NCBI GenBank assembly: GCA_027451665.1
Contig: DAIDIW010000002.1
Span: 1-46,250, forward strand
Source: Candidatus Kaiserbacteria bacterium
GTDB lineage: Bacteria; Patescibacteriota; Minisyncoccia; Phycocordibacterales; Phycocordibacteraceae
Length of the DNA stretch: 46,250 nucleotides
Reading direction: 5' to 3'
Part shown: positions 1 to 46,250 of the stretch, piece by piece
How the letters are laid out: each line of letters begins with the position of its first letter
Position numbering within the stretch: position 1 is the stretch's first letter
Made by a program: the position numbers and the translations under genes
Notes under the pieces: model-generated
Databases searched by the model: none
What the model was told of the DNA's origin: nothing
What the model saw: only the letters and a program-made list of their open reading frames with translations

Positions 1-1
1 G

Positions 2-142
2 AACGGGAACCTGTCCGGTTCCGCTCCTGATACCGTTACCGGACAAACCACCTACACGATAACCTGCACCGGAGGCACCTCTGCGACCGCCGCGAGCGGG
101 AATGCGATTGTGAACGTGGTATCGAATTTCAAGGAATTCTAA
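2..142 (+). CDS. 3' end of a probable Ig-like/PKD-repeat surface protein (5'-truncated by the window)
   Basis: Frame 2 reads NGNLSGSAPDTVTGQTTYTITCTGGTSATAASGNAIVNVVSNFKEF* (TAA 140-142). The TTYTITC and V-x-V beta-strand pattern resembles the repeats of the 13238-16435 protein. Confidence 0.7.
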   Translation, partial: NGNLSGSAPDTVTGQTTYTITCTGGTSATAASGNAIVNVVSNFKEF

Positions 143-150
143 CTTACCCT

Positions 151-513
151 ATGTACACACGACTTACCGCTCTTCTTGCCCTCGTCCTCTTCTTAACGCC
201 TGTTGCAGCAGCAGCGCAGGCGACGAGCACCCATCCGGCCACCCCGCCGGCATATGAGACGAATCCTTCGAAATTGCCGCCGCCGCCGACAAAGTCACCG
301 TCTACGCATCTAACTGCTCCTAAGCCGCCTGCAGCCACACCCGTGAGCTCGACCACAACCGGCGTCCCGGGTACCGCGACCACCACCGCAGGCGCGACGG
401 GCCATACCGGCTTTCCAAACGTAACCTACGTGCTCATTGCGCTCGGCGTCATCGTTCTCGCAGGTCTTGCCGCGCTCGGTCTGCGGCATGGATCCTCGCA
501 GGAGACTCCGTAG
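151..513 (+). CDS. Small secreted Pro/Thr-rich membrane-anchored protein
   Basis: Signal peptide ([22 protein letters not shown]), P/T/S-rich stalk, [10 protein letters not shown]-terminal hydrophobic helix and RH tail. Confidence 0.8.
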
Positions 514-543
514 GAGGGCAGGATGGCGTCTCCGCCGTCCGCG

Positions 544-552
544 TGGTATGCT
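544..552 (+). promoter_or_regulatory. Extended -10 promoter of rpmE2 (TGGTATGCT)
   Basis: TGn+TATGCT ends 8 nt before ATG 561; no SD. Confidence 0.65.
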
Positions 553-560
553 CTCGCCGT

Positions 561-809
561 ATGAAGAAAGACATCCATCCGTCCGACTATCGTCCGGTCG
601 TGTTCGAGGATCTCGCCTCCGGCGCGCAGTTCCTCATCGGCTCTACTATCCGGACCACGGAGACGACGACGTTCGAAGGGAGGGAATATCCCAAGTTTGT
701 CGTGGAAATCTCCTCGAAGAGCCACCCGTTCTATACGGGCGAGGACCGCATGCTCGACAAGACGGGACGCGTGGAGCGTTTCAAGCAGCGCGCGGCGAAG
801 AAGAAGTAA
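561..809 (+). CDS. rpmE2: 50S ribosomal protein L31 type B (Zn-free)
   Basis: [17 protein letters not shown]...[13 protein letters not shown]...GRVERF; no CxxC. Start moved from 543 to ATG 561. Confidence 0.95.
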
Positions 810-817
810 GGACTCAG

Positions 818-908
818 AAAGTGCTCCGATTTTTCGGTACGCCGTATTTTTCTGCTGAAAAATCGGTTCGCTCTCGCGCTCCGAGAGCCCGAAAAATCGG
901 AGCATTTT
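818..908. repeat. 20-bp inverted repeat enclosing two hairpins (three-way junction)
   Basis: aaagtgctccgatttttcgg (818-837) pairs with ccgaaaaatcggagcatttt (889-908). Inner hairpins at 842-866 and 870-888. Confidence 0.8.
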
Positions 909-947
909 CTTCGTGAGGAGAATAGAGTGATAGAGTAGAGGAACCTG

Positions 948-1898
948 ATGGAATACTCGCCTGATTTCAAGAAGAATTTCTCCACCGCGTATCTCGCGGA
1001 GGAGTACGAGCGCCTTGAAGAGGAGGCGGCAGACGCGCATACCGCGGCGGGAGAGAATGCGGAGCTCCGGACGCTCGCTGAAGAGGATGAAAAGCGCATC
1101 CGCGCGCGTCAGGGGGACCTGCTCGCCGAGATCGCGCGTATCCTCGACAAAGAGAAGGAAGAGGCTGCGAAGCCGACTTCGGTGGTCATGGAATTCCGCG
1201 CGGGCGCGGGAGGCGACGAGGCGAATATTTTCGCACATGATCTCATGGAGATGTACCAGAAGTACGCGGAAGCGCGAGGCTGGAAGACGAGGCTTGTGGA
1301 TGATTCGACGCTCGAGGTCTCGGGCAGCGATGCCTACGATGCGCTGCGCTACGAGACCGGCGTCCACCGGGTGCAGCGCATACCGGCGACGGAGAAATCA
1401 GGGCGCATCCATACCTCGACTGCCTCGGTAGCGGTGCTGCCTATCCGGCCGAAGACCACTGTCGAGATCAACCCGGCGGATATCGTCATGGAATTCTCGC
1501 GTGCCGGCGGCGCCGGCGGTCAGAACGTGAACAAGGTGGAAACTGCTGTGCGGCTCATCCATACGCCGACCGGTCTCGAGGTGCGGAGCCAGGCCGAGCG
1601 CAGCCAGCAGGCGAACCGCGAGAAAGCGATGGCCATCCTCTCGGCGAAGCTCGAAGCGCTCCATGAGGAGGAAGAGGCGAAAAAGCATGCCGCTGAGCGG
1701 AAAGAGCAGATCGGCACGGGCGACCGCTCCGAGAAGATTCGTACCTACAATTTTCTCCAGGACCGCGTGACGGATCATCGTCTCAAAGAGACCTGGCACA
1801 ACCTGCCGAAGATTCTCTCAGGCGGGCTCGATCCCATTATGGACGCGCTTCAGGCGGCCACTGCCGGGGCCGGGATAGGCGCCGCGGAGGAAGCATGA
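948..1898 (+). CDS. prfA: Peptide chain release factor 1
   Basis: GAGGQNVNK (GGQ) and [10 protein letters not shown] (the RF1 PxT motif), plus [12 protein letters not shown]. Confidence 0.95.
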
Positions 1899-1956
1899 AG
1901 AGAACGATTGCCCCTGGTTGCGATTTTGCATCTCCTGGGGTACAGTAGCCCCACAC

Positions 1957-2655
1957 ATGCAGGAAAACGCTACTTCGCAGGACGTCCAGCGCCTCTTCGA
2001 ATCGGGGGCGCATTTCGCGCAGGTCAAGAGCCGGCGCCACCCCTCGATGAAGGGATACCTCATCGGGATGAAGGGCCGTCAGGATATCATCGATCTCACA
2101 AAGACGGTGGCCGGTCTCGAGTCGGCGAAGCGCGTCCTCGCAACCCTCGCGAAGGACGGCCGGACCGTGCTCTTCGTGGGCGGCAAGACCGAGATCGCGG
2201 GGCTCGTTCGTGAGGCGGCGGAGAAGGCGGGCGCACCCTATGTCGCGACACGCTGGCTCGGGGGCACAATCTCGAATTGGCCGGAGATCAAGAAGCGTAT
2301 CGATCGTCTTGCGGATCTCACGGAGAAGAAGGCCGCCGGTACGCTTGCAAAGCAGCACACGAAGCTCGAGGTCGTGCGTCTCGAACGCGAAGCAGCACGT
2401 CTGTCAGAGCGTCTCGACGGTATCACGGACCTCTCGAAGCGCCCGGACGCGCTCCTTGTCGTCGACACGCGGCATGAGAAGCATGCGGTAAAGGAGGCGC
2501 GTGCGGCAGGCATCCCTGTGATTGCCATCATGTCGAGCGACTGCGATCTCTCCGACGCGGCCTACCCGGTCGTTGCGAACGACGCTTCGCGCGAGACGGT
2601 GCGCCTCATCCTCGGAGAGCTGGTAGACGCATATCAGAAAGGTCAGGCCGCCTAA
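1957..2655 (+). CDS. rpsB: 30S ribosomal protein S2
   Basis: LFESGAHFAQ, LFVGGK, RWLGGTISNW, IAIMSSDCD, ANDASR; lies upstream of tsf. Start moved to ATG 1957 (TACAGT -10 at 1941-1946). Confidence 0.95.
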   Translation: MQENATSQDVQRLFESGAHFAQVKSRRHPSMKGYLIGMKGRQDIIDLTKTVAGLESAKRVLATLAKDGRTVLFVGGKTEIAGLVREAAEKAGAPYVATRWLGGTISNWPEIKKRIDRLADLTEKKAAGTLAKQHTKLEVVRLEREAARLSERLDGITDLSKRPDALLVVDTRHEKHAVKEARAAGIPVIAIMSSDCDLSDAAYPVVANDASRETVRLILGELVDAYQKGQAA

Positions 2656-2707
2656 CGGCAAGGTCGACTTTTGACGCGACGCGGTCCTCGTCCGCGCCTG
2701 CTCACGA

Positions 2708-2736
2708 TTGAAAATTGAGCGCTTATTTGTGATACT
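2708..2736 (+). promoter_or_regulatory. sigma70-type promoter of tsf
   Basis: TTGAAA-17 nt-GATACT (with TG extension), 12 nt before the ATG. Confidence 0.55.
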
Positions 2737-2748
2737 AGAACCACTATC

Positions 2749-3330
2749 ATGGCGATCACGACAGAAACCATAAAGGGTCTGAGAGACAAGACGGGCGTTT
2801 CCATCATGCAGTGCAAGAAAGCGCTCGAAGAGGCGGGCGGCGACCTCGCTCAGGCCGAGGTCATCCTGAAGAAACGCTCTTCGGCAGCTGCCGAGAAGAA
2901 GGCTGACCGTGAGCTCGGCGCTGGATGGATCGGTACCTATACGCATGAGGGGACGATCGGCGCGCTCGCACAGCTCTCCTGCGAGACGGATTTCGTCGCG
3001 AAGAATCCTGAGTTTGCTGATCTTGCGCGCACAATCGCGATGCAGGTGGCTGCGACTGCGCCGAAGTACGTCTCGGCGGACCAGATCCCCGAGGATGCGA
3101 AATCGGCGGCGATCGCGGTGTTCGAGAAGGAGGTAGAGGGCAAGCCGGAGGATATGAAGCAGAAGATTCTCGACGGCAAGCTCGCGAGCTACTTTGAGGA
3201 CCAGGTACTCCTCGACCAGCCGTTCATAAGAGATGAGAACCGGAAGATCCGCGACCTCCTGAACGAAGCCACCCAGAAGTTCGGCGAACGTGTCGAGGTG
3301 ACCGCGTTCAGCCGCCTTTCCGCACGCTAG
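2749..3330 (+). CDS. tsf: Elongation factor Ts (short form)
   Basis: IKGLRDKTGVSIMQCKKALEE, LSCETDFVAKN, LLDQPFIRD; 193 aa. Confidence 0.95.
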   Translation: MAITTETIKGLRDKTGVSIMQCKKALEEAGGDLAQAEVILKKRSSAAAEKKADRELGAGWIGTYTHEGTIGALAQLSCETDFVAKNPEFADLARTIAMQVAATAPKYVSADQIPEDAKSAAIAVFEKEVEGKPEDMKQKILDGKLASYFEDQVLLDQPFIRDENRKIRDLLNEATQKFGERVEVTAFSRLSAR

Positions 3331-3331
3331 C

Positions 3332-3739
3332 ATGGGATATCTTATTGCCATCGCGAGCTCTCTCGTCCTCTTCACGGGCTTCCTCGCGCTCACGCGCTAT
3401 GAGACGGCGCACGGCGTACGATTCTTGAGCCGCAGCCGCGGGAAGCTCGACACGCGCGTCGACCGGGTCGAGTTCATCATGACGCATGTGGATCTTGCGG
3501 CATTCCTGCGCGAAGAGACGGAGCGCGCGTGGAAGCGCGCTGGTCACGACCTCGCACATCTCGTGCTCCAGGCGGTCCGGATTGTCGAGCGCGTGCTCAC
3601 TCGCGTCGTGCGCCATTTGCGCACACATGAGGAGTCGACCGTTCGCCCGACGCGCGCGGCATCGCGCGAATTCGTGCGCAAGCTCTCGGATTTCAAGAGC
3701 GAGCTCTCTGCTGCGCAGGCGGAGAGCGAGACGCCGTAA
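3332..3739 (+). CDS. Hypothetical membrane-anchored protein
   Basis: ATG 1 nt after the tsf stop; N-terminal TM followed by a helical charged region. Confidence 0.75.
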   Translation: MGYLIAIASSLVLFTGFLALTRYETAHGVRFLSRSRGKLDTRVDRVEFIMTHVDLAAFLREETERAWKRAGHDLAHLVLQAVRIVERVLTRVVRHLRTHEESTVRPTRAASREFVRKLSDFKSELSAAQAESETP

Positions 3740-3780
3740 GCACGGCGGCCTCCGTACCTCGTCTTGGCTGTCCCGCTAGA

Positions 3781-3854
3781 GCCGGAGTAGCTCAGTCGGT
3801 CAGAGCAGCTGTTTTGTAAACAGCAGGTCGTGAGTTCGAATCTCACCTCCGGCT
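3781..3854 (+). tRNA. tRNA-Thr(UGU), CCA not encoded
   Basis: Acceptor gccggag/ctccggc, D-arm agctcagtcggtcagagc, anticodon stem gctgt/acagc with loop ttTGTaa, T-loop gttcgaat, discriminator U. Confidence 0.95.
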
Positions 3855-3868
3855 CTAACGGGGTAGAA

Positions 3869-3898
3869 CGCGAAACCCGCCGGAAGGCGGGTTTCGCG
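3869..3898. terminator. Hairpin between convergent tRNA-Thr and the 3928-4599 gene
   Basis: cgcgaaacccgcc-ggaa-ggcgggtttcgcg, a perfect 13-bp stem. Confidence 0.7.
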
Positions 3899-3927
3899 CG
3901 TCGCGACGGGGGCGGCAAAGGCGAAGC

Positions 3928-4599
3928 TTAGCGCCGCGTGGTCGTGGCGGTCGAGGTAGCGAGCGCGCCCTTGGGGAAATCGCCCTCGAGATCAGCGAGC
4001 GAGGTAAAACCGTAGAAGTGCTTCCCGTTTATGATAAACGCAGGGAGCGCATCCTTCAGCTTCTCTACCTTTATGAGCGTCGTGAGGGCGCCGAGGTTCA
4101 GATTGTAGTCAAAGGAATACACGCGAAGCGCGGGGTAGGTATCGCGCAGGTAAGAGAGCGCATAGCCAGCCTTCGCACACTCAGCGCAATCGCCCGCGTT
4201 GCTGTAGAAATACAGGACCGTGATCGGCTTCGTGCCGCACGCGGCTGCGAGCTGCTTCGTAATGAGATAGTCGCGGATCTCAAGCAGGGAGTACTGCTCC
4301 TTCAGCCGTATGACTTCCGCGTTGTCACTGCCGAGCTGTCCTTCCGCATAGGCGAGCCGGTTCCCGAGGTCGGTGAGCTCGCCTGTAAGGTCGGTCGAGG
4401 AGGCCGTATCGCAGGGGGCGGTCTCGAGCAGCGAGAATTGGGTATCGAGCGACAGCGTATCGATCGAGAGCTGATCCTCGATAGCGGAGAGCTCGGCCAC
4501 GCGCTGCTGGTTCAGGTAGCTGATGGCGTAGGCGACGGTGCCCACGAGGACCACGGTTATACCGAGCGCGATGAGGCTGTTGCGAGTAACTATCGACAT
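3928..4599 (-). CDS. Membrane-anchored protein with C-terminal thioredoxin-like CxxC domain
   Basis: N-terminal TM, coiled coil, VLYFYSNAGDCAECAK...LRVYSFD, and a cis-Pro-like LPAFII. TAGAGT -10 lies 7 nt upstream. Confidence 0.8.
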   Translation of the reverse strand: MSIVTRNSLIALGITVVLVGTVAYAISYLNQQRVAELSAIEDQLSIDTLSLDTQFSLLETAPCDTASSTDLTGELTDLGNRLAYAEGQLGSDNAEVIRLKEQYSLLEIRDYLITKQLAAACGTKPITVLYFYSNAGDCAECAKAGYALSYLRDTYPALRVYSFDYNLNLGALTTLIKVEKLKDALPAFIINGKHFYGFTSLADLEGDFPKGALATSTATTTRR

Positions 4600-4626
4600 A
4601 GCTCGGACTCTAGCGTAGGAAGCGGC

Positions 4627-5868
4627 TTATTTCCAGCGGCGCTGCTTGCCGATCGCGACGTCTGCCGTGGCACGCAGGAGCCAGAGCGGAGCGACGAAGC
4701 CGTAGAGCAGGGTATAGGCGAGAAGGCCGACCGGGAGCGACTGCGGGGAGCGAGAAAGCCGTTTGCCCATGGCGATCATGATGAGCGAGGCAAACAGTGC
4801 GGTTATACCGAGGAAGATGTAGAGCGAAGAAGGCAGGTAGAACCAATCGAAATGAGGAAAGGAAGGCAGGAACGCATACCCGAGCGGGATCCCTTGGCGT
4901 ACCGAGATCATGAGGATGACCTGGGCGATCGACGTGTAGAGGAAGAGCGAGAAGAGTATGAGGCCGCTCGCGATCGCGAGCACCGCGATCGGAAGCACGA
5001 TAAGTCCGAGCGCGCCAAACGATGGATTGCCGACGAGATCGCGATACTCGTGCATCACGTTGCGCATGAACCCGGTCGTCCAACGGGTACGCTGCTTGAC
5101 GAGCTTGCCGACTGTGCGCGGGGCCTTCGTATAGACACGCGCGCGCGGCGCATTGTCTATCTCATAGCCAGCGCGCTGGATATGGAGCGCCATCTCCATG
5201 TCCTCCGTCTTATGTCCCTCGCGGAATCCCCCAAGCGCGACCACGACCGCGCGCCGGTAGAACGAGAACGGGCCGGGCGTCACATAGAGCCCGTTCACGG
5301 CCGCGAGCGCATGGCGCAGCGTCACGCCAAACGTGTACTCGGCGTTCTGCATGTGTTCGAGGAGATTCTTCGGTTCGTGCACGGTCATGGCAGCCGTCGT
5401 GGCCGCTACTTCAGGGCGGTCGAAACAGGGAACGATTTCCTTGAGCGCATCCGGTTCGACGAACGAGTCGGCATCGAGACAGCCAATGAGATCGGCATCT
5501 GTCTGCGCAATGCCCGCATTCAGTGCGGTGTGTTTCCCTCCGTTCTCCTTGCGGATCACTTTCACCTGCGGATGCGCGCGGTAGCGATCCATCGTCGCGG
5601 GCGTCGTATCCGTCGAGCCGTCATCGACAAGGATTACTTCGAGCCGGCCGGTAGGGTAGTCGAGCGCGAGGAGCGATTCCACCGTGCCGCCGATGGTCGA
5701 TTCCTCGTTATAGCAGGGTACGATGACCGCCACCTTCGGATAGTTACCGGAGGCAGGGGAGCGCTTCCGCGCGTCGCGCGCGGGTTTCGAGAGGAACGTG
5801 ACCAGGATGAACGATTCGAAGAAAATGGCCACGAACAGGAACGGGTAGGCGATCAGCCCCGGGCTCAT
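4627..5868 (-). CDS. Processive GT2 glycosyltransferase (IcaA/PgaC/hyaluronan-synthase-like)
   Basis: IVPCYNEE, VDDGSTD, GGKHTALN, LDADS, TEDME, KQRTRW (QxxRW), plus N- and C-terminal TMs. Confidence 0.92.
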   Translation of the reverse strand: MSPGLIAYPFLFVAIFFESFILVTFLSKPARDARKRSPASGNYPKVAVIVPCYNEESTIGGTVESLLALDYPTGRLEVILVDDGSTDTTPATMDRYRAHPQVKVIRKENGGKHTALNAGIAQTDADLIGCLDADSFVEPDALKEIVPCFDRPEVAATTAAMTVHEPKNLLEHMQNAEYTFGVTLRHALAAVNGLYVTPGPFSFYRRAVVVALGGFREGHKTEDMEMALHIQRAGYEIDNAPRARVYTKAPRTVGKLVKQRTRWTTGFMRNVMHEYRDLVGNPSFGALGLIVLPIAVLAIASGLILFSLFLYTSIAQVILMISVRQGIPLGYAFLPSFPHFDWFYLPSSLYIFLGITALFASLIMIAMGKRLSRSPQSLPVGLLAYTLLYGFVAPLWLLRATADVAIGKQRRWK

Positions 5869-5875
5869 GACTCCC

Positions 5876-5884
5876 AGAATAGCA
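5876..5884 (-). promoter_or_regulatory. Extended -10 promoter of the GT2 gene (TGCTATTCT)
   Basis: 7 nt before ATG 5868. Confidence 0.65.
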
Positions 5885-5916
5885 CCGTGGCGCCGGTATT
5901 TCTAGTGAAGGAAAAC

Positions 5917-7071
5917 CTAGCGGATCGTGGCGGCGAATGCCTCGGCGGTCGCGTGTTCGAGCCGCGTATGGAGCGCGTCGACCTCGGTGCTCGTGAGCGT
6001 GCGGTCGAGCGCGCGATAGGTGATACGGTAGGCGTAGCTCATCTTGTTCGGTCCGAACTTCGCGTCGTTCTCGTAGCGGTCGAGGAGCGCTACGTCCTCG
6101 ACAAGGTCGCCGCCGATTTCGCGCACGAGGTCGAAATAATCGTTCGGCACGAAGGTCTTCGGCACGACGAAGGAAATGTCACGCAAGGAGGGCGGATACT
6201 TCGAGACCTCGTGGTAGGTCTCTCCGAGCACGAGCTGCCGCTTCACACGCGCGTCGTCGCTCCAGAGGAGCCGGATATCCGGCAGCGCCATGCTCGCAAT
6301 CGCAAGCCGCTCGAGACCAAAGCCGAACGCCCAGCCGTGATAGCCCGTCACGCCCATTTTCTTCAGCACGCTCGTTTTTGGCATGCCGCCGCCCAATAGC
6401 TCGAGCCACTCGCCTTTGGCGGGTCCTTCTGCCGCCGTGCCCTTCACGTTCAACTCGAGCTCGAGCGAAGGATCGGTGTAGGGGAAGGTGTCCGGATTGA
6501 AACGGAATCCAACGGACTCGCCGAAGACGCTCCTCGCGATCTGCGCGAGCGTCCCCTTCAGGTCCTCGACGGTCACCGCTTCGGTATCCGGCGCGATATA
6601 CCAGCCGCCCAACTGATGGAAGACATTCATATGGCGGCTGTCGATCTCGTCCTTGCGGTATACCTTGCCGTAGCAGATCGCGCCCATGGATTCTCCTTTC
6701 GCAAGACGCTCCTTCACGCGCGGATCGGTGAGGTAGTAGTACCAGAAAACAGTGTCATGGGTTCGTAGGATGTTGTTTGCATCCACGTAGTAGGTATCGC
6801 TCTGCGAGCGCGCCGGATGGTCTGGCGGAAAGTCGAAGAGGTCGAACGATATGTCTGCCGGTACGATCTCAGGAATTTCGATGACGTCGAATCCGGCAAG
6901 CGTCGGCACCCGCTTTACCCGCTCGACGAGCTCGTGGAGCGGGCTGCCGGGCGTACGGGAGAGATCGGGCATCGCGAGGTAGCGACGTTCGCGGATGGCC
7001 TCGAAATCGCTACGCGCCTCGAGCTCCTTCCGAAGGTGCATTTCTTCGCTGCGGTCAATCTGTATCTCCAT
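5917..7071 (-). CDS. pheS: Single-chain phenylalanyl-tRNA synthetase: alpha catalytic domain fused to the FDX-ACB anticodon-binding domain
   Basis: HPARSQSDTYY, LRTHDT, GKVYRKDEIDSRHMNVFHQL, FPYTDPSLE, GWAFGFGLERLA, then SKYPPSLRDISF...SYAYRITYRALDRTLTSTEV. Start moved to ATG 7071 (384 aa). Confidence 0.92.
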   Translation of the reverse strand: MEIQIDRSEEMHLRKELEARSDFEAIRERRYLAMPDLSRTPGSPLHELVERVKRVPTLAGFDVIEIPEIVPADISFDLFDFPPDHPARSQSDTYYVDANNILRTHDTVFWYYYLTDPRVKERLAKGESMGAICYGKVYRKDEIDSRHMNVFHQLGGWYIAPDTEAVTVEDLKGTLAQIARSVFGESVGFRFNPDTFPYTDPSLELELNVKGTAAEGPAKGEWLELLGGGMPKTSVLKKMGVTGYHGWAFGFGLERLAIASMALPDIRLLWSDDARVKRQLVLGETYHEVSKYPPSLRDISFVVPKTFVPNDYFDLVREIGGDLVEDVALLDRYENDAKFGPNKMSYAYRITYRALDRTLTSTEVDALHTRLEHATAEAFAATIR

Positions 7072-7079
7072 GATGTCCG

Positions 7080-7112
7080 AGTGTAGCAGGCGCATCCGCG
7101 GTGCGCTACGAT
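7080..7112. promoter_or_regulatory. Back-to-back divergent promoters (pheS TGCTACACT on -, phosphatase TACGAT on +)
   Basis: -10 boxes at 7080-7085(-) and 7107-7112(+), 8 and 6 nt from their ATGs, in a 47-bp intergenic gap. Confidence 0.6.
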
Positions 7113-7118
7113 AGGCGC

Positions 7119-7751
7119 ATGGAGATTGTGAAGCACGTCTACCTCGTCCGGCACGGGGAGACGGATAGCAATGTCGACGGTATCTTTCGCGGACGTGACT
7201 CCGCACTTACCGAGCGCGGCAAGAAGCAGGCGCAGATCGTTGCGGAACGCATCAAGCATCTTGCTATCGAGGCGCTCGTATCGAGCACCTATCCGCGCGC
7301 GCTTGATACTGCAAGCGCGATCGCGGAAGCCACGGGCCTCATGGTGGAGCCGAGTGAGCTCTTCGTTGAGACGGGAGAAGCGAGCGTGCTCAGAGGAAAA
7401 CCGAAGGATCACCCGGAACGGATTGCAGCACTTGCTGCGATGGATGCGCAGAACCACCCTGACTACCGTCATTCCGACGAAGAGAATTTCCGAGAACTTT
7501 CCGAACGTGCGCAAGCGGCGCTCGACTTCCTGCGGAATCACGAGGCCGCATCATTGTGCGTCGTCACGCACGGCGCGTTCTTGAGAGTCCTCATGGGCTC
7601 AGTGCTCTTTAGGGATGACTTCTTGAGAAGCCAATTCGTGCAGATGCTCCGTCATTTTAAGACCGAGAACACGGGAGTGAGTCATATCTCTCATACGAAC
7701 GACAGGGGGTGGCAGCTCATAACGCTTAACGACGACGCGCATCTTCTTTAG
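7119..7751 (+). CDS. Histidine phosphatase family (phosphoglycerate mutase-like) protein
   Basis: YLVRHGET, SSTYPRALDTA, VTHGAFLR, NTGVS. Start moved to ATG 7119. Confidence 0.9.
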   Translation: MEIVKHVYLVRHGETDSNVDGIFRGRDSALTERGKKQAQIVAERIKHLAIEALVSSTYPRALDTASAIAEATGLMVEPSELFVETGEASVLRGKPKDHPERIAALAAMDAQNHPDYRHSDEENFRELSERAQAALDFLRNHEAASLCVVTHGAFLRVLMGSVLFRDDFLRSQFVQMLRHFKTENTGVSHISHTNDRGWQLITLNDDAHLL

Positions 7752-7753
7752 TC

Positions 7754-8104
7754 ATGGACTACGTCACGCTCTCACATCTGAAGATCATCGGGATCCACGG
7801 CCATCATGATCATGAACGCCACGTGGAGCAGGAGTTCGAGGTCTCTTTGCGGGTCGGATGCGATGTAGGCGCGGCAGGGAAGTCGGATTCGCTCCCGGAT
7901 ACGATCGATTTTGACTTCCTGCGCGGCTGCGTCGAGGAGGTATTCGCGCGGAAGAGCTATTATCTTGTCGAAGCATTGGCCGAGGACGTCGCCAAGGCGA
8001 TTTTTATGGACGACCGCGCGAAGGAAATCACCGTCTCTGTACAGAAAAAGGCCGTCTGGCCGGATGCCGTCCCCGGCATCGAGATTACCCGGAAACGCGC
8101 GTAA
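7754..8104 (+). CDS. folB: Dihydroneopterin aldolase family protein
   Basis: IGIHG..E...EQEFEVSL, DSLPDTIDF, LVEALAE, VSVQK; starts 2 nt after the phosphatase stop. Confidence 0.88.
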   Translation: MDYVTLSHLKIIGIHGHHDHERHVEQEFEVSLRVGCDVGAAGKSDSLPDTIDFDFLRGCVEEVFARKSYYLVEALAEDVAKAIFMDDRAKEITVSVQKKAVWPDAVPGIEITRKRA

Positions 8105-8118
8105 AATCGACCGCGCCG

Positions 8119-8127
8119 TGGTATACT
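8119..8127 (+). promoter_or_regulatory. Extended -10 promoter of gyrB (TGGTATACT)
   Basis: Near-consensus TGn-TATACT, 27 nt before the ATG. Confidence 0.65.
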
Positions 8128-8154
8128 AGGAATAACCGAAGCGCGGCTATTTTT

Positions 8155-10233
8155 ATGGCTAAAAAGGCTGAAAACGAGATCAAGAAATCCTCCTATGACG
8201 CCTCGAGCATCCAGGTGCTCGAGGGACTTGAACCGGTCAGGAAGCGCCCGGGCATGTACATCGGGACGACCGGTCCCGAGGGCCTCCATCACCTCATCTG
8301 GGAGATCTTCGACAACGCGCGCGACGAGGCCATGGGCGGCTACGCCGACGACATCGAGGTGGCGCTCCTTCCGGGCGGCTACGTGCGCGTAGTCGATAAC
8401 GGCCGCGGCATTCCTGTCGGCATCCATCCGAAGACGAAGGTCTCGGCCCTGGAGACGATCATGACGACGCTCCACGCGGGCGGCAAGTTCGGCGGCGAAG
8501 ATTCCGGCTACAAGGTCTCAGGCGGTCTCCATGGCGTCGGCGCCTCCGTTGTGAACGCGCTCTCGACCAACATGAAAGTGCTCGTCCACAAGGACGGCGG
8601 GATCCACATGCAGGAATACAGGATCGGCAAGCCGCTCGCGAAGGTGAAGCAGGTCGGCAAGACGAAGCGACAGGGTTCGATCGTCATGTTCAGCCCCGAT
8701 GCGAGCATCTTCACTGGCGGCATTGAATGGAACTGGGAGAAAATTGTGAACCATCTTCGACAGCAGGCGTATCTTGTGAAGGACGTTCGCATCACGGTGA
8801 TTGATGCACGCGAGGACACGCGCGCCGGGATGGAAGCAGACGACGCATTCTACTTGCGCGAGCTCCCGCTCGACGTTCCTTCCATGACCTTCTTCTTCGA
8901 GGGCGGTCTCCGTTCGCTCGTCGCCTTCTACAACAAGTATCAGACACCGGTCCATAAGAACATCTTCTACGTCGACAAGGAGCAGGACGGCGTCGCCGTC
9001 GAGGTCGCGCTCCAGTACGTGGACGACATTACGCCGCGGCTCATTGCGTTTGCGAACAATATTTACAATCCTGAGCACGGGACGCACGTAACTGGTTTCA
9101 AGACGGCCCTCACGCGCACCCTGAACACCTACGGGCGCGCGGCGAACCTTATCAAGGAGAAGGACGAGAACTTCACGGGCGACGACGTGCTCGAGGGCAT
9201 CACCGCGGTTGTCAGCGTGAAGCTGCCGGAGATCCAGTTCGAAGGGCAGACCAAAGCGAAGCTCGGGAGCGTCGAGGCCCAAGGCGCGACCGCGACCGTA
9301 TTCGGCGAAGCGTTCGCGGCCTTCCTCGAGGAAAATCCCGACGACGCGAAGGCGATCGTGAACAAGGTGCTGCTTGCCTTGAAGGCGCGTAAGGCCGCGA
9401 AGGCCGCGAAGGACTCGGTGCTCCGCAAGGGAGCGCTCGAGGGTATGACGCTCCCAGGGAAGCTCGCGGACTGCCAGACGAAATCTGCTGAAGAGTCCGA
9501 GCTCTTCATCGTAGAGGGAGACTCGGCAGGCGGCACCGCGAAGACCGGACGCGACCGCCGTACGCAGGCCATCCTGCCCTTGCGCGGCAAGATCCTGAAC
9601 GTCGAGCGGGCGCGTCTCGACAAGATGCTTGCCTCCGAACAGGTGAAGAATCTCGTGGTCGCCTTGGGCACCGCGATCGGCGACATCTTCGATCTCTCGA
9701 AGCTCCGCTACCACAAGCTCATCATCGCGACCGATGCCGACGTGGACGGCGCGCACATCCGGACGCTCATCCTGACGCTCTTCTACCGTCATTTCCGCGC
9801 CATCATCGACGGCGGATTTGTCTACATCGCGCAGCCGCCGCTTTATAAGATCACCCGCGGTAAGGAGGTACGCTACGCCTATGTGGATGCGGAGAAGGCG
9901 AAGATACTGAAGGAGATGGGCGTCGCCGAAGAGGATGCCGTCGAATCGAGCGAAGAAGCGCCGATTGAGAACGAAGCTGAGGAGGAAGCGGGTGCGCCGA
10001 AGGTGAAGAAGAGCGCACGTGCGAACGTGCAGCGCTACAAGGGCCTGGGTGAGATGAACGCGTCCGAACTCTGGGAGACCACGATGGATCCGGCTCATCG
10101 CGTGCTGAAGCGGGTTACGGTCGAAGATGCCGAGGCTGCCGACAGGATCTTCGACATCCTCATGGGTACCGACGTCGCAAGCCGCAAATCGTTTATCCAG
10201 TCGAATGCGAAAGCCGCGACCTTGGACGTGTAA
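8155..10233 (+). CDS. gyrB: DNA gyrase subunit B
   Basis: YDASSIQVLEGLEPVRKRPGMYIG, GGLHGVGASVVN, EGDSAGG, ATDADVDG, QRYKGLGEMN. Confidence 0.97.
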   Translation: MAKKAENEIKKSSYDASSIQVLEGLEPVRKRPGMYIGTTGPEGLHHLIWEIFDNARDEAMGGYADDIEVALLPGGYVRVVDNGRGIPVGIHPKTKVSALETIMTTLHAGGKFGGEDSGYKVSGGLHGVGASVVNALSTNMKVLVHKDGGIHMQEYRIGKPLAKVKQVGKTKRQGSIVMFSPDASIFTGGIEWNWEKIVNHLRQQAYLVKDVRITVIDAREDTRAGMEADDAFYLRELPLDVPSMTFFFEGGLRSLVAFYNKYQTPVHKNIFYVDKEQDGVAVEVALQYVDDITPRLIAFANNIYNPEHGTHVTGFKTALTRTLNTYGRAANLIKEKDENFTGDDVLEGITAVVSVKLPEIQFEGQTKAKLGSVEAQGATATVFGEAFAAFLEENPDDAKAIVNKVLLALKARKAAKAAKDSVLRKGALEGMTLPGKLADCQTKSAEESELFIVEGDSAGGTAKTGRDRRTQAILPLRGKILNVERARLDKMLASEQVKNLVVALGTAIGDIFDLSKLRYHKLIIATDADVDGAHIRTLILTLFYRHFRAIIDGGFVYIAQPPLYKITRGKEVRYAYVDAEKAKILKEMGVAEEDAVESSEEAPIENEAEEEAGAPKVKKSARANVQRYKGLGEMNASELWETTMDPAHRVLKRVTVEDAEAADRIFDILMGTDVASRKSFIQSNAKAATLDV

Positions 10234-10239
10234 ACGAAA

Positions 10240-10343
10240 CGAGTAAAGCCCACGGCATCGTGCCGGGGGCTTTACTCGTTCCAGTCAGAAGGTCCCGATC
10301 TATACCTAACGTAATCCGCCCCGCGGCTTTCACGCGGGGCGGA
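10240..10343. terminator. Two hairpins between convergent gyrB and the CARDB-like gene
   Basis: cgagtaaagccc/gggctttactcg (10240-10278) and ccgccccgcg/cgcggggcgg (10317-10343). Confidence 0.65.
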
Positions 10344-10354
10344 TTGCCGCACGC

Positions 10355-11110
10355 TCAGGAGCCGAGGATGGTGAGCATCGCCGACGCGTCGTTGTTGGCC
10401 GTGGTCGCGTCCGAGCCGCCCGGGTTCAGGTGTATCGAGATGGACTGCTTCGCGCCGGCATTCGCCTCATCGAAGCCGAGCGTGAACTGGATGCTTTCAC
10501 CAGGGCGCAGCACCTGCTGTGTTGGCGCGGTGTAGACATAGGCGGTCTGCGTCGGGATCTTCGCGGTGAAGTTCCAGGGCTGCGAGATGTTCGTGCCCAC
10601 GTTCTTCACCGTGAAGACGATTGCCGGCCGGGAGCCGTGGGGGACCGTCGAGCTCGCGACGAAGGACTCTGCGGAGGTGGTCGCGAGATAGCCGATCCGG
10701 TCGATGGTTACCGCGAGGTCGGGAAGACCATAGTACGTGCCCGTCGGCGTAGCGCCCGAGATCGTCGTGGTCGTCGACGTCTCGCGTCCGGGTTGCGGCA
10801 CGGGGTAGTGAGGCGTTGCGGGCGTACGCGAGGTTTGCGGGGCGGCCGCGGTCGTTGATGAAGATGAGAGTGCGCTCTCGACCGTCGACGTCGCGTCAGG
10901 GACGACGGAAAGCGAAGGTCTCGGGGAAGGAGAGAATGCGGAACTCAGGTAGACGGCAGCGGCGCCGAGGTGATCGACGGCGGCAGGGACGAAGCGCGCC
11001 GAATAGACTGCGAGCCACATGCCAAGCGCGACGAGCGCGACGAAGCCAACAATCGCAAGTCCATTCCGGGCGGATTCGCGGGTTCCTGGGTTCGGGGTGA
11101 GCGGGTCCAT
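10355..11110 (-). CDS. Membrane-anchored protein with S/T/P linker and C-terminal CARDB-like Ig domain
   Basis: TM GLAIVGFVALVALGMWLAVY, low-complexity stalk, PDLAVTI, FTVKNVGT, LRPGES, ANNDAS. Confidence 0.8.
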   Translation of the reverse strand: MDPLTPNPGTRESARNGLAIVGFVALVALGMWLAVYSARFVPAAVDHLGAAAVYLSSAFSPSPRPSLSVVPDATSTVESALSSSSTTAAAPQTSRTPATPHYPVPQPGRETSTTTTISGATPTGTYYGLPDLAVTIDRIGYLATTSAESFVASSTVPHGSRPAIVFTVKNVGTNISQPWNFTAKIPTQTAYVYTAPTQQVLRPGESIQFTLGFDEANAGAKQSISIHLNPGGSDATTANNDASAMLTILGS

Positions 11111-11205
11111 GAGATAGGTAATTTACAATAATGTTATTGGCTGTCAAGCTTTCGTACCGCGGCTTGACGATATTGACAATACGGTGTATTTGTTGGCAAG
11201 ACGAT

Positions 11206-11898
11206 ATGGAGGGGTTGGTACGCATCACGGCTCGGCTCGTCCGGGCGGCCAGGCTTGCTTATACGAGGAAGTGGACCTTCCTTGCACTCACGCTATCCGT
11301 ATTCCTGCTGTCCGTGTATGCGCTTTCCGTCCTTGGGCTGCTTCCGGATGCACCGGTCGCTTCCGCCGTTCCTGCAGACGGGATAACGCTTGCGTCGAGC
11401 ACATCTCTCGTGGCATCTGTGGATGCCGCGCCCGCGCTTGCAGGGATTGGCGAAGACCCTGTGAAGATCTCGATTCCCGTCATCAATCTCTCGGCAACTA
11501 TCGCGAACCCTGACACGACCGACATCGCTGCACTTGATGCGCTTCTTCTCAAGGGAGCGGTCCGCTACCCGACCTCGGTAAAACTCGGAGAAGATGGTAA
11601 TCTCATCCTGTTCGGCCATTCGAGCTATCTTCCCGTCGTACGGAACCAGGCCTACAAGACCTTTGACGGCATCCAGAAGCTTCATCCCGGGGACACCATC
11701 ACGATCTATTCATCTGACGCCGCGTACCTCTATAGCGTGCGGAGCGTCGAGAAGGAGAATGCGACTTCAGCCGCGATCCCGCTGTCCGTGAGCGGGAAGG
11801 TACTCACGCTCTCCACGTGCGATTCTTTCGCCGCGAAAACCGACCGGTTCGTGGTCACCGCCGATTTTGTGGGCAGTCATCCGATTACGGCCTCGTAG
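11206..11898 (+). CDS. Sortase family transpeptidase
   Basis: N-terminal TM; V.I.IP.INLSATI, GAVRYP, GNLILFGH (His), F..IQKLHPGDTITI, LTLSTC (TLxTC), TDRFVVTA (Arg). The catalytic triad is complete. Start moved to ATG 11206. Confidence 0.92.
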   Translation: MEGLVRITARLVRAARLAYTRKWTFLALTLSVFLLSVYALSVLGLLPDAPVASAVPADGITLASSTSLVASVDAAPALAGIGEDPVKISIPVINLSATIANPDTTDIAALDALLLKGAVRYPTSVKLGEDGNLILFGHSSYLPVVRNQAYKTFDGIQKLHPGDTITIYSSDAAYLYSVRSVEKENATSAAIPLSVSGKVLTLSTCDSFAAKTDRFVVTADFVGSHPITAS

Positions 11899-11910
11899 CA
11901 GCAATCGGAT

Positions 11911-11930
11911 GACTCTTCGCAAGAAGAGTC
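11911..11930 (+). terminator. GCAA-tetraloop hairpin after sortase
   Basis: gactcttc-gcaa-gaagagtc. Confidence 0.5.
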
Positions 11931-12010
11931 CGGAGCCGTGGTAGCTCCGTACCGTACTTTCAACCATGCCTCTCTCGAAACGAGAGTGGCGCAATAGAGG
12001 AGGAACACCA

Positions 12011-13138
12011 ATGAGAAAGCTCATTGTCGTGCTCGTCGCGCTGCTCGCACTCGGGGTTGCGCCGAAGATCACCTATCGCTCATCGGCTCTGGCTACGGCA
12101 ACGCTGCCGCTGCCGGAGTTCAAACTGTCGCTTATTCCGGCAGCGGAGGCCGCCCCGCGCGGCAATCCGTATTGCCGGATGGCCGGTACGCCAAAGCGCT
12201 TGGCGTCGCTCATCCAGGCGTCGCTCGAGAAGGATCATAGCGGCAATACGCCGCTCGATCCCGTCGCGTGCCACGAGGCGCGACCGGCTACACCGAGAGA
12301 AATCTATGAGACACTGCGCAAGTCGGAGGCACCTATCGTCTCGCTCGCGCAGACACCTGACTATGTGCGTTCCCTCGTGCCAGTCACGGTGCATGGGCGC
12401 TACCGCTCGGCGTGCTTGGCCTACCGGTTCGGTGCGCACGGAAAGATCGAGTGGTATCCGCTCGTGAATTGCGTGACGCGCCATCTGCACCATGCGGAAG
12501 TGATGTGGGGCGACCCCGTCTCGCATAAGCCGATGCTGCAAAGCGACTGCGCCAATCCGGTGCAGGGCCCGGCCCGGGAGTCCGGCTGCGTGGACGTGCT
12601 CATCCCCGTCGAGAAGGGTGACGAGGTCCGGATCCACAACACGGGTCCGACCGACATCGCCCAGTATGCGTGCACGGGTCTCTTGCGGGCCGGCGAGACC
12701 GAATGGGAATCCCCCTTCGTCGAGCACTGTCCGGACCCGGAGTGCACGTTCTCGTTCGAGGACGAGCTTACCGATGCACCGAGTTGGGGCATCGGCAGCT
12801 GGGTTGCGCAGAAGAACGGCTATGCCATCGTGCGCGAGCCCGCCTTGGTCGCTACACAGTCTTCCGGCGACTACCGGTTGTGGATTTGTGTCCGTCGTGC
12901 AGACGGTACGCAGAGCTGCGGCCTCGGTGTCCGCTGGCAAGACTATACGCGCCGGGATGATGCGCAGGTCGCCCGGTGGTTCAGGATCGAGGACGTGAAG
13001 CACGCGCGGATTCCGAGTGCTGATCGCATGCTTGCGGTCATCTACTCGGACAAGGCGTCCTTCATGGCGGCGGGTTCGCCGCTCACACGTCTCGGGACGG
13101 TCTCGGAGCTCTGGCTCAATTGGAACTGTCCCTGGTGA
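12011..13138 (+). CDS. Secreted cysteine-rich hypothetical protein (12 Cys)
   Basis: Strong SD agaggagg before ATG 12011; signal peptide MRKLIVVLVALLALGVAP; no family recognised. Confidence 0.75.
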   Translation: MRKLIVVLVALLALGVAPKITYRSSALATATLPLPEFKLSLIPAAEAAPRGNPYCRMAGTPKRLASLIQASLEKDHSGNTPLDPVACHEARPATPREIYETLRKSEAPIVSLAQTPDYVRSLVPVTVHGRYRSACLAYRFGAHGKIEWYPLVNCVTRHLHHAEVMWGDPVSHKPMLQSDCANPVQGPARESGCVDVLIPVEKGDEVRIHNTGPTDIAQYACTGLLRAGETEWESPFVEHCPDPECTFSFEDELTDAPSWGIGSWVAQKNGYAIVREPALVATQSSGDYRLWICVRRADGTQSCGLGVRWQDYTRRDDAQVARWFRIEDVKHARIPSADRMLAVIYSDKASFMAAGSPLTRLGTVSELWLNWNCPW

Positions 13139-13237
13139 ATGTAGGTGCGGGCAGATGAACTAACCATCTGCCCGCACCGACCACCTCCTCTTTTTTGTAC
13201 GCCGCGCAAGCGGCGGGGCGGGTTCACGTATTTCATC

Positions 13238-16200
13238 ATGAAAAAAACAGCGCAAGAGCTCATCGCGTTCAGCAACCGACGACCGATACTTATCGGCCTC
13301 TTCACGGTGCTCGCTACGGTGACTTTCGGCATGACGATTGCATTCGCGACCGGCCTCACGACGCCCGCGCAAGTGTTCGCGCAGGTTGTTCCGCCGTGCT
13401 GTGTACCGCCTCCGGCACCCCCTCCGCCGCCACCGCCACCGCCACCGCCCCCTCCGCCTCCTCCAGCAGTCGTGCCCACCTGCACTCTCTCTGCAAACCC
13501 AACCGCGCTTCCGGTCGGCGGCGGCTCCGCGACCTTGCATTGGTCGACGAACGCGGCGACGGGCGCCGTCATCGATCATGGTGTTGGAAGCGTCTCTCCC
13601 GTCGACTCCGGTTCGACATCGGTGTCGCTCACCTCTTCTACCGAATACACCATGACCGTCTCGGGCCCTGGCGGCCAGACGACCTGCTCGGCTACGGTGA
13701 AGGTGACTCCGCCTCCTCCCACCTGTTCGCTCTCCTCCTCTCCGTCCTCGATCGTCGCGGGAGACGCGACGACTCTCTCCTGGACGACGGCGAATGCGAC
13801 CTCGTTCTCAATCGACAACGGCATCGGCAGCGTACGGCCGGTCGCTTCCGGCTCGACGAGTGCGACTCCGACTGCTTCGGTGACCTACACCGGTACCGCA
13901 ACGGGACCGGGAGGCACCGTGCACTGTAGCGCGCTGGTTGCAGTCATCCCGGTGCTCACGGTCTCCTGCGCAGCATCTCCTGCATCGGCTCAAACCGGGG
14001 ATATCGTGACATGGACAGCATCCGCTTCGGGCGGCACGGGTTCCTATGGTTACTCGTGGAGCGGTACGGACGGGCTTTCCGGGTCGTCCTCTTCAGTCAC
14101 GAAATCGTACGATACCGCGGGTACGAAACAGGGTACGGTTTCGGTAACGAGCGGATCCCAGACGAAAACGGCTTCATGCTCGGCAACCATCACGGCACCG
14201 CCTCCGCCGCAGCCGGGAGCGCCTACCTGCACGCTCTCTGCCGCGCCGACTACCATTACGCAGGGTGACTCCTCGGCGCTCTCATGGACCACGACCAACG
14301 CGAAGAGCTTCTTCGTTGACAACGGCGTGGGGTACCTCACGCCGGTCGCTTCCGGCTCAACGACCGTTACGCCGGCTTCCTCGGTAACCTACACCGGCAC
14401 GGCAGTGGGCTATGACGGCTCGACCGTTACCTGTGGGACGACCGTAAATGTTGCGAAGCTTCAGACGCCTGCGTGTACCCTCTCCGCGGATCCGGCATCG
14501 ATCACGCAGGGCGGTACGTCGGCGCTTTCGTGGTTCGTGACGGATGCGGACGCTTTCTCGATTGATAACGGCATCGGCGCGGTTACGCCGATTCATGCGG
14601 GATCCGTGAACGTCTCGCCAAAATCCACGACGACCTACACCGGCACGGCCACGAACAATAACGGCAGGACGGCGGCATGTACGGCTACCGTCACCGTAAC
14701 GAGCAACCCCGCGCCTACCTGCACGCTCATCGCGAATCCCTCCTCGATCACGAAGGGCGACTCCTCGACGCTCTCATGGACCACGACCGACGCGACCTCG
14801 TTTTCAATAGACAACGGCGTAGGCACCGTAACGACGAGCGGCGGTTCCACAACGGTCTCGCCGACCGCGGATACGACCTACACCGGTACTGCAACGGGAC
14901 CGGGAGGCACCGTGCACTGTAGCGCGCCGATCGCGGTGACCGCGCCGCAACCAGTGTCCTGCTCACTTTCAGCGAGCCAGTCACAGGTGAGTTCCGGTGA
15001 TCATATCGTGCTCTCCTGGAACGCGCCGGGAGCCGGTACATTCAGCATCGATCAGGGCATCGGGAGCGTGTCCCCGGCCATTAGCGGGACAACGACCTCG
15101 AAGGCTATCACGGCGGATATGACGTTCACCGGGACCGCGGTAGCTCCGGATGGTCAATCCGCGACCTGTACGACGACGGTCACCGTAGGCGAAGGCGGGG
15201 GAGGCGGCGGGCCTTCCTGCACCATGACCGTGAGTCCGACTTCTATGAATGCGGGCAGCAGCGCTACGCTTACTTGGGGCGGCGCGGAAATCTCGACGGT
15301 TGATATCGATAATGGGATCGCCACGGGCACGACCTCTCCGGGGCATCTCACCGTTGCCCCGACGACGGCCGGGACGTACACCTACACAGGCACGTTCCAT
15401 GCGACGACCGGGCAAACGCTTACATGTTCGGCGACGCTCGCCGTTACCAGCGGTGGCGGTGGCGGTGGCGGAGGTGGCGGGGGAGGAGGTGGCGTGCCGC
15501 CACCCACGGTGACGCTCTTCTCGCACCCGACGACGCAGCCGCTCGCATACCTCTATCTGTCTCAGATCCCCTACACCGGTCTTGATCTCGGGCCGTTCGG
15601 GACGGTCGTCTACTGGATCGCGCTCATCGGCTGGTCGCTTGCACTCGCGTACCTTGTCCTCTTCAACGCCATGCCGTTCGCGAATATGCGTCTGCGCACC
15701 TTCGGGGCACGTGTGGCCGCCACGATAAACGCGGCGCCGGAGATGATCGAGGCGCGTCTGTCGGCTCCGACGCACTCCGCACCCGTGCATGATGAGCCTC
15801 CGCCGGCGCGACCGAGCGCACCGCCCGCTTCAGGCTATTCGAGCTATGAAGGTTTCAAGTCGTTCGCAACCGGAGGGTCGCTTACGGTCGACGATATCGT
15901 GAAGGGTCTTTCGCGCCGCTCGGCGCCCGTACCGAAACAGGTTGAGCCCGTCTATGAGCACCTTGAGCCGGTATATGAGAAAGTAGAACCGGTCTATGAG
16001 CACGTGGAGCCCGTCTACGAGAGCGTTGAGCCCATACCAGCACAGCCGAACGCGACGAAACCGGCAGGTGCGCCCGCCCGCGCCTCGGAAGCCGTTCCCA
16101 TGCTCGTGCCCGCAGAGATCCCTGCGTTCCTTGAGATACTCGTTCGCGGAGACCGTGAGCAGGCGTTCGCGTATTTGCGCGCGGTCATACGCAGCGGGGG

Positions 16201-16435
16201 AGACGCGGAGGCGTTCCTTACACAAGTCGCTTGTGCGCTTGATGATGCATATCGCGCACGTCTCGAGGGGACGCCGGTGCATCCGGAGGTGAAGCGCCTT
16301 ACCGATGCGTGCGCAACGGCCGTCCTCGAAAAGCTCGTGACCGCCTTCGTTACGGCTGTCGATTCATCCTATTCGGTCGGTATCACGGGCGCGAAGCTCG
16401 CACTCACGAGGGCGCTCGCGACTCTGGGTGCATAG
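13238..16435 (+). CDS. Large surface protein: signal peptide, poly-Pro, 8 Ig-like/PKD repeats, Gly linker, IPYTG + TM sorting signal, cytoplasmic tail
   Basis: Repeats PTC-L-A-P...LSW...IDNG-G...TYTGTA...C-TV-V; IPYTG at 15566-15580, then a hydrophobic helix and RLR. Start moved to ATG 13238 (1065 aa). Confidence 0.9.
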   Translation: MKKTAQELIAFSNRRPILIGLFTVLATVTFGMTIAFATGLTTPAQVFAQVVPPCCVPPPAPPPPPPPPPPPPPPPPAVVPTCTLSANPTALPVGGGSATLHWSTNAATGAVIDHGVGSVSPVDSGSTSVSLTSSTEYTMTVSGPGGQTTCSATVKVTPPPPTCSLSSSPSSIVAGDATTLSWTTANATSFSIDNGIGSVRPVASGSTSATPTASVTYTGTATGPGGTVHCSALVAVIPVLTVSCAASPASAQTGDIVTWTASASGGTGSYGYSWSGTDGLSGSSSSVTKSYDTAGTKQGTVSVTSGSQTKTASCSATITAPPPPQPGAPTCTLSAAPTTITQGDSSALSWTTTNAKSFFVDNGVGYLTPVASGSTTVTPASSVTYTGTAVGYDGSTVTCGTTVNVAKLQTPACTLSADPASITQGGTSALSWFVTDADAFSIDNGIGAVTPIHAGSVNVSPKSTTTYTGTATNNNGRTAACTATVTVTSNPAPTCTLIANPSSITKGDSSTLSWTTTDATSFSIDNGVGTVTTSGGSTTVSPTADTTYTGTATGPGGTVHCSAPIAVTAPQPVSCSLSASQSQVSSGDHIVLSWNAPGAGTFSIDQGIGSVSPAISGTTTSKAITADMTFTGTAVAPDGQSATCTTTVTVGEGGGGGGPSCTMTVSPTSMNAGSSATLTWGGAEISTVDIDNGIATGTTSPGHLTVAPTTAGTYTYTGTFHATTGQTLTCSATLAVTSGGGGGGGGGGGGGGVPPPTVTLFSHPTTQPLAYLYLSQIPYTGLDLGPFGTVVYWIALIGWSLALAYLVLFNAMPFANMRLRTFGARVAATINAAPEMIEARLSAPTHSAPVHDEPPPARPSAPPASGYSSYEGFKSFATGGSLTVDDIVKGLSRRSAPVPKQVEPVYEHLEPVYEKVEPVYEHVEPVYESVEPIPAQPNATKPAGAPARASEAVPMLVPAEIPAFLEILVRGDREQAFAYLRAVIRSGGDAEAFLTQVACALDDAYRARLEGTPVHPEVKRLTDACATAVLEKLVTAFVTAVDSSYSVGITGAKLALTRALATLGA
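15941..16036 (+). repeat. Four tandem 21-nt coding repeats (V/L-E-P-V-Y-E-x) plus a partial fifth
   Basis: VEPVYEH LEPVYEK VEPVYEH VEPVYES VEPI; the codons differ synonymously between units. Confidence 0.9.
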
Positions 16436-16458
16436 GTGCGTCGCGTAATACAAAATGC

Positions 16459-16502
16459 GGAAGAGCCCGCCCGACTGCGTACGCGGCCGGGCGGGCTCTT
16501 CC
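16459..16502. terminator. Hairpin between the convergent surface-protein gene and thrS
   Basis: ggaagagcccgcccg/cgggcgggctcttcc, a perfect 15-bp stem. Confidence 0.7.
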
Positions 16503-16513
16503 TGCGGCGGGGC

Positions 16514-18253
16514 TTATAGGTGTTCGACAATTTCCTTCGTAAGGCGCGTGCTGAATTCGTCGAGCGGGAGTCCTTCGAGTTTGCCGTGGTCGCGGCTCTC
16601 AGCGGTGACGGTCTTTGCGTCCATCTCCGCGTTCCCAAGGACGAGTACGTAGGGCAGCTTTTGCCTCTTGGCCTCGCGGATGCGTTTACCCAGGGAATCG
16701 TTGCTCGCATCAATCTCTGTGCGAATACCCGCTTCCTGCAGCTTCGCAGCGACTTCCTTGCCGTACGCATGATGTGCCTCGGCGATCGGCACGATGCGTA
16801 CCTGCTCGGGCGAGAGCCAGAGCGGGAGATTGCCGCCCGTGTGTTCGAGCATGACCGCGCTGAATCGCTCGATGCTTCCCATGATGGCGCAGTGGATCAT
16901 GACGATGCGCTCCTTTTCGCCCTTTTCGTTGACGCACGTGAGATCGAAGCGTTCAGGCAGGTTCATGTCGAGCTGGATAGTAGCCACCTGGTGCTCGCGC
17001 CCGAGAGAATCCGTGGCCATGAAGTCGAGCTTCGGCCCGTACATCGCCGCTTCGCCTGGCGCCTCGAAGTGGTCGGCGCCACGCTCCGAAGCTATCTCGC
17101 GCAGCGCGTTCTCGGCGTTCGCCCAGATCTCAGGCGTACCGAGATAGCGTTCCGGGGCTGCCGGATCATGGAAAGAGAGGCGGACGCGCAGCCTGAAGCC
17201 GAACGCACCGTAGAAGGTATCGATGATGTCCCAGATCTTGAAGAATTCTTCCTTCACCTGGATGTGGCGGCAGAAGACGTGGGAATCGTCCTGGGTGATC
17301 GAAAGCACGCGCGTGAGTCCGCCGAGTTCGCCGGATTGCTCGTCGCGATACACCATGGTCGTTTCCGCGTACCGCTGCGGCATCTCACGATAGGAATGCG
17401 GATGGCGATCGAAGATCTGCGTGTGATGCGGGCAGTTCATGGGCTTCACCGCGTACTCCTTGTCTTCGCGTGTCTCGATGCGGAAAAGCTCATCCGCGAA
17501 CTTCTCCCAATGGCCCGACGTCTCGTAGAGCGCGCGCTTCGTGAGATGCGGGATGGTAACGCGCGCATAGCCATGCCGTTCGCGGAGCTGCCAGACGAAT
17601 GCATCAAGCAGGTGCCGCATGAGCGCGCCTTTCGGAGTCCAGAGCGGCAAGCCGGGACCGACGAGCTCGGAGAAGGTGAACAGGTCAAGCTCCTTCCCGA
17701 GGAGTCGGTGGTCGCGCTTTTTCGCCTCTTCGCGCTGCGCTGTGAGTGCATCGAGCTCCTCCTTCGTGTCGAACGCGAGGCCGTAGATGCGCGTGAGCAT
17801 CGGCTTCGTCTCATCGCCGCGCCAGTAGGCGCCCGCGACGCGGTCGAGCGCGAAGGAATCCGGCGCGATGTCCTCGGCGGGGTGGGCCGTGTGGCCCCCG
17901 CGGCACAAATCGGTGAATCCGCCGCACGTGTAGAGCGTAATGGGCTCGCCGCGCCCAGAGATCTCCTCGATGAGCTCGAGCTTGTACGGATTGCCCTTGA
18001 AGACCTCGCGCGCCTTCTCCGCGGAAACCTCCTCATGCGTGAATTCCTTCCACTCGCCGAGTCGCTTCCGCATGGCCTTCTCAAACGTCACGAGATCGGC
18101 ATCGGAAACCTTCTGGTCGCCGAAATCGATATCGTAGTAGAAGCCGGTGTCGATGGCCGGACCCAAAGTGAGCTTTGCTTCGGGATAGGACTCGAGCACC
18201 GCCTGGGCGAGTAGGTGGGCGAGCGTATGTCGTTTGGCTTCGAGGGGATTCAT
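16514..18253 (-). CDS. thrS: Threonyl-tRNA synthetase (no N-terminal TGS domain)
   Basis: RHTLAHLLAQAV, DLCRGGH, RDHRLLGKELDLF, KPMNCPHH, YRDEQSG, AMYGPKLDF, IHCAIMGSIERF. Start moved to ATG 18253. Confidence 0.96.
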   Translation of the reverse strand: MNPLEAKRHTLAHLLAQAVLESYPEAKLTLGPAIDTGFYYDIDFGDQKVSDADLVTFEKAMRKRLGEWKEFTHEEVSAEKAREVFKGNPYKLELIEEISGRGEPITLYTCGGFTDLCRGGHTAHPAEDIAPDSFALDRVAGAYWRGDETKPMLTRIYGLAFDTKEELDALTAQREEAKKRDHRLLGKELDLFTFSELVGPGLPLWTPKGALMRHLLDAFVWQLRERHGYARVTIPHLTKRALYETSGHWEKFADELFRIETREDKEYAVKPMNCPHHTQIFDRHPHSYREMPQRYAETTMVYRDEQSGELGGLTRVLSITQDDSHVFCRHIQVKEEFFKIWDIIDTFYGAFGFRLRVRLSFHDPAAPERYLGTPEIWANAENALREIASERGADHFEAPGEAAMYGPKLDFMATDSLGREHQVATIQLDMNLPERFDLTCVNEKGEKERIVMIHCAIMGSIERFSAVMLEHTGGNLPLWLSPEQVRIVPIAEAHHAYGKEVAAKLQEAGIRTEIDASNDSLGKRIREAKRQKLPYVLVLGNAEMDAKTVTAESRDHGKLEGLPLDEFSTRLTKEIVEHL

Positions 18254-18271
18254 GGCAGGCGTGTATGTAAA

Positions 18272-18442
18272 GGTAATAAGAAAGCGCCCTGGCGAAGACG
18301 GAAACAGGAGTTCCGTCTTCGCCAGGGCGCTCAAGGCGCGGTTCCACCCGGCTTCTCGCGCGTGCGCGCGACTCGTTCGACTCGGATTAGGCCCTCGGGC
18401 GCCGGCGGCCTTCGGTTGGTAGCCGAAGCAATCTCCGATAGC
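18272..18442 (-). promoter_or_regulatory. T-box riboswitch with intrinsic terminator upstream of thrS
   Basis: Minus strand: specifier hairpin cttcgg-ctACCaa-ccgaag, Stem III tcgcgc/gcgcga, T-box AAGCCGGGTGGAACCGCG, antiterminator GCCGGG/CCUGGC + GCG/CGC, overlapping a 20-bp terminator (18284-18330) with a U-rich tail. Confidence 0.9.
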
Positions 18443-18446
18443 TCAC

Positions 18447-18474
18447 ATGCTAGCACCGGCGGGCGGGCGGTCAA
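18447..18474 (-). promoter_or_regulatory. Promoter of the thrS leader
   Basis: TTGACC-16 nt-TAGCAT with TG extension. Confidence 0.7.
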
Positions 18475-18480
18475 GCATGA

Positions 18481-18507
18481 ATACGGCGGCACTGCGTGCC
18501 GCCGTAT
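18481..18507 (-). terminator. Hairpin downstream of the 59-aa ORF
   Basis: atacggcggcac/gtgccgccgtat, a perfect 12-bp stem. Confidence 0.65.
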
Positions 18508-18516
18508 CGCACCTTC

Positions 18517-18696
18517 TCACGTGCGACGATCCTTGATGTCCTTGCGTTCACGCGTCAGATCGGCGATGCGTCTTAATAGGAAATTAGCGACCGGCTTGTT
18601 CTTACTTTCTATCGCTTGATCGCGCTGACGTTTCGCTGCATTAAGCCGCCTGTTAAGGTCGTCGAGTTCCCGGTCGGTGTCTGTCGCTTGGACCAT
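18517..18696 (-). CDS. 59-aa coiled-coil protein (UVR-motif-like), not in the ORF track
   Basis: SD AGAGGAG 6 nt before ATG; MVQATDTDRELDDLNRRLNAAKRQRDQAIESKNKPVANFLLRRIADLTRERKDIKDRRT*; terminator hairpin 10 nt after the stop. Confidence 0.7.
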   Translation of the reverse strand: MVQATDTDRELDDLNRRLNAAKRQRDQAIESKNKPVANFLLRRIADLTRERKDIKDRRT

Positions 18697-18736
18697 CGCT
18701 GACTCCTCTGTCGGTGTAGGTTCCGCTTCCCGTATA

Positions 18737-21700
18737 TCACAGCGGCTTTAGGTCGTCGAGGGCGAGCGAGGTCTCCCCGTTTCGATTCGAGACCGAACCT
18801 TTGATAAGCATGCACGACCCCGCCGTGAGCGACCCGCCATGCTCTTTGAAGAGTTTAGGGAACGCCACGGCTTCGATAGCGCCCGTCTTGTCCTCGAACT
18901 TTATGAAAGCCATCTTCTCTCCCTTCTTCGTGAGGATGGCGCGCACTTCGGCGACGAGCACCGGCAGGACGACCGGGAAGCCGGGCTTCGGATCCTCGAG
19001 TACATGTGAAATGGTATATTTCGATTTCTTGAGCCACTCCGGATGCGCGTCGAGCGGATGACCAGACACGTAGATGCCGAGGAGCTCCTTCTCCCATGCG
19101 AGCTTATCCGCAAGCGACACGTGCGCGCCGTCCGGCAAGGTAAGCGCCGGCGCCGTCATCGCAGCCCCGAACAGAGATCCTTGCGGCGCTTCGGCGGTCA
19201 TCTCGCGATGGTAGGCAAGCAGGGTCTCGATATTAGTGAGAAGCGTCCCGCGGCGCTCGAAGCGATCGAGTGCGCCGCACTTCACGAGGGATTCGAGCGA
19301 TTTGCGATTCAGGTGCCGGCTTCCCACGCGCGCGAGGAAGTCAGACAGCGTCGCATAGGGGCCGTGCGCGAGCCGCTCATCGAGGATCGCCTTCGCGATG
19401 CCGTCGCCGAAGTTCTTTATCGAGTTCAGGCCGAAGCGGATGCATTCCTGTTCGCCATCTTTCACGACCGTGAAATCGGTCCCGCTCTCGTTTACATCCG
19501 GCGGCAGCACCGGTATCTTCATACGATTCGCTTCGGCGACGAGCCGCGCGATCTCCTCGGTATTGCCGGCGTCCGCCGTCATGAGCGCAGCCATGTACTC
19601 GACCGGATAGTTCGCCTTCAGGTACGCGGTCTGATACGCGGTGCGGCCGTAGCTCGCTGCATGCGCCTTGCCGAACCCGTACGCCGCGAATGGTTCGATG
19701 AGCTCCCAGAGGTGGTTGGCGAGCTTCGGCGAGAGTTTCCCGTACTCGACGAACCCCTTGAGGAGCTTCTCCTTTTCCTTCTGCATGACTTCCGGGATTT
19801 TCTTTCCCATGGCTTTGCGGAGCTTATCCGCATCGAGCCAGGAGTAGCCGGCGAGCGTGATGGCCGTGAGCAACACGTCTTCCTGGTATACGATCACGCC
19901 GTAGGAGAGCTCGAGGTACTGCTTCATGCGTGGATCGAGATACGCGATGAGCTGCGGACGCTGCTTGCGTTCGATGTACTTCGGGATGTTCTCCATCGGG
20001 CCAGGCCGGTAGAGCGCTACCATCGCATTGATGTCGTGGATGGAGGTCGGCTTCAGCTCCTTGAGCCAACGAGTCATGCCGGAGCCGTTCAGCTGGAAGG
20101 TGCCGTACGTATCGCCCTTAGAGAGCATCTCGTAGGTCTTCTGGTCATCGAGTGGGATGCGCTCGATGTCGAGCTCGAGGCCGCGCGACTCCTTCACGCG
20201 CCGCACCGCGTCAGCGAGGATGGCGAGGTTCTTGATGCCGAGGAAGTCGAATTTCGTGAGCCCGACGCCGTCTTCGCCGACCGAGTACATGTCGTACTGG
20301 GTGATGAGCTTCCCCGTGCCTTTAGGGTCCGGCTGGATCGCTGTCCATTCGGCGATGGGCGTCGGCGCGATGACCACGCCCGCCGCATGGACGCCGACAT
20401 GGCGAACGCAGCCTTCGATCCGCTTCGCGAGATCGAGTATCTCCCGCGCGTCCTCGTCTTCGTCATAGAGGGCTTTCAGGTCCGGCTCCATCTCGAGCGC
20501 CTTATCGATCGTCATCGGGAAGCCCTGCGAGCCTATCGGGATGAGTTTCGCGATGCGATCGCCCGTGTTGTAGGAGTGCCCTAGGGCGCGCGCGACGTCG
20601 CGCACCGCCGCGCGCGCCATCATGGTGCCGAAGGTGCCGATTTGCGCGACGCGATCCTCGCCGTATTTCGAGCGCGCATACGCGATCACCTCGTCGCGGC
20701 GGTTGTCGGCGAAGTCCATATCAATATCCGGCGCTGACGGACGTTCGGGATTCAAGAACCGTTCGAACGGAATCTTGTACTCGAGCGGATCGATCTTCGT
20801 GATGCGCAGGAGATATGTCGTCATCGATCCGGCGACCGAGCCGCGGATGTTCGTATAGATATCGTGCTCGCGCGCATAGCGCACGAGGTCCTCCACGACG
20901 AGGAAGTATGCGGCGTACCCCTTGAAACTGATAATGCCAAGCTCGTACTCGAGCCGCTCGAGAACGTCCGCGCGGCCGTCGAGGCCGCGCGCGGCGATGC
21001 CCTCCATGCAGAGTGCCCGCAGCTGCTCGTCCGCTGTTACTCCCTCGGGGAGCTTGAATTCGGGAAAAGTGAATTTTCCGAGTACGAGTTCCACGCGGCA
21101 TCGATCGGCTATCGTGAGGGAATTATCGACGGCCTCCGGAATGTCCTTGAAGCGTTCGAGCGCTTGCGTCTCGGATATGAACGAGAAATCCTCCTGTTCG
21201 TTGCGTCCGTGGCCGCCCTGCTGGATGCGGCGCATGATCTCGGTTGCCTCGCGGTCCTCCGGCTCGAGGTAATAGACGTCGTGCTGCGCGACGAGCGCCG
21301 TGTCCGTCTCCTTCGCGAGCAAGATGAGCCGAGCCATGAGCTCCTCATGTCCGTCCACCTGCGGGTGGTGCGTTATCTCGAGGAACAGGTTGTCCTGTCC
21401 GAAGATGCTCTTGAATTCCGCGAGTGCGGCTTTCGCGCCCTCAGCGTCGCCCGCGCGGAGCGACTGCGAGACATCACTTGCGAACGAGGGAAGGAGCGCG
21501 ATCACGCCGTTCGCGTGCGCGCGCAGAAGCTCTTTGTCCATGCGCGGACGCTCGAAGAACCCTTCCGTCCAGCTTTTCGTCACAAGCGCGAGGAGATTCC
21601 GATACCCCTCGTTATTCTCCGCGAGCAGCACGATGCGCGAACGCTTCCGATCGAGGTCATGATCCTTCTCGAACCGGGAGCGCGGCGCAAGGTACGCGTC

Positions 21701-21901
21701 AACGCCAAGAATCGGCCGTATGCCCGCCTTCTCCGCTTCCATGTAGAACTCGATGAGCCCGTGCGTGTTACCGCTGTCGGTCAGACCGACCGCATCCATG
21801 CCCTCAGCCTTAGCTTTCGCGACGAGCTCGGGCACCTTGGGCAAGGCCTGCAGGAAGGTGTAATGGCTATGGGTGTGGAGGTGGACGAATCGCGAAGCCA
21901 T
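18737..21901 (-). CDS. dnaE: DNA polymerase III alpha subunit
   Basis: PHP FVHLHTHSHY, RGSVAGS, RPSAPDIDMDF, GVHAAGVVI, KFDFLGIKNL, YGFGKAHA, C-terminal OB fold. Confidence 0.97.
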   Translation of the reverse strand: MASRFVHLHTHSHYTFLQALPKVPELVAKAKAEGMDAVGLTDSGNTHGLIEFYMEAEKAGIRPILGVDAYLAPRSRFEKDHDLDRKRSRIVLLAENNEGYRNLLALVTKSWTEGFFERPRMDKELLRAHANGVIALLPSFASDVSQSLRAGDAEGAKAALAEFKSIFGQDNLFLEITHHPQVDGHEELMARLILLAKETDTALVAQHDVYYLEPEDREATEIMRRIQQGGHGRNEQEDFSFISETQALERFKDIPEAVDNSLTIADRCRVELVLGKFTFPEFKLPEGVTADEQLRALCMEGIAARGLDGRADVLERLEYELGIISFKGYAAYFLVVEDLVRYAREHDIYTNIRGSVAGSMTTYLLRITKIDPLEYKIPFERFLNPERPSAPDIDMDFADNRRDEVIAYARSKYGEDRVAQIGTFGTMMARAAVRDVARALGHSYNTGDRIAKLIPIGSQGFPMTIDKALEMEPDLKALYDEDEDAREILDLAKRIEGCVRHVGVHAAGVVIAPTPIAEWTAIQPDPKGTGKLITQYDMYSVGEDGVGLTKFDFLGIKNLAILADAVRRVKESRGLELDIERIPLDDQKTYEMLSKGDTYGTFQLNGSGMTRWLKELKPTSIHDINAMVALYRPGPMENIPKYIERKQRPQLIAYLDPRMKQYLELSYGVIVYQEDVLLTAITLAGYSWLDADKLRKAMGKKIPEVMQKEKEKLLKGFVEYGKLSPKLANHLWELIEPFAAYGFGKAHAASYGRTAYQTAYLKANYPVEYMAALMTADAGNTEEIARLVAEANRMKIPVLPPDVNESGTDFTVVKDGEQECIRFGLNSIKNFGDGIAKAILDERLAHGPYATLSDFLARVGSRHLNRKSLESLVKCGALDRFERRGTLLTNIETLLAYHREMTAEAPQGSLFGAAMTAPALTLPDGAHVSLADKLAWEKELLGIYVSGHPLDAHPEWLKKSKYTISHVLEDPKPGFPVVLPVLVAEVRAILTKKGEKMAFIKFEDKTGAIEAVAFPKLFKEHGGSLTAGSCMLIKGSVSNRNGETSLALDDLKPL

Positions 21902-21910
21902 CGTGCTTCA

Positions 21911-21919
21911 AGGATACCA
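21911..21919 (-). promoter_or_regulatory. Extended -10 promoter of dnaE (TGGTATCCT)
   Basis: 9 nt before ATG 21901. Confidence 0.6.
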
Positions 21920-22026
21920 AGAAATGGCTTTCCCCAAGGATGGGCCTTGAAGGGAGTCTTCATGTGTTGTATAACGGGCCATTAGTCGCAGACGAGTACA
22001 TTCTGAAACGAGAAAGGGGATTCTCC

Positions 22027-22470
22027 ATGGATATTCGAACGCCCGACCAGGAACCGGAAGGCGAAGTGGTTCTACATCTCAATCTTCCGGTTTCTTGTCC
22101 GCGTATCCTGAAAAAACACCAAGGACTCGACTTGAAGTCGGCGATAGTTATCGAGAGCGACGGCACATTGAAGCTGAGCTTCTCAAAGATGGCGATTGAC
22201 TTCGTGCCTCCGGAAGCGCTTTCCGGCGGCCGTTTCGACCTCCTGCGTGGCGGCAACCGTCATCGGGAGCTCGAGCACTGGAGCCCACATGGCAGCGGCA
22301 TTCGGGCCCGACACCTGCTTCCGTACGATCGGATAGAAGTGAGGGCGCGTGTGCCGCTCTACCCGGTGCTCTTTCACGCGAGCCTGTGCGGAAACGTGAA
22401 GATCTACTGGATCGATTCGTGCCTTCATAAGAAGCTCACGGAGAGCAAGCGTACTGTAGACGTCGCTTGA
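22027..22470 (+). CDS. Orphan hypothetical protein (147 aa)
   Basis: TATAAC -10-like box, aaagggga SD-like sequence, ATG 22027, strong terminator after the stop; no family recognised. Confidence 0.6.
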   Translation: MDIRTPDQEPEGEVVLHLNLPVSCPRILKKHQGLDLKSAIVIESDGTLKLSFSKMAIDFVPPEALSGGRFDLLRGGNRHRELEHWSPHGSGIRARHLLPYDRIEVRARVPLYPVLFHASLCGNVKIYWIDSCLHKKLTESKRTVDVA

Positions 22471-22497
22471 CCATGCAGAGTATCCCGCACGGATACG

Positions 22498-22529
22498 GAC
22501 GCCATACCCGAAGGGTATGGCGTCTTTTT
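22498..22529 (+). terminator. Intrinsic terminator after the orphan gene
   Basis: gacgccataccc-gaa-gggtatggcgtc-ttttt. Confidence 0.85.
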
Positions 22530-22549
22530 CGTCTGCTATCCTGAATTAC

Positions 22550-23146
22550 ATGCATGTGATTGGCGTTGACGAAGCGGGTCGAGGACCGCTCGCTGGACCA
22601 GTGGCCGTCGGCGCGGTCGCCGTGGCTGAAGGATTCGATGTAGCGAAAGAATTTTCGGGTGTCGCCGATTCGAAGAAACTTACGGAACAGAAGCGCGAAA
22701 AGCTCTTCGCGATGCTTGAAGCGCGCGCTTCGTGTGGCGATGCACGCTTCATTGTCGAGTACGGCGAAGCGCGCGAGATAGACGCGCACGGCATCGCGGT
22801 TGCCGTACGCTCTGCCGTATCGCGCGCGGTGAATGCGCTTACGCCAGACACTGCACGTGTCGAGGTTCTCCTCGACGGGGCGCTCAAAGCGCCGCCCGAG
22901 TACCGCCAACAGACCATAATCGGCGGTGACTCGAGCATCCCGCTCATCTCTCTCGCATCGATTGCGGCGAAGGTCTCACGTGACCGCCTTATCACGACCC
23001 TGGCTTCGCAGTATCCTGCGTACGGCTTCGAGAAGCACAAGGGCTACGGGACGAAAGCGCACTACGAAGCCATTGCGAAGCATGGTCTTTGCGTTATGCA
23101 CCGCCGCTCGTTCATCCACCTTGATTTCAGGTCTCGGGAGAGGTAG
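22550..23146 (+). CDS. rnhB: Ribonuclease HII
   Basis: IGVDEAGRGPLAGPV, DSKKL, LLDG, IIGGD, ISLASIAAKVSRD, KHKGYGTKAH, HRRSF. Start moved to ATG 22550 (TGCTATCCT 7 nt upstream). Confidence 0.95.
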   Translation: MHVIGVDEAGRGPLAGPVAVGAVAVAEGFDVAKEFSGVADSKKLTEQKREKLFAMLEARASCGDARFIVEYGEAREIDAHGIAVAVRSAVSRAVNALTPDTARVEVLLDGALKAPPEYRQQTIIGGDSSIPLISLASIAAKVSRDRLITTLASQYPAYGFEKHKGYGTKAHYEAIAKHGLCVMHRRSFIHLDFRSRER

Positions 23147-23176
23147 CGTCTCACAGGTACCCGATGTTCGGGCAAC

Positions 23177-23419
23177 ATGATCTTTTTCTTGGGGCTAGTC
23201 ATGGTTCTTCGCGATGTGTATGAGTCGGAGCGCAAGCCGTTTGATTCGCGCTCTCCTAAACAGATACGAGATGCCATAAAACGCAGGCGTCTGAAGGAAA
23301 CTGCTTGTGAATTCTGCCCGCACAATAATTCCATGTCTGGACAGGAAGTGTTTTGTCAACATCCCGCCAATACGGGCTACGTGCGTCCCCCGCAGCGGTG
23401 CGAGCACAAGTCCAAATAG
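23177..23419 (+). CDS. 80-aa hypothetical protein, N-terminal hydrophobic segment and CxxC..C..C cluster
   Basis: MIFFLGLVMVL...ACEFCPHN...FCQHP...RCEH; AT-richer than the flanks; terminator-like hairpin at 23466-23503. Confidence 0.5.
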   Translation: MIFFLGLVMVLRDVYESERKPFDSRSPKQIRDAIKRRRLKETACEFCPHNNSMSGQEVFCQHPANTGYVRPPQRCEHKSK

Positions 23420-23530
23420 GATAAGAATTATTGGCAGGCTTTGGTGTCAGAAGCGTGCAGCATCGAGGGGCGCTCCATAACAAACGGGGCGCTCTTTTCT
23501 TTTGGCATGACGCATGCTAGAGTTCCGGTC

Positions 23531-23863
23531 ATGTCAGTACGAATGCGCCATACGCGCGCCCATACGAATAACCGCCGCAGTCACCATGCGCTGTCGGCCA
23601 CGAAGACCGTCAAGGACAAGGAGAGCGGCAAGCTCCGCCTCCCGCATCGCCTTGACGAGTCCACCGGCATGTACCGCGGCAAGCAGCTCTTCACGCCGAA
23701 GGTCAAGCAACCGAAACAGGCGCATACGCACGGCACGCATCACGAGCATGTCCGCGAAGAGATAGCGGACGAACAGAAGCCGGAGGAAGCGAAAGCGGTC
23801 GAGCAGACCAGCAAAGGGAAGAGGGGACACGCGAAAGAAGGTCCCGGCCCGGACGGAAAATAA
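23531..23863 (+). CDS. rpmF: 50S ribosomal protein L32 (Zn-free) with long C-terminal extension
   Basis: [21 protein letters not shown]...LRLPHRL...GMYRGKQL, no Cys. Start moved to ATG 23531 (TGCTAGAGT 7 nt upstream). Confidence 0.9.
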
Positions 23864-23868
23864 GCAAG

Positions 23869-23949
23869 CCGAAACACGAGGCTCGAAATCCGAAACAAGC
23901 ACGAAATTCAGTATCTGAATTTCGTGCTTGTCTGTTTGCTCCGGATTTC
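23869..23949. repeat. Nested inverted repeat with 7-nt periodic CGAAA units
   Basis: Perfect 17-bp stem acaagcacgaaattcag/ctgaatttcgtgcttgt (23895-23931) inside gaaatccg/cggatttc. Confidence 0.8.
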
Positions 23950-24059
23950 AGCATACGAATCCCGGATTCAGGAGCAAGGACCAAAATGCACAGCAGAATC
24001 GCGTACGCGCTTGCGAAAAGTACCCGTCTGCTATACTCGCTAGAACAACGATCTTTTCC

Positions 24060-24962
24060 ATGGCGAACCGGCACCTAGCACGCTCAGTGGTATTGCAGAC
24101 CCTTTTCGAACGGGATACCACGCACGTATCCGAGAAAGAGACGCAGGATATTCTCGCGCGCAATGCCGAAGAATTCGGCGGCGACGATACCGACCGCCCA
24201 TTCATGGATCAGCTGCTCGCGGGCGTCATCGCGAAGCAGAAGGACATCGACCTCATCATAGAGAAGGCGGCGCCCGACTGGCCCCTGGACCGCATTGCTC
24301 CGGTAGACCGCAACATCCTCCGCATAGGCCTCTACGAGCTCCTCTTCGCTGACCGCGCCCAGGTACCGGCGAAGGTCGCTATTAATGAAGCGATCGAGCT
24401 TGCGAAGACGTTCGGCGGCGAATCCTCTGGTCGGTTCGTGAACGGCGTCCTCGGCGCGGTCTATAAGGAGATAGGCGAGCCGGGCAAGGATGAGCAGGGC
24501 AAGAAGAAGGTAAAGCGCGAGGAGCTGCCGCTCGAGAAAATGGGCGGGGCCATCGTCTACGCGAAGCATGACGGCCAGTATTATCTTGCGCTTGTCCATG
24601 ACGTATTCGGGCGCTGGACTCTGTCGAAGGGGCACATAGAGAATGATCCGTCGCCGGAAGAAGGAGTAAAACGCGTCGTAAAGGAAGAGCTCGGGCTCGA
24701 CGCGGCCGTACATGATCAGGTGGGCGAGAACGAATATGTCGCGAGCCATCCGGAGAAGGGGAAAGTGCGCAAGCATGTGTGGTTCTTCGTAGCCGAAGCC
24801 CCGTTCGAGCCCCTCGCACTCAAGAAATCCGGCGGGCTCGACGATGCCAAGTGGTTCCGGCTCCAGGACATCATCGACCTCAATTTCTACGATGACATGC
24901 TGCCGATCGTGACCGCCGCCGTGCAAAAACTGCTCGATCAGACGGCTCCAGCAGCCCGCTAG
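24060..24962 (+). CDS. nusB: Transcription antitermination factor NusB fused to a C-terminal NUDIX domain
   Basis: NRHLARSVVLQTLF, VDRNILRIGLYEL, PAKVAINEAIELAKTFG, FVNGVLG; then WTLSKGHIE...KEELGL. Start moved to ATG 24060. Confidence 0.92.
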   Translation: MANRHLARSVVLQTLFERDTTHVSEKETQDILARNAEEFGGDDTDRPFMDQLLAGVIAKQKDIDLIIEKAAPDWPLDRIAPVDRNILRIGLYELLFADRAQVPAKVAINEAIELAKTFGGESSGRFVNGVLGAVYKEIGEPGKDEQGKKKVKREELPLEKMGGAIVYAKHDGQYYLALVHDVFGRWTLSKGHIENDPSPEEGVKRVVKEELGLDAAVHDQVGENEYVASHPEKGKVRKHVWFFVAEAPFEPLALKKSGGLDDAKWFRLQDIIDLNFYDDMLPIVTAAVQKLLDQTAPAAR

Positions 24963-24971
24963 CATGTGCGA

Positions 24972-25003
24972 CAAGCACCCGCGGCTTTGGCCGCGGGTGC
25001 TTG
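24972..25003. repeat. REP-like palindromic hairpin, copy 1
   Basis: caagcacccgcggc-tttg-gccgcgggtgcttg. Confidence 0.7.
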
Positions 25004-25027
25004 CGCCTTGTGCTATAAACTAGCCAT

Positions 25028-25717
25028 ATGCCGGATTTCGCCGCATTCGCGTCTATGATAGGGGCCTCTTTCAATGATCTCGGGCTCCTCGCCGAGGCGC
25101 TTACGCATCGCTCATACCTGAATGAGCACCGTGAGCATGCGGGCAATCACAACGAGCGTCTTGAATTTTTGGGCGATGCGGTGCTCGAGCTCGCGTCGAC
25201 GCGCTTCCTTTTCGATAAGTATCCGCATAAGCCGGAGGGTGAGCTGACGGCGTATCGAGCGGCCTTGGTGAACACGGTCTCGCTCGCGGAAAGCGCGCAG
25301 AAGCTCGACCTCGGCTCGTATCTCTTGCTCTCGAAGGGCGAGGCGCGCGATACCGGCCGCGCGCGCGACGTCATCCTCGCTGACGCATTCGAGGCGGTTA
25401 TCGGTGCGATCTATCTCGACCAGGGGTACGAAGCGGCAGAACGATTCATTGCGAGTCAGCTCTACGGCAAGATCGACGACGTCATTCGCGAGCGAGCCTG
25501 GCAGGATGCAAAGAGCCGTTTCCAGGAAGTTGCGCAAGACCGGAAAGGGATCACACCGCGCTATCAGCTCTTGGACGAAGTGGGTCCTGACCATGCGCGT
25601 ACGTTCACTGTCGGCGTCTATCTCGATGAACGCGAGATGGGCCGCGGCGAGGGGAAGAGCAAGCAAGAGGCGGAGCAAGATGCCGCGAAGGACGCGCTTC
25701 GCAAGACAGGCTGGTAG
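25028..25717 (+). CDS. rnc: Ribonuclease III
   Basis: ALTHRSY, HNERLEFLGDAVL, ADAFEAVIGAIYLDQG, dsRBD with GPDH and GKSKQEAEQDAA. Confidence 0.97.
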   Translation: MPDFAAFASMIGASFNDLGLLAEALTHRSYLNEHREHAGNHNERLEFLGDAVLELASTRFLFDKYPHKPEGELTAYRAALVNTVSLAESAQKLDLGSYLLLSKGEARDTGRARDVILADAFEAVIGAIYLDQGYEAAERFIASQLYGKIDDVIRERAWQDAKSRFQEVAQDRKGITPRYQLLDEVGPDHARTFTVGVYLDEREMGRGEGKSKQEAEQDAAKDALRKTGW

Positions 25718-25740
25718 GGATTAGTGTATACATACGCGAT

Positions 25741-26079
25741 ATGGCACAGATACCAGAAAATATGGTGACCCAGGCGTTCGATTTGCCGGGCTATCGCATC
25801 GTTACGAATCACGGCGTGGTGCGGGGCATCGTCGTGCGCTCGCGCAACCTCATCGTGAACATAGGCGCGGGGCTCCAGACCTTGGTGGGCGGCAATATCA
25901 CCGCCTACACGAACCTCTGCGAGCGCACGCGCACCGAATCGTTCGAGAAGATGCTCGACCATGCTGCGCAGCTGGGTGCCAACGCCGTCATCGGTGCGCG
26001 CTATGACGCGAACGACGTCGCTGCGGGCGTGACCGAGGTACTCGCGTACGGTACCGCCGTGACGGTAGAGGAGATTTAG
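25741..26079 (+). CDS. YbjQ / UPF0145 family protein
   Basis: GVVRGIVVRSRN, LQTLVGGNITAY, LGANAVIGARYD, EVLAYGTAV. Confidence 0.9.
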   Translation: MAQIPENMVTQAFDLPGYRIVTNHGVVRGIVVRSRNLIVNIGAGLQTLVGGNITAYTNLCERTRTESFEKMLDHAAQLGANAVIGARYDANDVAAGVTEVLAYGTAVTVEEI

Positions 26080-26087
26080 CGAGTCCG

Positions 26088-26119
26088 CAAACGCCCGCGG
26101 CCTTGGCCGCGGGCGTTTG
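26088..26119. repeat. REP-like palindromic hairpin, copy 2
   Basis: caaacgcccgcggc-cttg-gccgcgggcgtttg; the 20-nt core matches copy 1 at 19/20. Confidence 0.7.
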
Positions 26120-26178
26120 ACTTTGCTAAGGGTGAGGCGCAGAGTTTCAGGAGCCGCTGTTATTTGGAGGATAAGACG

Positions 26179-27087
26179 ATGGTTATCACTGAACGAGAAG
26201 GTTCATCCCGGACGATTGCCGCCGCAGGATCCGGGGTGGTCGACTTCAAATGGAGTGATGGATGGTCGGTGTTCGATGTCGGCAGGAGTCCGCAGCCCAT
26301 TCCTGGCTTCGGTGTATGCCGCACCGCGTGCGCAGTAGAATCATTTCGCCTGCTCCAGCGTGCTGGCATCCCTACGCCGTACATGAAAAGGATAGACGAA
26401 CGCACTGTCCGCGTCCGCGAGTTCCAGGTCCCCGGTCATGAGCCGCTTTCCGGCAAGGCAGAAGGGCTTGTGCTGCCGCTCGAATGGCTCTTCCGCTACG
26501 AGATCGGTGAGAAGTTTCGGAACCGGGTCCGCAAGGGCGAGATCTCACTCGACGCGCTCGGCCTTCCGCCAGGGACCGACATCAATACGGTGATAAAGTT
26601 GCCGCGCATCTTCGTCGAATGCTCGACGAAGTTCGAACGGCGCGACCGGTATCTGTCCGACGAGGAAGCGCGAAAGAAGGCGGATCTCGATGAGGGGGCT
26701 TGGATGGTCGCGCGCGCCTGTGTAGTGCGCGCCGCATTCATTCTGCAGCAAGAACTCAATCGCTGCGGATACGACCTGCTCGACGGAAAGTTCGAGCTCG
26801 GCCGGACATGGGACGGGCGCATCATGCTCGTCGATGTCGCCGGTTCGCCGGACGAGATTCGTGCGCGTAAGCGCGTGGATGGTCGGCTCTACTGCAAGGA
26901 GCCGCTGCGCGAATACCTCGAGACGCTGCCATGGCGCGAAGAGCTGCGGATTGCACAGGGCGCATATCCGGACGACTCGTCTCACTGGCCGTCGTATCCG
27001 GTCTTGCCGGACGATATCGTCGATTACCTTTCGGATCTGTACCGCGAGTTTACCCTGGATTACACGGGGAAACGCGTCGAGGCCTGA
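26179..27087 (+). CDS. Divergent SAICAR synthetase (PurC)-like protein
   Basis: FKWSDGWSVFD, AGIPTPY, LPLEWLFR, CSTKFERRDRYLS, LDGKFELG, DVAGSPDEIR, KEPLREY; SD ggagg 8 nt before ATG 26179. Confidence 0.75.
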   Translation: MVITEREGSSRTIAAAGSGVVDFKWSDGWSVFDVGRSPQPIPGFGVCRTACAVESFRLLQRAGIPTPYMKRIDERTVRVREFQVPGHEPLSGKAEGLVLPLEWLFRYEIGEKFRNRVRKGEISLDALGLPPGTDINTVIKLPRIFVECSTKFERRDRYLSDEEARKKADLDEGAWMVARACVVRAAFILQQELNRCGYDLLDGKFELGRTWDGRIMLVDVAGSPDEIRARKRVDGRLYCKEPLREYLETLPWREELRIAQGAYPDDSSHWPSYPVLPDDIVDYLSDLYREFTLDYTGKRVEA

Positions 27088-27114
27088 GGGGCCGTCGCCA
27101 TACACAAAGAACTT

Positions 27115-27146
27115 GCCGCAGGCTCCCAAGCCTGCGGCGTTTTCTT
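27115..27146 (+). terminator. Intrinsic terminator after the purC-like gene, directly upstream of the smc -10 box TATACT (27148-27153)
   Basis: gccgcaggct-ccca-agcctgcggc-gttttctt. Confidence 0.7.
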
Positions 27147-27161
27147 GTATACTTGCCATAA

Positions 27162-29360
27162 ATGCTGAAGCGGCTTGAAATCGCCGGGTTCAAATCCTTC
27201 GCCAAGAAGACCGTCTTGGACTTTTCGACCGCGACCACTGCAATCGTGGGGCCGAACGGTTCCGGTAAATCGAACGTAGCCGAGGCGTTCCGTTTCGCGC
27301 TCGGCGAGCAGTCCATGAAGAGCATGCGCGGGAAGCGCGCCGAAGACCTCATTTGGGGCGGTTCGCACACGAATCCGCGCGCGAACCGCGCGGGGGTCGC
27401 CATCGTCTTCGATAATACGAAGCGCATCTTCAAGATCGATTTCGATGAGGTGGTCATCGAGCGCGTCGTCTTCCGGGACGGCTCGAGCGAGTATTCCATA
27501 AACGGTTCCCGCGTCCGCTTGCGCGACGTAGCGGAGCTTCTCGCGAGCGCGAATATCGGCGAGACCGGTCACCACATCATCTCGCAAGGGGAGGCGGACC
27601 GTATTCTGCTCTCGTCCTCGCGCGAGCGCCGCGCGATGCTCGAGGACGCGCTCGGGCTCAAGATCTATGAATTCAAGAAGACCGAAGCGGAACGGAAGCT
27701 CGAGAAGACGGAGGAGAACATTCAGCAGGTAAATAGCTTGCGGCGAGAGCTCGCCCCGCATCTGCGCTTCCTCGAGAAGCAGGTCGAGAAGCTCGAACGC
27801 GCGGAGGAGCTTCGGACGGAACTCGTCTCGCTAGCGCAGACCTATTTTGCGATCGAGGACGGCTATCTCGAGCGCGAGAAGCGCGCGCTCGGCGAGGCGA
27901 AATCGCGCGCGACGGAGCGCTTCACGGCGGCGAGCGCCGAGCTCGTCGAGATTGAAGAGCGTGCAACTACCGATGTCGAAGGGACGAAGCGTCTCGCGAG
28001 CGTGCGGGAGGCTGAGAAGCGCATCGACGCGTTCACGGCGGAGAAGAGCGCGCTCGCGCGCGAGATGGGCAGAGTCGAAGGAGGACTCGCTGCTGCGAAG
28101 GATCGCAGCGCAAGAGCGGCACGCGAACCGTACGCAAAGGTGCCTCGCGAGGATCTCACCTCGCTTGCCGAAGAGATCGAAAGGCAGACGAAGGGAGCGA
28201 CGGCTCCTGAGGCAGCGCTCGCCGCGCTTGCAGCAATCCGTACCGCGGTCCGCGCCTTTGTCGAGCGCTATGTCGGGCACCGGGATGATCTTCTCGAAGA
28301 GGAAGAGCGCCTTGTCTACGCTCTTGAGCACGAACGGGATCAGCTCGCCGCTAAAGACCGCGAGCTCTCTGTACGTCTCGAGGATGCGCGCGCAGCGCTT
28401 TCGCGCGCGAGAGAGGCGCTTACCGCCCATGATGAGACCGGAAAGGAATTGCGCCGCCGAATCCTTGACCTTGCGCAGAAGAAGGCGCACGAGGAGGGCG
28501 AGATCGCTCGCCTCGAAGCCCGCGAGCGAGAACTGCATCTCTTGCGTGAGGCGCTTGAGCGCCAGAAGGGAGAGACGCTCTCGGTCGCGGGTACGGGAGC
28601 CGTCACGTATGCGCCGCTCAACTCGCTCCCAGACGAACCCCGTACGGTCCAAGAAGACCGTTTGCGGCAGCTCGAGCGGATGAAGATCCGGCTTGAAGAG
28701 GCTGGCGGAACGGGCGAGGATATCCGTGCCGAGTTCAAGGAGATTTCCGAACGGGAAGCATTCCTCGGCCGCGAGCTCGACGATCTTGATCATTCCGCGG
28801 CAGGCTTGAGGCAGCTCATAGACGACTTGAATGCCGAGCTTGCGAAGCATTTTGCGGATGGCCTTGCGAAGGTGAATGCTGCGTTCAGCGAATACTTCGC
28901 GCTTATGTTCGGCGGTGGCGCAGCGCGCCTCTCGCTCGAAGAGCCCGAAGAGGAAGGGGGAGAGGAAGAAGAAGCTGAGGACGACCTTGCGCAGCCCCAG
29001 AAGAAGCAGGGAATAGAGATCGCGGTGAACCTGCCGAGAAAAAAGGTGAAAAGCCTCATGCAGCTCTCGGGCGGAGAACGCGCGCTCACCTCGATTGCGC
29101 TCATCTTCGCGATGAGTCAGGTAAACCCTCCGCCGTTCCTTATCCTCGACGAGACTGACGCCGCGCTCGACGAGGCGAACTCACGGCGCTACGGCGACAT
29201 GATTGAGAACCTCGCGAGGAAGTCCCAGCTCATTGTCATTACGCATAACCGCGAGACCATGAGTCGCGCCGGCATCCTCTACGGCGTCACGATGGGGAAC
29301 GACGGCGTTTCGAAGCTCCTCTCGGTCAAGTTTGAAGAAGCCGTTCAAGTTGCAAAATAA
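27162..29360 (+). CDS. smc: Short SMC-family ATPase (732 aa)
   Basis: LKRLEIAGFKSF, GPNGSGKSN, ISQGE (Q-loop), LSGGE, LILDETDAALDEAN, VITHN; short coiled coil. Confidence 0.88.
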   Translation: MLKRLEIAGFKSFAKKTVLDFSTATTAIVGPNGSGKSNVAEAFRFALGEQSMKSMRGKRAEDLIWGGSHTNPRANRAGVAIVFDNTKRIFKIDFDEVVIERVVFRDGSSEYSINGSRVRLRDVAELLASANIGETGHHIISQGEADRILLSSSRERRAMLEDALGLKIYEFKKTEAERKLEKTEENIQQVNSLRRELAPHLRFLEKQVEKLERAEELRTELVSLAQTYFAIEDGYLEREKRALGEAKSRATERFTAASAELVEIEERATTDVEGTKRLASVREAEKRIDAFTAEKSALAREMGRVEGGLAAAKDRSARAAREPYAKVPREDLTSLAEEIERQTKGATAPEAALAALAAIRTAVRAFVERYVGHRDDLLEEEERLVYALEHERDQLAAKDRELSVRLEDARAALSRAREALTAHDETGKELRRRILDLAQKKAHEEGEIARLEARERELHLLREALERQKGETLSVAGTGAVTYAPLNSLPDEPRTVQEDRLRQLERMKIRLEEAGGTGEDIRAEFKEISEREAFLGRELDDLDHSAAGLRQLIDDLNAELAKHFADGLAKVNAAFSEYFALMFGGGAARLSLEEPEEEGGEEEEAEDDLAQPQKKQGIEIAVNLPRKKVKSLMQLSGGERALTSIALIFAMSQVNPPPFLILDETDAALDEANSRRYGDMIENLARKSQLIVITHNRETMSRAGILYGVTMGNDGVSKLLSVKFEEAVQVAK

Positions 29361-29486
29361 TACGGATTTTCCTGCAGGCGCTCGGCCGGCGCGATTGTGT
29401 GACGAAGAGCCGGCGCGCCAGCCGGCTCGCCGCTGCACGTTTTTGCCGCGCGGGGCGTACTATAGAGCGAACCCTAACTTTCCCTT

Positions 29487-30716
29487 ATGGCTGCATTCGA
29501 GCATTTCAAGGAGCACGTAGATTCTGCCGCCCGCTTACTCGGACTTTCTGACACGGAGCGACAGGCGCTCGAAAAGCCTGACCGCGTGCTGCGCGCGGAT
29601 CTCTCCGTAGCGCTGGACGATGGAAACACGGAAACCTTCCCCGCGTATCGCGTGCAATTCAATAACGCACGCGGACCCTACAAGGGTGGCATACGCTTCC
29701 ATCCTGAAGCGGACGAGGACGAGGTCTCTGCGCTTGCGGCAATGATGGCGGTGAAGTGCGCGGTGGTGGGCATCCCGTTCGGAGGCGCCAAAGGAGGCGT
29801 TACCGTAGACCCTAAGAAGCTCTCGGCGGGCGAGCGCGACAGGCTCGCCCGCGCGTATGCGCGCGCATTCGCGGATCATCTCGGTCCGGACAGCGATATT
29901 CCGGCCCCGGACGTCTACACGACGAGTGAGACCATGGCGTCGATGCTCGACGAGTACGAGCGGCTCATCGGGAAGAGCGCGCCCGCGATGATCACCGGGA
30001 AGCCGCTCTCCCTGGGCGGCAGCCTCGGCCGTGACACCGCGACTGCCGATGGCGCGATCGCCGTGCTTGAGGCGCTCCTGGAAGACGAACAGCTCGATGC
30101 GGCGTCGCTTTCGGCTGCCGTGCAAGGCGCGGGCAATGCCGGCGCGCACGCCGCACGCCGTCTCGCGCATATGGGCATGAATATCGTCGCACTCTCCGAT
30201 TCGTCGGGGACGCTCCTCTCCCCCGAGGGGATCGAGGTGGAAGCGGCGCTTGCTGGGAAGCAGGCTCATAAGGAATTCGCGGCGTGGGGCGAGGTTGCAG
30301 GCGTTGAGAAGGTCATGGAGACGGAAGCGGGCCTCTTCGTACCCGCGGCGCTTGAGGAACAGCTCACGAAGGATACGGTCGAGGCGTTGCGCGCGAAGTA
30401 TGTGCTCGAGATCGCGAACGGTCCGACGACACCGGAGGCCGATCGTGCGCTTTTTGCGCGCGGCGCCACCGTCATACCTGACGTACTTGCGAACGCGGGC
30501 GGCGTCACCGTCTCGTATTTCGAGTGGATCCAGGGACGCACCGGCGAACGCTGGGAACTCAATCGCGTGAGCGCTGCGCTTTCACGAACGATGCAGAGCG
30601 CGTACCGCGAGGTCGCTGATATCGCGCGCGCGCGCAGCGTATCATTGCGCGACGCGGCGTACGTCCTCGCTCTGGGCCGCCTCACAGACGCGATGCGCGC
30701 GCGCGGCCGCTGCTAG
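29487..30716 (+). CDS. gdhA: Glu/Leu/Phe/Val dehydrogenase (glutamate dehydrogenase-like)
   Basis: RVQFNNARGPYKGGIRFHP, GGAKGG, DIPAPDV, ITGKP, GAGNAG, EIANGPTT, PDVLANAGGVTVSYFEW. Confidence 0.92.
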   Translation: MAAFEHFKEHVDSAARLLGLSDTERQALEKPDRVLRADLSVALDDGNTETFPAYRVQFNNARGPYKGGIRFHPEADEDEVSALAAMMAVKCAVVGIPFGGAKGGVTVDPKKLSAGERDRLARAYARAFADHLGPDSDIPAPDVYTTSETMASMLDEYERLIGKSAPAMITGKPLSLGGSLGRDTATADGAIAVLEALLEDEQLDAASLSAAVQGAGNAGAHAARRLAHMGMNIVALSDSSGTLLSPEGIEVEAALAGKQAHKEFAAWGEVAGVEKVMETEAGLFVPAALEEQLTKDTVEALRAKYVLEIANGPTTPEADRALFARGATVIPDVLANAGGVTVSYFEWIQGRTGERWELNRVSAALSRTMQSAYREVADIARARSVSLRDAAYVLALGRLTDAMRARGRC

Positions 30717-30731
30717 GATCGCCCGTAGGAA

Positions 30732-30767
30732 GAACCTCCGCGCTGAATTTCCTCAGCGCGGGGGTTC
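30732..30767. terminator. Hairpin downstream of gdhA
   Basis: gaacctccgcgctga/tcagcgcgggggttc. Confidence 0.6.
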
Positions 30768-31041
30768 GACGCAAGTTGCTGCAATCCGGACATCTCGTAA
30801 TCGAGAAGAAGCTGATCGCTTGGCGCGAACGGGAGCCTGGCGAGCTTGCCGGTCCTCTCGGCGAACCGTATGGCGCGCAAACGGAGGACTGGGTCACGAA
30901 AGCGGTGCTACAGAATCTTAAGCGTCGTCCGCAGCGGGTTAAAAAGCGGCCGCGCAGAGAGGCCTCCGGCAACCGATCGTTGCATGAAATCCACTCCTCG
31001 CGTTTTAGGGAGGTTGTAGCGCACGAACCGGCCTCGTGCAG

Positions 31042-32991
31042 CTACACCGGTACGAAATCGAGCTCCTTGTCCGCGACGCGTGCCGCCTCAAGGCGCACCT
31101 TGATAGGATCCCCGAGCTGATACACGGCGCCGGTTTTCTTGCCTACAAGCCGGAAACGCTTCTCGTCGAATTCGAAATAGTCGTTGCCGATATCCTTGAT
31201 GCGAATCATACCGTCGGCGTGCGTCTCGCGCTCTTCCACATAGAGACCGCGATCGGTCACTCCGGAGATGACGGCGTCGAAGACTTCGCCGATGCGCGGC
31301 GCGAGGAATTCGACTTGCTTCATTTTGATGCTGTCGCGCTCGGCGTCTGCGGCCGCTACCTCGCGTTCGGAGGAATGCCGCGCAATCTCGTCGAACTCGG
31401 CCATCTCCTTCTTCGTGACGTTCTCGCCGCCCGCGTGGCTCTTCACGAGCCGGTGGATGATGAGATCGGGATATCGCCGGATCGGGGACGTGAAATGCGT
31501 GTAGTAATCGAACGCGAGGCCGAAATGCCCGATGTTCTTCGTCGCATAGGTCGCCTTAGCCATCGAACGCAGGATAGCCGTCTTCACGAGATACTCTTCC
31601 GGCGTGTGCTTCACCTCATCGAGCACGCGGTTCAGTTCCGCTCCGGATACCGACCCGCTTGCTGCTTTCAGGTGGTAGCCCATGACCTGCAGGAGGTGGG
31701 CCAAGGTTGCGATACGGTCGGCATCCGGGGTGTCGTGGATGCGGTAGAGCGTCTCGAAATGCGGGCCTCCGTTAGCGGTCAGCTTCGAGAGATACTCCGC
31801 GACGTTTTCGTTCGCGAGCAGCATGAAATCCTCGATCATGAGATTCGTCGCCTTGCGCTCCTTGAGATGGATTGCGACCGGATTGCCCGTCTCGTCGAGT
31901 TCGACCTTCACCTCCGGCGTATCGAATTCGATCGCGCCCTTTTGCTGCCGGCGCGCTCGGATCCGCATTGAGAGGTCGAGGAGAATCGCGAGCTCGCCGT
32001 GAAGGTCGCCGTGTCCGGAATCCAAGGTTTCCTGCGCATCCTCGTAGGTATAGCGACGGTCGCTATGGATAACCGTCTCACCGAACCACGTGTCGATGAC
32101 GTTTGCCTTCTCATCGAGCGTGAAGACTGCCGAGACCGCAAGCCGGTCCTCGCCTTGCACGAGGGAACAGAGGTTATTCGAAAGCACTTCGGGGAGCATC
32201 GGGATGGTGCGATCCACGAGATACACCGAGGTCGCGCGTTCGCGCGCTTCACGATCGAAGGCGTCGTCGGGCTTCACGAAGAAGGAGACGTCGGCGATGT
32301 GAATGCCGATCTCGTAGTGCCCGTCATCGAGTTTCTTTACCGAGAGCGCATCATCGAAATCTTTCGCATCGACGGGATCGATCGTGCAGGTGGGACGATC
32401 GCGGAAATCCCGCCGCGGGCTCGACCCCAGGCGCCCCACCTCCGCTTCGATGAGATTCTTGCCCGTACGTTCGTAGCGTTGCGCTTCCGTCTCGACGCCG
32501 GGAGGGAAGTCGCTCGCAAAACCTTGGTCGAGCGCGAGAGCACGCATCTCGGTCTCATGGATGCCGGCCTTGCCGATTATTTCCTCGACGTCGCCCCAGG
32601 GTGCGGCAGCGTCTTCCGGCCAGCCCTTTACCCGTACAAGCACCTTGTAGCCGGGCTCGGCACCCCGCGCTTCCTTCACGGATATCGGGAGATGCATCCG
32701 CTTGTAGTCGGGCTCGATGAAGAGTCCATGCTCATCCTGTTCCAGCGTGCCCACGAAGGTCTCGCGAGCGCGCTTCACGATCTCGATGACCCTTCCGCTC
32801 TCGCGTGGCGGCATGCGGTTCAGAGGGTCACGGTACAGGCCGACCGGTACGACTTTCACGAGGTCGCCATGGAGCGCATGGAGGGTGTGCTCGGGCGGAA
32901 TCAGGAGATCTTCCGCCTCGTCGCCTCTCTTGAAGAAACCGATGCCTTTACGGGTTATCGTGATGGGCCCTTCGTACGTCGCTTCCGTCAT
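31042..32991 (-). CDS. rnr: Ribonuclease R (RNB family) with S1 domain
   Basis: TIDPVDAKDFDDALS, IHIADVS, RATSVYL, LIEDFMLLANE, HFGLA, YTHFTSPIRRYPDL. Start moved to ATG 32991 (TGCTAGAGT 7 nt upstream). Confidence 0.95.
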   Translation of the reverse strand: MTEATYEGPITITRKGIGFFKRGDEAEDLLIPPEHTLHALHGDLVKVVPVGLYRDPLNRMPPRESGRVIEIVKRARETFVGTLEQDEHGLFIEPDYKRMHLPISVKEARGAEPGYKVLVRVKGWPEDAAAPWGDVEEIIGKAGIHETEMRALALDQGFASDFPPGVETEAQRYERTGKNLIEAEVGRLGSSPRRDFRDRPTCTIDPVDAKDFDDALSVKKLDDGHYEIGIHIADVSFFVKPDDAFDREARERATSVYLVDRTIPMLPEVLSNNLCSLVQGEDRLAVSAVFTLDEKANVIDTWFGETVIHSDRRYTYEDAQETLDSGHGDLHGELAILLDLSMRIRARRQQKGAIEFDTPEVKVELDETGNPVAIHLKERKATNLMIEDFMLLANENVAEYLSKLTANGGPHFETLYRIHDTPDADRIATLAHLLQVMGYHLKAASGSVSGAELNRVLDEVKHTPEEYLVKTAILRSMAKATYATKNIGHFGLAFDYYTHFTSPIRRYPDLIIHRLVKSHAGGENVTKKEMAEFDEIARHSSEREVAAADAERDSIKMKQVEFLAPRIGEVFDAVISGVTDRGLYVEERETHADGMIRIKDIGNDYFEFDEKRFRLVGKKTGAVYQLGDPIKVRLEAARVADKELDFVPV

Positions 32992-33036
32992 GCGTCCCAC
33001 TCTAGCAGATACGGTTCGGTTTGCTATGCTTAGGAC

Positions 33037-33142
33037 GTCAGGAGCTTTCTTCAGCCTGGCCAATCCGGAGGCGCAGCGCCCCCTGCGCCTCCGTTCTGAG
33101 ATGGAGCTTCACTTAGGCCCGCGCTACGCGGGCCTCTTTTTA
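33037..33142 (+). ncRNA. Candidate ~105-nt small RNA
   Basis: TGCTATGCT promoter (33022-33030), 11-bp hairpin 33066-33093, terminator aggcccgcg/cgcgggcct + ctttttattt (33115-33145). Confidence 0.4.
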
Positions 33143-33211
33143 TTTATTATGGCGGACTCGGCCCCTACGCATTGCGGTTTACCACTCGGTCTGGTATGGT
33201 TACGCCCACAT

Positions 33212-33628
33212 ATGTTGATGATCCGTTTCCAGCGCATCGGCCGGACCAATGATCCGGCGTTCCGCATTTCTCTCCTCGAGAAGCATCGTGCCGCCAAAAG
33301 CGGCAGCGTGATCGAGCAGCTCGGCTCGTATAACCCGAAGACCAAGGCTTTCTCGGTTGACGAGGCGCGCGTGAAGGAGCTCATCGGTAACGGTGCCCAG
33401 CCGACTGACACGGTACGGAATCTCTTCATCGCCAAGGGCATCATTGAGGGCAAGAAGGTGAATGCACTCCCGAAGAAGACTGCGCCGAAGAAGGAGGAGG
33501 AGCCGGCTGCCGGGGCCGCCGCCGCACCGGCTGCCGAGCCGACGGAGGCCGAGGTCGCTGCCGACGCCGCGCCCGCAGAAGACGTTCCGGCAGAAGAGCC
33601 GAAGACGGACGAGACGCTCGTTGCATAA
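33212..33628 (+). CDS. rpsP: 30S ribosomal protein S16 with Ala/Glu/Pro-rich tail
   Basis: MLMIRFQRIGRTNDPAFRI, IEQLGSYNP, GAQPTDTVRNL; TGGTATGGT promoter at 33192-33200. Confidence 0.95.
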   Translation: MLMIRFQRIGRTNDPAFRISLLEKHRAAKSGSVIEQLGSYNPKTKAFSVDEARVKELIGNGAQPTDTVRNLFIAKGIIEGKKVNALPKKTAPKKEEEPAAGAAAAPAAEPTEAEVAADAAPAEDVPAEEPKTDETLVA

Positions 33629-33714
33629 AATCGCACGGGCACCTCTAGGCGCCGGTGCTATCATCGGTAGGTCAAGGACGCGTTTCCTTTATCCGCTATT
33701 TCCGTACCGCTGTT

Positions 33715-34014
33715 ATGGAAGCTGACCAAGCATTTCTCGAATACGCCGTAAAAGCGCTCGTCGACCATCCGGAATCGGTGGAGACGAGCCGCACCATCGA
33801 TCCGATGGGCGTGCTGCTCACGCTTACCGTGAATCCGGAAGACATGGGCAAGATCATCGGGAAGAACGGTAAGACCGCCGAGGCGCTCCGCATCCTTCTG
33901 CGCATCGTCGGCATGAAGAACAACGCACGCGTGAATCTGAAGATAAACGAGCCGGTGGGCGGCAAGCGCGAGCAGGAGTTCCATTCCGTCGACGAGGCGG
34001 TCGATAACCTTTAA
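33715..34014 (+). CDS. khpA: KH-domain RNA-binding protein (KhpA/YlqC family)
   Basis: VKALVDHPE.V, LTVNPEDMGKIIGKNGKTAEALR; follows rpsP as is usual for this family. Confidence 0.9.
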   Translation: MEADQAFLEYAVKALVDHPESVETSRTIDPMGVLLTLTVNPEDMGKIIGKNGKTAEALRILLRIVGMKNNARVNLKINEPVGGKREQEFHSVDEAVDNL

Positions 34015-34024
34015 TGTAATGGGA

Positions 34025-34139
34025 GCGTTCAAAAGTCTCCTCTGCGGCGTTGCGCGTTCCGGTGCTCGCTCATCGTTCGCTTCAGTACGGCTCTCTTCGC
34101 TCCTCACGCACGCCTTGCATCTGAGTCCTTTTGAATCGC
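34025..34139. mobile_element. MITE/REP-like non-coding element, copy A
   Basis: Terminal IR gcgttcaaaag/cttttgaatcgc; internal blocks gcgttgcgc, agtacggctc and cgccttgcatct are shared with 42049-42165. Confidence 0.6.
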
Positions 34140-34181
34140 GTCTTAGCGCTTGCAAGTCTTGAGCGAGTCCTATCGAGTCCT

Positions 34182-34877
34182 ATGAGGTTTCACCTAATTA
34201 CACTCTTTCCGGAAGCGTGCGACGCGTATCTCGACGCGTCGATACTGGGTCGCGCACGCAAGGAGAAGAAGATCTCCGTGAACTACCGGTCGCCACGCGA
34301 TTTCGTCGATAATCGATGGGGCAAGGTTGATGAGCGCCCCTACGGGGGCGGACCCGGAATGGTCATGCAGGCGATGCCTGTGGTGAAGGCCGTCGAGAAG
34401 GTCCTCGGTCGAAAATACGGACTTACGAAGTCTATGAGCGGGAAGAGAGAGGGAAAGAAGGCGGCAATCGTGTGGTTCACGCCGGCCGCGAAGCAGTTTG
34501 ACAACAAGGAAGCGGACAAGCTCGCGAAATTCGAGGACGTCGTGCTCGTCTGCGGCCGTTATGAGGGCATTGACGAGCGCGCGAAGAAAATCCTGAAGAC
34601 GCTCGGCACACTCAAGGAGTATGCGGTCGGCGAAGCGGTCTATACGGGCGGGGAGATTCCCGCGATGGCGATTGTGGACGCGACGACACGCCGCCTGCCG
34701 GGCGTACTCGGCAAGAACGCGTCGATCGAAGAGCGCCGGGTGGCGAGTCGTGCCGTCTACACGCGCCCCGAGACTCTTGAATACAGAAAAAAGAAGTATA
34801 GGGTCCCGGCGGTGCTCAAGACCGGTCATCACGCGAACATCGACTCCTGGCGCACTACGAGCGGGAAGAAGGCGTGA
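34182..34877 (+). CDS. trmD: tRNA (guanine37-N1)-methyltransferase
   Basis: MRFHLITLFPE, VDERPYGGGPGMVM, VLVCGRYEGIDER, VYTGGEIPAM, YTRP, VPAVLKTGHH. Start moved to ATG 34182. Confidence 0.95.
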   Translation: MRFHLITLFPEACDAYLDASILGRARKEKKISVNYRSPRDFVDNRWGKVDERPYGGGPGMVMQAMPVVKAVEKVLGRKYGLTKSMSGKREGKKAAIVWFTPAAKQFDNKEADKLAKFEDVVLVCGRYEGIDERAKKILKTLGTLKEYAVGEAVYTGGEIPAMAIVDATTRRLPGVLGKNASIEERRVASRAVYTRPETLEYRKKKYRVPAVLKTGHHANIDSWRTTSGKKA

Positions 34878-34919
34878 CCGGTCGCTCCAAGGCCGCCGGC
34901 TTTATCTCCCTTGGTGGGG

Positions 34920-34948
34920 TTGCGCCCGTGGGCTACGGCAGGTATACT
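34920..34948 (+). promoter_or_regulatory. sigma70 promoter of rpoBC
   Basis: TTGCGC-17 nt-TATACT, giving a leader of roughly 135-140 nt. Confidence 0.65.
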
Positions 34949-35092
34949 CGAAGCAACAGATACGAGTGAGTAACGGGGGGCGTCAGCACATAGGGGCGAA
35001 ATAGGAAACGCGAGAGCGAGAGCGAAAGCGGATTGTGTCCGCGCGTTTACATTTACATATCGTTCATCTTAGAAGCTTCACGGAATTGCCAC

Positions 35093-38000
35093 ATGACGAA
35101 GAAGGAAATCGTCCAGAAGACATTCGGCGCGTACCGTGCCCCGTCGGTCCCATTCCCGGACCTGGTGGGACATCAGCGCGGCTCATTCGACTGGCTCATG
35201 AAAGACGGATTGAAGGAACTCTTTAAGGAATTTTCTCCGGTCCCCGATTATTCCGGAAAGAAATTTGAGCTCACCTTCGAGGAGTTCGAGATCGGCGAGC
35301 CGAAGTATGACGAGGTATTCGCGCGCGAGAATATGCGCACCTACGAGGCGCCGGTGAAGGTGAAGGTGAAGCTCCTCAATAAGACTTTGGGGAGCGAGAA
35401 GACACAGGAAGTGTTTCTCTGCGATCTTCCGATCATGACGCCGCACGGATCGTTCATCGTTTCCGGCGTCGAGCGCGCGATCGTGCCGCAGCTCGCGCGA
35501 TCCTTCGGCGCGTTCTTCACTTCGGAACTCATCCGTGGCAAGCAGTTCTTCGGTGCGAAAATCATTCCTTCCCGTGGCGTATGGATTGAGATCGATTCGG
35601 AAGCCGATGGCGCTATCTTCGTTAAGATCGATCGTAAGCGGAAGTTCCCGATCACCCAGCTCCTCACCGTCTTTGGCGCGGGCGTGGGTGAAGCGCTCCT
35701 GAAGCACTTCAAGGACGATTCGAAGGCGCTCGCGGCTATCCAGGCGACCCTGGCACATGACGAGGCGAAGAGCGTCGAAGAAGCCTACATCGAGATTCAC
35801 CGCCGCATGCGCGACGGCGACCTCGCGACCCCGGAGAACGCTAAGAACTTCGTGCAGTCGCTCTTCTCTGGAGAGCGCTACGATCTCTCTAAGGTGGGTC
35901 GTCATCGCCTGAACGCGCGATTCGGACAGCCGACGACGGAGAAAGCGCTCGAGAAGCGCACGCTCTCGCTCGCTGATTTCACCCGTATCATCGCGGAGGT
36001 CGCGCGTTTGAACGCCGACCCGAACGCGCTCCCGGACGATATCGATCACTTGGGCTTCCGCCGCGTGCGATTCGTCGGCGAGCTCTTGCAGAGCCGCATG
36101 CGCGTCGGCATGTCGCGTATGAAGCGCAACATACAGGACCGCATGTCGACCATCGAGAGCGAGACGACGCTCCCGATGGCACTCCTCAATCCGCGGCCGT
36201 TCCAGGCTGCGGTACGCGAGTTCTTCACCGCGAACCAGCTGTCGCAATTCATGGATCAGCAGAACATTCTCGCGGAGCTTGAAAACATGCGTACGCTCTC
36301 CGCGCTTGGCCCTGGCGGGCTCACGCGCGAGCGTGCCGGTTTTGAGGTGCGCGACGTGCACCCGTCCCATTATGGCCGGCTCTGCCCGATCCATACGCCG
36401 GAAGGTCAGAACATCGGCCTCATCCTCCGCCTCGCGACCCATGCGCGCACGAACGACTTCGGCGTCATCGAGACCCCGTACGTCAAGGTGTCGAAGGGCA
36501 AGGTCACGAACGATATCGTCTACCTGAACGCGCTTGATGAAGAGCTCGAGTACGTCGCGCATGCGGCAACGAAGCTAGATGAGAAAGGCATGATCATCGC
36601 GGAGACGGTAGAGGCGCGCCATAAGGGGGAGCCGGTCATCGTGCCGAAGGAGCAGGTGACCCTCATGGATGCGTCCACCTACCAGATGTTCTCCATCGCG
36701 ACGTCCATGATCCCGTTCGTAAACCATGATGACGCCAACCGCGCGCTCATGGGTTCGAACATGCAAAAACAGGCGACCCCGGTCCTCATCCCGGAGGCGC
36801 CTTTGGTCGCAACGGGTGTCGAAGGCCATGCGGCTCGCTCGACCGGCCGTCTCGCGATCGCTGAGGAAGCGGGCGACGTTACGTACGTCGATGCTCGCAA
36901 GATCGTCGTGACGAACAAGGAGGGGAAAAAGAAGGAATACCATCTCGAAGGCCTCACGCAGACGAATCAGAACTCCGCATTCATGCAGCGCCCATCGGTG
37001 CGGCAGGGCGACAAGGTGAAGAAGGGAGACGTGCTTGCCGACAACTCTTCGACCGCCGATGGCCAGCTCGCGCTCGGCCAGAACGCCCGCATCGCATTCA
37101 TGAGCTGGAACGGGGCGAATTATGAGGATGCCATCATCATCAGTGAACGGCTCGTGGAGGAGGCGAAGTTCACCACGCTCCACATCGAGGACTTCGAGTG
37201 CGTCGTGCGGGATACGAAGCTCGGGCCGGAAACGACCACCCACGACATTCCGAACGTGGGCGAGCTTCGGCTCAAGAATCTCGACGAAGAGGGTGTCATC
37301 CGCATCGGCGCAGAAGTGCGCCCGGGCGATATCCTTGTCGGCAAGGTGACGCCGAAAGGCGAGACGCAGCTCACGCCCGAAGAACGGCTTTTGCGCTCGA
37401 TCTTCGGCGATAAAGCGAAGGATGTGAAAGACACTTCGCTCCGCATGGAAGGCGGGAAGCGCGGCCGCGTCATCGGCGTGCGCGTCTTCAGCCGCGAGCG
37501 CGGCGATCAGCTCGAGAGCGGCATTATCAAGAAGATCGTCGTCACGGTCGCCCAGGTCCGCAACGTCTCGGTGGGCGACAAGCTCGCCGGCCGTCACGGC
37601 AACAAGGGCGTGATTTCCCGCGTGCTCCCGGTGGAGGACATGCCGTACGACAAGGACGGCAACCCGGTCGACGTGATACTCACGCCGCTTGGCGTCCCGA
37701 GCCGTATGAACCTCGGCCAAATCCTCGAGATGCATCTCGGTCTTGCCGCGAACGCGCTCGGCTATCAGGCGGTCGTTCCGCCGTTCGCCGGTGCTACCGT
37801 GGACGAGATTCACGGCGAGCTGAAGCGCGCCGGCCTCCCAGAGAGCGGGAAGATGCAGCTCTTCGACGGCCGCACGGGCGAGGCCTTCGCGCAGCCGATC
37901 TCCGTGGGCTACATGTACGTGTTGAAGCTTCATCACATGGTGGAGGACAAGATCCACATGCGTTCTATCGGTCCGTACTCGCTCATCACCCAGCAGCCAT

Positions 38001-38293
38001 TGGGCGGTAAGGCGCAGAACGGCGGGCAGCGCTTCGGTGAAATGGAAGTGTGGGCGCTTCTCGGCTATGGCGCAGCCTACATGCTCCGTGAAATGCTCAC
38101 CATCAAGTCCGACGATATTCAGGGCCGCTCTGCCGCCTTCGATGCCATCGTGCGCGGCGAGCCGATCAGCCACGCGGGCACGCCGGCATCGTTCTCCGTC
38201 CTTACCAATCAGATCCGCGGTCTCGCGCTCGACGTCGAGCCGAAGACCGTGTCGCCGTCTGCGCTCGATGCGGACGAGGGATTTTCCGAATAA
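35093..38293 (+). CDS. rpoB: RNA polymerase beta subunit
   Basis: VRDVHPSHYGRLCPIHTPEG, NRALMGSNMQKQ, GDKLAGRHGNKGV, SRMNLGQ, GGQRFGEMEVWAL. Start moved to ATG 35093. Confidence 0.98.
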   Translation: MTKKEIVQKTFGAYRAPSVPFPDLVGHQRGSFDWLMKDGLKELFKEFSPVPDYSGKKFELTFEEFEIGEPKYDEVFARENMRTYEAPVKVKVKLLNKTLGSEKTQEVFLCDLPIMTPHGSFIVSGVERAIVPQLARSFGAFFTSELIRGKQFFGAKIIPSRGVWIEIDSEADGAIFVKIDRKRKFPITQLLTVFGAGVGEALLKHFKDDSKALAAIQATLAHDEAKSVEEAYIEIHRRMRDGDLATPENAKNFVQSLFSGERYDLSKVGRHRLNARFGQPTTEKALEKRTLSLADFTRIIAEVARLNADPNALPDDIDHLGFRRVRFVGELLQSRMRVGMSRMKRNIQDRMSTIESETTLPMALLNPRPFQAAVREFFTANQLSQFMDQQNILAELENMRTLSALGPGGLTRERAGFEVRDVHPSHYGRLCPIHTPEGQNIGLILRLATHARTNDFGVIETPYVKVSKGKVTNDIVYLNALDEELEYVAHAATKLDEKGMIIAETVEARHKGEPVIVPKEQVTLMDASTYQMFSIATSMIPFVNHDDANRALMGSNMQKQATPVLIPEAPLVATGVEGHAARSTGRLAIAEEAGDVTYVDARKIVVTNKEGKKKEYHLEGLTQTNQNSAFMQRPSVRQGDKVKKGDVLADNSSTADGQLALGQNARIAFMSWNGANYEDAIIISERLVEEAKFTTLHIEDFECVVRDTKLGPETTTHDIPNVGELRLKNLDEEGVIRIGAEVRPGDILVGKVTPKGETQLTPEERLLRSIFGDKAKDVKDTSLRMEGGKRGRVIGVRVFSRERGDQLESGIIKKIVVTVAQVRNVSVGDKLAGRHGNKGVISRVLPVEDMPYDKDGNPVDVILTPLGVPSRMNLGQILEMHLGLAANALGYQAVVPPFAGATVDEIHGELKRAGLPESGKMQLFDGRTGEAFAQPISVGYMYVLKLHHMVEDKIHMRSIGPYSLITQQPLGGKAQNGGQRFGEMEVWALLGYGAAYMLREMLTIKSDDIQGRSAAFDAIVRGEPISHAGTPASFSVLTNQIRGLALDVEPKTVSPSALDADEGFSE

Positions 38294-38313
38294 GCGTTTA
38301 ATCGAACTACACT

Positions 38314-42039
<3,726 letters not shown>

Positions 42040-42048
42040 GTTCGCCCT

Positions 42049-42165
42049 CCCGCTGAAAACCGCGACCTGCTGCGTTGCGCTTCGCGAACCGGCGCTCACC
42101 GTACGCCATAGTACGGCTCGTACCGCTCCGCTCGCGCGCCTTGCATCTCACCGGTTTGCAGCAGG
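42049..42165. mobile_element. MITE/REP-like non-coding element, copy B
   Basis: Imperfect terminal IR cccgctgaaaaccg/cggtttgcagcagg; the same internal blocks, in the same order, as copy A. Confidence 0.6.
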
Positions 42166-42170
42166 CTCAA

Positions 42171-42212
42171 ATACAACAGCAGCGCCCACTTTCGTGGGCG
42201 CTGCTGTTGTAT
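42171..42212. terminator. Perfect 19-bp hairpin after rpoC
   Basis: atacaacagcagcgcccac-tttc-gtgggcgctgctgttgtat. Confidence 0.8.
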
Positions 42213-42399
42213 AGGGGCTCATACTGCAAGTTCGAACCTTGTAAATGGCATGCAAAAACACCATGCACGAACAAGCTCCGCAACTACTCGGTTTCGGCCG
42301 CACTCGCTTTGAGGAGTGAATGCCTCCGGTTTACGCTTCATACGCTAGGGTAGCTTTGTATATAGTTCCCCTCTAAAATTGGGGTAAAATAGCAGGGAA

Positions 42400-44082
42400 A
42401 TGGCGCGGGATACCGTAGGGGAGATAAAGGATAAGCTCATGATCGAGGACGTGGTCGCGCCCTACGTAAAGCTGCGACGAACGGGTCGGTCGCTTACGGG
42501 ACTCTGTCCGTTCCATAAGGAGAAGACCCCGAGCTTCCATGTCTCGAGCGAACGCGGTACGTTCCATTGCTTCGGCTGCGGCGAGGGCGGCGACATGTTC
42601 ACCTTTATCGAGAAGGTCGAGGGTGTGGACTTCAAAGGCGCCATGCAGCTACTCGCGAACAAGGCAGGTGTCGAGATCGTCTACAATCCGGTAGCGAAGG
42701 ATGCGAGTGACAAGCTCGAACGGTTACGCGAGGCTCTGGCCAAAGCGCAAGCGTGGTATATGAGTCAGCTCGCGGGCACGGAGGCGCTCGCGTATGCGAA
42801 GAAGCGCGGCCTCTCGGACGTATCAATAAAGGAGTGGGGTATCGGGTTCGCACCGGATTCCTGGCGAGGCCTCCTCGAGAACCTGACGGGAGCAGGATTC
42901 TCTGTGCAGGAGCTACTCGCCGCCGGACTCGTGAAGGAGGCGGACGGGAAGCCGGGTACGTACTACGATCGGTTCCGGAATCGGCTCATGTTCCCGATCC
43001 GCGATACGGCGGGACGCACGGTCGCGTTCACGGGCAGGGCGCTCTCCGCGGAAGAGCAGGCCAAGTATCTAAACTCTCCCGAGACCGAGCTCTACCATAA
43101 ATCCGATCTCCTCTACGGACTCGATCGTGCGAAGGACGCGATACGGTCGCGACAGTTCACCATGTTGGTCGAAGGGCAGATGGACGTGATCCACTGCCAT
43201 CAGGCAGGGTTCGAGAACGCGGTCGCGCTCTCGGGCACGGCGCTCACGGGACGGCACGTGAGCATCATGAAGCGGTATAGCGATAATCTCATGCTCGTCC
43301 TCGACATGGATCAGGCAGGGCTCGCGGCGACGGCGAAGTCTGCGCTCATGGCGCTCAAGGAAGGCTTGCGCGTGAAAGTCGCGCGCCTTCTGGGCGGCAA
43401 GGATCCCGCGGATCTCATGACCGAACAGATGGACGGCGCGAAGGAATTCGCGCGTTGCGTGAAGGACTCCAGACCCGTCGTCGACTTCTTCCTCGGTGTG
43501 CTTTCTGAGCGCGAGCCCGATGCGGAACGTCTCATCGCGGCCGCCGAGCGCGTGGTACTGCCGCTCATCCGCGCCGTCCAGAGTCCTCTCGAGCGCGAGC
43601 ACTTCATGCTGAACGCCGGCCGTGCGCTCGGGCTCTCGACCGAAGCGGTGCGCGAAGCCGTGGGCCGAGTCCCCGATGGCGCGCGCGAGCCGGCAGCATC
43701 CCGCACCGCGGACGCGCTGAGCGCGCGGACGCCGGCAGAACAGCGCGGGAATTTCCTGCAGGCAGTTATCAAGGCGTATCCTGATTCGCCGCTTGCGAAG
43801 CGCGTGGCGGCAGAGTATAGTCGTATTACCGGCGTTCACCCGCTTTCTTCGGAGGCGCTCCCAGAAGCCGTCGTGTTCCAAGCGGAACAGACATTCGGCG
43901 AGGAGCCATCGGAAGAGGCGGCAGATGAACTGCTCAGCGCCTTTGAAGAAGCGGTCATCCGCGAGGCGTATCAACAAGCGATAAAGGAACTACGAAGAGC
44001 CGAGGCCACGGGAGACGCGGCCGAAGTCGCACGTACGCAAGAGGTCTGTGCCGAACTCGGCGCCCGGCTCGCTCGATTCTGA
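42400..44082 (+). CDS. dnaG: DNA primase
   Basis: CHC2 finger CPFHKEKTPSF..HCFGC, DRFRNRLMFPI, KYLNSPET, Toprim VEGQMDV, GKDPAD. Confidence 0.96.
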   Translation: MARDTVGEIKDKLMIEDVVAPYVKLRRTGRSLTGLCPFHKEKTPSFHVSSERGTFHCFGCGEGGDMFTFIEKVEGVDFKGAMQLLANKAGVEIVYNPVAKDASDKLERLREALAKAQAWYMSQLAGTEALAYAKKRGLSDVSIKEWGIGFAPDSWRGLLENLTGAGFSVQELLAAGLVKEADGKPGTYYDRFRNRLMFPIRDTAGRTVAFTGRALSAEEQAKYLNSPETELYHKSDLLYGLDRAKDAIRSRQFTMLVEGQMDVIHCHQAGFENAVALSGTALTGRHVSIMKRYSDNLMLVLDMDQAGLAATAKSALMALKEGLRVKVARLLGGKDPADLMTEQMDGAKEFARCVKDSRPVVDFFLGVLSEREPDAERLIAAAERVVLPLIRAVQSPLEREHFMLNAGRALGLSTEAVREAVGRVPDGAREPAASRTADALSARTPAEQRGNFLQAVIKAYPDSPLAKRVAAEYSRITGVHPLSSEALPEAVVFQAEQTFGEEPSEEAADELLSAFEEAVIREAYQQAIKELRRAEATGDAAEVARTQEVCAELGARLARF

Positions 44083-44161
44083 TATTCACCGTATTTTCAG
44101 CGCTGGTTCATAGTGTGTTTAGTGCGTCTTTCAAAGATTGTGAATCTTACCCACACCCCGC

Positions 44162-45406
44162 ATGGCCAAGAAACCCCTCGCAAAGAAGAAGGCAGTGAAG
44201 AAGGCCGCCAAGAAGCGGTCGAGCGCGTCGACCCGGACAACCGCGTCGAAGCCGAAGAAGGCTGAATCTGCAGTCTCGCGTTCCGCGCGCACGAAGAGCG
44301 TGGTCAAGAAGGCCGCCTCGAAAGCGAAACAGAAGGCCTCCGCCGCAAAGGAGCTCACCGCCGAGGAGCTCATCGAGAAGGGAAAGGAGCGCGGCTACGT
44401 CACCTATAACGAGATCCTGAAGTCGTTCCCGCACGTCGAGGAGGACGTCGATTTCCTCGAGACGCTCTATGAGCGATTTGCGACCGCCGGCGTCGACGTG
44501 CTCGAAGGCGGGATGCTTGAGGATAATGCCGATGAGTATCTCGCGACGAGAAACATCAAGGATCGTCATTCGACAGGCTACGATTCCATCCAGATCTATC
44601 TACGCGAGATAGGGCAGTACCCGCTCCTCACGGCGGCTGAAGAGCGCGAGCTGGCGAAGCGTATCGAGAAGGGCGACAACGAGGCGCGCAACATCCTCGC
44701 GCGTTCGAACCTGCGCCTCGTCGTCTCAATCGCGAAGAAGTACGTGGGCCGCAGCCCAGACCTCACACTCCTCGACCTCATTCAGGAAGGGAATCTCGGT
44801 CTCTTCCGCGCCGTCGACAAATTCGATTGGAAGAAGGGCTACAAGTTCTCGACATACGCGACGTGGTGGATTCGCCAGGCCATCACCCGCGCGTTGGCCG
44901 ATCAGTCACGCACTATCCGCATCCCGGTCCACATGGTAGAGACCATCGCTAAATACAAGCAGGTCTCGCGCCGTCTCGCGCAGGCGCTCGGCCGCGATCC
45001 GCAGCCGGAGGAGGTAGCCGTCGAGATGGGTGTCGAGCCGGAGAAGATCTATCAGATCGAGAAGATCAATCAGGACACGCTGTCCTTGGAGAACCCGATC
45101 GGTTCCGATGACGATGAGAAGAGCACGCTCGGTGATTTCATCGCCGACGACAAGATCCCGTCGCCGGTCCAGGAATCGTCCGAGCGCATCCTCGGCGAGC
45201 AGGTACGTGCCATCCTCTCGGACCTCTCGCCGAAGGAACGCAAGATTCTCGAGATGCGGCACGGGCTCCAGGACGGCATCTACCATACGCTCGAGGAGGT
45301 GGGGAAGGAGTTTGGCGTCACCCGCGAGCGAATCCGCCAGATCGAAGCGAAAGCCCTCGAGAAGATCCGCCTCCACGAGCGCGCGCGGCACCTGAAGAGC
45401 TACTAA
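44162..45406 (+). CDS. rpoD: Primary sigma-70 factor
   Basis: [61 protein letters not shown]; dnaG-rpoD synteny. Confidence 0.97.
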
Positions 45407-45575
45407 GGAGCGTGTCTAGACGCAAAATTCAAAGCACCTTGCAAGGTGCGGGGGATTTCGCGTATAGTCGGCTCCAGACTGTTCAGTCGTTACGAGTAAT
45501 TATGAGGCTTGCCGCACGCACGCGTCTCACCCGCGACGCGGCGTTTTATTTTGACCGCGTACGGGAGGTAGCAAG

Positions 45576-46250
45576 ATGCACACCACCATGACCACACACA
45601 CAACGGAGCAGATGACGATGAAGAAAATGATGGGGGTTCCTGAAGCGGACGCATACGTTCGGCGCAATCTCTCACTGGTGCAGACACGGAAGGTCGATGG
45701 CCACTACGCACCGATTATTCGCTGCATCGATGGGCGCCGTACGGCGAACCCGGATCAGCTTGGAGCGGTGCTGAGTCTGCCGCAGGAAGGAGCGATCTCA
45801 TTTCCGGGAGGCGGTATCGGTGTCGCGGCGCTCATTTTGAGCGGGCTCAATGTCGCATTCATCGAGCCGTGGGCTAAAGCCGGTGATGAGCGCGCGGAGT
45901 CGGCGCGGCGAGCCTTCTCGTTCGATCGCCTCATGGATTGCCTTGAGCGAGCCATGGGCGGGATGAGTTGTCATACTGACGACCATGCGGTCGAGGACGA
46001 GCTCGCCTGCGCCGGATGCGGCCATGCCATGGCGCTCCTGAACGGCGGCTATGGTCTCGGCGACGCGTACCGTGCCGAGATGACCGAATACCTGAAGAAG
46101 CTCAAGCTGCGCGCGCTCCAGGACGAAGAGGGGGTCTCGGTCGAGGTGTACCATGGCTCCCACATCGAGTCGGCAGTCCTGCGCTTGAAGTGCATGCTCT
46201 CGTTCGGCGAGTTCCTGTCGGTGCCGCCGAACGACGGCGAGATGTCCGTG
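45576..46250 (+). CDS. Cadmium/zeta-class (CDCA-like) carbonic anhydrase family protein, 3'-truncated, not in the ORF track
   Basis: SD gggagg before ATG 45576; 225 codons open to the window end; RCIDGR, FPGGGIG, HTDDH, CAGCGH, YHGSHIESAV. Confidence 0.75.
   Translation, partial: MHTTMTTHTTEQMTMKKMMGVPEADAYVRRNLSLVQTRKVDGHYAPIIRCIDGRRTANPDQLGAVLSLPQEGAISFPGGGIGVAALILSGLNVAFIEPWAKAGDERAESARRAFSFDRLMDCLERAMGGMSCHTDDHAVEDELACAGCGHAMALLNGGYGLGDAYRAEMTEYLKKLKLRALQDEEGVSVEVYHGSHIESAVLRLKCMLSFGEFLSVPPNDGEMSV

Follow-up and report, generated by a model that had tools for sequence, protein, structure and literature searches.

Promoter-proximal gene starts and a small set of Shine-Dalgarno-bearing genes in a Parcubacteria genome whose 16S rRNA lacks CCUCC

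In the Bacteroidota the anti-Shine-Dalgarno (anti-SD) sequence is retained, and leader-bearing mRNAs with A-rich upstream signals are initiated independently of the SD motif. Archaea such as Sulfolobus have leaderless first cistrons and carry SD sites on the internal ones. Leaderless-rich bacterial genomes are found among the Actinobacteria (Mycobacterium, Streptomyces) and in Deinococcus-Thermus, corresponding to "group C" of GeneMarkS-2. Cortes et al. in 2013 and Jeong et al. in 2016 are said to be among the studies associated with such genomes. Loss of the anti-SD from a subgroup of the Parcubacteria has already been published (Tsurumaki, Saito, Tomita and Kanai 2022, RNA 28:1041; PMC9297842), in a paper in which the word "leaderless" is absent and in which gene starts and residual SD-like motifs were not analysed.

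The stretch of DNA considered here (the window; 46,250 nucleotides) comes from a 720-kb metagenome-assembled genome (MAG) of a tiny, uncultured, Kaiserbacteria-like member of the Parcubacteria/Paceibacteria, an affiliation borne out by the best relatives of its DnaE, which are in Paceibacterota, Kaiserbacteria, Taylorbacteria and Nomurabacteria MAGs. The genome, with a G+C content of 58-60%, is a member of the published anti-SD-less, uL1-less subgroup (PMC9297842), sharing with it a parcubacterial affiliation, a 16S 3' end without CCUCCU and the lack of uL1; the present analysis adds a connection with promoter-proximal starts, and the accessory genes that bear SD sites.

As in the Actinobacteria and Deinococcus-Thermus, a -10 box stands 6-9 nt before the start of genes that have no SD, there is a strong preference for AUG, at least a third of the genes are of leaderless type, and annotation frequently places starts too far upstream. 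Those groups have kept CCUCC and place SD sites on leader-bearing genes, whereas here the anti-SD is gone, leaders are mostly without SD, and the promoters are of the extended -10 kind with no detectable -35. The Bacteroidota are comparable in that most genes have no SD motif, but our genome has a mutated anti-SD, and its prevailing signal is a promoter placed right against the ATG. Two classes of gene start in one genome also recall the Sulfolobus-type pattern; here, however, internal cistrons are without SD and close-coupled (34 gene pairs share an ATGA overlap), and the few SD-like sites stand before separately promoted accessory genes. The leaderless architecture is of a known kind; a description for this lineage was not found in the literature.

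A -10 element directly upstream of the start codon

The analysis covered 620 genes, the calls and starts of which come from a simple ORF and codon model and not from a validated gene finder. A sequence-only reading of the window had noted a TAnnnT box 6-9 nt before the ATG of eleven named genes, usually with a TG extension; the box is present in all eleven (Table 1) and a canonical TGn in seven. Genome-wide the pattern lies far above chance, TAnnnT ending 6, 7, 8 or 9 nt before the first ATG in 88, 48, 34 and 26 genes, respectively (about 3 expected at each distance), and TGNTANNNT in 30, 17, 11 and 9 genes (0.1-0.3 expected). The excess of -10 elements at this fixed spacing of approximately 6-9 nt is 30- to 100-fold. 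The genome contains 531 copies of TGNTANNNT, 97 of which end 5-10 nt before a start.

The strict leaderless class comprises 241 of the 620 genes. They have no SD motif in front of them; the -10 box occupies its position. Approximately 40% of the genes of this genome sit directly behind a -10 box, and transcription of these genes probably begins at the AUG, with spacers of 8-9 nt giving what may be leaders of 1-3 nt rather than none; "leaderless" is used here as a predicted label, taken from promoter geometry. The expectation that ORF-track starts would be systematically too long held for 91 of the 241 genes of leaderless type, the median excess being 15 codons. In the window's leaderless-type genes Pfam profiles start at, or no more than 8 residues from, the proposed ATGs (profile position 1 at residue 1 for L31 and SMC_N, 4 at 1 for RNase HII, 7 at 1 for PHP).

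Table 1. Start-associated signals in the window (spacing is the number of nt between the signal and the ATG)
Feature	Strand	Gene or site	Signal	Spacing (nt)	ATG	Remark
544..563	+	rpmE2 (L31)	TGGTATGCT, 544-552	8	561	extended -10
4597..4612	-	conserved gene of unknown function (3928-4599)	TAGAGT, 4612-4607	7
5866..5884	-	GT2 glycosyltransferase	TGCTATTCT, 5884-5876	7	5868
7069..7121		pheS / histidine phosphatase				back-to-back divergent leaderless-type promoters, 47 nt between start codons
	-	pheS	TGCTACACT, 7088-7080	8	7071
	+	histidine phosphatase	TACGAT, 7107-7112	6	7119
8119..8157	+	gyrB	TGGTATACT			29-nt leader without SD; housekeeping example
11997..12013	+	12011 gene	GAGGAGG, 11997-12003	7	12011	375-aa secreted orphan
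18697..18708	-	orphan ORF 18696-18517	GAGGAG, 18708-18703			59 aa, putative gene
21899..21919	-	dnaE	TGGTATCCT, 21919-21911	9	21901
22014..22029	+	orphan ORF 22027-22470	AAGGGG (weak), 22014-22019			147 aa, putative gene
22534..22552	+	rnhB	TGCTATCCT, 22534-22542	7	22550
23515..23533	+	rpmF (L32)	TGCTAGAGT, 23515-23523	7	23531
25011..25030	+	rnc	TGCTATAAACT, 25011-25021	6-8	25028
26117..26181	+	PurC-like gene	GGAGG, 26166-26170	8	26179
	+	PurC-like promoter	TTGACT (26117), 17 nt, CAGAGT (26140)
27148..27164	+	smc	TATACT, 27148-27153	8	27162
30986..30999	-	30985 site	GAGGAG, 30999-30994		30985	opens a 25-codon frame only
32989..33007	-	rnr	TGCTAGAGT, 33007-32999	7	32991
45563..45620	+	45576 gene	GGGAGG, 45563-45568	7	45576

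No -35 signal was detected in the logo upstream of the strict leaderless-class boxes. The logo of the box itself reads T-G-n-T-A-t-a-a-T. An alternative reading is that TAnnnT is an AT-rich translational signal, a non-SD ribosome-binding site on longer mRNAs, so that the genes would not be leaderless at all; A/U-rich non-SD upstream signals are known from the Bacteroidota and some other groups. The box, however, matches the sigma-70 extended -10 signature exactly, with TG at -3/-2 of the hexamer, T1, A2 and T6 invariant and the middle bases free, a pattern that would not be seen in a site for RNA pairing or S1 binding, and the same motif is found 11-150 nt upstream of the leader-bearing gyrB, nusB, PurC-like and AdoMetDC genes. 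The association is moreover specific to ATG, involving 19% of 5'-proximal ATGs against 2.7% of GTGs and 1.9% of TTGs; divergent pairs with starts 20-47 nt apart leave no space for other promoters; and the genome encodes a complete RpoD with regions 2-4. We consider the translational reading highly improbable. Eleven divergent pairs have start codons separated by ≤60 nt; of the 22 genes involved, 16 belong to the strict class.

The arrangement recurs in relatives. A box is found 5-10 nt before the ATG of dnaE in 61 of 75 Paceibacteria relatives (G+C 0.28-0.64), and in a genome of the same family (G077) 218 of 506 genes are of the strict leaderless type. Between that genome and ours the orthologues are classed as L-L in 95 cases, O-O in 138 and mixed in 100, and the leaderless class is conserved.

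Of the genes in neither the leaderless nor the SD class, 116 are operon-internal and overlap the preceding gene or lie ≤20 nt from it. In others (gyrB, rpoB, nusB, gdh) a leader of 11-70 nt precedes the start and contains no SD, and 82% of genes outside the strict leaderless class have a pyrimidine at position -1. The idea that housekeeping genes are leaderless while accessory genes carry SD sites is contradicted by gyrB, rpoB, rpoC, rpoD, rpsB, tsf, thrS, nusB and trmD, all of which fall outside the strict class, being leader-bearing or operon-internal and without SD; on the other side, the GT2 gene and the 4599 gene of unknown function are leaderless.

The 16S rRNA tail

The predicted 3' end of the only 16S gene of the genome reads GGAACAUAUCCAAUU, with UAUCC in place of CCUCC. 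CCUCC is also absent from the tails of all 29 sampled relatives of the order, as well as from G077 and from G151, a genome which carries a PurC-like orthologue and ends in ACAUUUCCGAUU; most tails in the order are AUAUUUCAAAUU. No Ribosomal_L1 match was obtained in our genome, while the control genomes matched in 14 of 14 cases. The absence of CCUCC extends to the order as a whole and goes together with the loss of uL1. The genome also encodes an S1-like protein of four domains.

SD/anti-SD pairing is unavailable in this genome, as the 16S sequence directly shows, and because its tail is without CCUCC classical SD pairing is not a general regime. The complementarity of upstream regions to the organism's own tail gave no signal: class O upstream regions averaged -2.9 kcal/mol against -3.6 for coding controls. 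Upstream of starts there is no enrichment of GGATA, which would pair perfectly with UAUCC, nor of an SD-like motif before most genes with leaders, only about 11-17 of the 620 standing above chance. Of the two initiation regimes originally suggested, a separate, small SD-bearing class of about a dozen genes remains, whose sites have no obvious reader, and the second regime cannot be SD/anti-SD pairing, given the 16S tail and the lack of complementarity to it.

Genes with SD-like sites

GGAGG-type SD sites had been listed at six positions in the window. Those of the 12011, 26179 (PurC-like) and 45576 genes stand, and those at 18696, 22027 and 30985 are doubtful. No homologue of the orphan ORFs at 18696 and 22027 was found in the dnaE loci of 80 relatives or in G077; the 30985 frame is probably not a gene, and its GAGGAG is probably a chance match. 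For the 45576 gene, homologues align from ATG 45618, which makes the start uncertain between the two ATGs; it is syntenic in relatives, where it also follows rpoD, and looks lineage-specific rather than recently imported. The PurC-like gene has a predicted leader of approximately 25-30 nt, which is unstructured (z=+1.0), and its three blocks, TTGACT, CAGAGT and GGAGG, are all kept in the orthologues (identity 76% and 59%). No Rfam family matched the leaders of the SD-led genes examined.

At this G+C content purine-rich stretches might resemble SD sites by chance, in which case the SD class would be an artefact of reading by eye. Three of the six window sites are weak or precede doubtful ORFs, the 4-mers GGAG/GAGG are barely enriched (35 vs 21), and G077 has only two such genes, which is chance level; the class is, for that reason, not a shared family trait. 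Among the 16 genes of the SD-led set, moreover, prfA (GAGGA at d=5) has a -10 box 11 nt upstream, which accounts for it better. Against this, GGAGG occurs 5-9 nt before the start in about 11 genes where about one is expected, compared with 5 occurrences across all of d=10-35 of the same upstream regions, and the start-agnostic count is 51 against 34 expected; the motif is furthermore kept in orthologues and tied to codon usage and to the absence of orthologues. For the class taken together chance is largely refuted, and we judge it quite improbable.

Of the proposal that the SD marks acquired or separately regulated genes, what finds support is an enrichment of the class in lineage-specific or acquired genes. 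Codon usage is atypical in the 16 SD-led genes (score 0.14 vs 0.26, p=3e-4), which seldom have a reciprocal-best-hit orthologue in the same-family genome (2/16, others 334/604; p=6.6e-4). Among 100 genomes of the order none has a homologue of the 12011 gene and two have the PurC-like gene, against 37 for the leaderless 4599 gene. Patchy distribution and atypical codon usage apply to the set; a donor from a distant phylum was seen for AdoMetDC only, which is 77-81% identical to proteins of Rhizomicrobium/Alphaproteobacteria. The SD-led genes tend to lie near tRNA genes, but this is a trend only (p=0.07).

A second explanation has GGAGG acting as a functional ribosome-binding signal without CCUCC, a second real route for leader-bearing accessory genes, read by a weak GGA:UCC core supplemented with wobble pairs, by another rRNA segment or by a protein such as the S1-like factor. 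The motif has the classical 5-9 nt position and a roughly tenfold enrichment, and is kept, together with the promoter, in the PurC-like orthologues and in the AdoMetDC orthologue (81% identity). Its retention at 59-81% protein identity while the flanks changed points to selection on the motif itself, which a pure relic does not explain. The G151 tail could pair with GGAGG through three Watson-Crick and two G-U pairs, and Duplexfold predicts -5.8 kcal/mol for the 26179 leader with our own tail. SD-led leaders nevertheless average -4.2 kcal/mol with that tail, as against -10.0 with a canonical one and -3.6 for coding controls; the complement GGATA is not favoured; the conservation comes from two genes and three to four sequences only; and most tails of the order are even less complementary. 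We regard this explanation as somewhat unlikely.

Proposed route of initiation and its significance

The account that we favour, and hold to be likely as a whole, is a leaderless main route accompanied by SD-like motifs brought in with imported genes, with no second full SD regime. First genes of transcription units would be transcribed from -35-independent extended -10 promoters (TGnTAtaaT), RNA polymerase starting, to judge from the geometry, on the A of the ATG or 1-3 nt before it. The resulting leaderless mRNAs would presumably be bound through their 5'-terminal AUG without SD, downstream genes would be reached via close coupling, and leader-bearing genes without SD (gyrB, rpoB, nusB, gdh) would presumably be read by an SD-independent route. 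The approximately 11-16 leader-bearing genes with a GGAGG-type motif appear to be mostly lineage-specific, Pfam-less or horizontally acquired, AdoMetDC from an alphaproteobacterium-like donor, and the motifs may have entered with imported genes already bearing SD leaders. Their persistence might be explained by an unstructured purine-rich stretch aiding SD-independent loading, which is a speculation, or by weak GGA:UCC pairing.

It appears that a whole bacterial order carries out translation initiation without the SD/anti-SD interaction; leaderless mRNAs and close coupling seem to take its place, in keeping with the reduced ribosome of the order (no uL1, no anti-SD). Gene finders which expect a ribosome-binding site or the longest ORF will place a large share of starts wrongly in such genomes, and the effect on annotation is wide because the uncultured Parcubacteria account for a very large share of bacterial diversity. 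The SD-bearing class offers a handle on the expression of foreign genes in an anti-SD-less cell: it includes at least one import from the Alphaproteobacteria, and two genes keep the motif in relatives, one of which was checked for its 16S and found to be without CCUCC. It bears as well on a possible anti-SD-independent function of SD-like sequences. A CCUCC-less ribosome which still recognises the GGAGG leaders of a small, horizontally replenished accessory set, by means other than classical tail pairing, is in our opinion unlikely; if true, imported SD-bearing genes would be expressible on arrival in the Parcubacteria, with selection keeping the SD, and the lineage would be a natural system for SD function without an anti-SD.

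Leaderless-type starts in the genome

The source genome (720,282 bp in 9 contigs, GC 0.58, 47 tRNA genes, completeness 96.8%) was annotated with a custom script based on ORFs and a codon model; 620 genes passed the chosen score cut-off. The window corresponds to C2:1-46250 of this assembly. Starts were chosen on coding potential and start-codon type, with a -10 box test added for the leaderless class, and Shine-Dalgarno (SD) motifs were left out of every start choice. The DnaE relatives taken from public genomes come without exception from Paceibacterota/Parcubacteria MAGs (among them Kaiserbacteria, Taylorbacteria, Nomurabacteria and Adlerbacteria), and on these matches the organism is assigned to the CPR/Patescibacteria. 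ARAGORN reported a tRNA-Ile with a UAU anticodon, an uncommon one among bacteria, and found no tmRNA gene in the assembly.

The sequence-only reading had placed a TAnnnT -10 box, usually with a TG extension, shortly before the ATG of eleven named genes. All coordinates were verified and the box lies 6-9 nt 5' of the ATG in 11/11, with a canonical TGn extension in seven. Since the Pfam domain coordinates agree (L31 1->1, SMC_N 1->1, RNase HII 4->1, PHP 7->1, His_Phos 7->1 and NusB 7->3), these ATGs would be the true N-termini.

When each selected ORF is represented by its first ATG alone, TANNNT ends 6, 7, 8 and 9 nt upstream in 88, 48, 34 and 26 genes (ca. 3 expected per position), and TGNTANNNT in 30, 17, 11 and 9 (0.1-0.3 expected). 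The association is ATG-specific (19% of 5'-proximal ATGs, 2.7% of GTGs and 1.9% of TTGs), and the box-aligned logo reads T-G-n-T-A-t-a-a-T with zero information at -35. Both strands of the genome together carry 531 copies of TGNTANNNT, and for 97 of them a called start follows 5-10 nt downstream. The strict leaderless class comprises 241 of the 620 genes (39%). Approximately 30 further genes have imperfect boxes at this position, and another group of ca. 30 has TANNNT 10-11 nt before the start, implying very short leaders. The expectation that ORF-track starts are too long held for 91 of the 241 strict-class genes, in which a longer upstream frame exists (median excess 15 codons). Eleven divergent gene pairs have start codons no more than 60 nt apart, including pheS/phosphatase (47 nt) and the 11110/11131 pair, and such gaps therefore leave space only for back-to-back -10 boxes. 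In the 11110/11131 pair, the AT-rich palindrome-like sequence between the genes (ATTGTAAATTACCTAT) would need to serve both.

Outside the leaderless and SD classes are 363 genes, of which 116 overlap or lie within 20 nt of the preceding same-strand gene; genome-wide there are 34 ATGA overlaps. An extended -10 box is found 11-150 nt upstream of 39 genes, which therefore carry leaders; examples with a leader and no SD in the window are gyrB (29 nt), nusB-NUDIX (24 nt) and rpoB. Of the genes outside the strict class, 82% have a pyrimidine at position -1. Because many core genes are non-leaderless, and GT2 and the 4599 gene of unknown function are leaderless, the proposed division into leaderless housekeeping and SD-led accessory genes cannot be maintained.

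Among the window proteins, NusB carries a NUDIX hydrolase domain as a C-terminal fusion, as it also does in one relative (L122); L32 has a long C-terminal extension past its 56-residue Pfam domain; and SMC is short, typical bacterial SMC proteins being about 1,100-1,200 aa.

Features of the source genome discussed in the text (positions without a contig name are those of the window)
Feature	Position	Strand	Remarks
16S rRNA gene	C5:69772-71138 and C4:1-240		single gene, split over two contig ends; overlap ~140 nt
tRNA-Ile	C1:221310-221384		anticodon UAU
Divergent gene pair	10355-11898	-/+	ATG 11110 (-), ATG 11131 (+); 20 nt between
L32	23531-23863		110 aa
NusB-NUDIX	24060-24962		300 aa
PurC-like gene	26179-27087		between ybjQ and smc; very divergent SAICAR-synthetase-like protein
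SMC	27162-29360		732 aa only
A/C-rich stretch	45576-45620		His/Thr-rich; before conserved MKKM start of gene after rpoD
SD-led ORF	C2:93052-93870		272 aa, Pfam-less
tRNA-Thr	C2:93658-93734	opposite to SD-led ORF	overlapped by SD-led ORF
AdoMetDC (S-adenosylmethionine decarboxylase)	C2:194459-194932	minus	outside window; AGGAGG, 5-nt spacer

The 16S rRNA tail and conservation of the layout

After helix 45 the 16S rRNA reads GGAACAUAUCCAAUUGG, the E. coli counterpart being GGAUCACCUCCUUA. The absence of CCUCC from this sole 16S gene rules out a classical SD regime, and the SD-marked genes cannot constitute the second such translation-initiation regime that had been proposed. CCUCC is likewise missing in 29/29 sampled relatives of the same order (one per genome), where typical tails are GGAAUAUUUCAAAUU and GGAUCAAUUCCAAUU, and in the genomes G077 (same family) and G151. 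A search of the whole source genome for uL1 gave no gene, whereas 14/14 control genomes were positive; the genome does encode an S1-like protein of four domains and a full RpoD. In lacking both the anti-SD and uL1 it matches a subgroup of Parcubacteria described by Tsurumaki et al. 2022 (PMC9297842), a paper in which leaderless genes go unmentioned.

We considered whether the -10-like motif could instead be a complement of the altered 16S tail (reverse complement TTGGATATG). This was rejected, since neither GGATA nor GATAT is enriched, the middle positions of the logo are free, and duplex energies show no signal. Nor was any complementarity of upstream regions to the organism's own 16S tail found. 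A promoter element of probably leaderless genes is the reading we retain.

The layout extends to relatives. A -10 box lies 5-10 nt ahead of the dnaE ATG (in most cases 6-7 nt) in 61 of 75 Paceibacteria spanning GC 0.28-0.64; an SD precedes dnaE in 0/75. In G077 (569 kb, assembled from fetched pieces), 218 of 506 genes are of the strict leaderless type. Among reciprocal-best orthologues of the two genomes, 95 are leaderless in both, 138 in neither and 100 mixed; the class is thus conserved. The leaderless-gene layout is an already known architecture; we found no published description of it for Parcubacteria, Patescibacteria or CPR, and what has been published for this lineage is anti-SD loss only (PMC9297842).

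The SD-like minority

In the genome-wide scan the leaderless-type box is dominant, and an SD-like motif exceeds chance in few genes. Eleven non-leaderless genes have a GGAGG ending 5-9 nt from the start, compared with 5 in total over the whole of 10-35 nt, and a start-agnostic count gave 51 against 34 expected. The SD-led set is small and above chance, its 16 genes including ca. 4-5 expected by chance, prfA being one such false positive.

The claim that an SD marks acquired or accessory genes holds statistically here, because of codon score, orthologue deficit, patchy distribution and the AdoMetDC transfer described below. SD-led genes have a codon score of 0.14 per codon vs 0.26 for the remainder (p=3e-4), and 2/16 have a reciprocal-best orthologue in G077 vs 334/604 of the others (p=6.6e-4). 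Among 100 genomes of the order, the 12011 gene has homologues in none and the 26179 gene in 2; the 4599 gene, Pfam-less yet leaderless, is present in 37. No Pfam family was found for 7/10 SD-led genes scanned, nor for 4/5 window cases scanned. SD-led genes do not differ from the remainder in length or GC (0.58 vs 0.59). Island cargo beside tRNA genes was rejected as an explanation, proximity being a trend only (median 3.4 kb vs 7-9 kb, p=0.07), and SD-bearing leaders gave no Rfam match to a riboswitch or known RNA.

Three of the six SD examples cited in the window are doubtful. The 22027 and 18696 ORFs are candidates whose gene status is unproven, because a search of the dnaE neighbourhood of 80 relatives, and of G077, gave no homologue; the third, at 30985, opens a frame of just 25 codons. 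From homologue alignment the 45576 gene may really start at 45618, and the A/C-rich stretch preceding it (MHTTMTTHTTEQMT) may be leader instead of coding sequence; a relative (L158) carries a similar stretch. For this gene the purine-rich patches of relatives are looser (GGGGAAGAG, AGAGGAA, AAGGA), and in one relative there is a box of the leaderless type. Elsewhere in the genome, the SD-led 272-aa ORF is either a miscall or an unusual overlap.

Conserved SD-like sites and their meaning

Of the GGAGG complement only a UCC core is left in the 16S tail. Two cases speak against the motifs being nothing but decaying relics. In 5.8 billion clustered proteins, the PurC-like protein of this genome with little biosynthesis has just 8 homologues at E<=1e-10, and its nearest match outside the lineage is an archaeal PurC (31% identity). 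Its syntenic orthologues (76% and 59% identity) keep TTGACT, 17 nt, CAGAGT, a leader of ~25-30 nt and a GGAGG separated from the ATG by 8 nt, and the bases between these blocks vary. The leader folds worse than shuffles and is thus unstructured; G151, one of the genomes with such an orthologue, has the 16S tail ACAUUUCCGAUU, without CCUCC. AdoMetDC immediately precedes the ATP synthase operon, and its 77-81% identity to proteins carrying the labels Rhizomicrobium and Alphaproteobacteria indicates horizontal (inter-phylum) transfer into this Parcubacteria lineage. An orthologue in at least one related Parcubacteria MAG shares the ATP-synthase neighbourhood and keeps a TATACT box ~65 nt upstream as well as GGAGGcctggATG.

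The observations of the sequence-only reading are thus confirmed, and of its interpretation the link between SD and acquisition survives and the classical SD regime does not. The SD-marked class is real, comprises few genes and has an excess of lineage-specific or acquired ones. The dominant regime of this organism, whose lineage lacks an anti-SD, is probably leaderless initiation driven by extended -10 promoters.

What the first reader, a model, noticed from the sequence alone, without database searches (positions are those of the whole stretch)
5917..7071. Single-chain, mitochondrial-type PheRS in a bacterium
Seen: a 384-aa ORF joining the PheS catalytic motifs directly to the ferredoxin-fold anticodon-binding domain (SKYP..RDISF...YRALDRTLT), with no pheT beside it. 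Established: bacterial PheRS is normally an alpha2beta2 heterotetramer with FDX-ACB at the end of PheT; the alpha+ACB monomer is the architecture of mitochondrial FARS2, which lacks the B3/B4 editing domain. Inference: an editing-less monomer relevant to genome streamlining and to the origin of organellar PheRS.
Basis: partly seen in the sequence, partly recalled or inferred. Interest (0 to 1): 0.78.

Follow-up and report, generated by a model that had tools for sequence, protein, structure and literature searches.

The report
Single-chain PheRS replaces pheST in Parcubacteria
This ultra-small (Parcubacteria/CPR) bacterium charges tRNA-Phe with a one-piece, proofreading-free enzyme built like the mitochondrial one. 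The gene sits in the chromosomal slot where close relatives keep the usual two-subunit bacterial enzyme.

Summary
Window 5917-7071 (-) encodes a 384-aa protein with a PheS class-II core (PF01409, 1.5e-53) joined directly to an FDX-ACB anticodon-binding domain (PF03147, 2.8e-21).

It is the only PheRS in a 0.72-Mb, 96.8%-complete genome. There is no pheT, no B3/4 editing domain and no second PheS, and a normal tRNA-Phe(GAA) is present.

In 301 Patescibacteria genomes the single-chain form (20 genomes) and pheT exclude each other. Two relatives deposited as single chromosome records also lack pheT.

The AlphaFold model (pLDDT 90) matches closed human mitochondrial PheRS over its full length (TM about 0.74).

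In trees, the bacterial single-chain clade is a well-supported sister of the eukaryotic mitochondrial clade. It is not a member of that clade and fails the TIGR00469 cut-off. Both its domains lie far from the CPR bacteria's own PheS and PheT.

The gene occupies the slot upstream of gyrB, where class-mates and even a congener carry pheS-pheT.

The amino-acid pocket is remodelled: Phe→Tyr198, Gln→Trp110, and a coupled Glu/Asp155→Gly with Thr106→Asp change.

Verdict: a real, housekeeping, editing-less PheRS. It is a new bacterial variant of a known organellar architecture. I found no description of it in the literature I could search. Monomeric state, fidelity and direction of transfer remain untested.

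The parts
5917..7071 (-). Single-chain phenylalanyl-tRNA synthetase gene (384 aa plus stop), P0001
   Evidence: ORF and translation. Pfam PF01409 plus PF03147. Best PDB sequence match is human mitochondrial PheRS, E 3.7e-53. AF2 model pLDDT 90.4, Foldseek TM 0.73-0.75 to 3CMQ/5MG*.
6946..7071 (-). N-terminal extension, residues 1-42: two short helices in place of the long coiled coil of bacterial PheS
   Evidence: DSSP on the model gives helices 8-18 and 23-33. The TIGR00468 match starts only at profile position 71. The segment is conserved among homologues.
6235..6945 (-). Class IIc catalytic core, residues 43-279, with motif 2 (Arg139, Gln153) and motif 3 (GWAFGFGLER, Ala248, Arg255)
   Evidence: PF01409 at 43-279. 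Genome hit at 6235-6945. Motif alignment. Codon check.
6742..6759 (-). H105-D106-T107-V-F-W110, replacing the canonical H-T-S-P-V-Q loop of the amino-group hydrogen-bond network
   Evidence: Alignment. Residue roles in M. tuberculosis PheRS are taken from PMC8136816. Tabulation over 215 sequences.
6607..6609 (-). Gly155, at the position of the otherwise universal Glu/Asp after FHQx (Mtb alpha-Glu217)
   Evidence: Every other PheRS type sampled has E or D here. Gly155 pairs with Asp106 in 189 of 190 sequences; Asp155 pairs with Thr/Asn/Ile106 in 25 of 25.
6478..6480 (-). Tyr198 in FPYTDPS, where bacterial, organellar and the Wolfebacteria-type single-chain enzymes have the second Phe of FPFT
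   Evidence: Motif counts: 115 of 121 FPYTDPS; FPFT in all but one canonical PheS row (P0244 has FPYTEPS) and in nearly all readable clade-B rows. Alignment.
5920..6204 (-). FDX-ACB (PheT B8-type) anticodon-binding domain, residues 290-384
   Evidence: PF03147, profile 1-94 of 94. Matches TIGR00472 pheT positions 699-798. In the domain tree it groups with organellar FDX-ACB against 16 CPR PheT sequences, support 96/91.
8155..10233 (+). gyrB, the conserved positional anchor of the PheRS slot
   Evidence: ORF. gyrB lies within 4 kb of the single-chain gene in 54 of 79 relatives. pheS-pheT-gyrB is the order in G256, G178, G026 and G226.
7101..8104 (+). Histidine phosphatase (7101-7751) and folB (7754-8104), lying between PheRS and gyrB in this genome
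   Evidence: Pfam PF00300 and PF02152. Present at this place in only 2 and 5 of 79 relatives.
4627..5868 (-). GT2 glycosyltransferase immediately downstream on the same strand
   Evidence: Pfam. Same position in 29 of 79 relatives, with gaps of 20-200 bp.

Best explanation
The gene encodes the cell's sole, housekeeping phenylalanyl-tRNA synthetase.

Proposed mechanism. One chain carries the class IIc catalytic core, which makes Phe-AMP and transfers Phe to tRNA-Phe. A C-terminal ferredoxin-fold domain reads the GAA anticodon. By analogy with human mitochondrial PheRS, the enzyme rests in a closed form and swings the anticodon-binding domain open to bind tRNA. This hinge motion is inferred.

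Fidelity. There is no beta subunit and no B3/B4 editing site. Discrimination against Tyr and m-Tyr must therefore rest on the synthetic site. That site keeps the gatekeeper Ala248 but is remodelled at Tyr198, Trp110 and the Asp106/Gly155 pair.

Evolution. The gene belongs to an old bacterial single-chain lineage that is sister to the mitochondrial enzyme. In this lineage of Parcubacteria it has displaced pheS-pheT at the same chromosomal slot next to gyrB, probably by lateral transfer within the radiation.

What is shown and what is inferred. Shown: architecture, fold, uniqueness in the genome, mutual exclusion with pheT, phylogenetic position and positional replacement. Inferred: monomeric state, hinge mechanism, catalytic competence and fidelity.
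For: Architecture and fold. The model matches closed-state 3CMQ at TM 0.74 and open-state 3TUP at 0.54.

Sole PheRS in the genome:
- The pheT model hits only this protein's own FDX-ACB and a 111-aa tRNA_bind ORF.
- B3_4 gives no hit at E<=0.1, while all 14 control genomes ring.
- The only other PF01409 hit is HisRS.
- tRNA-Phe(GAA) with G1-C72, A73 and an encoded CCA is present.

Mutual exclusion:
- 20 of 301 phylum genomes carry the single-chain form. In all 20 the pheT model finds only short domain-level matches, with best E between 1e-11 and 6e-45 and none over the cut-off. Inspected cases were the enzyme's own FDX-ACB or a stand-alone B2-like ORF.
- All but three of the other genomes, which are 77-87% complete, give a pheT match. 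Most are at E<=1e-90, and 239 are over the family cut-off.
- Two relatives deposited as single chromosome records (OY970354.1, OZ246418.1) also lack pheT.

Conservation: 6306 homologues found, 120 of them at 71-82% identity with invariant motifs. At least 568 species genomes carry a relative.

Phylogeny:
- Single-chain sequences separate from all PheS, including 14 CPR PheS from the same class and order, with 100/100 support.
- The bacterial clade A has 100/99 support and the mitochondrial clade B 100/92.
- The FDX-ACB domains of A and B group together against CPR PheT with 96/91 support.

Same slot:
- In genus g5, G256 has 992-aa ORF | pheS | pheT | gyrB, while G284 has 989-aa ORF | single-chain PheRS | gyrB.
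- The order pheS-pheT-gyrB also occurs in G178, G026 and G226.
Against: - No biochemical or expression data exist for any member.
- The universal acidic residue of motif 2 is Gly here, which could mean altered or reduced activity. Against that, the change is coupled to a new Asp106 and is fixed in 189 sequences.
- The protein fails the trusted cut-offs of all three NCBIfam models: pheS_mito 205.9 < 258, SrmL 204.8 < 300, pheS 158 < 237.
- The genome is a 9-contig MAG, so absence of pheT in this particular genome rests partly on the relatives with complete chromosomes.
- Oligomeric state cannot be read from sequence.
Confidence: 0.82

Rival explanations
1. The chain is not self-sufficient. It works with a small trans-acting tRNA-binding partner, a 'mini-beta'. 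In this genome the candidate is the stand-alone 111-aa tRNA_bind OB-fold protein (genome contig C7:950-1285). In other lineages it is a 137-197-aa ORF homologous to the PheT B2 domain.
For: - The pheT model's second hit in the genome is this OB-fold ORF; Pfam tRNA_bind E 2.2e-24.
- In 6 of 80 related loci a PheT-B2-like ORF lies directly upstream of the single-chain gene on the same strand.
- G006 has one elsewhere, matching pheT positions 38-156 at E 5.9e-45.
- Most single-chain genomes give two pheT-model matches.
Against: - The ORF in this genome is of the general CsaA/Trbp111 kind. It is unlinked to PheRS, lying after a 157-aa ORF (481-954) and before a 365-aa ORF (1345-2442), both unannotated.
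- A search seeded with it found nothing beside PheRS in 80 relatives.
- No B2-like ORF is detectable in this genome.
- Human mitochondrial PheRS works without such a partner (general knowledge).
- The B2 domain is reported as dispensable and is often missing or relocated in CPR PheT (PMC5370408).
Confidence: 0.12
2. It is a PheS-related paralogue with another job, like the NCBIfam 'mystery ligase' SrmL. The true PheRS would be missing from the assembly, or Phe-tRNA would be supplied by a host.
For: It scores as well on SrmL (204.8 bits) as on pheS_mito (205.9) and passes neither cut-off. The amino-acid pocket departs from every characterised PheRS at three to four positions.
Against: - It is mutually exclusive with pheS/pheT across 301 genomes.
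- pheT is absent from two relatives deposited as single chromosome records.
- The gene takes the pheST slot next to gyrB.
- tRNA-Phe is encoded.
- The ring-contacting Phe196, Thr199, Ala248 and the catalytic Arg139, Gln153, His105 and Arg255 are kept.
- The SrmL cut-off is missed by about 95 bits.
- Import of charged tRNA by bacteria is unknown.
Confidence: 0.04
3. It is the sole PheRS but acts as a homodimer, the usual class II state, rather than as a monomer.
For: Class II synthetases are normally dimeric. Clade A has a clade-specific insertion of about 10 residues before motif 2 (YYLxxPxxKxxxxxGE) and a 42-residue N-terminal helical piece. Either could form an interface.
Against: The closest structural relatives are monomers: human mitochondrial PheRS, PDB 3CMQ/3TUP. 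In the model the FDX-ACB domain packs on the catalytic domain as in the closed monomer. No multimer prediction could be run here.
Confidence: 0.15

Closest known systems
Mitochondrial/organellar monomeric PheRS (human FARS2, PDB 3CMQ and 3TUP; yeast MSF1; NCBIfam TIGR00469 pheS_mito; 'PheRS-M' of AARS Online, PMC11580382)
   Same: - Same two-module chain, a PheS core followed by a PheT B8-type FDX-ACB domain, with the same junction (…PDIRLxWSxDxRxxxQ…SKYPxxxRDISF).
- Same fold in the closed state, TM about 0.74 over roughly 400 aligned columns.
- No beta subunit and no editing domain.
- Both the core and the FDX-ACB domain are its nearest relatives in trees.
   Different: - Separate, reciprocally monophyletic clade (100/99 against 100/92).
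- Scores 205.9 bits against a cut-off of 258.35, whereas all seven clade-B members scanned pass.
- Only 30-32% identity to human FARS2.
- Lacks the eukaryotic insertion after motif 2 and has its own insertion of about 10 residues before motif 2.
- Pocket changes: HTSxxQ to HDTVFW, FPF to FPY, FHQxE to FHQxG.
- It is a bacterial chromosomal gene serving the cell's whole translation system.
Canonical bacterial (alpha-beta)2 PheRS (pheS TIGR00468 plus pheT TIGR00472; e.g. T. thermophilus 1PYS, M. tuberculosis 7DAW)
   Same: Homologous catalytic core (E about 1e-32 to 1e-36 to solved PheS chains). The FDX-ACB domain is homologous to the last domain of PheT. Same tRNA substrate. Same chromosomal slot upstream of gyrB as pheS-pheT of class-mates.
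   Different: One chain instead of two. It lacks PheT domains B1-B7, including the B3/B4 editing site, and the PheS N-terminal coiled coil. It scores 158 bits against a cut-off of 237 for pheS. A 100/100 branch separates it from all PheS sampled, including CPR PheS.
SrmL, 'PheS-related mystery ligase' (NCBIfam NF051887)
   Same: A bacterial protein family whose 349-position profile aligns along both the core and the FDX-ACB region of this protein (profile 32-345).
   Different: The score of 204.8 bits is far below the 300-bit cut-off. None of 14 control genomes carries an SrmL above cut-off. Here the protein is the only PheRS candidate, so a 'mystery' side function is not the economical reading.
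Replacement of plastid (alpha-beta)2 PheRS by a retargeted mitochondrial-type monomer in diatoms and other algae (PMC4494062)
   Same: A documented case where the one-chain enzyme functionally displaced the two-subunit one, allowing loss of the beta-subunit gene (syfB).
   Different: That case happened inside eukaryotic cells by gene duplication and retargeting. Here the displacement is in free bacterial chromosomes, at the pheST locus itself.

Membership tests
Organellar monomeric PheRS (TIGR00469 / PheRS-M) | PheS-type class IIc catalytic core with motifs 1-3 | tested here: met
   PF01409, E 1.5e-53. Motif 2 Arg139/Gln153 and motif 3 Ala248/Arg255 are invariant in 50 homologues.
Organellar monomeric PheRS (TIGR00469 / PheRS-M) | FDX-ACB (PheT B8-type) anticodon-binding domain fused directly to the C-terminus of the core | tested here: met
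   PF03147, profile 1-94 of 94, E 2.8e-21. The junction aligns residue for residue with human FARS2.
Organellar monomeric PheRS (TIGR00469 / PheRS-M) | No beta subunit and no B3/B4 editing domain serving the same compartment | tested here: met
   Whole-genome searches with TIGR00472 and PF03483. The same holds in two relatives deposited as single chromosome records.
Organellar monomeric PheRS (TIGR00469 / PheRS-M) | Three-dimensional fold and closed domain arrangement of 3CMQ | tested here: met
   AF2 model pLDDT 90.4, pTM 0.87. Foldseek TMq 0.73-0.75 and probability 1.00 to 3CMQ/5MG*.
Organellar monomeric PheRS (TIGR00469 / PheRS-M) | Score above the curated cut-off of the equivalog model | tested here: not met
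   205.9 bits against a cut-off of 258.35. All seven clade-B proteins scanned score 283-335.
Organellar monomeric PheRS (TIGR00469 / PheRS-M) | Placement inside the organellar clade in a phylogeny | tested here: not met
   It lies in the separate bacterial clade A (100/99), sister to the mitochondrial clade B (100/92).
Organellar monomeric PheRS (TIGR00469 / PheRS-M) | Active as a monomer; large hinge rotation of the anticodon-binding domain on tRNA binding | not testable with these tools
   Only a single-chain model could be made. It resembles the closed state (TM 0.74) more than the open state 3TUP (TM 0.54).
Bacterial PheRS alpha subunit (TIGR00468 pheS) | Score above the curated cut-off; N-terminal coiled coil | tested here: not met
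   158.1 bits against a cut-off of 237.45. The match starts at profile position 71, and only 42 residues precede the core.
Bacterial PheRS alpha subunit (TIGR00468 pheS) | Partner pheT gene in the genome, forming the (alpha-beta)2 enzyme | tested here: not met
   No pheT is present. The two forms are mutually exclusive across 301 genomes.
SrmL PheS-related ligase (NF051887) | Score above the curated cut-off | tested here: not met
   204.8 bits against a cut-off of 300.
Functional PheRS (EC 6.1.1.20) | Phe-specific aminoacylation of tRNA-Phe | not testable with these tools
   Indirect evidence only. It is the sole candidate in the genome. The ring-binding Phe196, Thr199 and Ala248 are kept. A cognate tRNA-Phe(GAA) is encoded at genome contig C9:27135-27210.

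The most novel reading that the evidence does not exclude
The alpha-core/B8 fusion known as 'mitochondrial PheRS' was not invented in eukaryotes. On this reading it arose once in bacteria, possibly within the Candidate Phyla Radiation at the pheS-pheT-gyrB locus itself. It became the only PheRS of large parts of the Parcubacteria and of at least one TGA-recoded lineage. It was then passed to eukaryotes and huge phages. These bacteria would run their whole proteome without PheRS proofreading. A re-engineered synthetic site (Tyr198, Trp110, and relocation of the acidic residue from position 155 to 106) would substitute for editing.
Probability: 0.3. Interest if true: 0.8.

Novelty: new variant of a known kind. 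Interest (0 to 1): 0.64.

Why it matters
Textbooks and the aaRS classification I could read (AARS Online, PMC11580382; PMC10810186) treat the one-chain PheRS as the mitochondrial/organellar form, and bacterial PheRS as an (alpha-beta)2 enzyme with a proofreading site.

Here a large, deep bacterial radiation uses the one-chain form as its only PheRS. This matters in four ways:
1. It gives the organellar enzyme a bacterial sister group. The long-open origin of the alpha/B8 chimera becomes testable.
2. It offers natural cases of whole-cell translation without PheRS editing, which bears on how much Tyr and m-Tyr mistranslation a cell tolerates.
3. It shows essential-gene displacement at a fixed chromosomal slot, even within one genus.
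4. It affects annotation. These proteins are labelled 'alpha subunit' or 'hypothetical', so pheT-based completeness markers will under-score such genomes.

Tried and rejected
- **Literature.** Six full-text searches found no paper describing a bacterial or CPR single-chain PheRS. The search terms covered monomeric, single-chain and mitochondrial-type PheRS, PheRS-M, CPR/Patescibacteria with PheRS, and SrmL. AARS Online and its companion paper list PheRS-M only with FARS2. Mukai et al. 2017 discuss loss of the CPR PheT B2 domain but not this enzyme. Absence from this library is not proof that the enzyme is unpublished.
- **Second PheS in the genome.** Rejected. The weak PF01409 hit at genome contig C2:51543-51749 is HisRS.
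- **Mis-binning of the G256 pheST contig.** Rejected. The 7.7-kb contig ends in gyrB residues 2-98, which overlap the gyrB fragment (residues 53-686) at the end of contig C5. Its 992-aa flanking ORF is the orthologue of the one beside the single-chain gene in G284.
- **Recent in-situ origin by a pheS-pheT internal deletion.** Not supported. CPR PheS and PheT of the same class sit far from the single-chain core and FDX-ACB in both trees. An older origin from CPR-type PheS cannot be rejected (AU test p = 0.31).
- **'Oligoflexia' carrier (P0126) as evidence for spread outside CPR.** Its 120 best relatives that carry names are all Parcubacteria: Wolfe-, Staskawicz-, Nealson- and Portnoybacteria. 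I do not rely on that label.
- **The genome's tRNA_bind ORF as a conserved neighbour of PheRS.** No hits in 80 loci.
- **Distances in the model.** The Asp106-to-Gly155 distance could not be measured, because model coordinates are not exposed to the Python box.
- **Promoter and terminator scan of 5700-7400.** Nothing above chance.
Full report
**1. The observation**

Window 5917-7071 (minus strand) is an open frame of 384 codons plus a stop. It has two Pfam domains:
- tRNA-synt_2d, the PheS-type class II core, at residues 43-279 (E 1.5e-53).
- A complete FDX-ACB domain at residues 290-384 (E 2.8e-21, profile 1-94 of 94).

The best solved-structure match by sequence is human mitochondrial PheRS (3CMQ/8P8X, E 3.7e-53). 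It ranks ahead of bacterial PheS chains (E about 1e-32 to 1e-36), while PheT chains match only the last 100 residues. The neighbours are a GT2 glycosyltransferase (4627-5868, -), a histidine phosphatase (7101-7751, +), folB (7754-8104, +) and gyrB (8155-10233, +). No pheT lies beside it. A 392-aa gene call from an upstream ATG exists in the databases. However, nearly all of 120 homologues are 383-386 aa and start at the equivalent of the ATG at 7071.

**2. Is it the cell's PheRS?**

The window lies in a 720-kb, 9-contig genome estimated to be 96.8% complete.
- Six-frame searches with the pheT model found only this protein's own FDX-ACB domain and a short OB-fold ORF on another contig.
- The B3/4 editing-domain model found nothing at E<=0.1, although it rings in all 14 control genomes.
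- The only other weak PheS-core hit is HisRS.
- A standard tRNA-Phe(GAA) with G1-C72, A73 and an encoded CCA is present.

I then searched 301 genomes drawn evenly from the phylum.
- 20 carry the single-chain form.
- In all 20 the pheT model gives only short domain-level matches, with best E between 1e-11 and 6e-45 and none over the cut-off.
- All but three of the other genomes, which are 77-87% complete, give a pheT match. Most are at E<=1e-90, and 239 are over the family cut-off.
- The strongest of the 20, G006 at E 5.9e-45, turned out to be a 137-aa stand-alone PheT-B2-like ORF, not a pheT.
- Two relatives deposited as single chromosome records (OY970354.1, 829 kb; OZ246418.1, 808 kb) carry the single-chain gene and no pheT.

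Assembly gaps therefore do not explain the absence. This chain is the housekeeping PheRS, and the lineage has no PheRS editing domain.

**3. Structure**

An AlphaFold2 model built on 50 homologues has mean pLDDT 90.4 and pTM 0.87. Foldseek against the PDB ranks human mitochondrial PheRS first over the whole length: TMq 0.73-0.75 and about 400 aligned columns for 3CMQ and the 5MG* entries. The open, tRNA-bound state 3TUP scores TM 0.54. Bacterial PheS chains cover only the core. The model thus shows the closed arrangement of the organellar monomer. Whether this enzyme is a monomer, and whether it opens in the same way, is inferred.

**4. Family and distribution**

The protein has 6306 homologues among 8000 scored candidates. 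The best 120 are 71-82% identical. They are annotated, where annotated at all, as 'phenylalanyl-tRNA synthetase alpha chain' or 'hypothetical protein' of Parcubacteria/Patescibacteria. Named carriers include Candidatus Kaiser-, Zambryski-, Colwell-, Nomura- and Liptonbacteria, and Paceibacterota/Minisyncoccia. A second sub-group, 43-45% identical, covers Wolfe-, Staskawicz-, Nealson- and Portnoybacteria. A third sub-group (448-456 aa) sits on bacterial contigs that translate only if TGA is read as a sense codon.

**5. Phylogeny**

I used an exhaustive search of 1.84 billion cluster representatives to assemble several sets: full-length single-chain proteins, the best canonical PheS, and PheS/PheT taken from 16 Patescibacteria genomes, six of them in the window's own class or order.

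A careful maximum-likelihood tree (LG+C20, 74 rows) gave three results:
- One 100/100 branch separates all single-chain proteins from all PheS.
- Bacterial clade A (17 rows) has 100/99 support.
- Clade B (33 rows) has 100/92 support.

Clade B contains mitochondrial PheRS of animals, fungi, a choanoflagellate, a fern and an alveolate. It also contains short 345-367-aa forms, one of which lies on a 494-kb phage-like contig.

All seven clade-B members scanned pass the TIGR00469 cut-off. Clade A members, including this protein at 205.9 against 258, do not. The FDX-ACB domains of A and B together separate from 16 CPR PheT FDX-ACB domains with 96/91 support. Both modules are therefore nearer to the organellar enzyme than to the CPR's own PheS/PheT, which fits a single fusion event ancestral to A and B.

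The direction of transfer is not resolved, because A and B are reciprocally monophyletic. An AU test also does not reject a tree that joins the single-chain proteins with CPR PheS (p = 0.31). PheT from non-CPR bacteria was not sampled.

**6. Displacement at one locus**

In the window's own class the trait is patchy: 5 of 17 sampled genomes carry it. In class-mates G178, G026 and G226 the order is pheS-pheT-gyrB on one strand.

Two genomes of one GTDB genus differ at this locus:
- G256 has 992-aa ORF | pheS (255 aa) | pheT (598 aa, with B3_4, B5 and FDX-ACB) | gyrB.
- G284 has the orthologous 989-aa ORF | single-chain PheRS (opposite strand) | gyrB.

The G256 contig ends inside gyrB and overlaps the rest of gyrB on another contig, so this is not a binning artefact. 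Among 79 related loci, gyrB lies within 4 kb of the single-chain gene in 54. It is divergent in 36 and downstream on the same strand, exactly as for pheS-pheT, in 16. In this window a histidine phosphatase and folB have been inserted between the two genes.

In the gene tree the window's protein and its family-mate G143 nest, with 100/99 support, among proteins of families placed in another class (f28, f82, f89). The same-order G284 and the same-class G241 branch lower. Taken together, this points to lateral spread within the radiation, with replacement of pheST at a fixed slot.

**7. The active site**

Residue roles are taken from the M. tuberculosis PheRS structures (PMC8136816).

Kept residues:
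- Ring-contacting Phe255, Thr258 and Ala305 correspond to Phe196, Thr199 and Ala248.
- Arg201, Gln215 and His175 correspond to Arg139, Gln153 and His105.

Changed residues:
- Phe257 is Tyr198. FPYTDPS occurs in 115 of 121 close homologues, while the Wolfebacteria-type, organellar and canonical enzymes have FPFT.
- Ser177 is Thr107.
- Gln180 is Trp110 in nearly all of clade A.
- Glu217 is Gly155. This is the acidic residue that holds the substrate amino group through water, and it is Glu or Asp in every other PheRS sampled.

Gly155 occurs only in one sub-clade (6 rows, 100/99). There it is coupled to Asp106. Over 215 sequences the pairs are D106/G155 in 189, T/N/I106/D155 in 25 and Y106/G155 in one. 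This looks like one relocation of the acidic group within the same hydrogen-bond network. It counts as one evolutionary event, not as statistical covariation. Whether these changes tune fidelity in the absence of editing is a hypothesis.

**8. Known relatives and novelty**

In architecture and fold the protein works like organellar PheRS. It is not a member of that equivalog, since it fails both the cut-off and the clade test. It is also not a bacterial alpha subunit (no partner; 158 against 237 bits) and not SrmL (204.8 against 300 bits). Displacement of a two-subunit PheRS by the one-chain form has a precedent in diatom plastids (PMC4494062).

Six literature searches found no description of a bacterial single-chain PheRS. 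The classification papers list PheRS-M only with FARS2. Earlier notes of this scan had reported the same family in other genomes. I re-tested their main claims here. I rate the finding a new bacterial variant of a known kind.

**9. Limits**

- There is no biochemistry and no expression data.
- The window's genome is a MAG.
- Taxon names for the G-handle genomes are not available.
- The PheT outgroup is CPR-only.
- The B-clade short forms are only partly identified.
- Oligomeric state is unknown.

Noticed in passing
L121 8001-9104 (JGI 3300024262, contig Ga0210003_1000004, 494 kb): A 367-aa TIGR00469-type single-chain PheRS (P0146) sits on a 494-kb contig. Its neighbours include a terminase large-subunit-like gene, a NUMOD homing endonuclease, Clp protease, a class I GluRS/GlnRS-type synthetase, T4-type RNA ligase and PNKP. 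The contig looks like a huge phage carrying aaRS genes. Several other short (345-367 aa) members of the organellar clade are unnamed metagenome proteins.
   Followed up: partly
L024 6001-7371 and L025 154-1524: A 456-aa single-chain PheRS (P0133, bacterial clade A) lies on bacterial contigs next to ATP synthase genes. It translates to the database protein only if TGA is read as a sense codon. At least one recoded lineage therefore also uses the one-chain enzyme.
   Followed up: partly
L099 3531-3962; also L077, L085, L101, L102, L103; G006:C1:41657-42007: A 137-197-aa ORF homologous to the N-terminal B2 (OB-fold tRNA-binding) domain of PheT lies directly upstream of the single-chain PheRS, on the same strand, in 6 of 80 related loci. 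It is unlinked in G006, where it matches pheT positions 38-156 at E 5.9e-45. It may be a leftover or trans-acting 'mini-beta'. None is detectable in the window's own genome.
   Followed up: partly
Own genome, contig C7:950-1285 (locus L002): A stand-alone 111-aa tRNA_bind (Trbp111/CsaA-like) ORF (Pfam E 2.2e-24) lies between a 157-aa ORF (481-954) and a 365-aa ORF (1345-2442), both unannotated. It is the only other hit of the pheT model in the genome.
   Followed up: partly
L018 4820-7385 (G256); L106 (G178); L108 (G226); L109 (G026): The canonical PheRS of the window's class-mates is itself reduced. In G178 and G256 PheS is only 244-255 aa, without the N-terminal coiled coil (about 345-360 aa in G226 and G026). 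PheT is 598-690 aa and lacks the B1/B2 N-terminus, while keeping B3_4, B5 and FDX-ACB.
   Followed up: partly
L108 258-4274 (G226): The gyrB ORF is about 1338 aa. Its matches to the window's GyrB fall in three blocks (residues 1-461, 460-529, 529-692) separated by long inserts, so it may contain inteins.
   Followed up: no
window 3928-4599 (-): A 223-aa ORF with an N-terminal hydrophobic segment and no Pfam match keeps its place downstream of the GT2 gene and PheRS in 29 of 79 related loci. The block PheRS, GT2 and this ORF, with tsf beyond it, is conserved.
   Followed up: no
window 7072-7100: Only 29 bp separate the conserved PheRS start (ATG at 7071, minus strand) from the divergent histidine phosphatase frame (GTG at 7101). 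No sigma-70-like promoter or clear Shine-Dalgarno sequence was found. The phosphatase may start at its second Met (residue 7, about position 7119).
   Followed up: no

Follow-up and report, generated by a model that had tools for sequence, protein, structure and literature searches.

Dihydroneopterin aldolase (DHNA) mutated from Tyr to Phe is a well-known case of one substitution changing the class of a reaction, and the DHNA active site is formed between subunits. The Tyr, Glu, and Lys residues of the enzyme have been described as "strictly conserved among DHNA sequences" (PMC9937910). This Tyr packs against the pterin ring and forms a hydrogen bond to the 2'-OH; it is dispensable for forming the reaction intermediate but needed to protonate that intermediate to 6-hydroxymethyl-7,8-dihydropterin (HP), while the equivalent of Glu73 has a described role in anchoring the pterin (PMC4176595). 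As cited in PMC4176595, Wang et al. 2006 found that a "point mutation" turns DHNA into a cofactor-independent oxygenase; the products of the oxygenase reaction are 7,8-dihydroxanthopterin, glycolaldehyde, and formate (PMC11328599). The aldolase-to-oxygenase biochemistry of the Y53F and Y54F enzymes, on which the original prediction for the locus described here drew, is real, as judged from that citation and from the solved Y. pestis DHNA Tyr53Phe structure (7su4). The FolB of M. tuberculosis (Rv3607c; 1nbu, 1z9w) is a trifunctional aldolase/epimerase/oxygenase with appreciable native cofactor-free oxygenase activity that yields 7,8-dihydroxanthopterin. Tyr54 and Lys99 are needed for the aldolase and epimerase activities that make this protein (MtFolB) essential (PMC11328599).

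In the literature searched, neither a natural Phe (or Trp) at the catalytic Tyr position of DHNA nor any publication on FolB or dihydroneopterin in the CPR/Patescibacteria came to light. What is new here is a defined, selectively maintained natural clade with Phe at position 53, accompanied by Tyr-bearing sister orthologues at the same locus. The Phe and Tyr orthologues provide a natural experiment on the evolutionary use of the switch. Additionally, this FolB clade of the ultra-small Patescibacteria has, as a whole, lost its link to folate synthesis, which suggests an activity related to pterins or purines in organisms reliant on host metabolites.

The FolB of the window and its active site

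The window, the whole stretch of 46,250 nucleotides analyzed here, belongs to a Candidatus Kaiserbacteria genome of the Paceibacteria type from soil (720 kb in 9 contigs, ~96.8% complete), which carries one copy of FolB. The features that bear on the analysis are as follows:

7101..7751, + strand, histidine-phosphatase superfamily (His_Phos_1) gene (PF00300, 124 bits; no NCBIfam equivalog reached)
7754..8104, + strand, folB, orphan gene of the FolB family (dihydroneopterin aldolase T-fold), ATG start, 116 aa
7814..7816, + strand, Glu21 (GAA), catalytic/substrate-tail Glu, equivalent to E. coli Glu21, invariant in alignments A1 and A2
7910..7912, + strand, Phe53 (TTT), aligned on the catalytic Tyr53 (E. 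coli) or Tyr54 (S. aureus, M. tuberculosis)
7970..7972, + strand, Glu73 (GAA), pterin-anchoring Glu, equivalent to E. coli Glu73, invariant in A1 and A2
8045..8047, + strand, Lys98 (AAA), catalytic Lys, equivalent to E. coli Lys98, invariant in A1 and A2

The folB product passes the Pfam model PF02152 (82 bits, cut-off 31.8) and the NCBIfam FolB domain model TIGR00526 (65 bits, cut-off 45.05), and scores 66.2 bits against the folB equivalog TIGR00525, below its cut-off of 72.15. An AlphaFold2 model of the monomer, built with 39 homologues, reached a mean pLDDT of 95.4, and the Foldseek comparison of this model with solved DHNAs (including 5f3m, 1sql, 1nbu, 1dhn, 7su7, and 2o90) gave TM scores of 0.90–0.95 and rmsd values of 1.2–1.8 Å. 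As modeled, the protein belongs to the FolB structural family, with its T-fold intact. Annotation as EC 4.1.2.25 is not warranted, because the catalytic Tyr and the pathway context are missing and the equivalog score falls below the cut-off.

The original prediction placed a TTT codon at 7910–7912, within the motif DTIDF, where FolB has its catalytic Tyr, and this proved exact to the base in the sequence and in three ungapped alignments. The stretch around Phe53 reads PDTIDFDFL; its DTIDF aligns without gaps with DTYDY of M. tuberculosis FolB (1nbu), its TIDF aligns without gaps with CLSY of E. coli FolB, and the Pfam and NCBIfam FolB models, also ungapped, likewise place Phe53 on the catalytic Tyr. 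The two Glu residues (21 and 73) and Lys98, predicted to be kept, align with their counterparts in E. coli and M. tuberculosis. The protein therefore has the catalytic Glu21/22, Glu73/74, and Lys98/100 of a DHNA and has Phe in place of Tyr53/54, i.e., the scaffold of the engineered oxygenases, with the Lys and both Glu residues present and the Tyr hydroxyl gone.

Two ways of accounting for the missing Tyr were considered and rejected. No other Tyr occupies the catalytic place, with the alignments being ungapped around residues 44–56, and none of the nearby Tyr residues is a credible substitute: Tyr70 is also common in relatives with Tyr53 and is not clade-specific, Tyr69 is uncorrelated with Phe53, and Tyr18 is lost, not gained, in the core Phe clade. 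A sequencing error at 7911 does not fit a Phe that is conserved across the clade and encoded by both Phe codons. A reading of the His-rich motif HGHHDHERH as a new metal site is not supported, as M. tuberculosis FolB has HGVYDHER at this position and His17, His18, and His20 vary within the clade.

Comparison with the closest described enzymes shows where the resemblance holds. The window FolB is like the engineered Tyr53Phe (E. coli) and Tyr54Phe (S. aureus) enzymes in having Phe at the same aligned site with Glu21, Glu73, and Lys98 kept, and it has the same fold as the Y. pestis Tyr53Phe structure (TM 0.94). Unlike the engineered enzymes, with which it is 25–30% identical, it is natural and conserved in a clade; it has His17-His18 in place of Val-Tyr, a Phe at residue 55, and a VWPDAVPG loop instead of GAV; and the other pathway genes are missing from its genome. 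Among solved structures, M. tuberculosis FolB is closest in sequence (46.7 bits) and has the HG..DHER motif in common with the window FolB, but it keeps Tyr54, works within a complete folate pathway, and owes its essentiality to its aldolase and epimerase activities. Canonical FolB (TIGR00525) and FolX (dihydroneopterin-triphosphate epimerase), which serve folate and monapterin synthesis, belong to the same Pfam family and T-fold, and the FolX structures 1b9l and 4aey were among those matched; unlike both, the window FolB lies below the equivalog cut-off and is without the catalytic Tyr. By analogy, the closest functional counterparts would be the engineered Y53F/Y54F oxygenases and the oxygenase-prone MtFolB.

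Distribution, origins, and selection of Phe53

A word-indexed search recovered ~28 close homologues with 47–84% identity, and those that are named are Paceibacterota/Patescibacteria proteins annotated as "dihydroneopterin aldolase". The next tier consists of betaproteobacterial FolB-domain proteins (34–38% identity). When 1.84 billion cluster representatives were searched with a profile, 13,512 members of the FolB family were returned, the best 150 of which were inspected. Of the 209 collected relatives (L numbers denote their loci and P numbers their proteins), 170 have Tyr at site 53, 24 have Phe, 14 have Trp, and one has Val. The Trp forms are P0102, P0112, P0127, P0128, P0136, P0137, P0141, P0157, P0174, P0175, P0183, P0185, P0202, and P0207.

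All 24 Phe sequences fall within a single clade of 27 leaves in the FolB tree, in which three Tyr sequences are nested. On this tree Phe requires three changes and Trp at least two (eight in the maximum-likelihood tree). The Phe codon is TTT in the window and in L037, and TTC in L038, L043, L045, and L009, all from independent assemblies. With GyrB as the proxy for the species tree, L043 (Phe) is sister to L042 (Tyr) with support of 99/96, and L037 (Phe) groups with L039 (Tyr) with support of 81/88; therefore, Phe arose at least twice.

The substitution did not have the same accompaniment in each lineage. In the lineage of L043 and P0025, Phe53 is the only change. In the core Phe clade, to which the window belongs, Tyr18, the second canonical active-site Tyr, has become His, Phe, Asn, or Ser, residue 55 is Phe, and residues 102–105 read WPDA in place of WxNG, such that NG has become DA after the conserved Trp102, whereas relatives with Tyr53 retain both Tyr18 and NG. 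Judged from these aligned residues, the changes in the core clade are a coordinated remodeling and not a lone substitution. The folB reading frame is intact in every relative, and comparison with the nearest relative gives a dN/dS of 0.11 (dS 0.96), with a range of ~0.1–0.2; the gene is therefore under purifying selection. The corresponding values are 0.13 for the adjoining phosphatase gene and 0.045 for gyrB.

An orphan gene outside folate synthesis

No match to FolE (GTP cyclohydrolase I), FolE2, or PTPS/QueD was found in the 96.8%-complete source genome. The absence of folK and folP beside folB, noted in the original prediction, extends to the entire genome, in which neither FolK (HPPK) nor FolP (Pterin_bind) was found. 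A hidden FolK was rejected: the sole HPPK match has 10.9 bits and lies antisense to rplK/nusG. Using E. coli K-12 proteins as tblastn queries for enzymes that use folate, GlyA, FolD, Fmt, ThyA, and DHFR were found (DHFR was confirmed with 168 bits) and FolC was not. The presence of folate-using enzymes combined with the absence of genes for pterin synthesis means that the source organism uses folate and cannot make the pterin moiety. As FolE is absent there is no dihydroneopterin triphosphate, and as FolK and FolP are absent nothing consumes the product of an aldolase. Thus FolB has neither FolE upstream nor FolK and FolP downstream in its own genome, and the claim that it is not a folate-pathway aldolase is well supported.

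Outside the window, the genes folA (DHFR), thyA, and glyA are clustered at ~19.4–24.6 kb of contig C5 (L033 5465–10606), along with cytidylyltransferase-like, dCMP-deaminase-domain, and HIT genes. Together they resemble a compact module for thymidylate and one-carbon metabolism in a genome devoid of pterin synthesis.

The orphan state is not particular to this genome. Of 201 genomes from the same order, just 13 have FolB, and representative genomes of the same genus and of the same family are without it; the other 12 FolB proteins of the order all have Tyr, and FolK and FolP occur together in only 2 of the 13 genomes. Further, both FolP and FolE are absent from all 16 related genomes that carry a FolB of this clade, whether Tyr or Phe. 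The related species-representative genomes are MAGs from soil, groundwater, and sediment and are labeled Candidatus Paceibacterota, Kaiserbacteria, Adlerbacteria, or Parcubacteria. Since Tyr and Phe genomes alike have neither FolE nor FolP, the orphan state is ancestral to the clade and the change from Tyr to Phe came later within it. The orphan state thus precedes the substitution, and Phe did not cause the repurposing. This order of events weakens the idea of a pterin-degrading oxygenase, which formed part of the original prediction, as does the interleaving of Tyr and Phe forms, which would also fit a function that is independent of the hydroxyl.

Genomic neighborhood

The histidine-phosphatase gene, probably translated from the ATG at 7119, ends 2 bp before the folB ATG and is a likely operon partner of folB. 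A phosphatase is also found upstream of folB in L045/L023 (86% identical), L037 (47%), and L042 (45%; this locus has the Tyr form); in L043 (34%) it follows folB. The canonical FolB substrate arises by dephosphorylation of dihydroneopterin triphosphate, and for this reason a phosphatase partner fits a pterin substrate, though the link is circumstantial. As a universal partner of folB the phosphatase was rejected, as it is adjacent in only ~5 of 12 genomes; this adjacency, the great breadth of the superfamily, and the two further paralogues in the source genome all count against a partner role. A single-sequence homologue search for the FolB partner protein returned the query itself as its sole match.

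In all close relatives folB is flanked by the Phe-tRNA synthetase gene(s) on one side and gyrB on the other, and several have its start touching or overlapping the stop of pheT. Such an arrangement looks like inherited housekeeping synteny that says little about function. The Phe-tRNA synthetase (PheRS) of the window (5917–7206, − strand) is a single chain of ~384 aa from its likely ATG, with a class-II core and an FDX-ACB domain, an architecture also seen in mitochondrial PheRS. No pheT was found in the 96.8%-complete source genome. Sister genomes have canonical pheS and pheT at the same locus on the opposite strand (L003 3381–5998, L006 3456–6001). The two arrangements are intermixed among close relatives, with the single chain in the window, L045, L009, L037, and L046 and pheS with pheT in L038–L044.

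Possible functions of the window FolB

We tentatively read the window FolB as a pterin side-chain-cleaving enzyme that works outside folate synthesis and may be unable to protonate its reaction intermediate, a plausible reading that we hold with reserve. The enzyme would still bind a 7,8-dihydropterin with a polyhydroxy side chain, a substrate that may be scavenged from the host or the environment, and the adjoining histidine phosphatase could plausibly dephosphorylate dihydroneopterin phosphates before they reach FolB. Lys98 would drive retro-aldol cleavage between C1' and C2' with the release of glycolaldehyde, and without the Tyr hydroxyl the resulting enol/carbanion would not be protonated efficiently to 6-hydroxymethyl-7,8-dihydropterin. 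With O2, the intermediate would be converted to 7,8-dihydroxanthopterin and formate, the EC 1.13.11.81 chemistry of the Y53F/Y54F enzymes; without O2, it would recombine with glycolaldehyde, such that the outcome would be mainly epimerization. Many Patescibacteria are anaerobes, to which an O2-dependent reaction would be irrelevant. Further points count against side-chain cleavage. The source of dihydroneopterin is not encoded and the substrate is hypothetical; the occurrence of Tyr and Phe at the same locus in sister species could as easily reflect indifference to the hydroxyl; and folB is dispensable at short range (13 of 201 genomes, and a genome of the same genus without it).

The interleaving of Tyr and Phe forms is also what near-neutral drift would produce, if an orphan function needed only aromatic stacking at position 53 and Tyr, Phe, and Trp could interchange with no oxygenase role. 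In that case the job of the protein may be ligand binding or the use of a different substrate, e.g., a guanine-like base, and solved DHNAs do bind guanine or 9-methylguanine (titles of 1sql, 3v9o, and 5far). The 14 other relatives with Trp at the site, representing at least two origins, and the equally orphan state of the Tyr-bearing clade members are consistent with such drift. Nevertheless, we consider this main rival a somewhat unlikely, if real, possibility: Glu21, Glu73, and Lys98 are invariant across the clade and form a catalytic set, not merely a binding one, the core Phe clade changed at four positions in a coordinated manner and not by a lone toggle, and dN/dS is ~0.1–0.2. An organism that requires folate, as indicated by GlyA, FolD, Fmt, ThyA, and DHFR, might instead use FolB as a working, perhaps slower, aldolase/epimerase that salvages scavenged dihydroneopterin or dihydromonapterin to hydroxymethyl-dihydropterin, with the product handed to the host or used by unrecognized, non-homologous replacements of FolK and FolP. 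All other catalytic residues are intact, and a genome that is 96.8% complete is not 100% complete. Salvage of this type appears improbable, as FolK and FolP are missing here and FolP is missing in 16 relatives, the weak HPPK match is antisense to rplK, FolC was not found by tblastn, and the Tyr is required both for HP formation (PMC4176595) and for the aldolase/epimerase activity on which the essentiality of MtFolB depends (PMC11328599). Lastly, the patchy distribution, the same-genus genome without folB, and the want of pathway partners might suggest a functionless, decaying remnant or an assembly or sequencing artefact. This is scarcely credible for a gene with an intact frame in every relative, a dN/dS of 0.11–0.2, a confident AlphaFold2 model, two Phe codons in independent assemblies, and conserved synteny.

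Returning to side-chain cleavage, its strongest form would make the Phe53 clade a naturally evolved, cofactor-independent dihydroneopterin oxygenase in which the switch was used at least twice, paired with a co-transcribed phosphatase in a two-gene module that strips and oxidizes host-derived dihydroneopterin phosphates. We regard this fuller proposal as unlikely. Should it be true, the module would allow folate-auxotrophic, episymbiotic Paceibacteria to make, independently of any folate pathway, dihydroxanthopterin, formate, and glycolaldehyde, and the one-residue switch from aldolase to oxygenase, so far known only from mutagenesis, would be one that nature has employed.

An AlkB-like domain beside other CPR FolB proteins

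Several CPR FolB proteins from other FolB subclades (L017, L019, and L020) are fused to a domain of ~200 aa, and 12 of the 16 database homologues of this domain are also FolB fusions. The domain has an invariant HxD/E...H motif and Arg and a weak match to 2OG-FeII_Oxy_2, and its AlphaFold2 model (pLDDT 91) resembles 2OG/Fe(II) dioxygenases of the AlkB and prolyl-hydroxylase families. An AlkB-like 2OG oxygenase partner was rejected as the cause of the orphan clade, being absent from the window genome and from all genomes of the Phe clade and the near Tyr forms. As far as our searches show, the pairing of FolB with a dioxygenase is undescribed. The domain also occurs as a separate gene that lies directly upstream of folB and overlaps its start (L034 5438–6004, L035 522–1115), which is the case for both of the Trp53 variants whose contexts were read, and in L052 its gene adjoins folB. 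In G054, the FolB-dioxygenase fusion adjoins folP and folK.

Follow-up and report, generated by a model that had tools for sequence, protein, structure and literature searches.

A sortase gene paired with a PYTG protein that carries a large, predicted cytoplasmic tail in a Candidatus Kaiserbacteria genome

We analysed a window of 46,250 nucleotides (the whole stretch of DNA, from Candidatus Kaiserbacteria bacterium GCA_027451665.1), and find in it what is probably a sortase system dedicated to one substrate, in an ultra-small (Patescibacteria) CPR bacterium of the Paceibacteria type, and one whose cleavage would leave an autonomous cytoplasmic module bound to the membrane. Thr|Gly cleavage, the acceptor and the role of the tail are what we infer. 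In the mechanism that we propose, a 1065-aa precursor would be exported via its N-terminal signal peptide, and a conserved C-terminal helix would fix it in the membrane, its Ig-repeat ectodomain outside and its 251-aa tail in the cytoplasm. A membrane-anchored sortase would then read the lineage-specific signal YLSQ[IV]PYTG[L][DE]LGP, about 9 residues outside the helix, cut it between Thr and Gly, and pass the ectodomain on to an acceptor amine, most probably that of a peptidoglycan precursor; the product remaining in the membrane would be Gly-LDLGP, helix and tail. If the protein is so cleaved, the retained product would itself carry a 250-aa cytoplasmic module with a folded domain. We found no published description of a sortase substrate with such a tail.

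An earlier note on this DNA, made from the sequence alone, had proposed a sortase-coupled signalling system. Of the four outcomes that it gave as refuting, three were looked for and did not occur: the motif is conserved among homologues, the sortase co-occurs with its carriers, and the tail is predicted to be cytoplasmic (all given below). Its pairing of a sortase with a cytoplasmic-tailed substrate is therefore supported. The signalling part stays a proposal, and no signalling domain was found in tail or locus.

The sortase and its locus

The sortase gene (11206-11898, plus strand) encodes 230 aa if read from its ATG at 11206, with an alternative upstream ATG possible at 11131. The product scores 67.7 bits with the Pfam Sortase model PF04203, whose cut-off is 26.6 (E 1.1e-18; 69.1 bits when the whole genome was searched). 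It has a TM anchor at the N-terminus (aa 23-46, 11272-11343) and the catalytic His, Cys and Arg motifs LFGHSS (11608-11625), TLSTC (11806-11820) and TDRFVV (11839-11856), which align with the corresponding positions of Bacillus anthracis SrtA (2kw8), its nearest solved relative (E 6.6e-5); the enzyme is thus intact, as had been claimed. A genome-wide search found it to be the sole sortase of a 720 kb genome that is 96.8% complete. None of the NCBIfam models for classes A-F and GN scored above cut-off, leaving the enzyme unclassified. Its top class score is for class E (42.3 against 160 bits), and those for D, C (24.6 against 160 bits), F, B and GN (TIGR03784; a negligible 16.9 against 158 bits) also fall far under their cut-offs. 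Because no curated class fits, the specificity of the sortase is unreadable from its sequence.

The order of genes at the locus is constant in the genus: gyrB, a divergent TM-Ig gene, the sortase, a Cys-rich gene when present, the PYTG protein and thrS. The divergent neighbour (10355..11110, minus strand; 251 aa) combines a TM anchor at its N-terminus with an Ig-like domain that matches Pfam weakly (HYDIN/VesB-like Ig, E 8.6e-4); of ten genus or family loci, eight have it beside the sortase. It has no PYTG and is locus context, not a sortase substrate. The Cys-rich gene (11966..13138, plus strand; 390 aa, 12 Cys, N-terminal hydrophobic segment) lies between sortase and substrate, and had no match in Pfam or NCBIfam. 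Of 40 other genomes in the genus, 11 have homologues at 26-37% identity, and in all eight homologue-bearing loci fetched these stand directly 3′ of the sortase and before the PYTG protein (the substrate was visible in seven of them). Its product is a secreted or anchored protein, and the gene an optional, fast-evolving third member of the locus.

The substrate, its motif and its relatives

The substrate precursor is encoded by a single continuous ORF (13238..16435, plus strand) two genes from the sortase and on the same strand; this is the 1065-aa protein that had been placed one gene downstream. Its first segment (13238..13468) comprises a signal peptide or an anchor, where a hydropathy scan shows aa 16-40 to be hydrophobic, together with a CC pair and a poly-Pro tract written in imperfect CCN repeats (aa 57-77, 13406-13468). 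The ectodomain follows (13475..15448), in which the positions of the Cys residues and an alignment of the repeats mark out eight Ig-like units, each lying between the two members of a Cys pair, from 82/150 to 661/730. Seven of the units are homologous repeats of about 78 aa, and unit 3 is PKD-like, under the cut-off (PKD_4, E 1.1e-4). After a Gly14 linker (aa 739-752, 15452..15493) come YLSQIPYTGLDLGP, a TM helix conserved in sequence, and the 251-aa tail. Signal peptide, eight Cys-paired repeats, poly-Gly, TM helix and basic residues were all recovered where the earlier note had them, and its coordinates for IPYTG were exact.

IPYTG (aa 777-781, 15566-15580), with a putative cleavage point at Thr780|Gly781, is the core of an extended sorting-signal-like motif, YLYLSQ-IPYTG-LDLGP (15548..15595), delimited by conservation in homologues. 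The TM helix (aa 790-814, YW..L..WSLA.AYL.LF) and the basic juxtamembrane RLRTFGARV together span 15605..15715, and were assigned from conservation, the AF2 model (pLDDT >90 in the helix) and charge asymmetry. The xPxTG, hydrophobic helix and basic residues follow the layout of an LPXTG-type signal, here placed not at the extreme C-terminus, with 251 residues continuing beyond the helix; the curated anchor models PF00746 and TIGR01167 (searched in Pfam and NCBIfam) did not match it at E <= 0.1. A six-frame scan found this to be the single xPxTG and hydrophobic-helix site in the whole genome. The net flank charge of the helix is -1.4 outside and +1.8 inside, an order kept in 98% of 121 sequences, and therefore the tail is predicted to lie in the cytoplasm.

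A search with the C-terminal 306 aa returned 157 homologues (E down to 1e-117). All 120 homologues among the matches listed retain the motif, the TM helix and a long tail, with about 250-320 residues after the motif. The core is xP[YQ]TG in every one of these 120 (IPYTG in 92, VPYTG in 15, other variants in 13), and the flanks YLSQ and GL[DE]LGP are near-invariant. The ectodomains vary, their precomputed Pfam domains including SpaA, DUF11, dockerin, fn3 and I-set; the design of motif, TM helix and tail recurs in hundreds of relatives.

Linkage to the sortase was examined in 201 evenly sampled genomes of the host's order, of which 43 have the module, 91 a sortase and 42 both. A sortase is thus present in 42/43 module carriers against 49/158 non-carriers (Fisher p 1e-16, with shared ancestry uncorrected). 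In 33 of the 43 carriers, sortase and module share contig and strand, and the sortase is upstream every time, at 0.6-8.3 kb (median 2.4 kb). Other sortase-adjacent proteins of the order with PYTG and a TM helix stop 53-367 residues past the motif and have different tail modules; the linkage tracks the motif, not the tail. The genome has four Mur ligase genes, and therefore a peptidoglycan acceptor pathway is indicated.

The tail and the readings it allows

The 251 residues, which agree with the roughly 250 of the earlier note and its Pro-rich region, Tyr repeats and helical C-terminal domain, begin with a Pro/Ala-rich stretch. Next is a conserved 29-aa motif, GYSSYEGFKSFAxGGSLTVDDIVKGLSRR (15833..15919), with invariant G, F, L, D, V and L columns, modelled as short helices at moderate confidence (AF2 pLDDT ~71). 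Tandem (V/L)EPVYE(H/K/S) repeats follow (15941..16033; 4.4 copies of a 21-nt unit, TRF score 102), for which the consensus in the family is VEP[IV]YEN in 2-5 copies. Last is a six-helix domain (aa 960-1065, 16115..16432; AF2 pLDDT 89, pTM 0.81), whose 106 residues form a high-confidence fold (pLDDT 89-97). In Foldseek, 33 of the 34 best PDB matches of this domain are Escherichia coli DnaX chains (TM-score 0.70-0.74, rmsd 2.4-3.8, 109-117 columns), with delta, delta′ and RFC lower, although the top E-values against DnaX are only 6e-3 to 8e-3 (prob 1.00). Alignment by hhalign of the tail with 18 DnaX sequences of relatives gave 77% probability and E 2e-5 over 51 columns at the start of domain III. 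A HMMER profile of the tail found nothing in PDB, and a PF12169 search of the genome at E <= 0.01 found the true dnaX alone and not the tail. The substrate had no Pfam or NCBIfam match to an AAA+ module; TM helix, 29-aa motif and repeats precede the collar-like domain instead. As modelled, the C-terminal domain has the fold of the DnaX gamma/tau collar domain III, and the similarity to DnaX, judged from the predicted structure, is mainly structural.

Fourteen residues of the tail are invariant. The collar-like domain was found in 429 representative clusters, and in all the matches listed it lies at the C-terminus or close to it. Two rare proteins (P0196 and P0194) consist of a TM anchor and a full tail with all the invariant residues, and have no sortase nearby; P0196 occupies the same slot between gyrB and thrS, and its anchor is 49% identical to the N-terminal 70 aa of the divergent neighbour of the sortase. 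We read the tail as a conserved module with its own function, not a stop-transfer stub. The collar-like helical bundle points to oligomerisation or docking over a classical signalling output, and by analogy the tail would most likely oligomerise or dock to a cytoplasmic partner.

A sortase-gated signal, the idea of the earlier note, would extend the mechanism proposed above: cleavage at PYT|G would alter, for example, oligomerisation, partner binding or turnover of the tail and so report adhesin deployment or ectodomain contact. This is conceivable, if unlikely. The tail is conserved in the genus like a housekeeping enzyme (45-48% identity, against 51-64% for thrS; the Cys-rich gene has 26-32%), the natural ectodomain-less forms resemble constitutive stubs, and the C-peptides of Streptococcus gordonii, which PMC7763024 describes as sensed by a two-component system, offer a precedent. 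Against it, no output domain, kinase, transcription factor or regulator was found in the tail or locus (Pfam, NCBIfam and the loci themselves), the conserved locus has no two-component or kinase gene, and the genome, when searched, had no Hanks-type kinase able to use the Tyr repeats. Moreover, the DnaX domain III collar is established as an assembly domain and not a switch, and a constitutive role for the tail is also compatible with the data. We give rather low probability to the protein being never cleaved, a stable bitopic adhesin or receptor in which YLSQIPYTGLDLGP serves structure or interaction next to the membrane and the sortase acts elsewhere or as a non-catalytic partner. Conservation does reach both flanks of the pentapeptide and the whole TM helix, far past the needs of known sorting signals, which may reflect a part in structure or in interactions, instead of or besides recognition; splitting a large conserved tail from its ectodomain would be unusual, and the sortase is outside every characterised class. 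Yet the pentapeptide fits the xPxTG consensus at the canonical distance before helix and basic residues, the sortase keeps its His/Cys/Arg triad, and the six-frame scan gave it no other candidate substrate in the genome. Adjacency of the sortase also follows the motif whatever the tail, and motif-less proteins likewise have no sortase neighbour.

That the sortase polymerises the protein into a pilus-like fibre, in the style of class C and not as single-copy wall anchoring, seems to us improbable. Like Gram-positive pilins, the ectodomain consists of Ig-like domains in a row, and some homologues have SpaA-type domains (PF17802); but there is one sortase only, with the poor class C score given above, and the genome has no second pilin or housekeeping sortase. 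Searches of the substrate against Pfam and NCBIfam gave no pilin-motif or isopeptide-domain match, and ectodomains are interchangeable in the family, where a polymerising subunit should retain a nucleophile-bearing domain. Fusion in silico of a separate cytoplasmic tail gene to a canonical substrate, by frameshift or misassembly, might be suggested by the rare stand-alone tail proteins, but these retain the conserved TM helix, and the ORF is uninterrupted; the same continuous architecture in 120/120 homologues among the matches listed, from independent assemblies and sources, effectively refutes it.

Comparison with known systems

The dedicated system that we favour shares with the S. gordonii C-peptide circuit the idea, here a proposal, that a membrane-retained C-terminal product of sortase carries information. 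In that circuit, an intramembrane two-component system detects the C-peptides left by cleavage of LPXTG proteins (Hall et al., 2019, cited through PMC7763024). The C-peptide there amounts to a short TM stub, and the two-component system that reads it is separate from it; the locus here has none.

LPXTG signals and their housekeeping sortases (class A SrtA of Staphylococcus and Bacillus, class E with LAXTG in Actinobacteria) share with the present pair a Cys transpeptidase that is anchored in the membrane and has the His/Cys/Arg triad, a substrate plan of signal peptide, xPxTG, short spacer, hydrophobic helix and basic residues, and the presence of a peptidoglycan pathway. Unlike in those systems, [IV]PYTG here belongs to a conserved block of 16 residues, the helix too has a conserved sequence, 251 conserved residues continue past the basic residues, and the sortase, far under every class cut-off, is in a strict one-enzyme, one-substrate relation encoded by adjacent genes.

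Dedicated pairing has a counterpart in the class GN "marine proteobacterial" sortase (TIGR03784), which forms a pair with a single adjacent target. Common to both are one sortase beside one cognate substrate and a signal specific to the family, whereas lineage and motif differ and the match to that model is negligible. We know of no TIGR03784 target with a cytoplasmic domain after the signal.

The tail is unlike DnaX (gamma/tau) in that it lacks the AAA+ ATPase module, is membrane-tethered behind a sortase signal, is missed by the Pfam model, and has invariant residues of its own (LDDAYRAR, VDSSYSxGxTGAKLALTRAL), which DnaX lacks. What it shares with DnaX domain III (PF12169; PDB 1jr3, 3glf, 8giy) is a predicted six-helix bundle of about 110 residues, superposable at the TM-scores above, and a profile-profile alignment in register with the domain III start of the lineage's own DnaX.

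The sortase locus between gyrB and thrS

We found three co-directional ORFs flanked by gyrB (8155-10233, +) and thrS (16514-18334, -). The first encodes a sortase (11206-11898, +; Pfam PF04203, E 1.1e-18, 67.7 bits against a cut-off of 26.6) with a TM anchor at the N-terminus and the His (LFGHSS), Cys (TLSTC) and Arg (TDRFVV) motifs, which align with those of B. anthracis SrtA. It reached none of the NCBIfam sortase class cut-offs, the best being class E with 42 against 160 bits, and it is the only sortase of the genome (720 kb, 9 contigs, 96.8% complete). According to Méheust et al. (2019), over half of the genomes of CPR bacteria have a sortase family.

The second ORF (11966-13138, +) encodes a Cys-rich protein of 390 aa, with 12 Cys and a hydrophobic segment at the N-terminus, that was matched by no family in the Pfam and NCBIfam scans. 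It is not an orphan: homologues of 26-37% identity were found in 11 of 40 other genomes of the genus. The gene lies directly 3′ of the sortase in all eight fetched loci that carry a homologue, and precedes the PYTG protein wherever the fetched contig extends far enough; it evolves far faster than its neighbors and is patchy within the genus. A strong hairpin and T-run (GGTGCGGGCAGATG...CATCTGCCCGCACC...CTCTTTTTTGT) lies 3′ of it (13139-13237), so that a separate promoter for the PYTG gene is possible. Gene order is fixed genus-wide: gyrB, a divergent TM-Ig gene (10355-11110, -) syntenic with the sortase throughout the genus, the sortase, the optional Cys-rich gene, the PYTG protein and thrS. 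At the start of the contig is a partial ORF (31-510, +) whose Thr/Gly-rich product is C-terminally anchored by a hydrophobic helix, with RHGSSQETP after it, and has no PYTG-type motif.

The PYTG cassette and its link to the sortase

The third ORF (13238-16435, +) encodes the PYTG protein of 1065 aa, which starts with a signal peptide or anchor and then a poly-Pro tract. Its ectodomain has eight Ig-like units bracketed by Cys (seven homologous repeats of about 78 aa and one PKD-like), followed by Gly14 and YLYLSQ-IPYTG-LDLGP (peptide for the motif region, LAYLYLSQIPYTGLDLGPFG; IPYTG at 15566-15580, +). The TM helix (aa 790-814) leads into basic RLRTFGARV and 251 further residues. What an earlier note had read from the sequence, the position of IPYTG included, is borne out in every detail. 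Pfam and NCBIfam scans of the protein gave PKD_4 below threshold and otherwise nothing. Six-frame scans of the genome with several relaxed patterns placed xPxTG before a hydrophobic helix at one site; no credible second substrate came from scans for PYTG, SQ[ILV]P or [ILV]PxT[GAS] with a hydrophobic run, or for a C-terminal helix and basic tail with xPx[TSA][GASN].

The last 306 residues, used as query, matched 157 proteins with E down to 1e-117. All 120 matches listed have xP[YQ]TG (IPYTG 92, VPYTG 15, LPYTG 4, and IPQTG, TPYTG and MPYTG 3 each) within a block [LV]YLSQ-xPYTG-L[DE]LGP, and in each a sequence-conserved helix (GT..YW..L..WSLA.AYL.LF) follows the motif, then 250-320 residues. A fused-ORF artefact was rejected, given these 120 independent copies of the continuous architecture. 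Both the length of the ectodomain and its precomputed Pfam domains (SpaA, DUF11, dockerin, fn3, I-set) vary among the homologues, so that the C-terminal cassette is the constant part of the family and the ectodomain its variable part.

We examined 201 genomes spread evenly over the order of this bacterium, using PF04203 and a profile of the cassette (motif, helix and tail). The cassette was found in 43, PF04203 in 91 and both in 42 (Fisher's exact p = 1e-16, shared ancestry uncorrected); 42 of the 43 cassette-positive genomes therefore also have a sortase. Thirty-three of the 43 have the sortase on the contig and strand that carry the cassette, always upstream, at 0.6-8.3 kb (median 2.4 kb), a distance that approximates ectodomain length. 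Nine others, all fragmented assemblies, have the two genes on separate contigs, and in one no sortase was detected. Many of these matches comprise the motif and helix part only, still adjoining the sortase. In a search at class level the tail was matched in 5 of 301 genomes, all from this same order (diverged copies may escape the first-look filter), so this tail type appears restricted to the order.

Since the signal peptide at the N-terminus is followed by a single additional helix, the tail is expected in the cytoplasm. Flank charges agree: the mean is -1.4 on the ectodomain side and +1.8 on the tail side (n=121), the tail side is the more positive in 98% of the 121 sequences, and the 20 residues after the helix hold on average 3.2 Lys/Arg (n=121). 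The conserved motif, the co-occurrence with sortases and the cytoplasmic tail, whose absence the earlier note would have taken as a refutation, are thus borne out, the last as a prediction.

A collar-like domain in the tail

An AlphaFold2 model of the tail, built on a 28-sequence alignment, has a long helix running from just past Gly781 through the membrane (pLDDT above 90), a poorly ordered Pro/Ala-rich region, two short helices at the conserved motif GYSSYEGFKSFA..GSLTVDDIVKGLSR (pLDDT ~71), and a C-terminal domain of six helices (pLDDT 94-97). The VEPVYE repeats, 4.4 copies of a 21-nt unit, lie in a disordered region; their reading as Tyr-phosphorylation sites was rejected, since the tyrosines have no obvious kinase of the organism's own, no Hanks-type kinase (PF00069) being detected in the genome by a search confined to that type.

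Of the 34 best Foldseek matches in the PDB, 33 are E. coli clamp-loader gamma (DnaX) chains and one is B. subtilis delta (3zh9). The rmsd of these matches is 2.4-3.1 over 110-116 columns (prob 1.00, E from 6e-3), and further delta, delta′, MgsA and RFC chains rank lower. Modelled alone, the domain (pLDDT 89, pTM 0.81) has query-normalised TM-scores of 0.70-0.74 with DnaX, 0.61 with B. subtilis delta and 0.46-0.59 with RFC subunits. Plain sequence search finds no such link: a HMMER tail profile gave only noise (E above 1) against PDB sequences, and Pfam PF12169 detected the true dnaX but not the tail in this genome and its relatives. The relationship therefore rests on fold comparison and on hhalign, which aligned the domain with 18 DnaX proteins of relatives at 77% probability (E 2e-5), the first 51 columns pairing with the start of DnaX domain III. 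On sequence alone the link to DnaX is weak, though consistent. The domain has apparently been recruited from the replication clamp loader.

The invariant residues of the domain (R, DD.YR, LE, D..Y....TG.K.A..R.L) are not DnaX features. Among them the loop and helix start DSSYSxGxTGAKLALTRAL (16340-16400, aa ~1035-1054) looks like a phosphate-binding loop of the kind placed at the N-terminal end of a helix. This loop together with invariant LDDAYRAR suggests a putative ligand or partner site instead of a simple oligomerisation surface. Distant relatives among the PYTG proteins of the order have an additional module between helix and collar-like domain (...ARe.nVLiSsDAla.I...W..L...V; protein P0219 aa 1125-1215; loci L022, L023 and L029-L034), which occurs with that domain or alone. 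Its hhalign match to the DnaX lid (domain II) is weak (22% probability, E 1e-3) and in register with the collar, which hints, as a lead only, at an ancestral tail made of DnaX domains II-III. The binding of DnaB and Pol III alpha by DnaX belongs to tau domains IV-V. DnaX of this genome and of 17 relatives (C2:237381-237755, outside the window; loci L002-L019) is of only 337-373 aa, gamma-like, and ends after domain III, without the tau-type C-terminal domains IV-V.

The motif also occurs with other tails, and the tail without the motif. Of 20 motif and helix matches that were read, all have SQ[IV]PYTG plus helix, with tails ending 53 to 367 residues past the motif; these contain recurring modules such as ...LLSSDA...W..L... 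or ...PRIVI[NS]R, and two hold a distant copy of the C-terminal domain. A profile of this domain alone, searched against 1.84 billion representatives (E <= 1e-3), gave at least 429 clusters at 50% identity, with the domain at or close to the C-terminus in all matches listed. Among the matches listed were 115 new representatives: 63 have PYTG and helix upstream, 21 more fit a relaxed motif pattern only (unverified), and the remaining 31 are mostly N-terminally truncated fragments starting inside helix or tail.

Three of these representatives are informative exceptions. P0196 (325 aa), from another lineage and present on 5 contigs that come from three sources, lies in the gyrB-thrS slot (L050 6001-6978), where neither sortase nor Cys-rich gene occurs, and the protein lacks both ectodomain and PYTG. 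Within its N-terminal 70 residues, 65 aa share 49% identity (E 4e-14) with the TM anchor of the divergent TM-Ig gene product, and the anchor runs straight into the conserved helix and complete tail. P0194 (315 aa) likewise consists of two helices plus tail, but its neighborhood is an unrelated one, with no sortase within 4 kb, and P0185 retains the tail after a degenerate ISYAG and a 47-residue stub. Apart from these, in P0153 (376 aa) a UvrD/PcrA-like N-terminus with Walker A GPGTGKTH is fused to one half of the conserved helix and the full tail; it is probably a deletion or assembly chimera. Sortase adjacency therefore tracks the motif. That the tail survives, membrane-tethered, without motif and sortase is the strongest indication that it has a function of its own.

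A candidate sortase-substrate pair

The reading best supported by these observations is a dedicated sortase-substrate pair; we consider the whole chain of steps reasonably probable, and the pairing itself more so. The sortase would recognise the extended PYTG block, about nine residues outside the helix, and cut between Thr and Gly, passing the Ig-repeat ectodomain to an amine acceptor, for which lipid II or peptidoglycan is the obvious candidate given four Mur ligase genes in the genome. The product left in the membrane would be Gly-LDLGP-helix-tail, a conserved cytoplasmic module. The DnaX domain III collar holds clamp-loader subunits together, and by analogy the likeliest role of the retained tail is oligomerisation or docking to a partner. 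Of this chain, the analysis shows the anatomy, conservation, sortase linkage and fold, with topology as a prediction, whereas cleavage, the acceptor and what the tail does are inferred.

An uncleaved bitopic receptor would account for the unusually broad conservation around the motif, but it leaves unexplained why a sortase with intact catalytic residues is found next to the motif and is lost with it. Against polymerisation of a pilus type, a further rival, stands that neither a class C sortase nor a pilin motif nor a conserved nucleophile domain is present. Signalling triggered by cleavage, the idea of the earlier note, is compatible with the data, which lend it no support: neither tail nor locus has an output domain or regulator, and among kinases of Hanks type the genome has none. 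Sortase sorting signals are tripartite C-terminal tags whose membrane remnant is taken as waste, and to our knowledge a circuit in S. gordonii is the one exception. There a two-component system senses C-peptides (Hall et al., 2019, via PMC7763024), a design that differs from the present one.

Within the reading as a sortase-substrate pair, a bolder version seems to us improbable: the cassette would be two-in-one, cleavage putting a variable adhesin on the wall and yielding or unmasking an autonomous, membrane-tethered module derived from the DnaX collar that forms a ring or docks to a partner of AAA+/clamp-loader type. Surface deployment or cell-cell contact would thus be coupled to some process in the cytoplasm, with P0194 and P0196, which lack an ectodomain, as constitutive versions of the module.

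These proteins form a CPR surface-protein family (at least 429 clusters at 50% identity) with a strongly conserved, folded cytoplasmic domain behind a sorting signal. We found no description of a PYTG signal, or of a sorting signal joined to a conserved cytoplasmic domain, in the literature, Pfam or NCBIfam. If the sortase truly cuts PYT|G, the known range of sortase specificity broadens; prediction of the surface proteome would gain a foothold in uncultured Patescibacteria, a group in which attachment to the host is poorly understood, and the retained stub, as a functional product, would represent a new kind of transmembrane coupling. The PYTG motif also lends itself as a marker in computational searches for CPR adhesins, and protein engineering may gain a new sortase-tag pair from it.

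The tail domain shares its fold with the DnaX collar, but the protein is not a clamp-loader subunit. The system would work like an LPXTG-sortase pair. It departs from the canonical LPXTG signal in two defining features, since the signal is not C-terminal and no anchor model matches it, and the enzyme fits none of the curated sortase classes.

Follow-up and report, generated by a model that had tools for sequence, protein, structure and literature searches.

Reviews of T-box riboswitches call the platform that binds the tRNA elbow, by which the long Stem I captures tRNA quickly, essential for transcriptional T-boxes, and they assign an intermediate or ultrashort Stem I to translational T-boxes, in which a truncated Stem I has hardly any affinity for tRNA unless Stem II, with its S-turn, is present (PMC7583486). 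The closest described systems with a codon in an apical loop are the ultrashort ileS T-boxes of Mycobacterium and Nocardia farcinica (Sherwood et al. 2015, as summarised in PMC7583486 and 10.1101/2023.02.28.530422). A 2023 preprint describes this ultrashort class as translational, with all of its members regulating ileS (10.1101/2023.02.28.530422), in agreement with the statement in an earlier sequence-only reading of our locus that apical-loop specifiers are typical of the translational ileS T-boxes of Actinobacteria. The TBDB class II model was built on Actinobacteria only. Gene regulation in CPR bacteria is almost unstudied, and our literature search returned nothing on T-boxes in either CPR or Patescibacteria. 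The combination of an apical-loop Thr specifier with a terminator is undescribed in the T-box literature that we searched; a passing mention of terminator-bearing ultrashort leaders elsewhere is possible.

Here we analyse a thrS leader in a Kaiserbacteria-like CPR genome, within a 46,250-nucleotide stretch of contig DAIDIW010000002.1 (hereafter the window). The sequence-only reading had proposed that this leader is a Thr-sensing hybrid of an apical specifier and a terminator, and this proposal is supported by covariation, by the terminators of related leaders, and by the way in which the apical triplet tracks the downstream gene.

The thrS locus and its leader

The host genome comprises 720 kb and is 97% complete, and the window has a G+C content of 60%. 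In a ThrS protein similarity search, the nearest proteins came from MAGs labelled Candidatus Kaiserbacteria, Parcubacteria or Paceibacterota. The N-terminus of the window's ThrRS begins directly at the editing/SAD region, for which there is a weak Pfam SAD match below the cut-off; an N-terminal TGS domain is absent from this protein. The parts of the leader span 18474–18274 on the minus strand and are listed below, together with the gene and one tRNA gene of the window. The counts given there refer to some 70 homologous leaders of thrS that a covariance model found among related Patescibacteria.

18469–18474, minus strand: -35 hexamer TTGACC, found by consensus scan; relatives L008, L010 and L011 likewise have TTGAC(C/G/A)
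18447–18455, minus strand: extended -10 element TG-C-TAGCAT, with TAGCAT at 18452–18447, a 16-nt spacer and the TG present
18434–18438, minus strand: 5′ strand of P1, UCGGA, the outer helix closing the decoding junction; pairs with 18386–18382
18429–18433, minus strand: junction strand GAUUG, found in 56 of 70 leaders; its final G is invariant (alignment A6)
18410–18428, minus strand: specifier hairpin of 19 nt, 6 bp CUUCGG/CCGAAG, with the 7-nt loop CUACCAA at 18422–18416
18417–18420, minus strand: specifier ACC (18420–18418, a Thr codon) and the purine A (18417); ACCA is invariant in 61/61 distinct leaders
18391–18409, minus strand: variable junction segment GCCGCCGGCGCCCGAGGGC, 19 nt, G+C-rich, able to form one or two mini-hairpins
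18387–18390, minus strand: junction strand CUAA, found in 62 of 65 leaders, with CCAA in the other 3; C, A and A are invariant (A6)
18382–18386, minus strand: 3′ strand of P1, UCCGA, assigned by pairing and covariation
18371–18381, minus strand: linker GUCGAACGAGU; the AACGAG of its 3′ part is purine-rich and flanks Stem III on the 5′ side
18357–18370, minus strand: Stem III, CGCGC-GCAC-GCGCG, which folds in every prediction and is followed by AGAA (18356–18353)
18321–18352, minus strand: antiterminator, with A1 formed by 18352–18347 and 18326–18321, and A2 by 18339–18336 and 18330–18327
18282–18332, minus strand: intrinsic terminator hairpin of 20–23 bp; the 23-pair version has a predicted energy of -45.9 kcal/mol
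18274–18283, minus strand: U tract UUUCUUAUUA after the terminator hairpin
16514–18253, minus strand: thrS, 580 aa including the start, with a class II core and an HGTP anticodon-binding domain; dnaE is the upstream gene
3781–3855, plus strand: tRNA-Thr(UGU) with U73, which shares the discriminator base and is not the isoacceptor complementary to ACC

The consensus scan identifies the sigma-70-like promoter as the sole promoter-like site in 18100–18800, where shuffled sequences lead one to expect 0.1, and from its position the transcript is predicted to start at about 18443–18439, just 5′ of P1. The start codon of thrS lies at 18253, and the U tract of the terminator 21 nt 5′ of it.

Directly before the thrS promoter there is a 12-bp G+C-rich hairpin, AUACGGCGGCAC-GCA-GUGCCGCCGUAU (window 18481–18507, minus strand), which has no U tract and could mark where the dnaE transcription unit ends. 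Between dnaE and this hairpin lies an ORF of 59 aa (18517–18696) that has no Pfam match.

Detection and distribution of related leaders

The Rfam T-box model RF00230 gave no match at its gathering score, none at E<=10 on the region, and none across the 720-kb genome; the sole matches in the Rfam search were microRNA-like, fell on the terminator hairpin and are put down to chance. The Rfam T-box search that the sequence-only reading had suggested as a check does not recover the element. A T-box 13-mer with at most one mismatch is expected 0.35 times per window. Since such a 13-mer is weak evidence in a window of 60% G+C and Rfam is silent, the case rests on comparison across genomes.

A pattern search of 60 related genomes yielded four thrS leaders of the same build. 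One of these is A+T-rich and belongs to another family, and in it the stem CUUCGG/CCGAAG is replaced by GUGG/CCAC around the same loop. A covariance model built from four leaders of the same genus, the window's own included, gave matches in 81 of 401 genomes from the same order and in 23 of a class-wide sample of 401, in searches with strict filters. Among 80 loci fetched by ThrS protein similarity, 16 carry the leader, and all 16 model matches in these loci (E<1e-5) lie on the coding strand upstream of thrS.

The distribution is patchy. By exact motif, only 4 of the 37 genomes of the genus, our own included, carry the leader. The closest ThrS relatives (L110, L113 and L114, at 72–74% identity) have no thrS leader at all, and this, together with the count within the genus, suggests that the T-box has often been gained or lost within this genus. 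In several close relatives only about 30 nt separate dnaE and thrS; in L110, about 30 nt lie between thrS and the gene upstream of it, the end of which resembles the C-terminus of DnaE.

Other leaders of the class depart from this build. In L043 (G081:C1:207371-207455), from the same family and another genus, only Stem III and the antiterminator GCUCGG-UGGAACC-GCGGUUC... are left, a TTGACA/TATAGT promoter occupies the place of the decoding module, and no terminator hairpin precedes the ATG; by its sequence this leader looks like a decayed or rewired T-box. The thrS leaders of L054, L042, L050 and L059, from other families of the class, have the loops CUCACCA or CUUAACCAC, a GAUUGA...GA arrangement with which a K-turn at the base of the hairpin is conceivable, the T-box variant GAGUGGAACCGCC and short terminators. 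Across the leaders compared, the predicted decoding module is variable between CPR lineages.

The decoding module

For the analysis of covariation, 61 distinct leaders were cut to constructs of equal length (seven bases, GAUUG, 6+7+6, CUAA, seven bases), anchored on sequence motifs. In the specifier hairpin and P1 together, 95.4% of cells are paired, as compared with 66.9% in column shuffles and 27–37% when the partner is slid by 1–3 columns. Taken separately, the specifier hairpin is paired in 97% of cells and P1 in 93%, and compensatory double changes are seen in all 11 pairs, six of the hairpin and five of P1. The mean run of pairs in P1 is 4.6, against 2.58 +/- 0.12 in a null that exchanges 5′ strands among the sequences; the 3′ strand of P1 was placed by a best-anchor choice that slightly favours pairing, and the strand-swap null uses the same choice. 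RNAalifold independently predicts the specifier hairpin and A1, and in A1 five of the six pairs covary (58 leaders).

The invariant bases in the 61 leaders are the last G of GAUUG, the ACCA of the loop, and the C, A and A of CUAA, which leaves ACC(A) as the sole invariant unpaired stretch of the decoding module. The loop reads CUACCAA in 49 of 70 leaders and always conforms to Y-N-ACC-A-(A/C/U). The segment between hairpin and CUAA is 15–57 nt long in most leaders and holds one or two small hairpins whose sequence is not conserved; a GNRA tetraloop in the last of these occurs in 8 of 66 leaders only and is not a family feature. The recurrence of the full arrangement with such strong covariation is, on the evidence of the alignments, decisively beyond chance, and the leader is confirmed by this comparison as a real, conserved T-box.

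These results bear on several claims of the sequence-only reading. The promoter that it had placed on the minus strand is present (TTGACC 18474–18469, TG, TAGCAT 18452–18447), as is its small hairpin with ACC, followed by A, in the terminal loop; so are Stem III, the GGG-UGGAACC-GCG antiterminator and the mutually exclusive 20-bp terminator, each of them on or beside the positions that it gave. The covariation across related genomes that it had proposed as a check favours the specifier hairpin, together with P1, and no alternative specifier loop is supported. The term "ultrashort Stem I" holds for the apical position of the specifier; it does not hold for the module as a whole, as the hairpin is not alone but sits in a multi-helix junction closed by P1 (18438–18434 with 18386–18382), a helix that had been overlooked. 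Nor is "AGUCGAACG" a conserved box: its first bases end P1, and the conserved part is the A-A-n-G-A-G 5′ of Stem III. Similar A-A-n-G-A-G-like motifs lie 5′ of Stem III in many relatives. In the window this flank reads GAACGAG, and a loose regular expression, which does not fix the exact RRRxG register, finds A..GAG-like motifs in 40 of 66 relatives.

The sequence from promoter to Stem III is fully accounted for, and it contains neither a long Stem I bearing a K-turn and a specifier internal loop with its S-turn nor a distal double T-loop platform. A Stem II with S-turn and IIA/B pseudoknot is likewise absent, the gap between hairpin and CUAA being filled only by the 19-nt G+C segment that is variable in relatives; this segment (18391–18409) has no S-turn-like motif. 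A K-turn at the base of the specifier hairpin was considered and rejected for this lineage, in which there are no tandem G-A/A-G pairs.

The conserved 5′-GAU(U)-3′/5′-UAA-3′ internal loop between P1 and the junction may resemble the UAA/GAN motif. By analogy, it may bend the decoding module as a K-turn does in classical leaders.

Stem III, antiterminator and terminator

The T-box core GGGUGGAACCGCG lies at 18349–18337, and the 14-mer CGGGUGGAACCGCG (18350–18337) agrees at 13 of 14 positions with the conserved T-box consensus AGGGUGGNACCGCG (PMC11297988). The antiterminator consists of A1 (GCCGGG/CCUGGC, 6 bp) and A2 (GCGC/GCGC, 4 bp), with the 7-nt bulge UGGAACC (18346–18340), of which UGGA is 18346–18343, and has a predicted energy of -13.4 kcal/mol. 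Relatives carry a hairpin of variable sequence at the position of Stem III.

The 5′ arm of the terminator reuses the 3′ strands of A2 and A1, so that it overlaps the antiterminator by 12 nt and the two helices are mutually exclusive. A scan for hairpins with a U-rich tail directly after them found the same arrangement in 67 of 72 leaders: a 17–24-bp hairpin of about -21 to -50 kcal/mol, overlapping the antiterminator by at least 8 nt. Most of the remaining five visibly have a terminator below the thresholds of the scan. The gap between the predicted energies of antiterminator and terminator fits a switch that would be off by default and kinetically controlled.

It could be asked whether the hairpin at 18332–18282 terminates transcription at all, or whether the leader is a translational T-box that sequesters the ribosome-binding site in the manner of the actinobacterial ultrashort ileS leaders. 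In the T-box literature that we searched, an apical-loop specifier is described for translational T-boxes only, and the U tract is interrupted (UUUCUUAUU), which counts against a working terminator. However, the hairpin stops 28 nt short of the ATG and leaves the stretch just 5′ of it uncovered, no evident Shine-Dalgarno-like sequence is found in that stretch, and the long GC-rich hairpin with a U-rich tail directly after it in 67 of 72 relatives is the signature of an intrinsic terminator. We therefore regard translational control as very unlikely and a terminator as the better description of this hairpin.

The bottom pair of A2, where a G-U wobble is described as the main steric (charge) sensor of T-boxes, is G-C in the window's leader; among the aligned relatives, G-C stands in 32 rows and G-U in 13, and the two bases are unpaired in a further 13. 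This G-C pair, the patchy distribution within the genus, and the remnant in L043, which belongs to the same family and retains Stem III and the antiterminator without Stem I or terminator, could all be read as signs of a decaying or constitutive relic, in which the T-box core is kept by descent, the leader does not respond to tRNA, and the terminator merely lowers thrS expression. Against such decay, the window's copy retains each base that is invariant in the family (G of GAUUG, ACCA, C-AA and the T-box core), along with all of the covarying pairs, and a constitutive terminator of -46 kcal/mol would be costly before an essential single-copy gene. A relic thus seems highly improbable to us, and we prefer to see the leader as a functional, tRNA-responsive element.

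The specifier and its tRNA

If the leader responds to tRNA-Thr, both the loop and the bulge should match that tRNA. The tRNA-Thr(GGU) gene of the genome lies on another contig (C1:185726-185801), with U73 and an encoded CCA, and all three tRNA-Thr genes of the genome (GGU, CGU and UGU) have U73, complementary to the A of UGGA. The sequence-only reading had matched UGGA to the U73 of the tRNA-Thr in the window; the U73 of that tRNA stands, but it is the UGU isoacceptor, and the cognate GGU tRNA is the one encoded elsewhere.

In other T-boxes of the same order, which also have a small apical loop, the apical triplet tracks the downstream gene. The leaders of AspRS-like (aspS) genes present GAC in the loop CUGACA, AUGACA or CAGACA, together with UGGC; a SerRS (serS) leader (L195, G714:C5) has AGC in a small loop, together with UGGC; an IleRS-like leader (L039, G272:C1) has AUC in the loop UCAUCA, with UGGU and a terminator; and GlyRS leaders have GGC. 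In our genome tRNA-Asp has G73 and tRNA-Ile has A73, as the UGGC and UGGU bulges would require. The sequence evidence for ACC as the specifier thus comes from three lines that agree: its invariance, the tRNA-Thr(GGU) with U73, and the link between triplet and gene elsewhere in the order.

The AspRS-like leaders (L001, L002, L005, L051, L056, L057, L197, L203, L205–L207 and others) are a second type of T-box, with a 4-bp hairpin and 6-nt loop, a Stem II-like GAAGAAAG...AGUAGA, a IIA/B-like element of the type CGGG-UAAGCCCG, UGGC and a terminator. Their architecture is that of the actinobacterial ultrashort T-boxes, yet with a terminator and for Asp. Genome G714 alone carries three T-boxes.

For Gly, the three tRNA genes of our genome (C1:64831-64904, C1:62695-62768 and C1:243532-243605) all have A73, the archaeal/eukaryotic type, in contrast to the bacterial U73, and UGGA, which implies U73, is the bulge in the minimal T-boxes of glyS type that other families of the class carry. 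Because our own tRNA-Gly genes have A73 and the glyS leaders belong to those other families, we do not claim a discriminator match for Gly.

Sequence-only calls of the specifier are often wrong in atypical T-boxes, and this is the reason to consider a specifier elsewhere in the leader, or a different tRNA as ligand. However, no single-stranded stretch of the decoding module other than ACCA is invariant, what remains of the junction being variable or conserved in non-Thr contexts too, and UGGA fits the U73 of tRNA-Thr; a different specifier or ligand is scarcely credible on these grounds.

A tRNA-like hairpin in front of thrS also brings to mind a protein operator, by which ThrRS would bind its own leader as in the autoregulation of E. 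coli thrS. The 7-nt loop has the form of an anticodon loop (Y-U-NNN-A-A), and the gene is thrS. The operator mimic bound by E. coli ThrRS displays the Thr anticodon. The loop in the window, in contrast, presents the Thr codon ACC and not a Thr anticodon (NGU), and a protein operator would leave the invariant UGGA bulge, its match with U73 and the pair of antiterminator and terminator unexplained. We consider an operator of this kind extremely unlikely and return to the reading of the loop as a codon offered to tRNA-Thr.

Proposed mechanism

On the analogy of studied T-boxes, the leader is very probably a transcription-attenuating T-box in which uncharged tRNA-Thr brings about antitermination into thrS. 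Transcription would begin a few bases before 18438, and the first 60 nt would fold into the decoding junction, made up of P1, the GAUUG and CUAA strands, the 6-bp hairpin and the short variable segment. The loop CUACCAA (pyrimidine, U, three presented bases, purine, A) would mimic a tRNA anticodon loop and offer ACC to the GGU anticodon of tRNA-Thr in a loop-loop contact. If the tRNA is uncharged, its 3′ end, U73-C-C-A, would pair with UGGA (18346–18343) and stabilize the weak antiterminator, stacked on Stem III, so that the polymerase would read into thrS. With a charged tRNA, or with none, the far stronger terminator would capture the 3′ strands of A2 and A1, and transcription would stop at the U tract. 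The sequence elements, their conservation and covariation, the exclusion of one helix by the other and the matching tRNA gene are observations, whereas tRNA binding, charge sensing and the transcriptional outcome are modelled on T-boxes that have been studied.

The tRNAs with complementary anticodons form unusually stable complexes. As the loop has the form of an anticodon loop (Y32-U33-NNN-R37-N38), its contact with tRNA-Thr could resemble these complexes, and in a module that has no Stem II, a contact of this kind may help to retain the tRNA. In weighing the T-box reading, we counted against it the missing elbow platform and Stem II S-turn, the lack of an RF00230 match, the G-C instead of G-U at the bottom of A2, the interrupted U tract and the patchy distribution.

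It is conceivable, at somewhat short of an even chance in our judgement, that the thrS leaders of Paceibacteria-type CPR constitute a separate structural class of T-box, defined by the P1-closed junction, the Y-U-ACC-A-A anticodon-loop mimic, and the GAU(U)/UAA loop taking over the architectural role of the K-turn or of Stem II. Were this so, two-point recognition of the tRNA, at the anticodon and the NCCA end, would suffice co-transcriptionally without contacts to the elbow or to Stem II, and the rule that transcriptional T-boxes require an elbow platform would be contradicted.

Implications

In the window's leader and its approximately 70 relatives, the smallest decoding hairpin goes together with a strong terminator and Stem II is missing, against the view taken in reviews. 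If these leaders work as predicted, they would represent the minimal RNA that reads both the identity and the charge of a tRNA during transcription, and they could serve as a compact scaffold for engineering. It would also follow that CPR bacteria place an aminoacyl-tRNA synthetase under feedback control by a riboswitch that is invisible to standard annotation.

Comparison with known T-box systems

With class I transcriptional T-boxes (RF00230; Bacillus subtilis tyrS, thrS and glyQS) the leader shares the T-box sequence with its 7-nt UGGNACC bulge between A1 and A2, a Stem III with a purine-rich 5′ flank and AA after it, a mutually exclusive intrinsic terminator, a codon that matches the regulated synthetase gene, and a match of the N of UGGN to the discriminator base. 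Unlike them, it has no long Stem I, K-turn, S-turn specifier internal loop or elbow platform of AG bay and distal loop, and neither Stem II nor a IIA/B pseudoknot, and its codon lies in the apical 7-nt loop of a junction closed by P1. Within class I, the glyQS T-boxes are likewise of transcriptional design without Stem II and IIA/B. However, glyQS has a long Stem I that carries the elbow platform and relies on a G-C-rich GGC-GCC duplex, whereas the thrS leader is platform-less and its codon ACC would form two G-C pairs and one A-U pair.

In the actinobacterial ultrashort ileS T-boxes, as far as the summaries cited above describe them, a short hairpin likewise carries the specifier in its terminal loop, an elbow platform is lacking, and the discriminator core is the same. 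In those summaries they respond to tRNA-Ile, regulate ileS by sequestering the Shine-Dalgarno sequence, and need both the S-turn of Stem II and the IIA/B pseudoknot; the leader described here serves thrS with ACC, has a terminator and not a sequestrator, and in place of Stem II has the junction of P1, GAUUG and CUAA. It differs from the E. coli-type thrS operator in that its loop displays the codon ACC and not an NGU anticodon. While failing the defining features of both T-box classes, the leader appears, from its sequence, to join the discriminator and expression platform of class I to the apical specifier of the ultrashort class.
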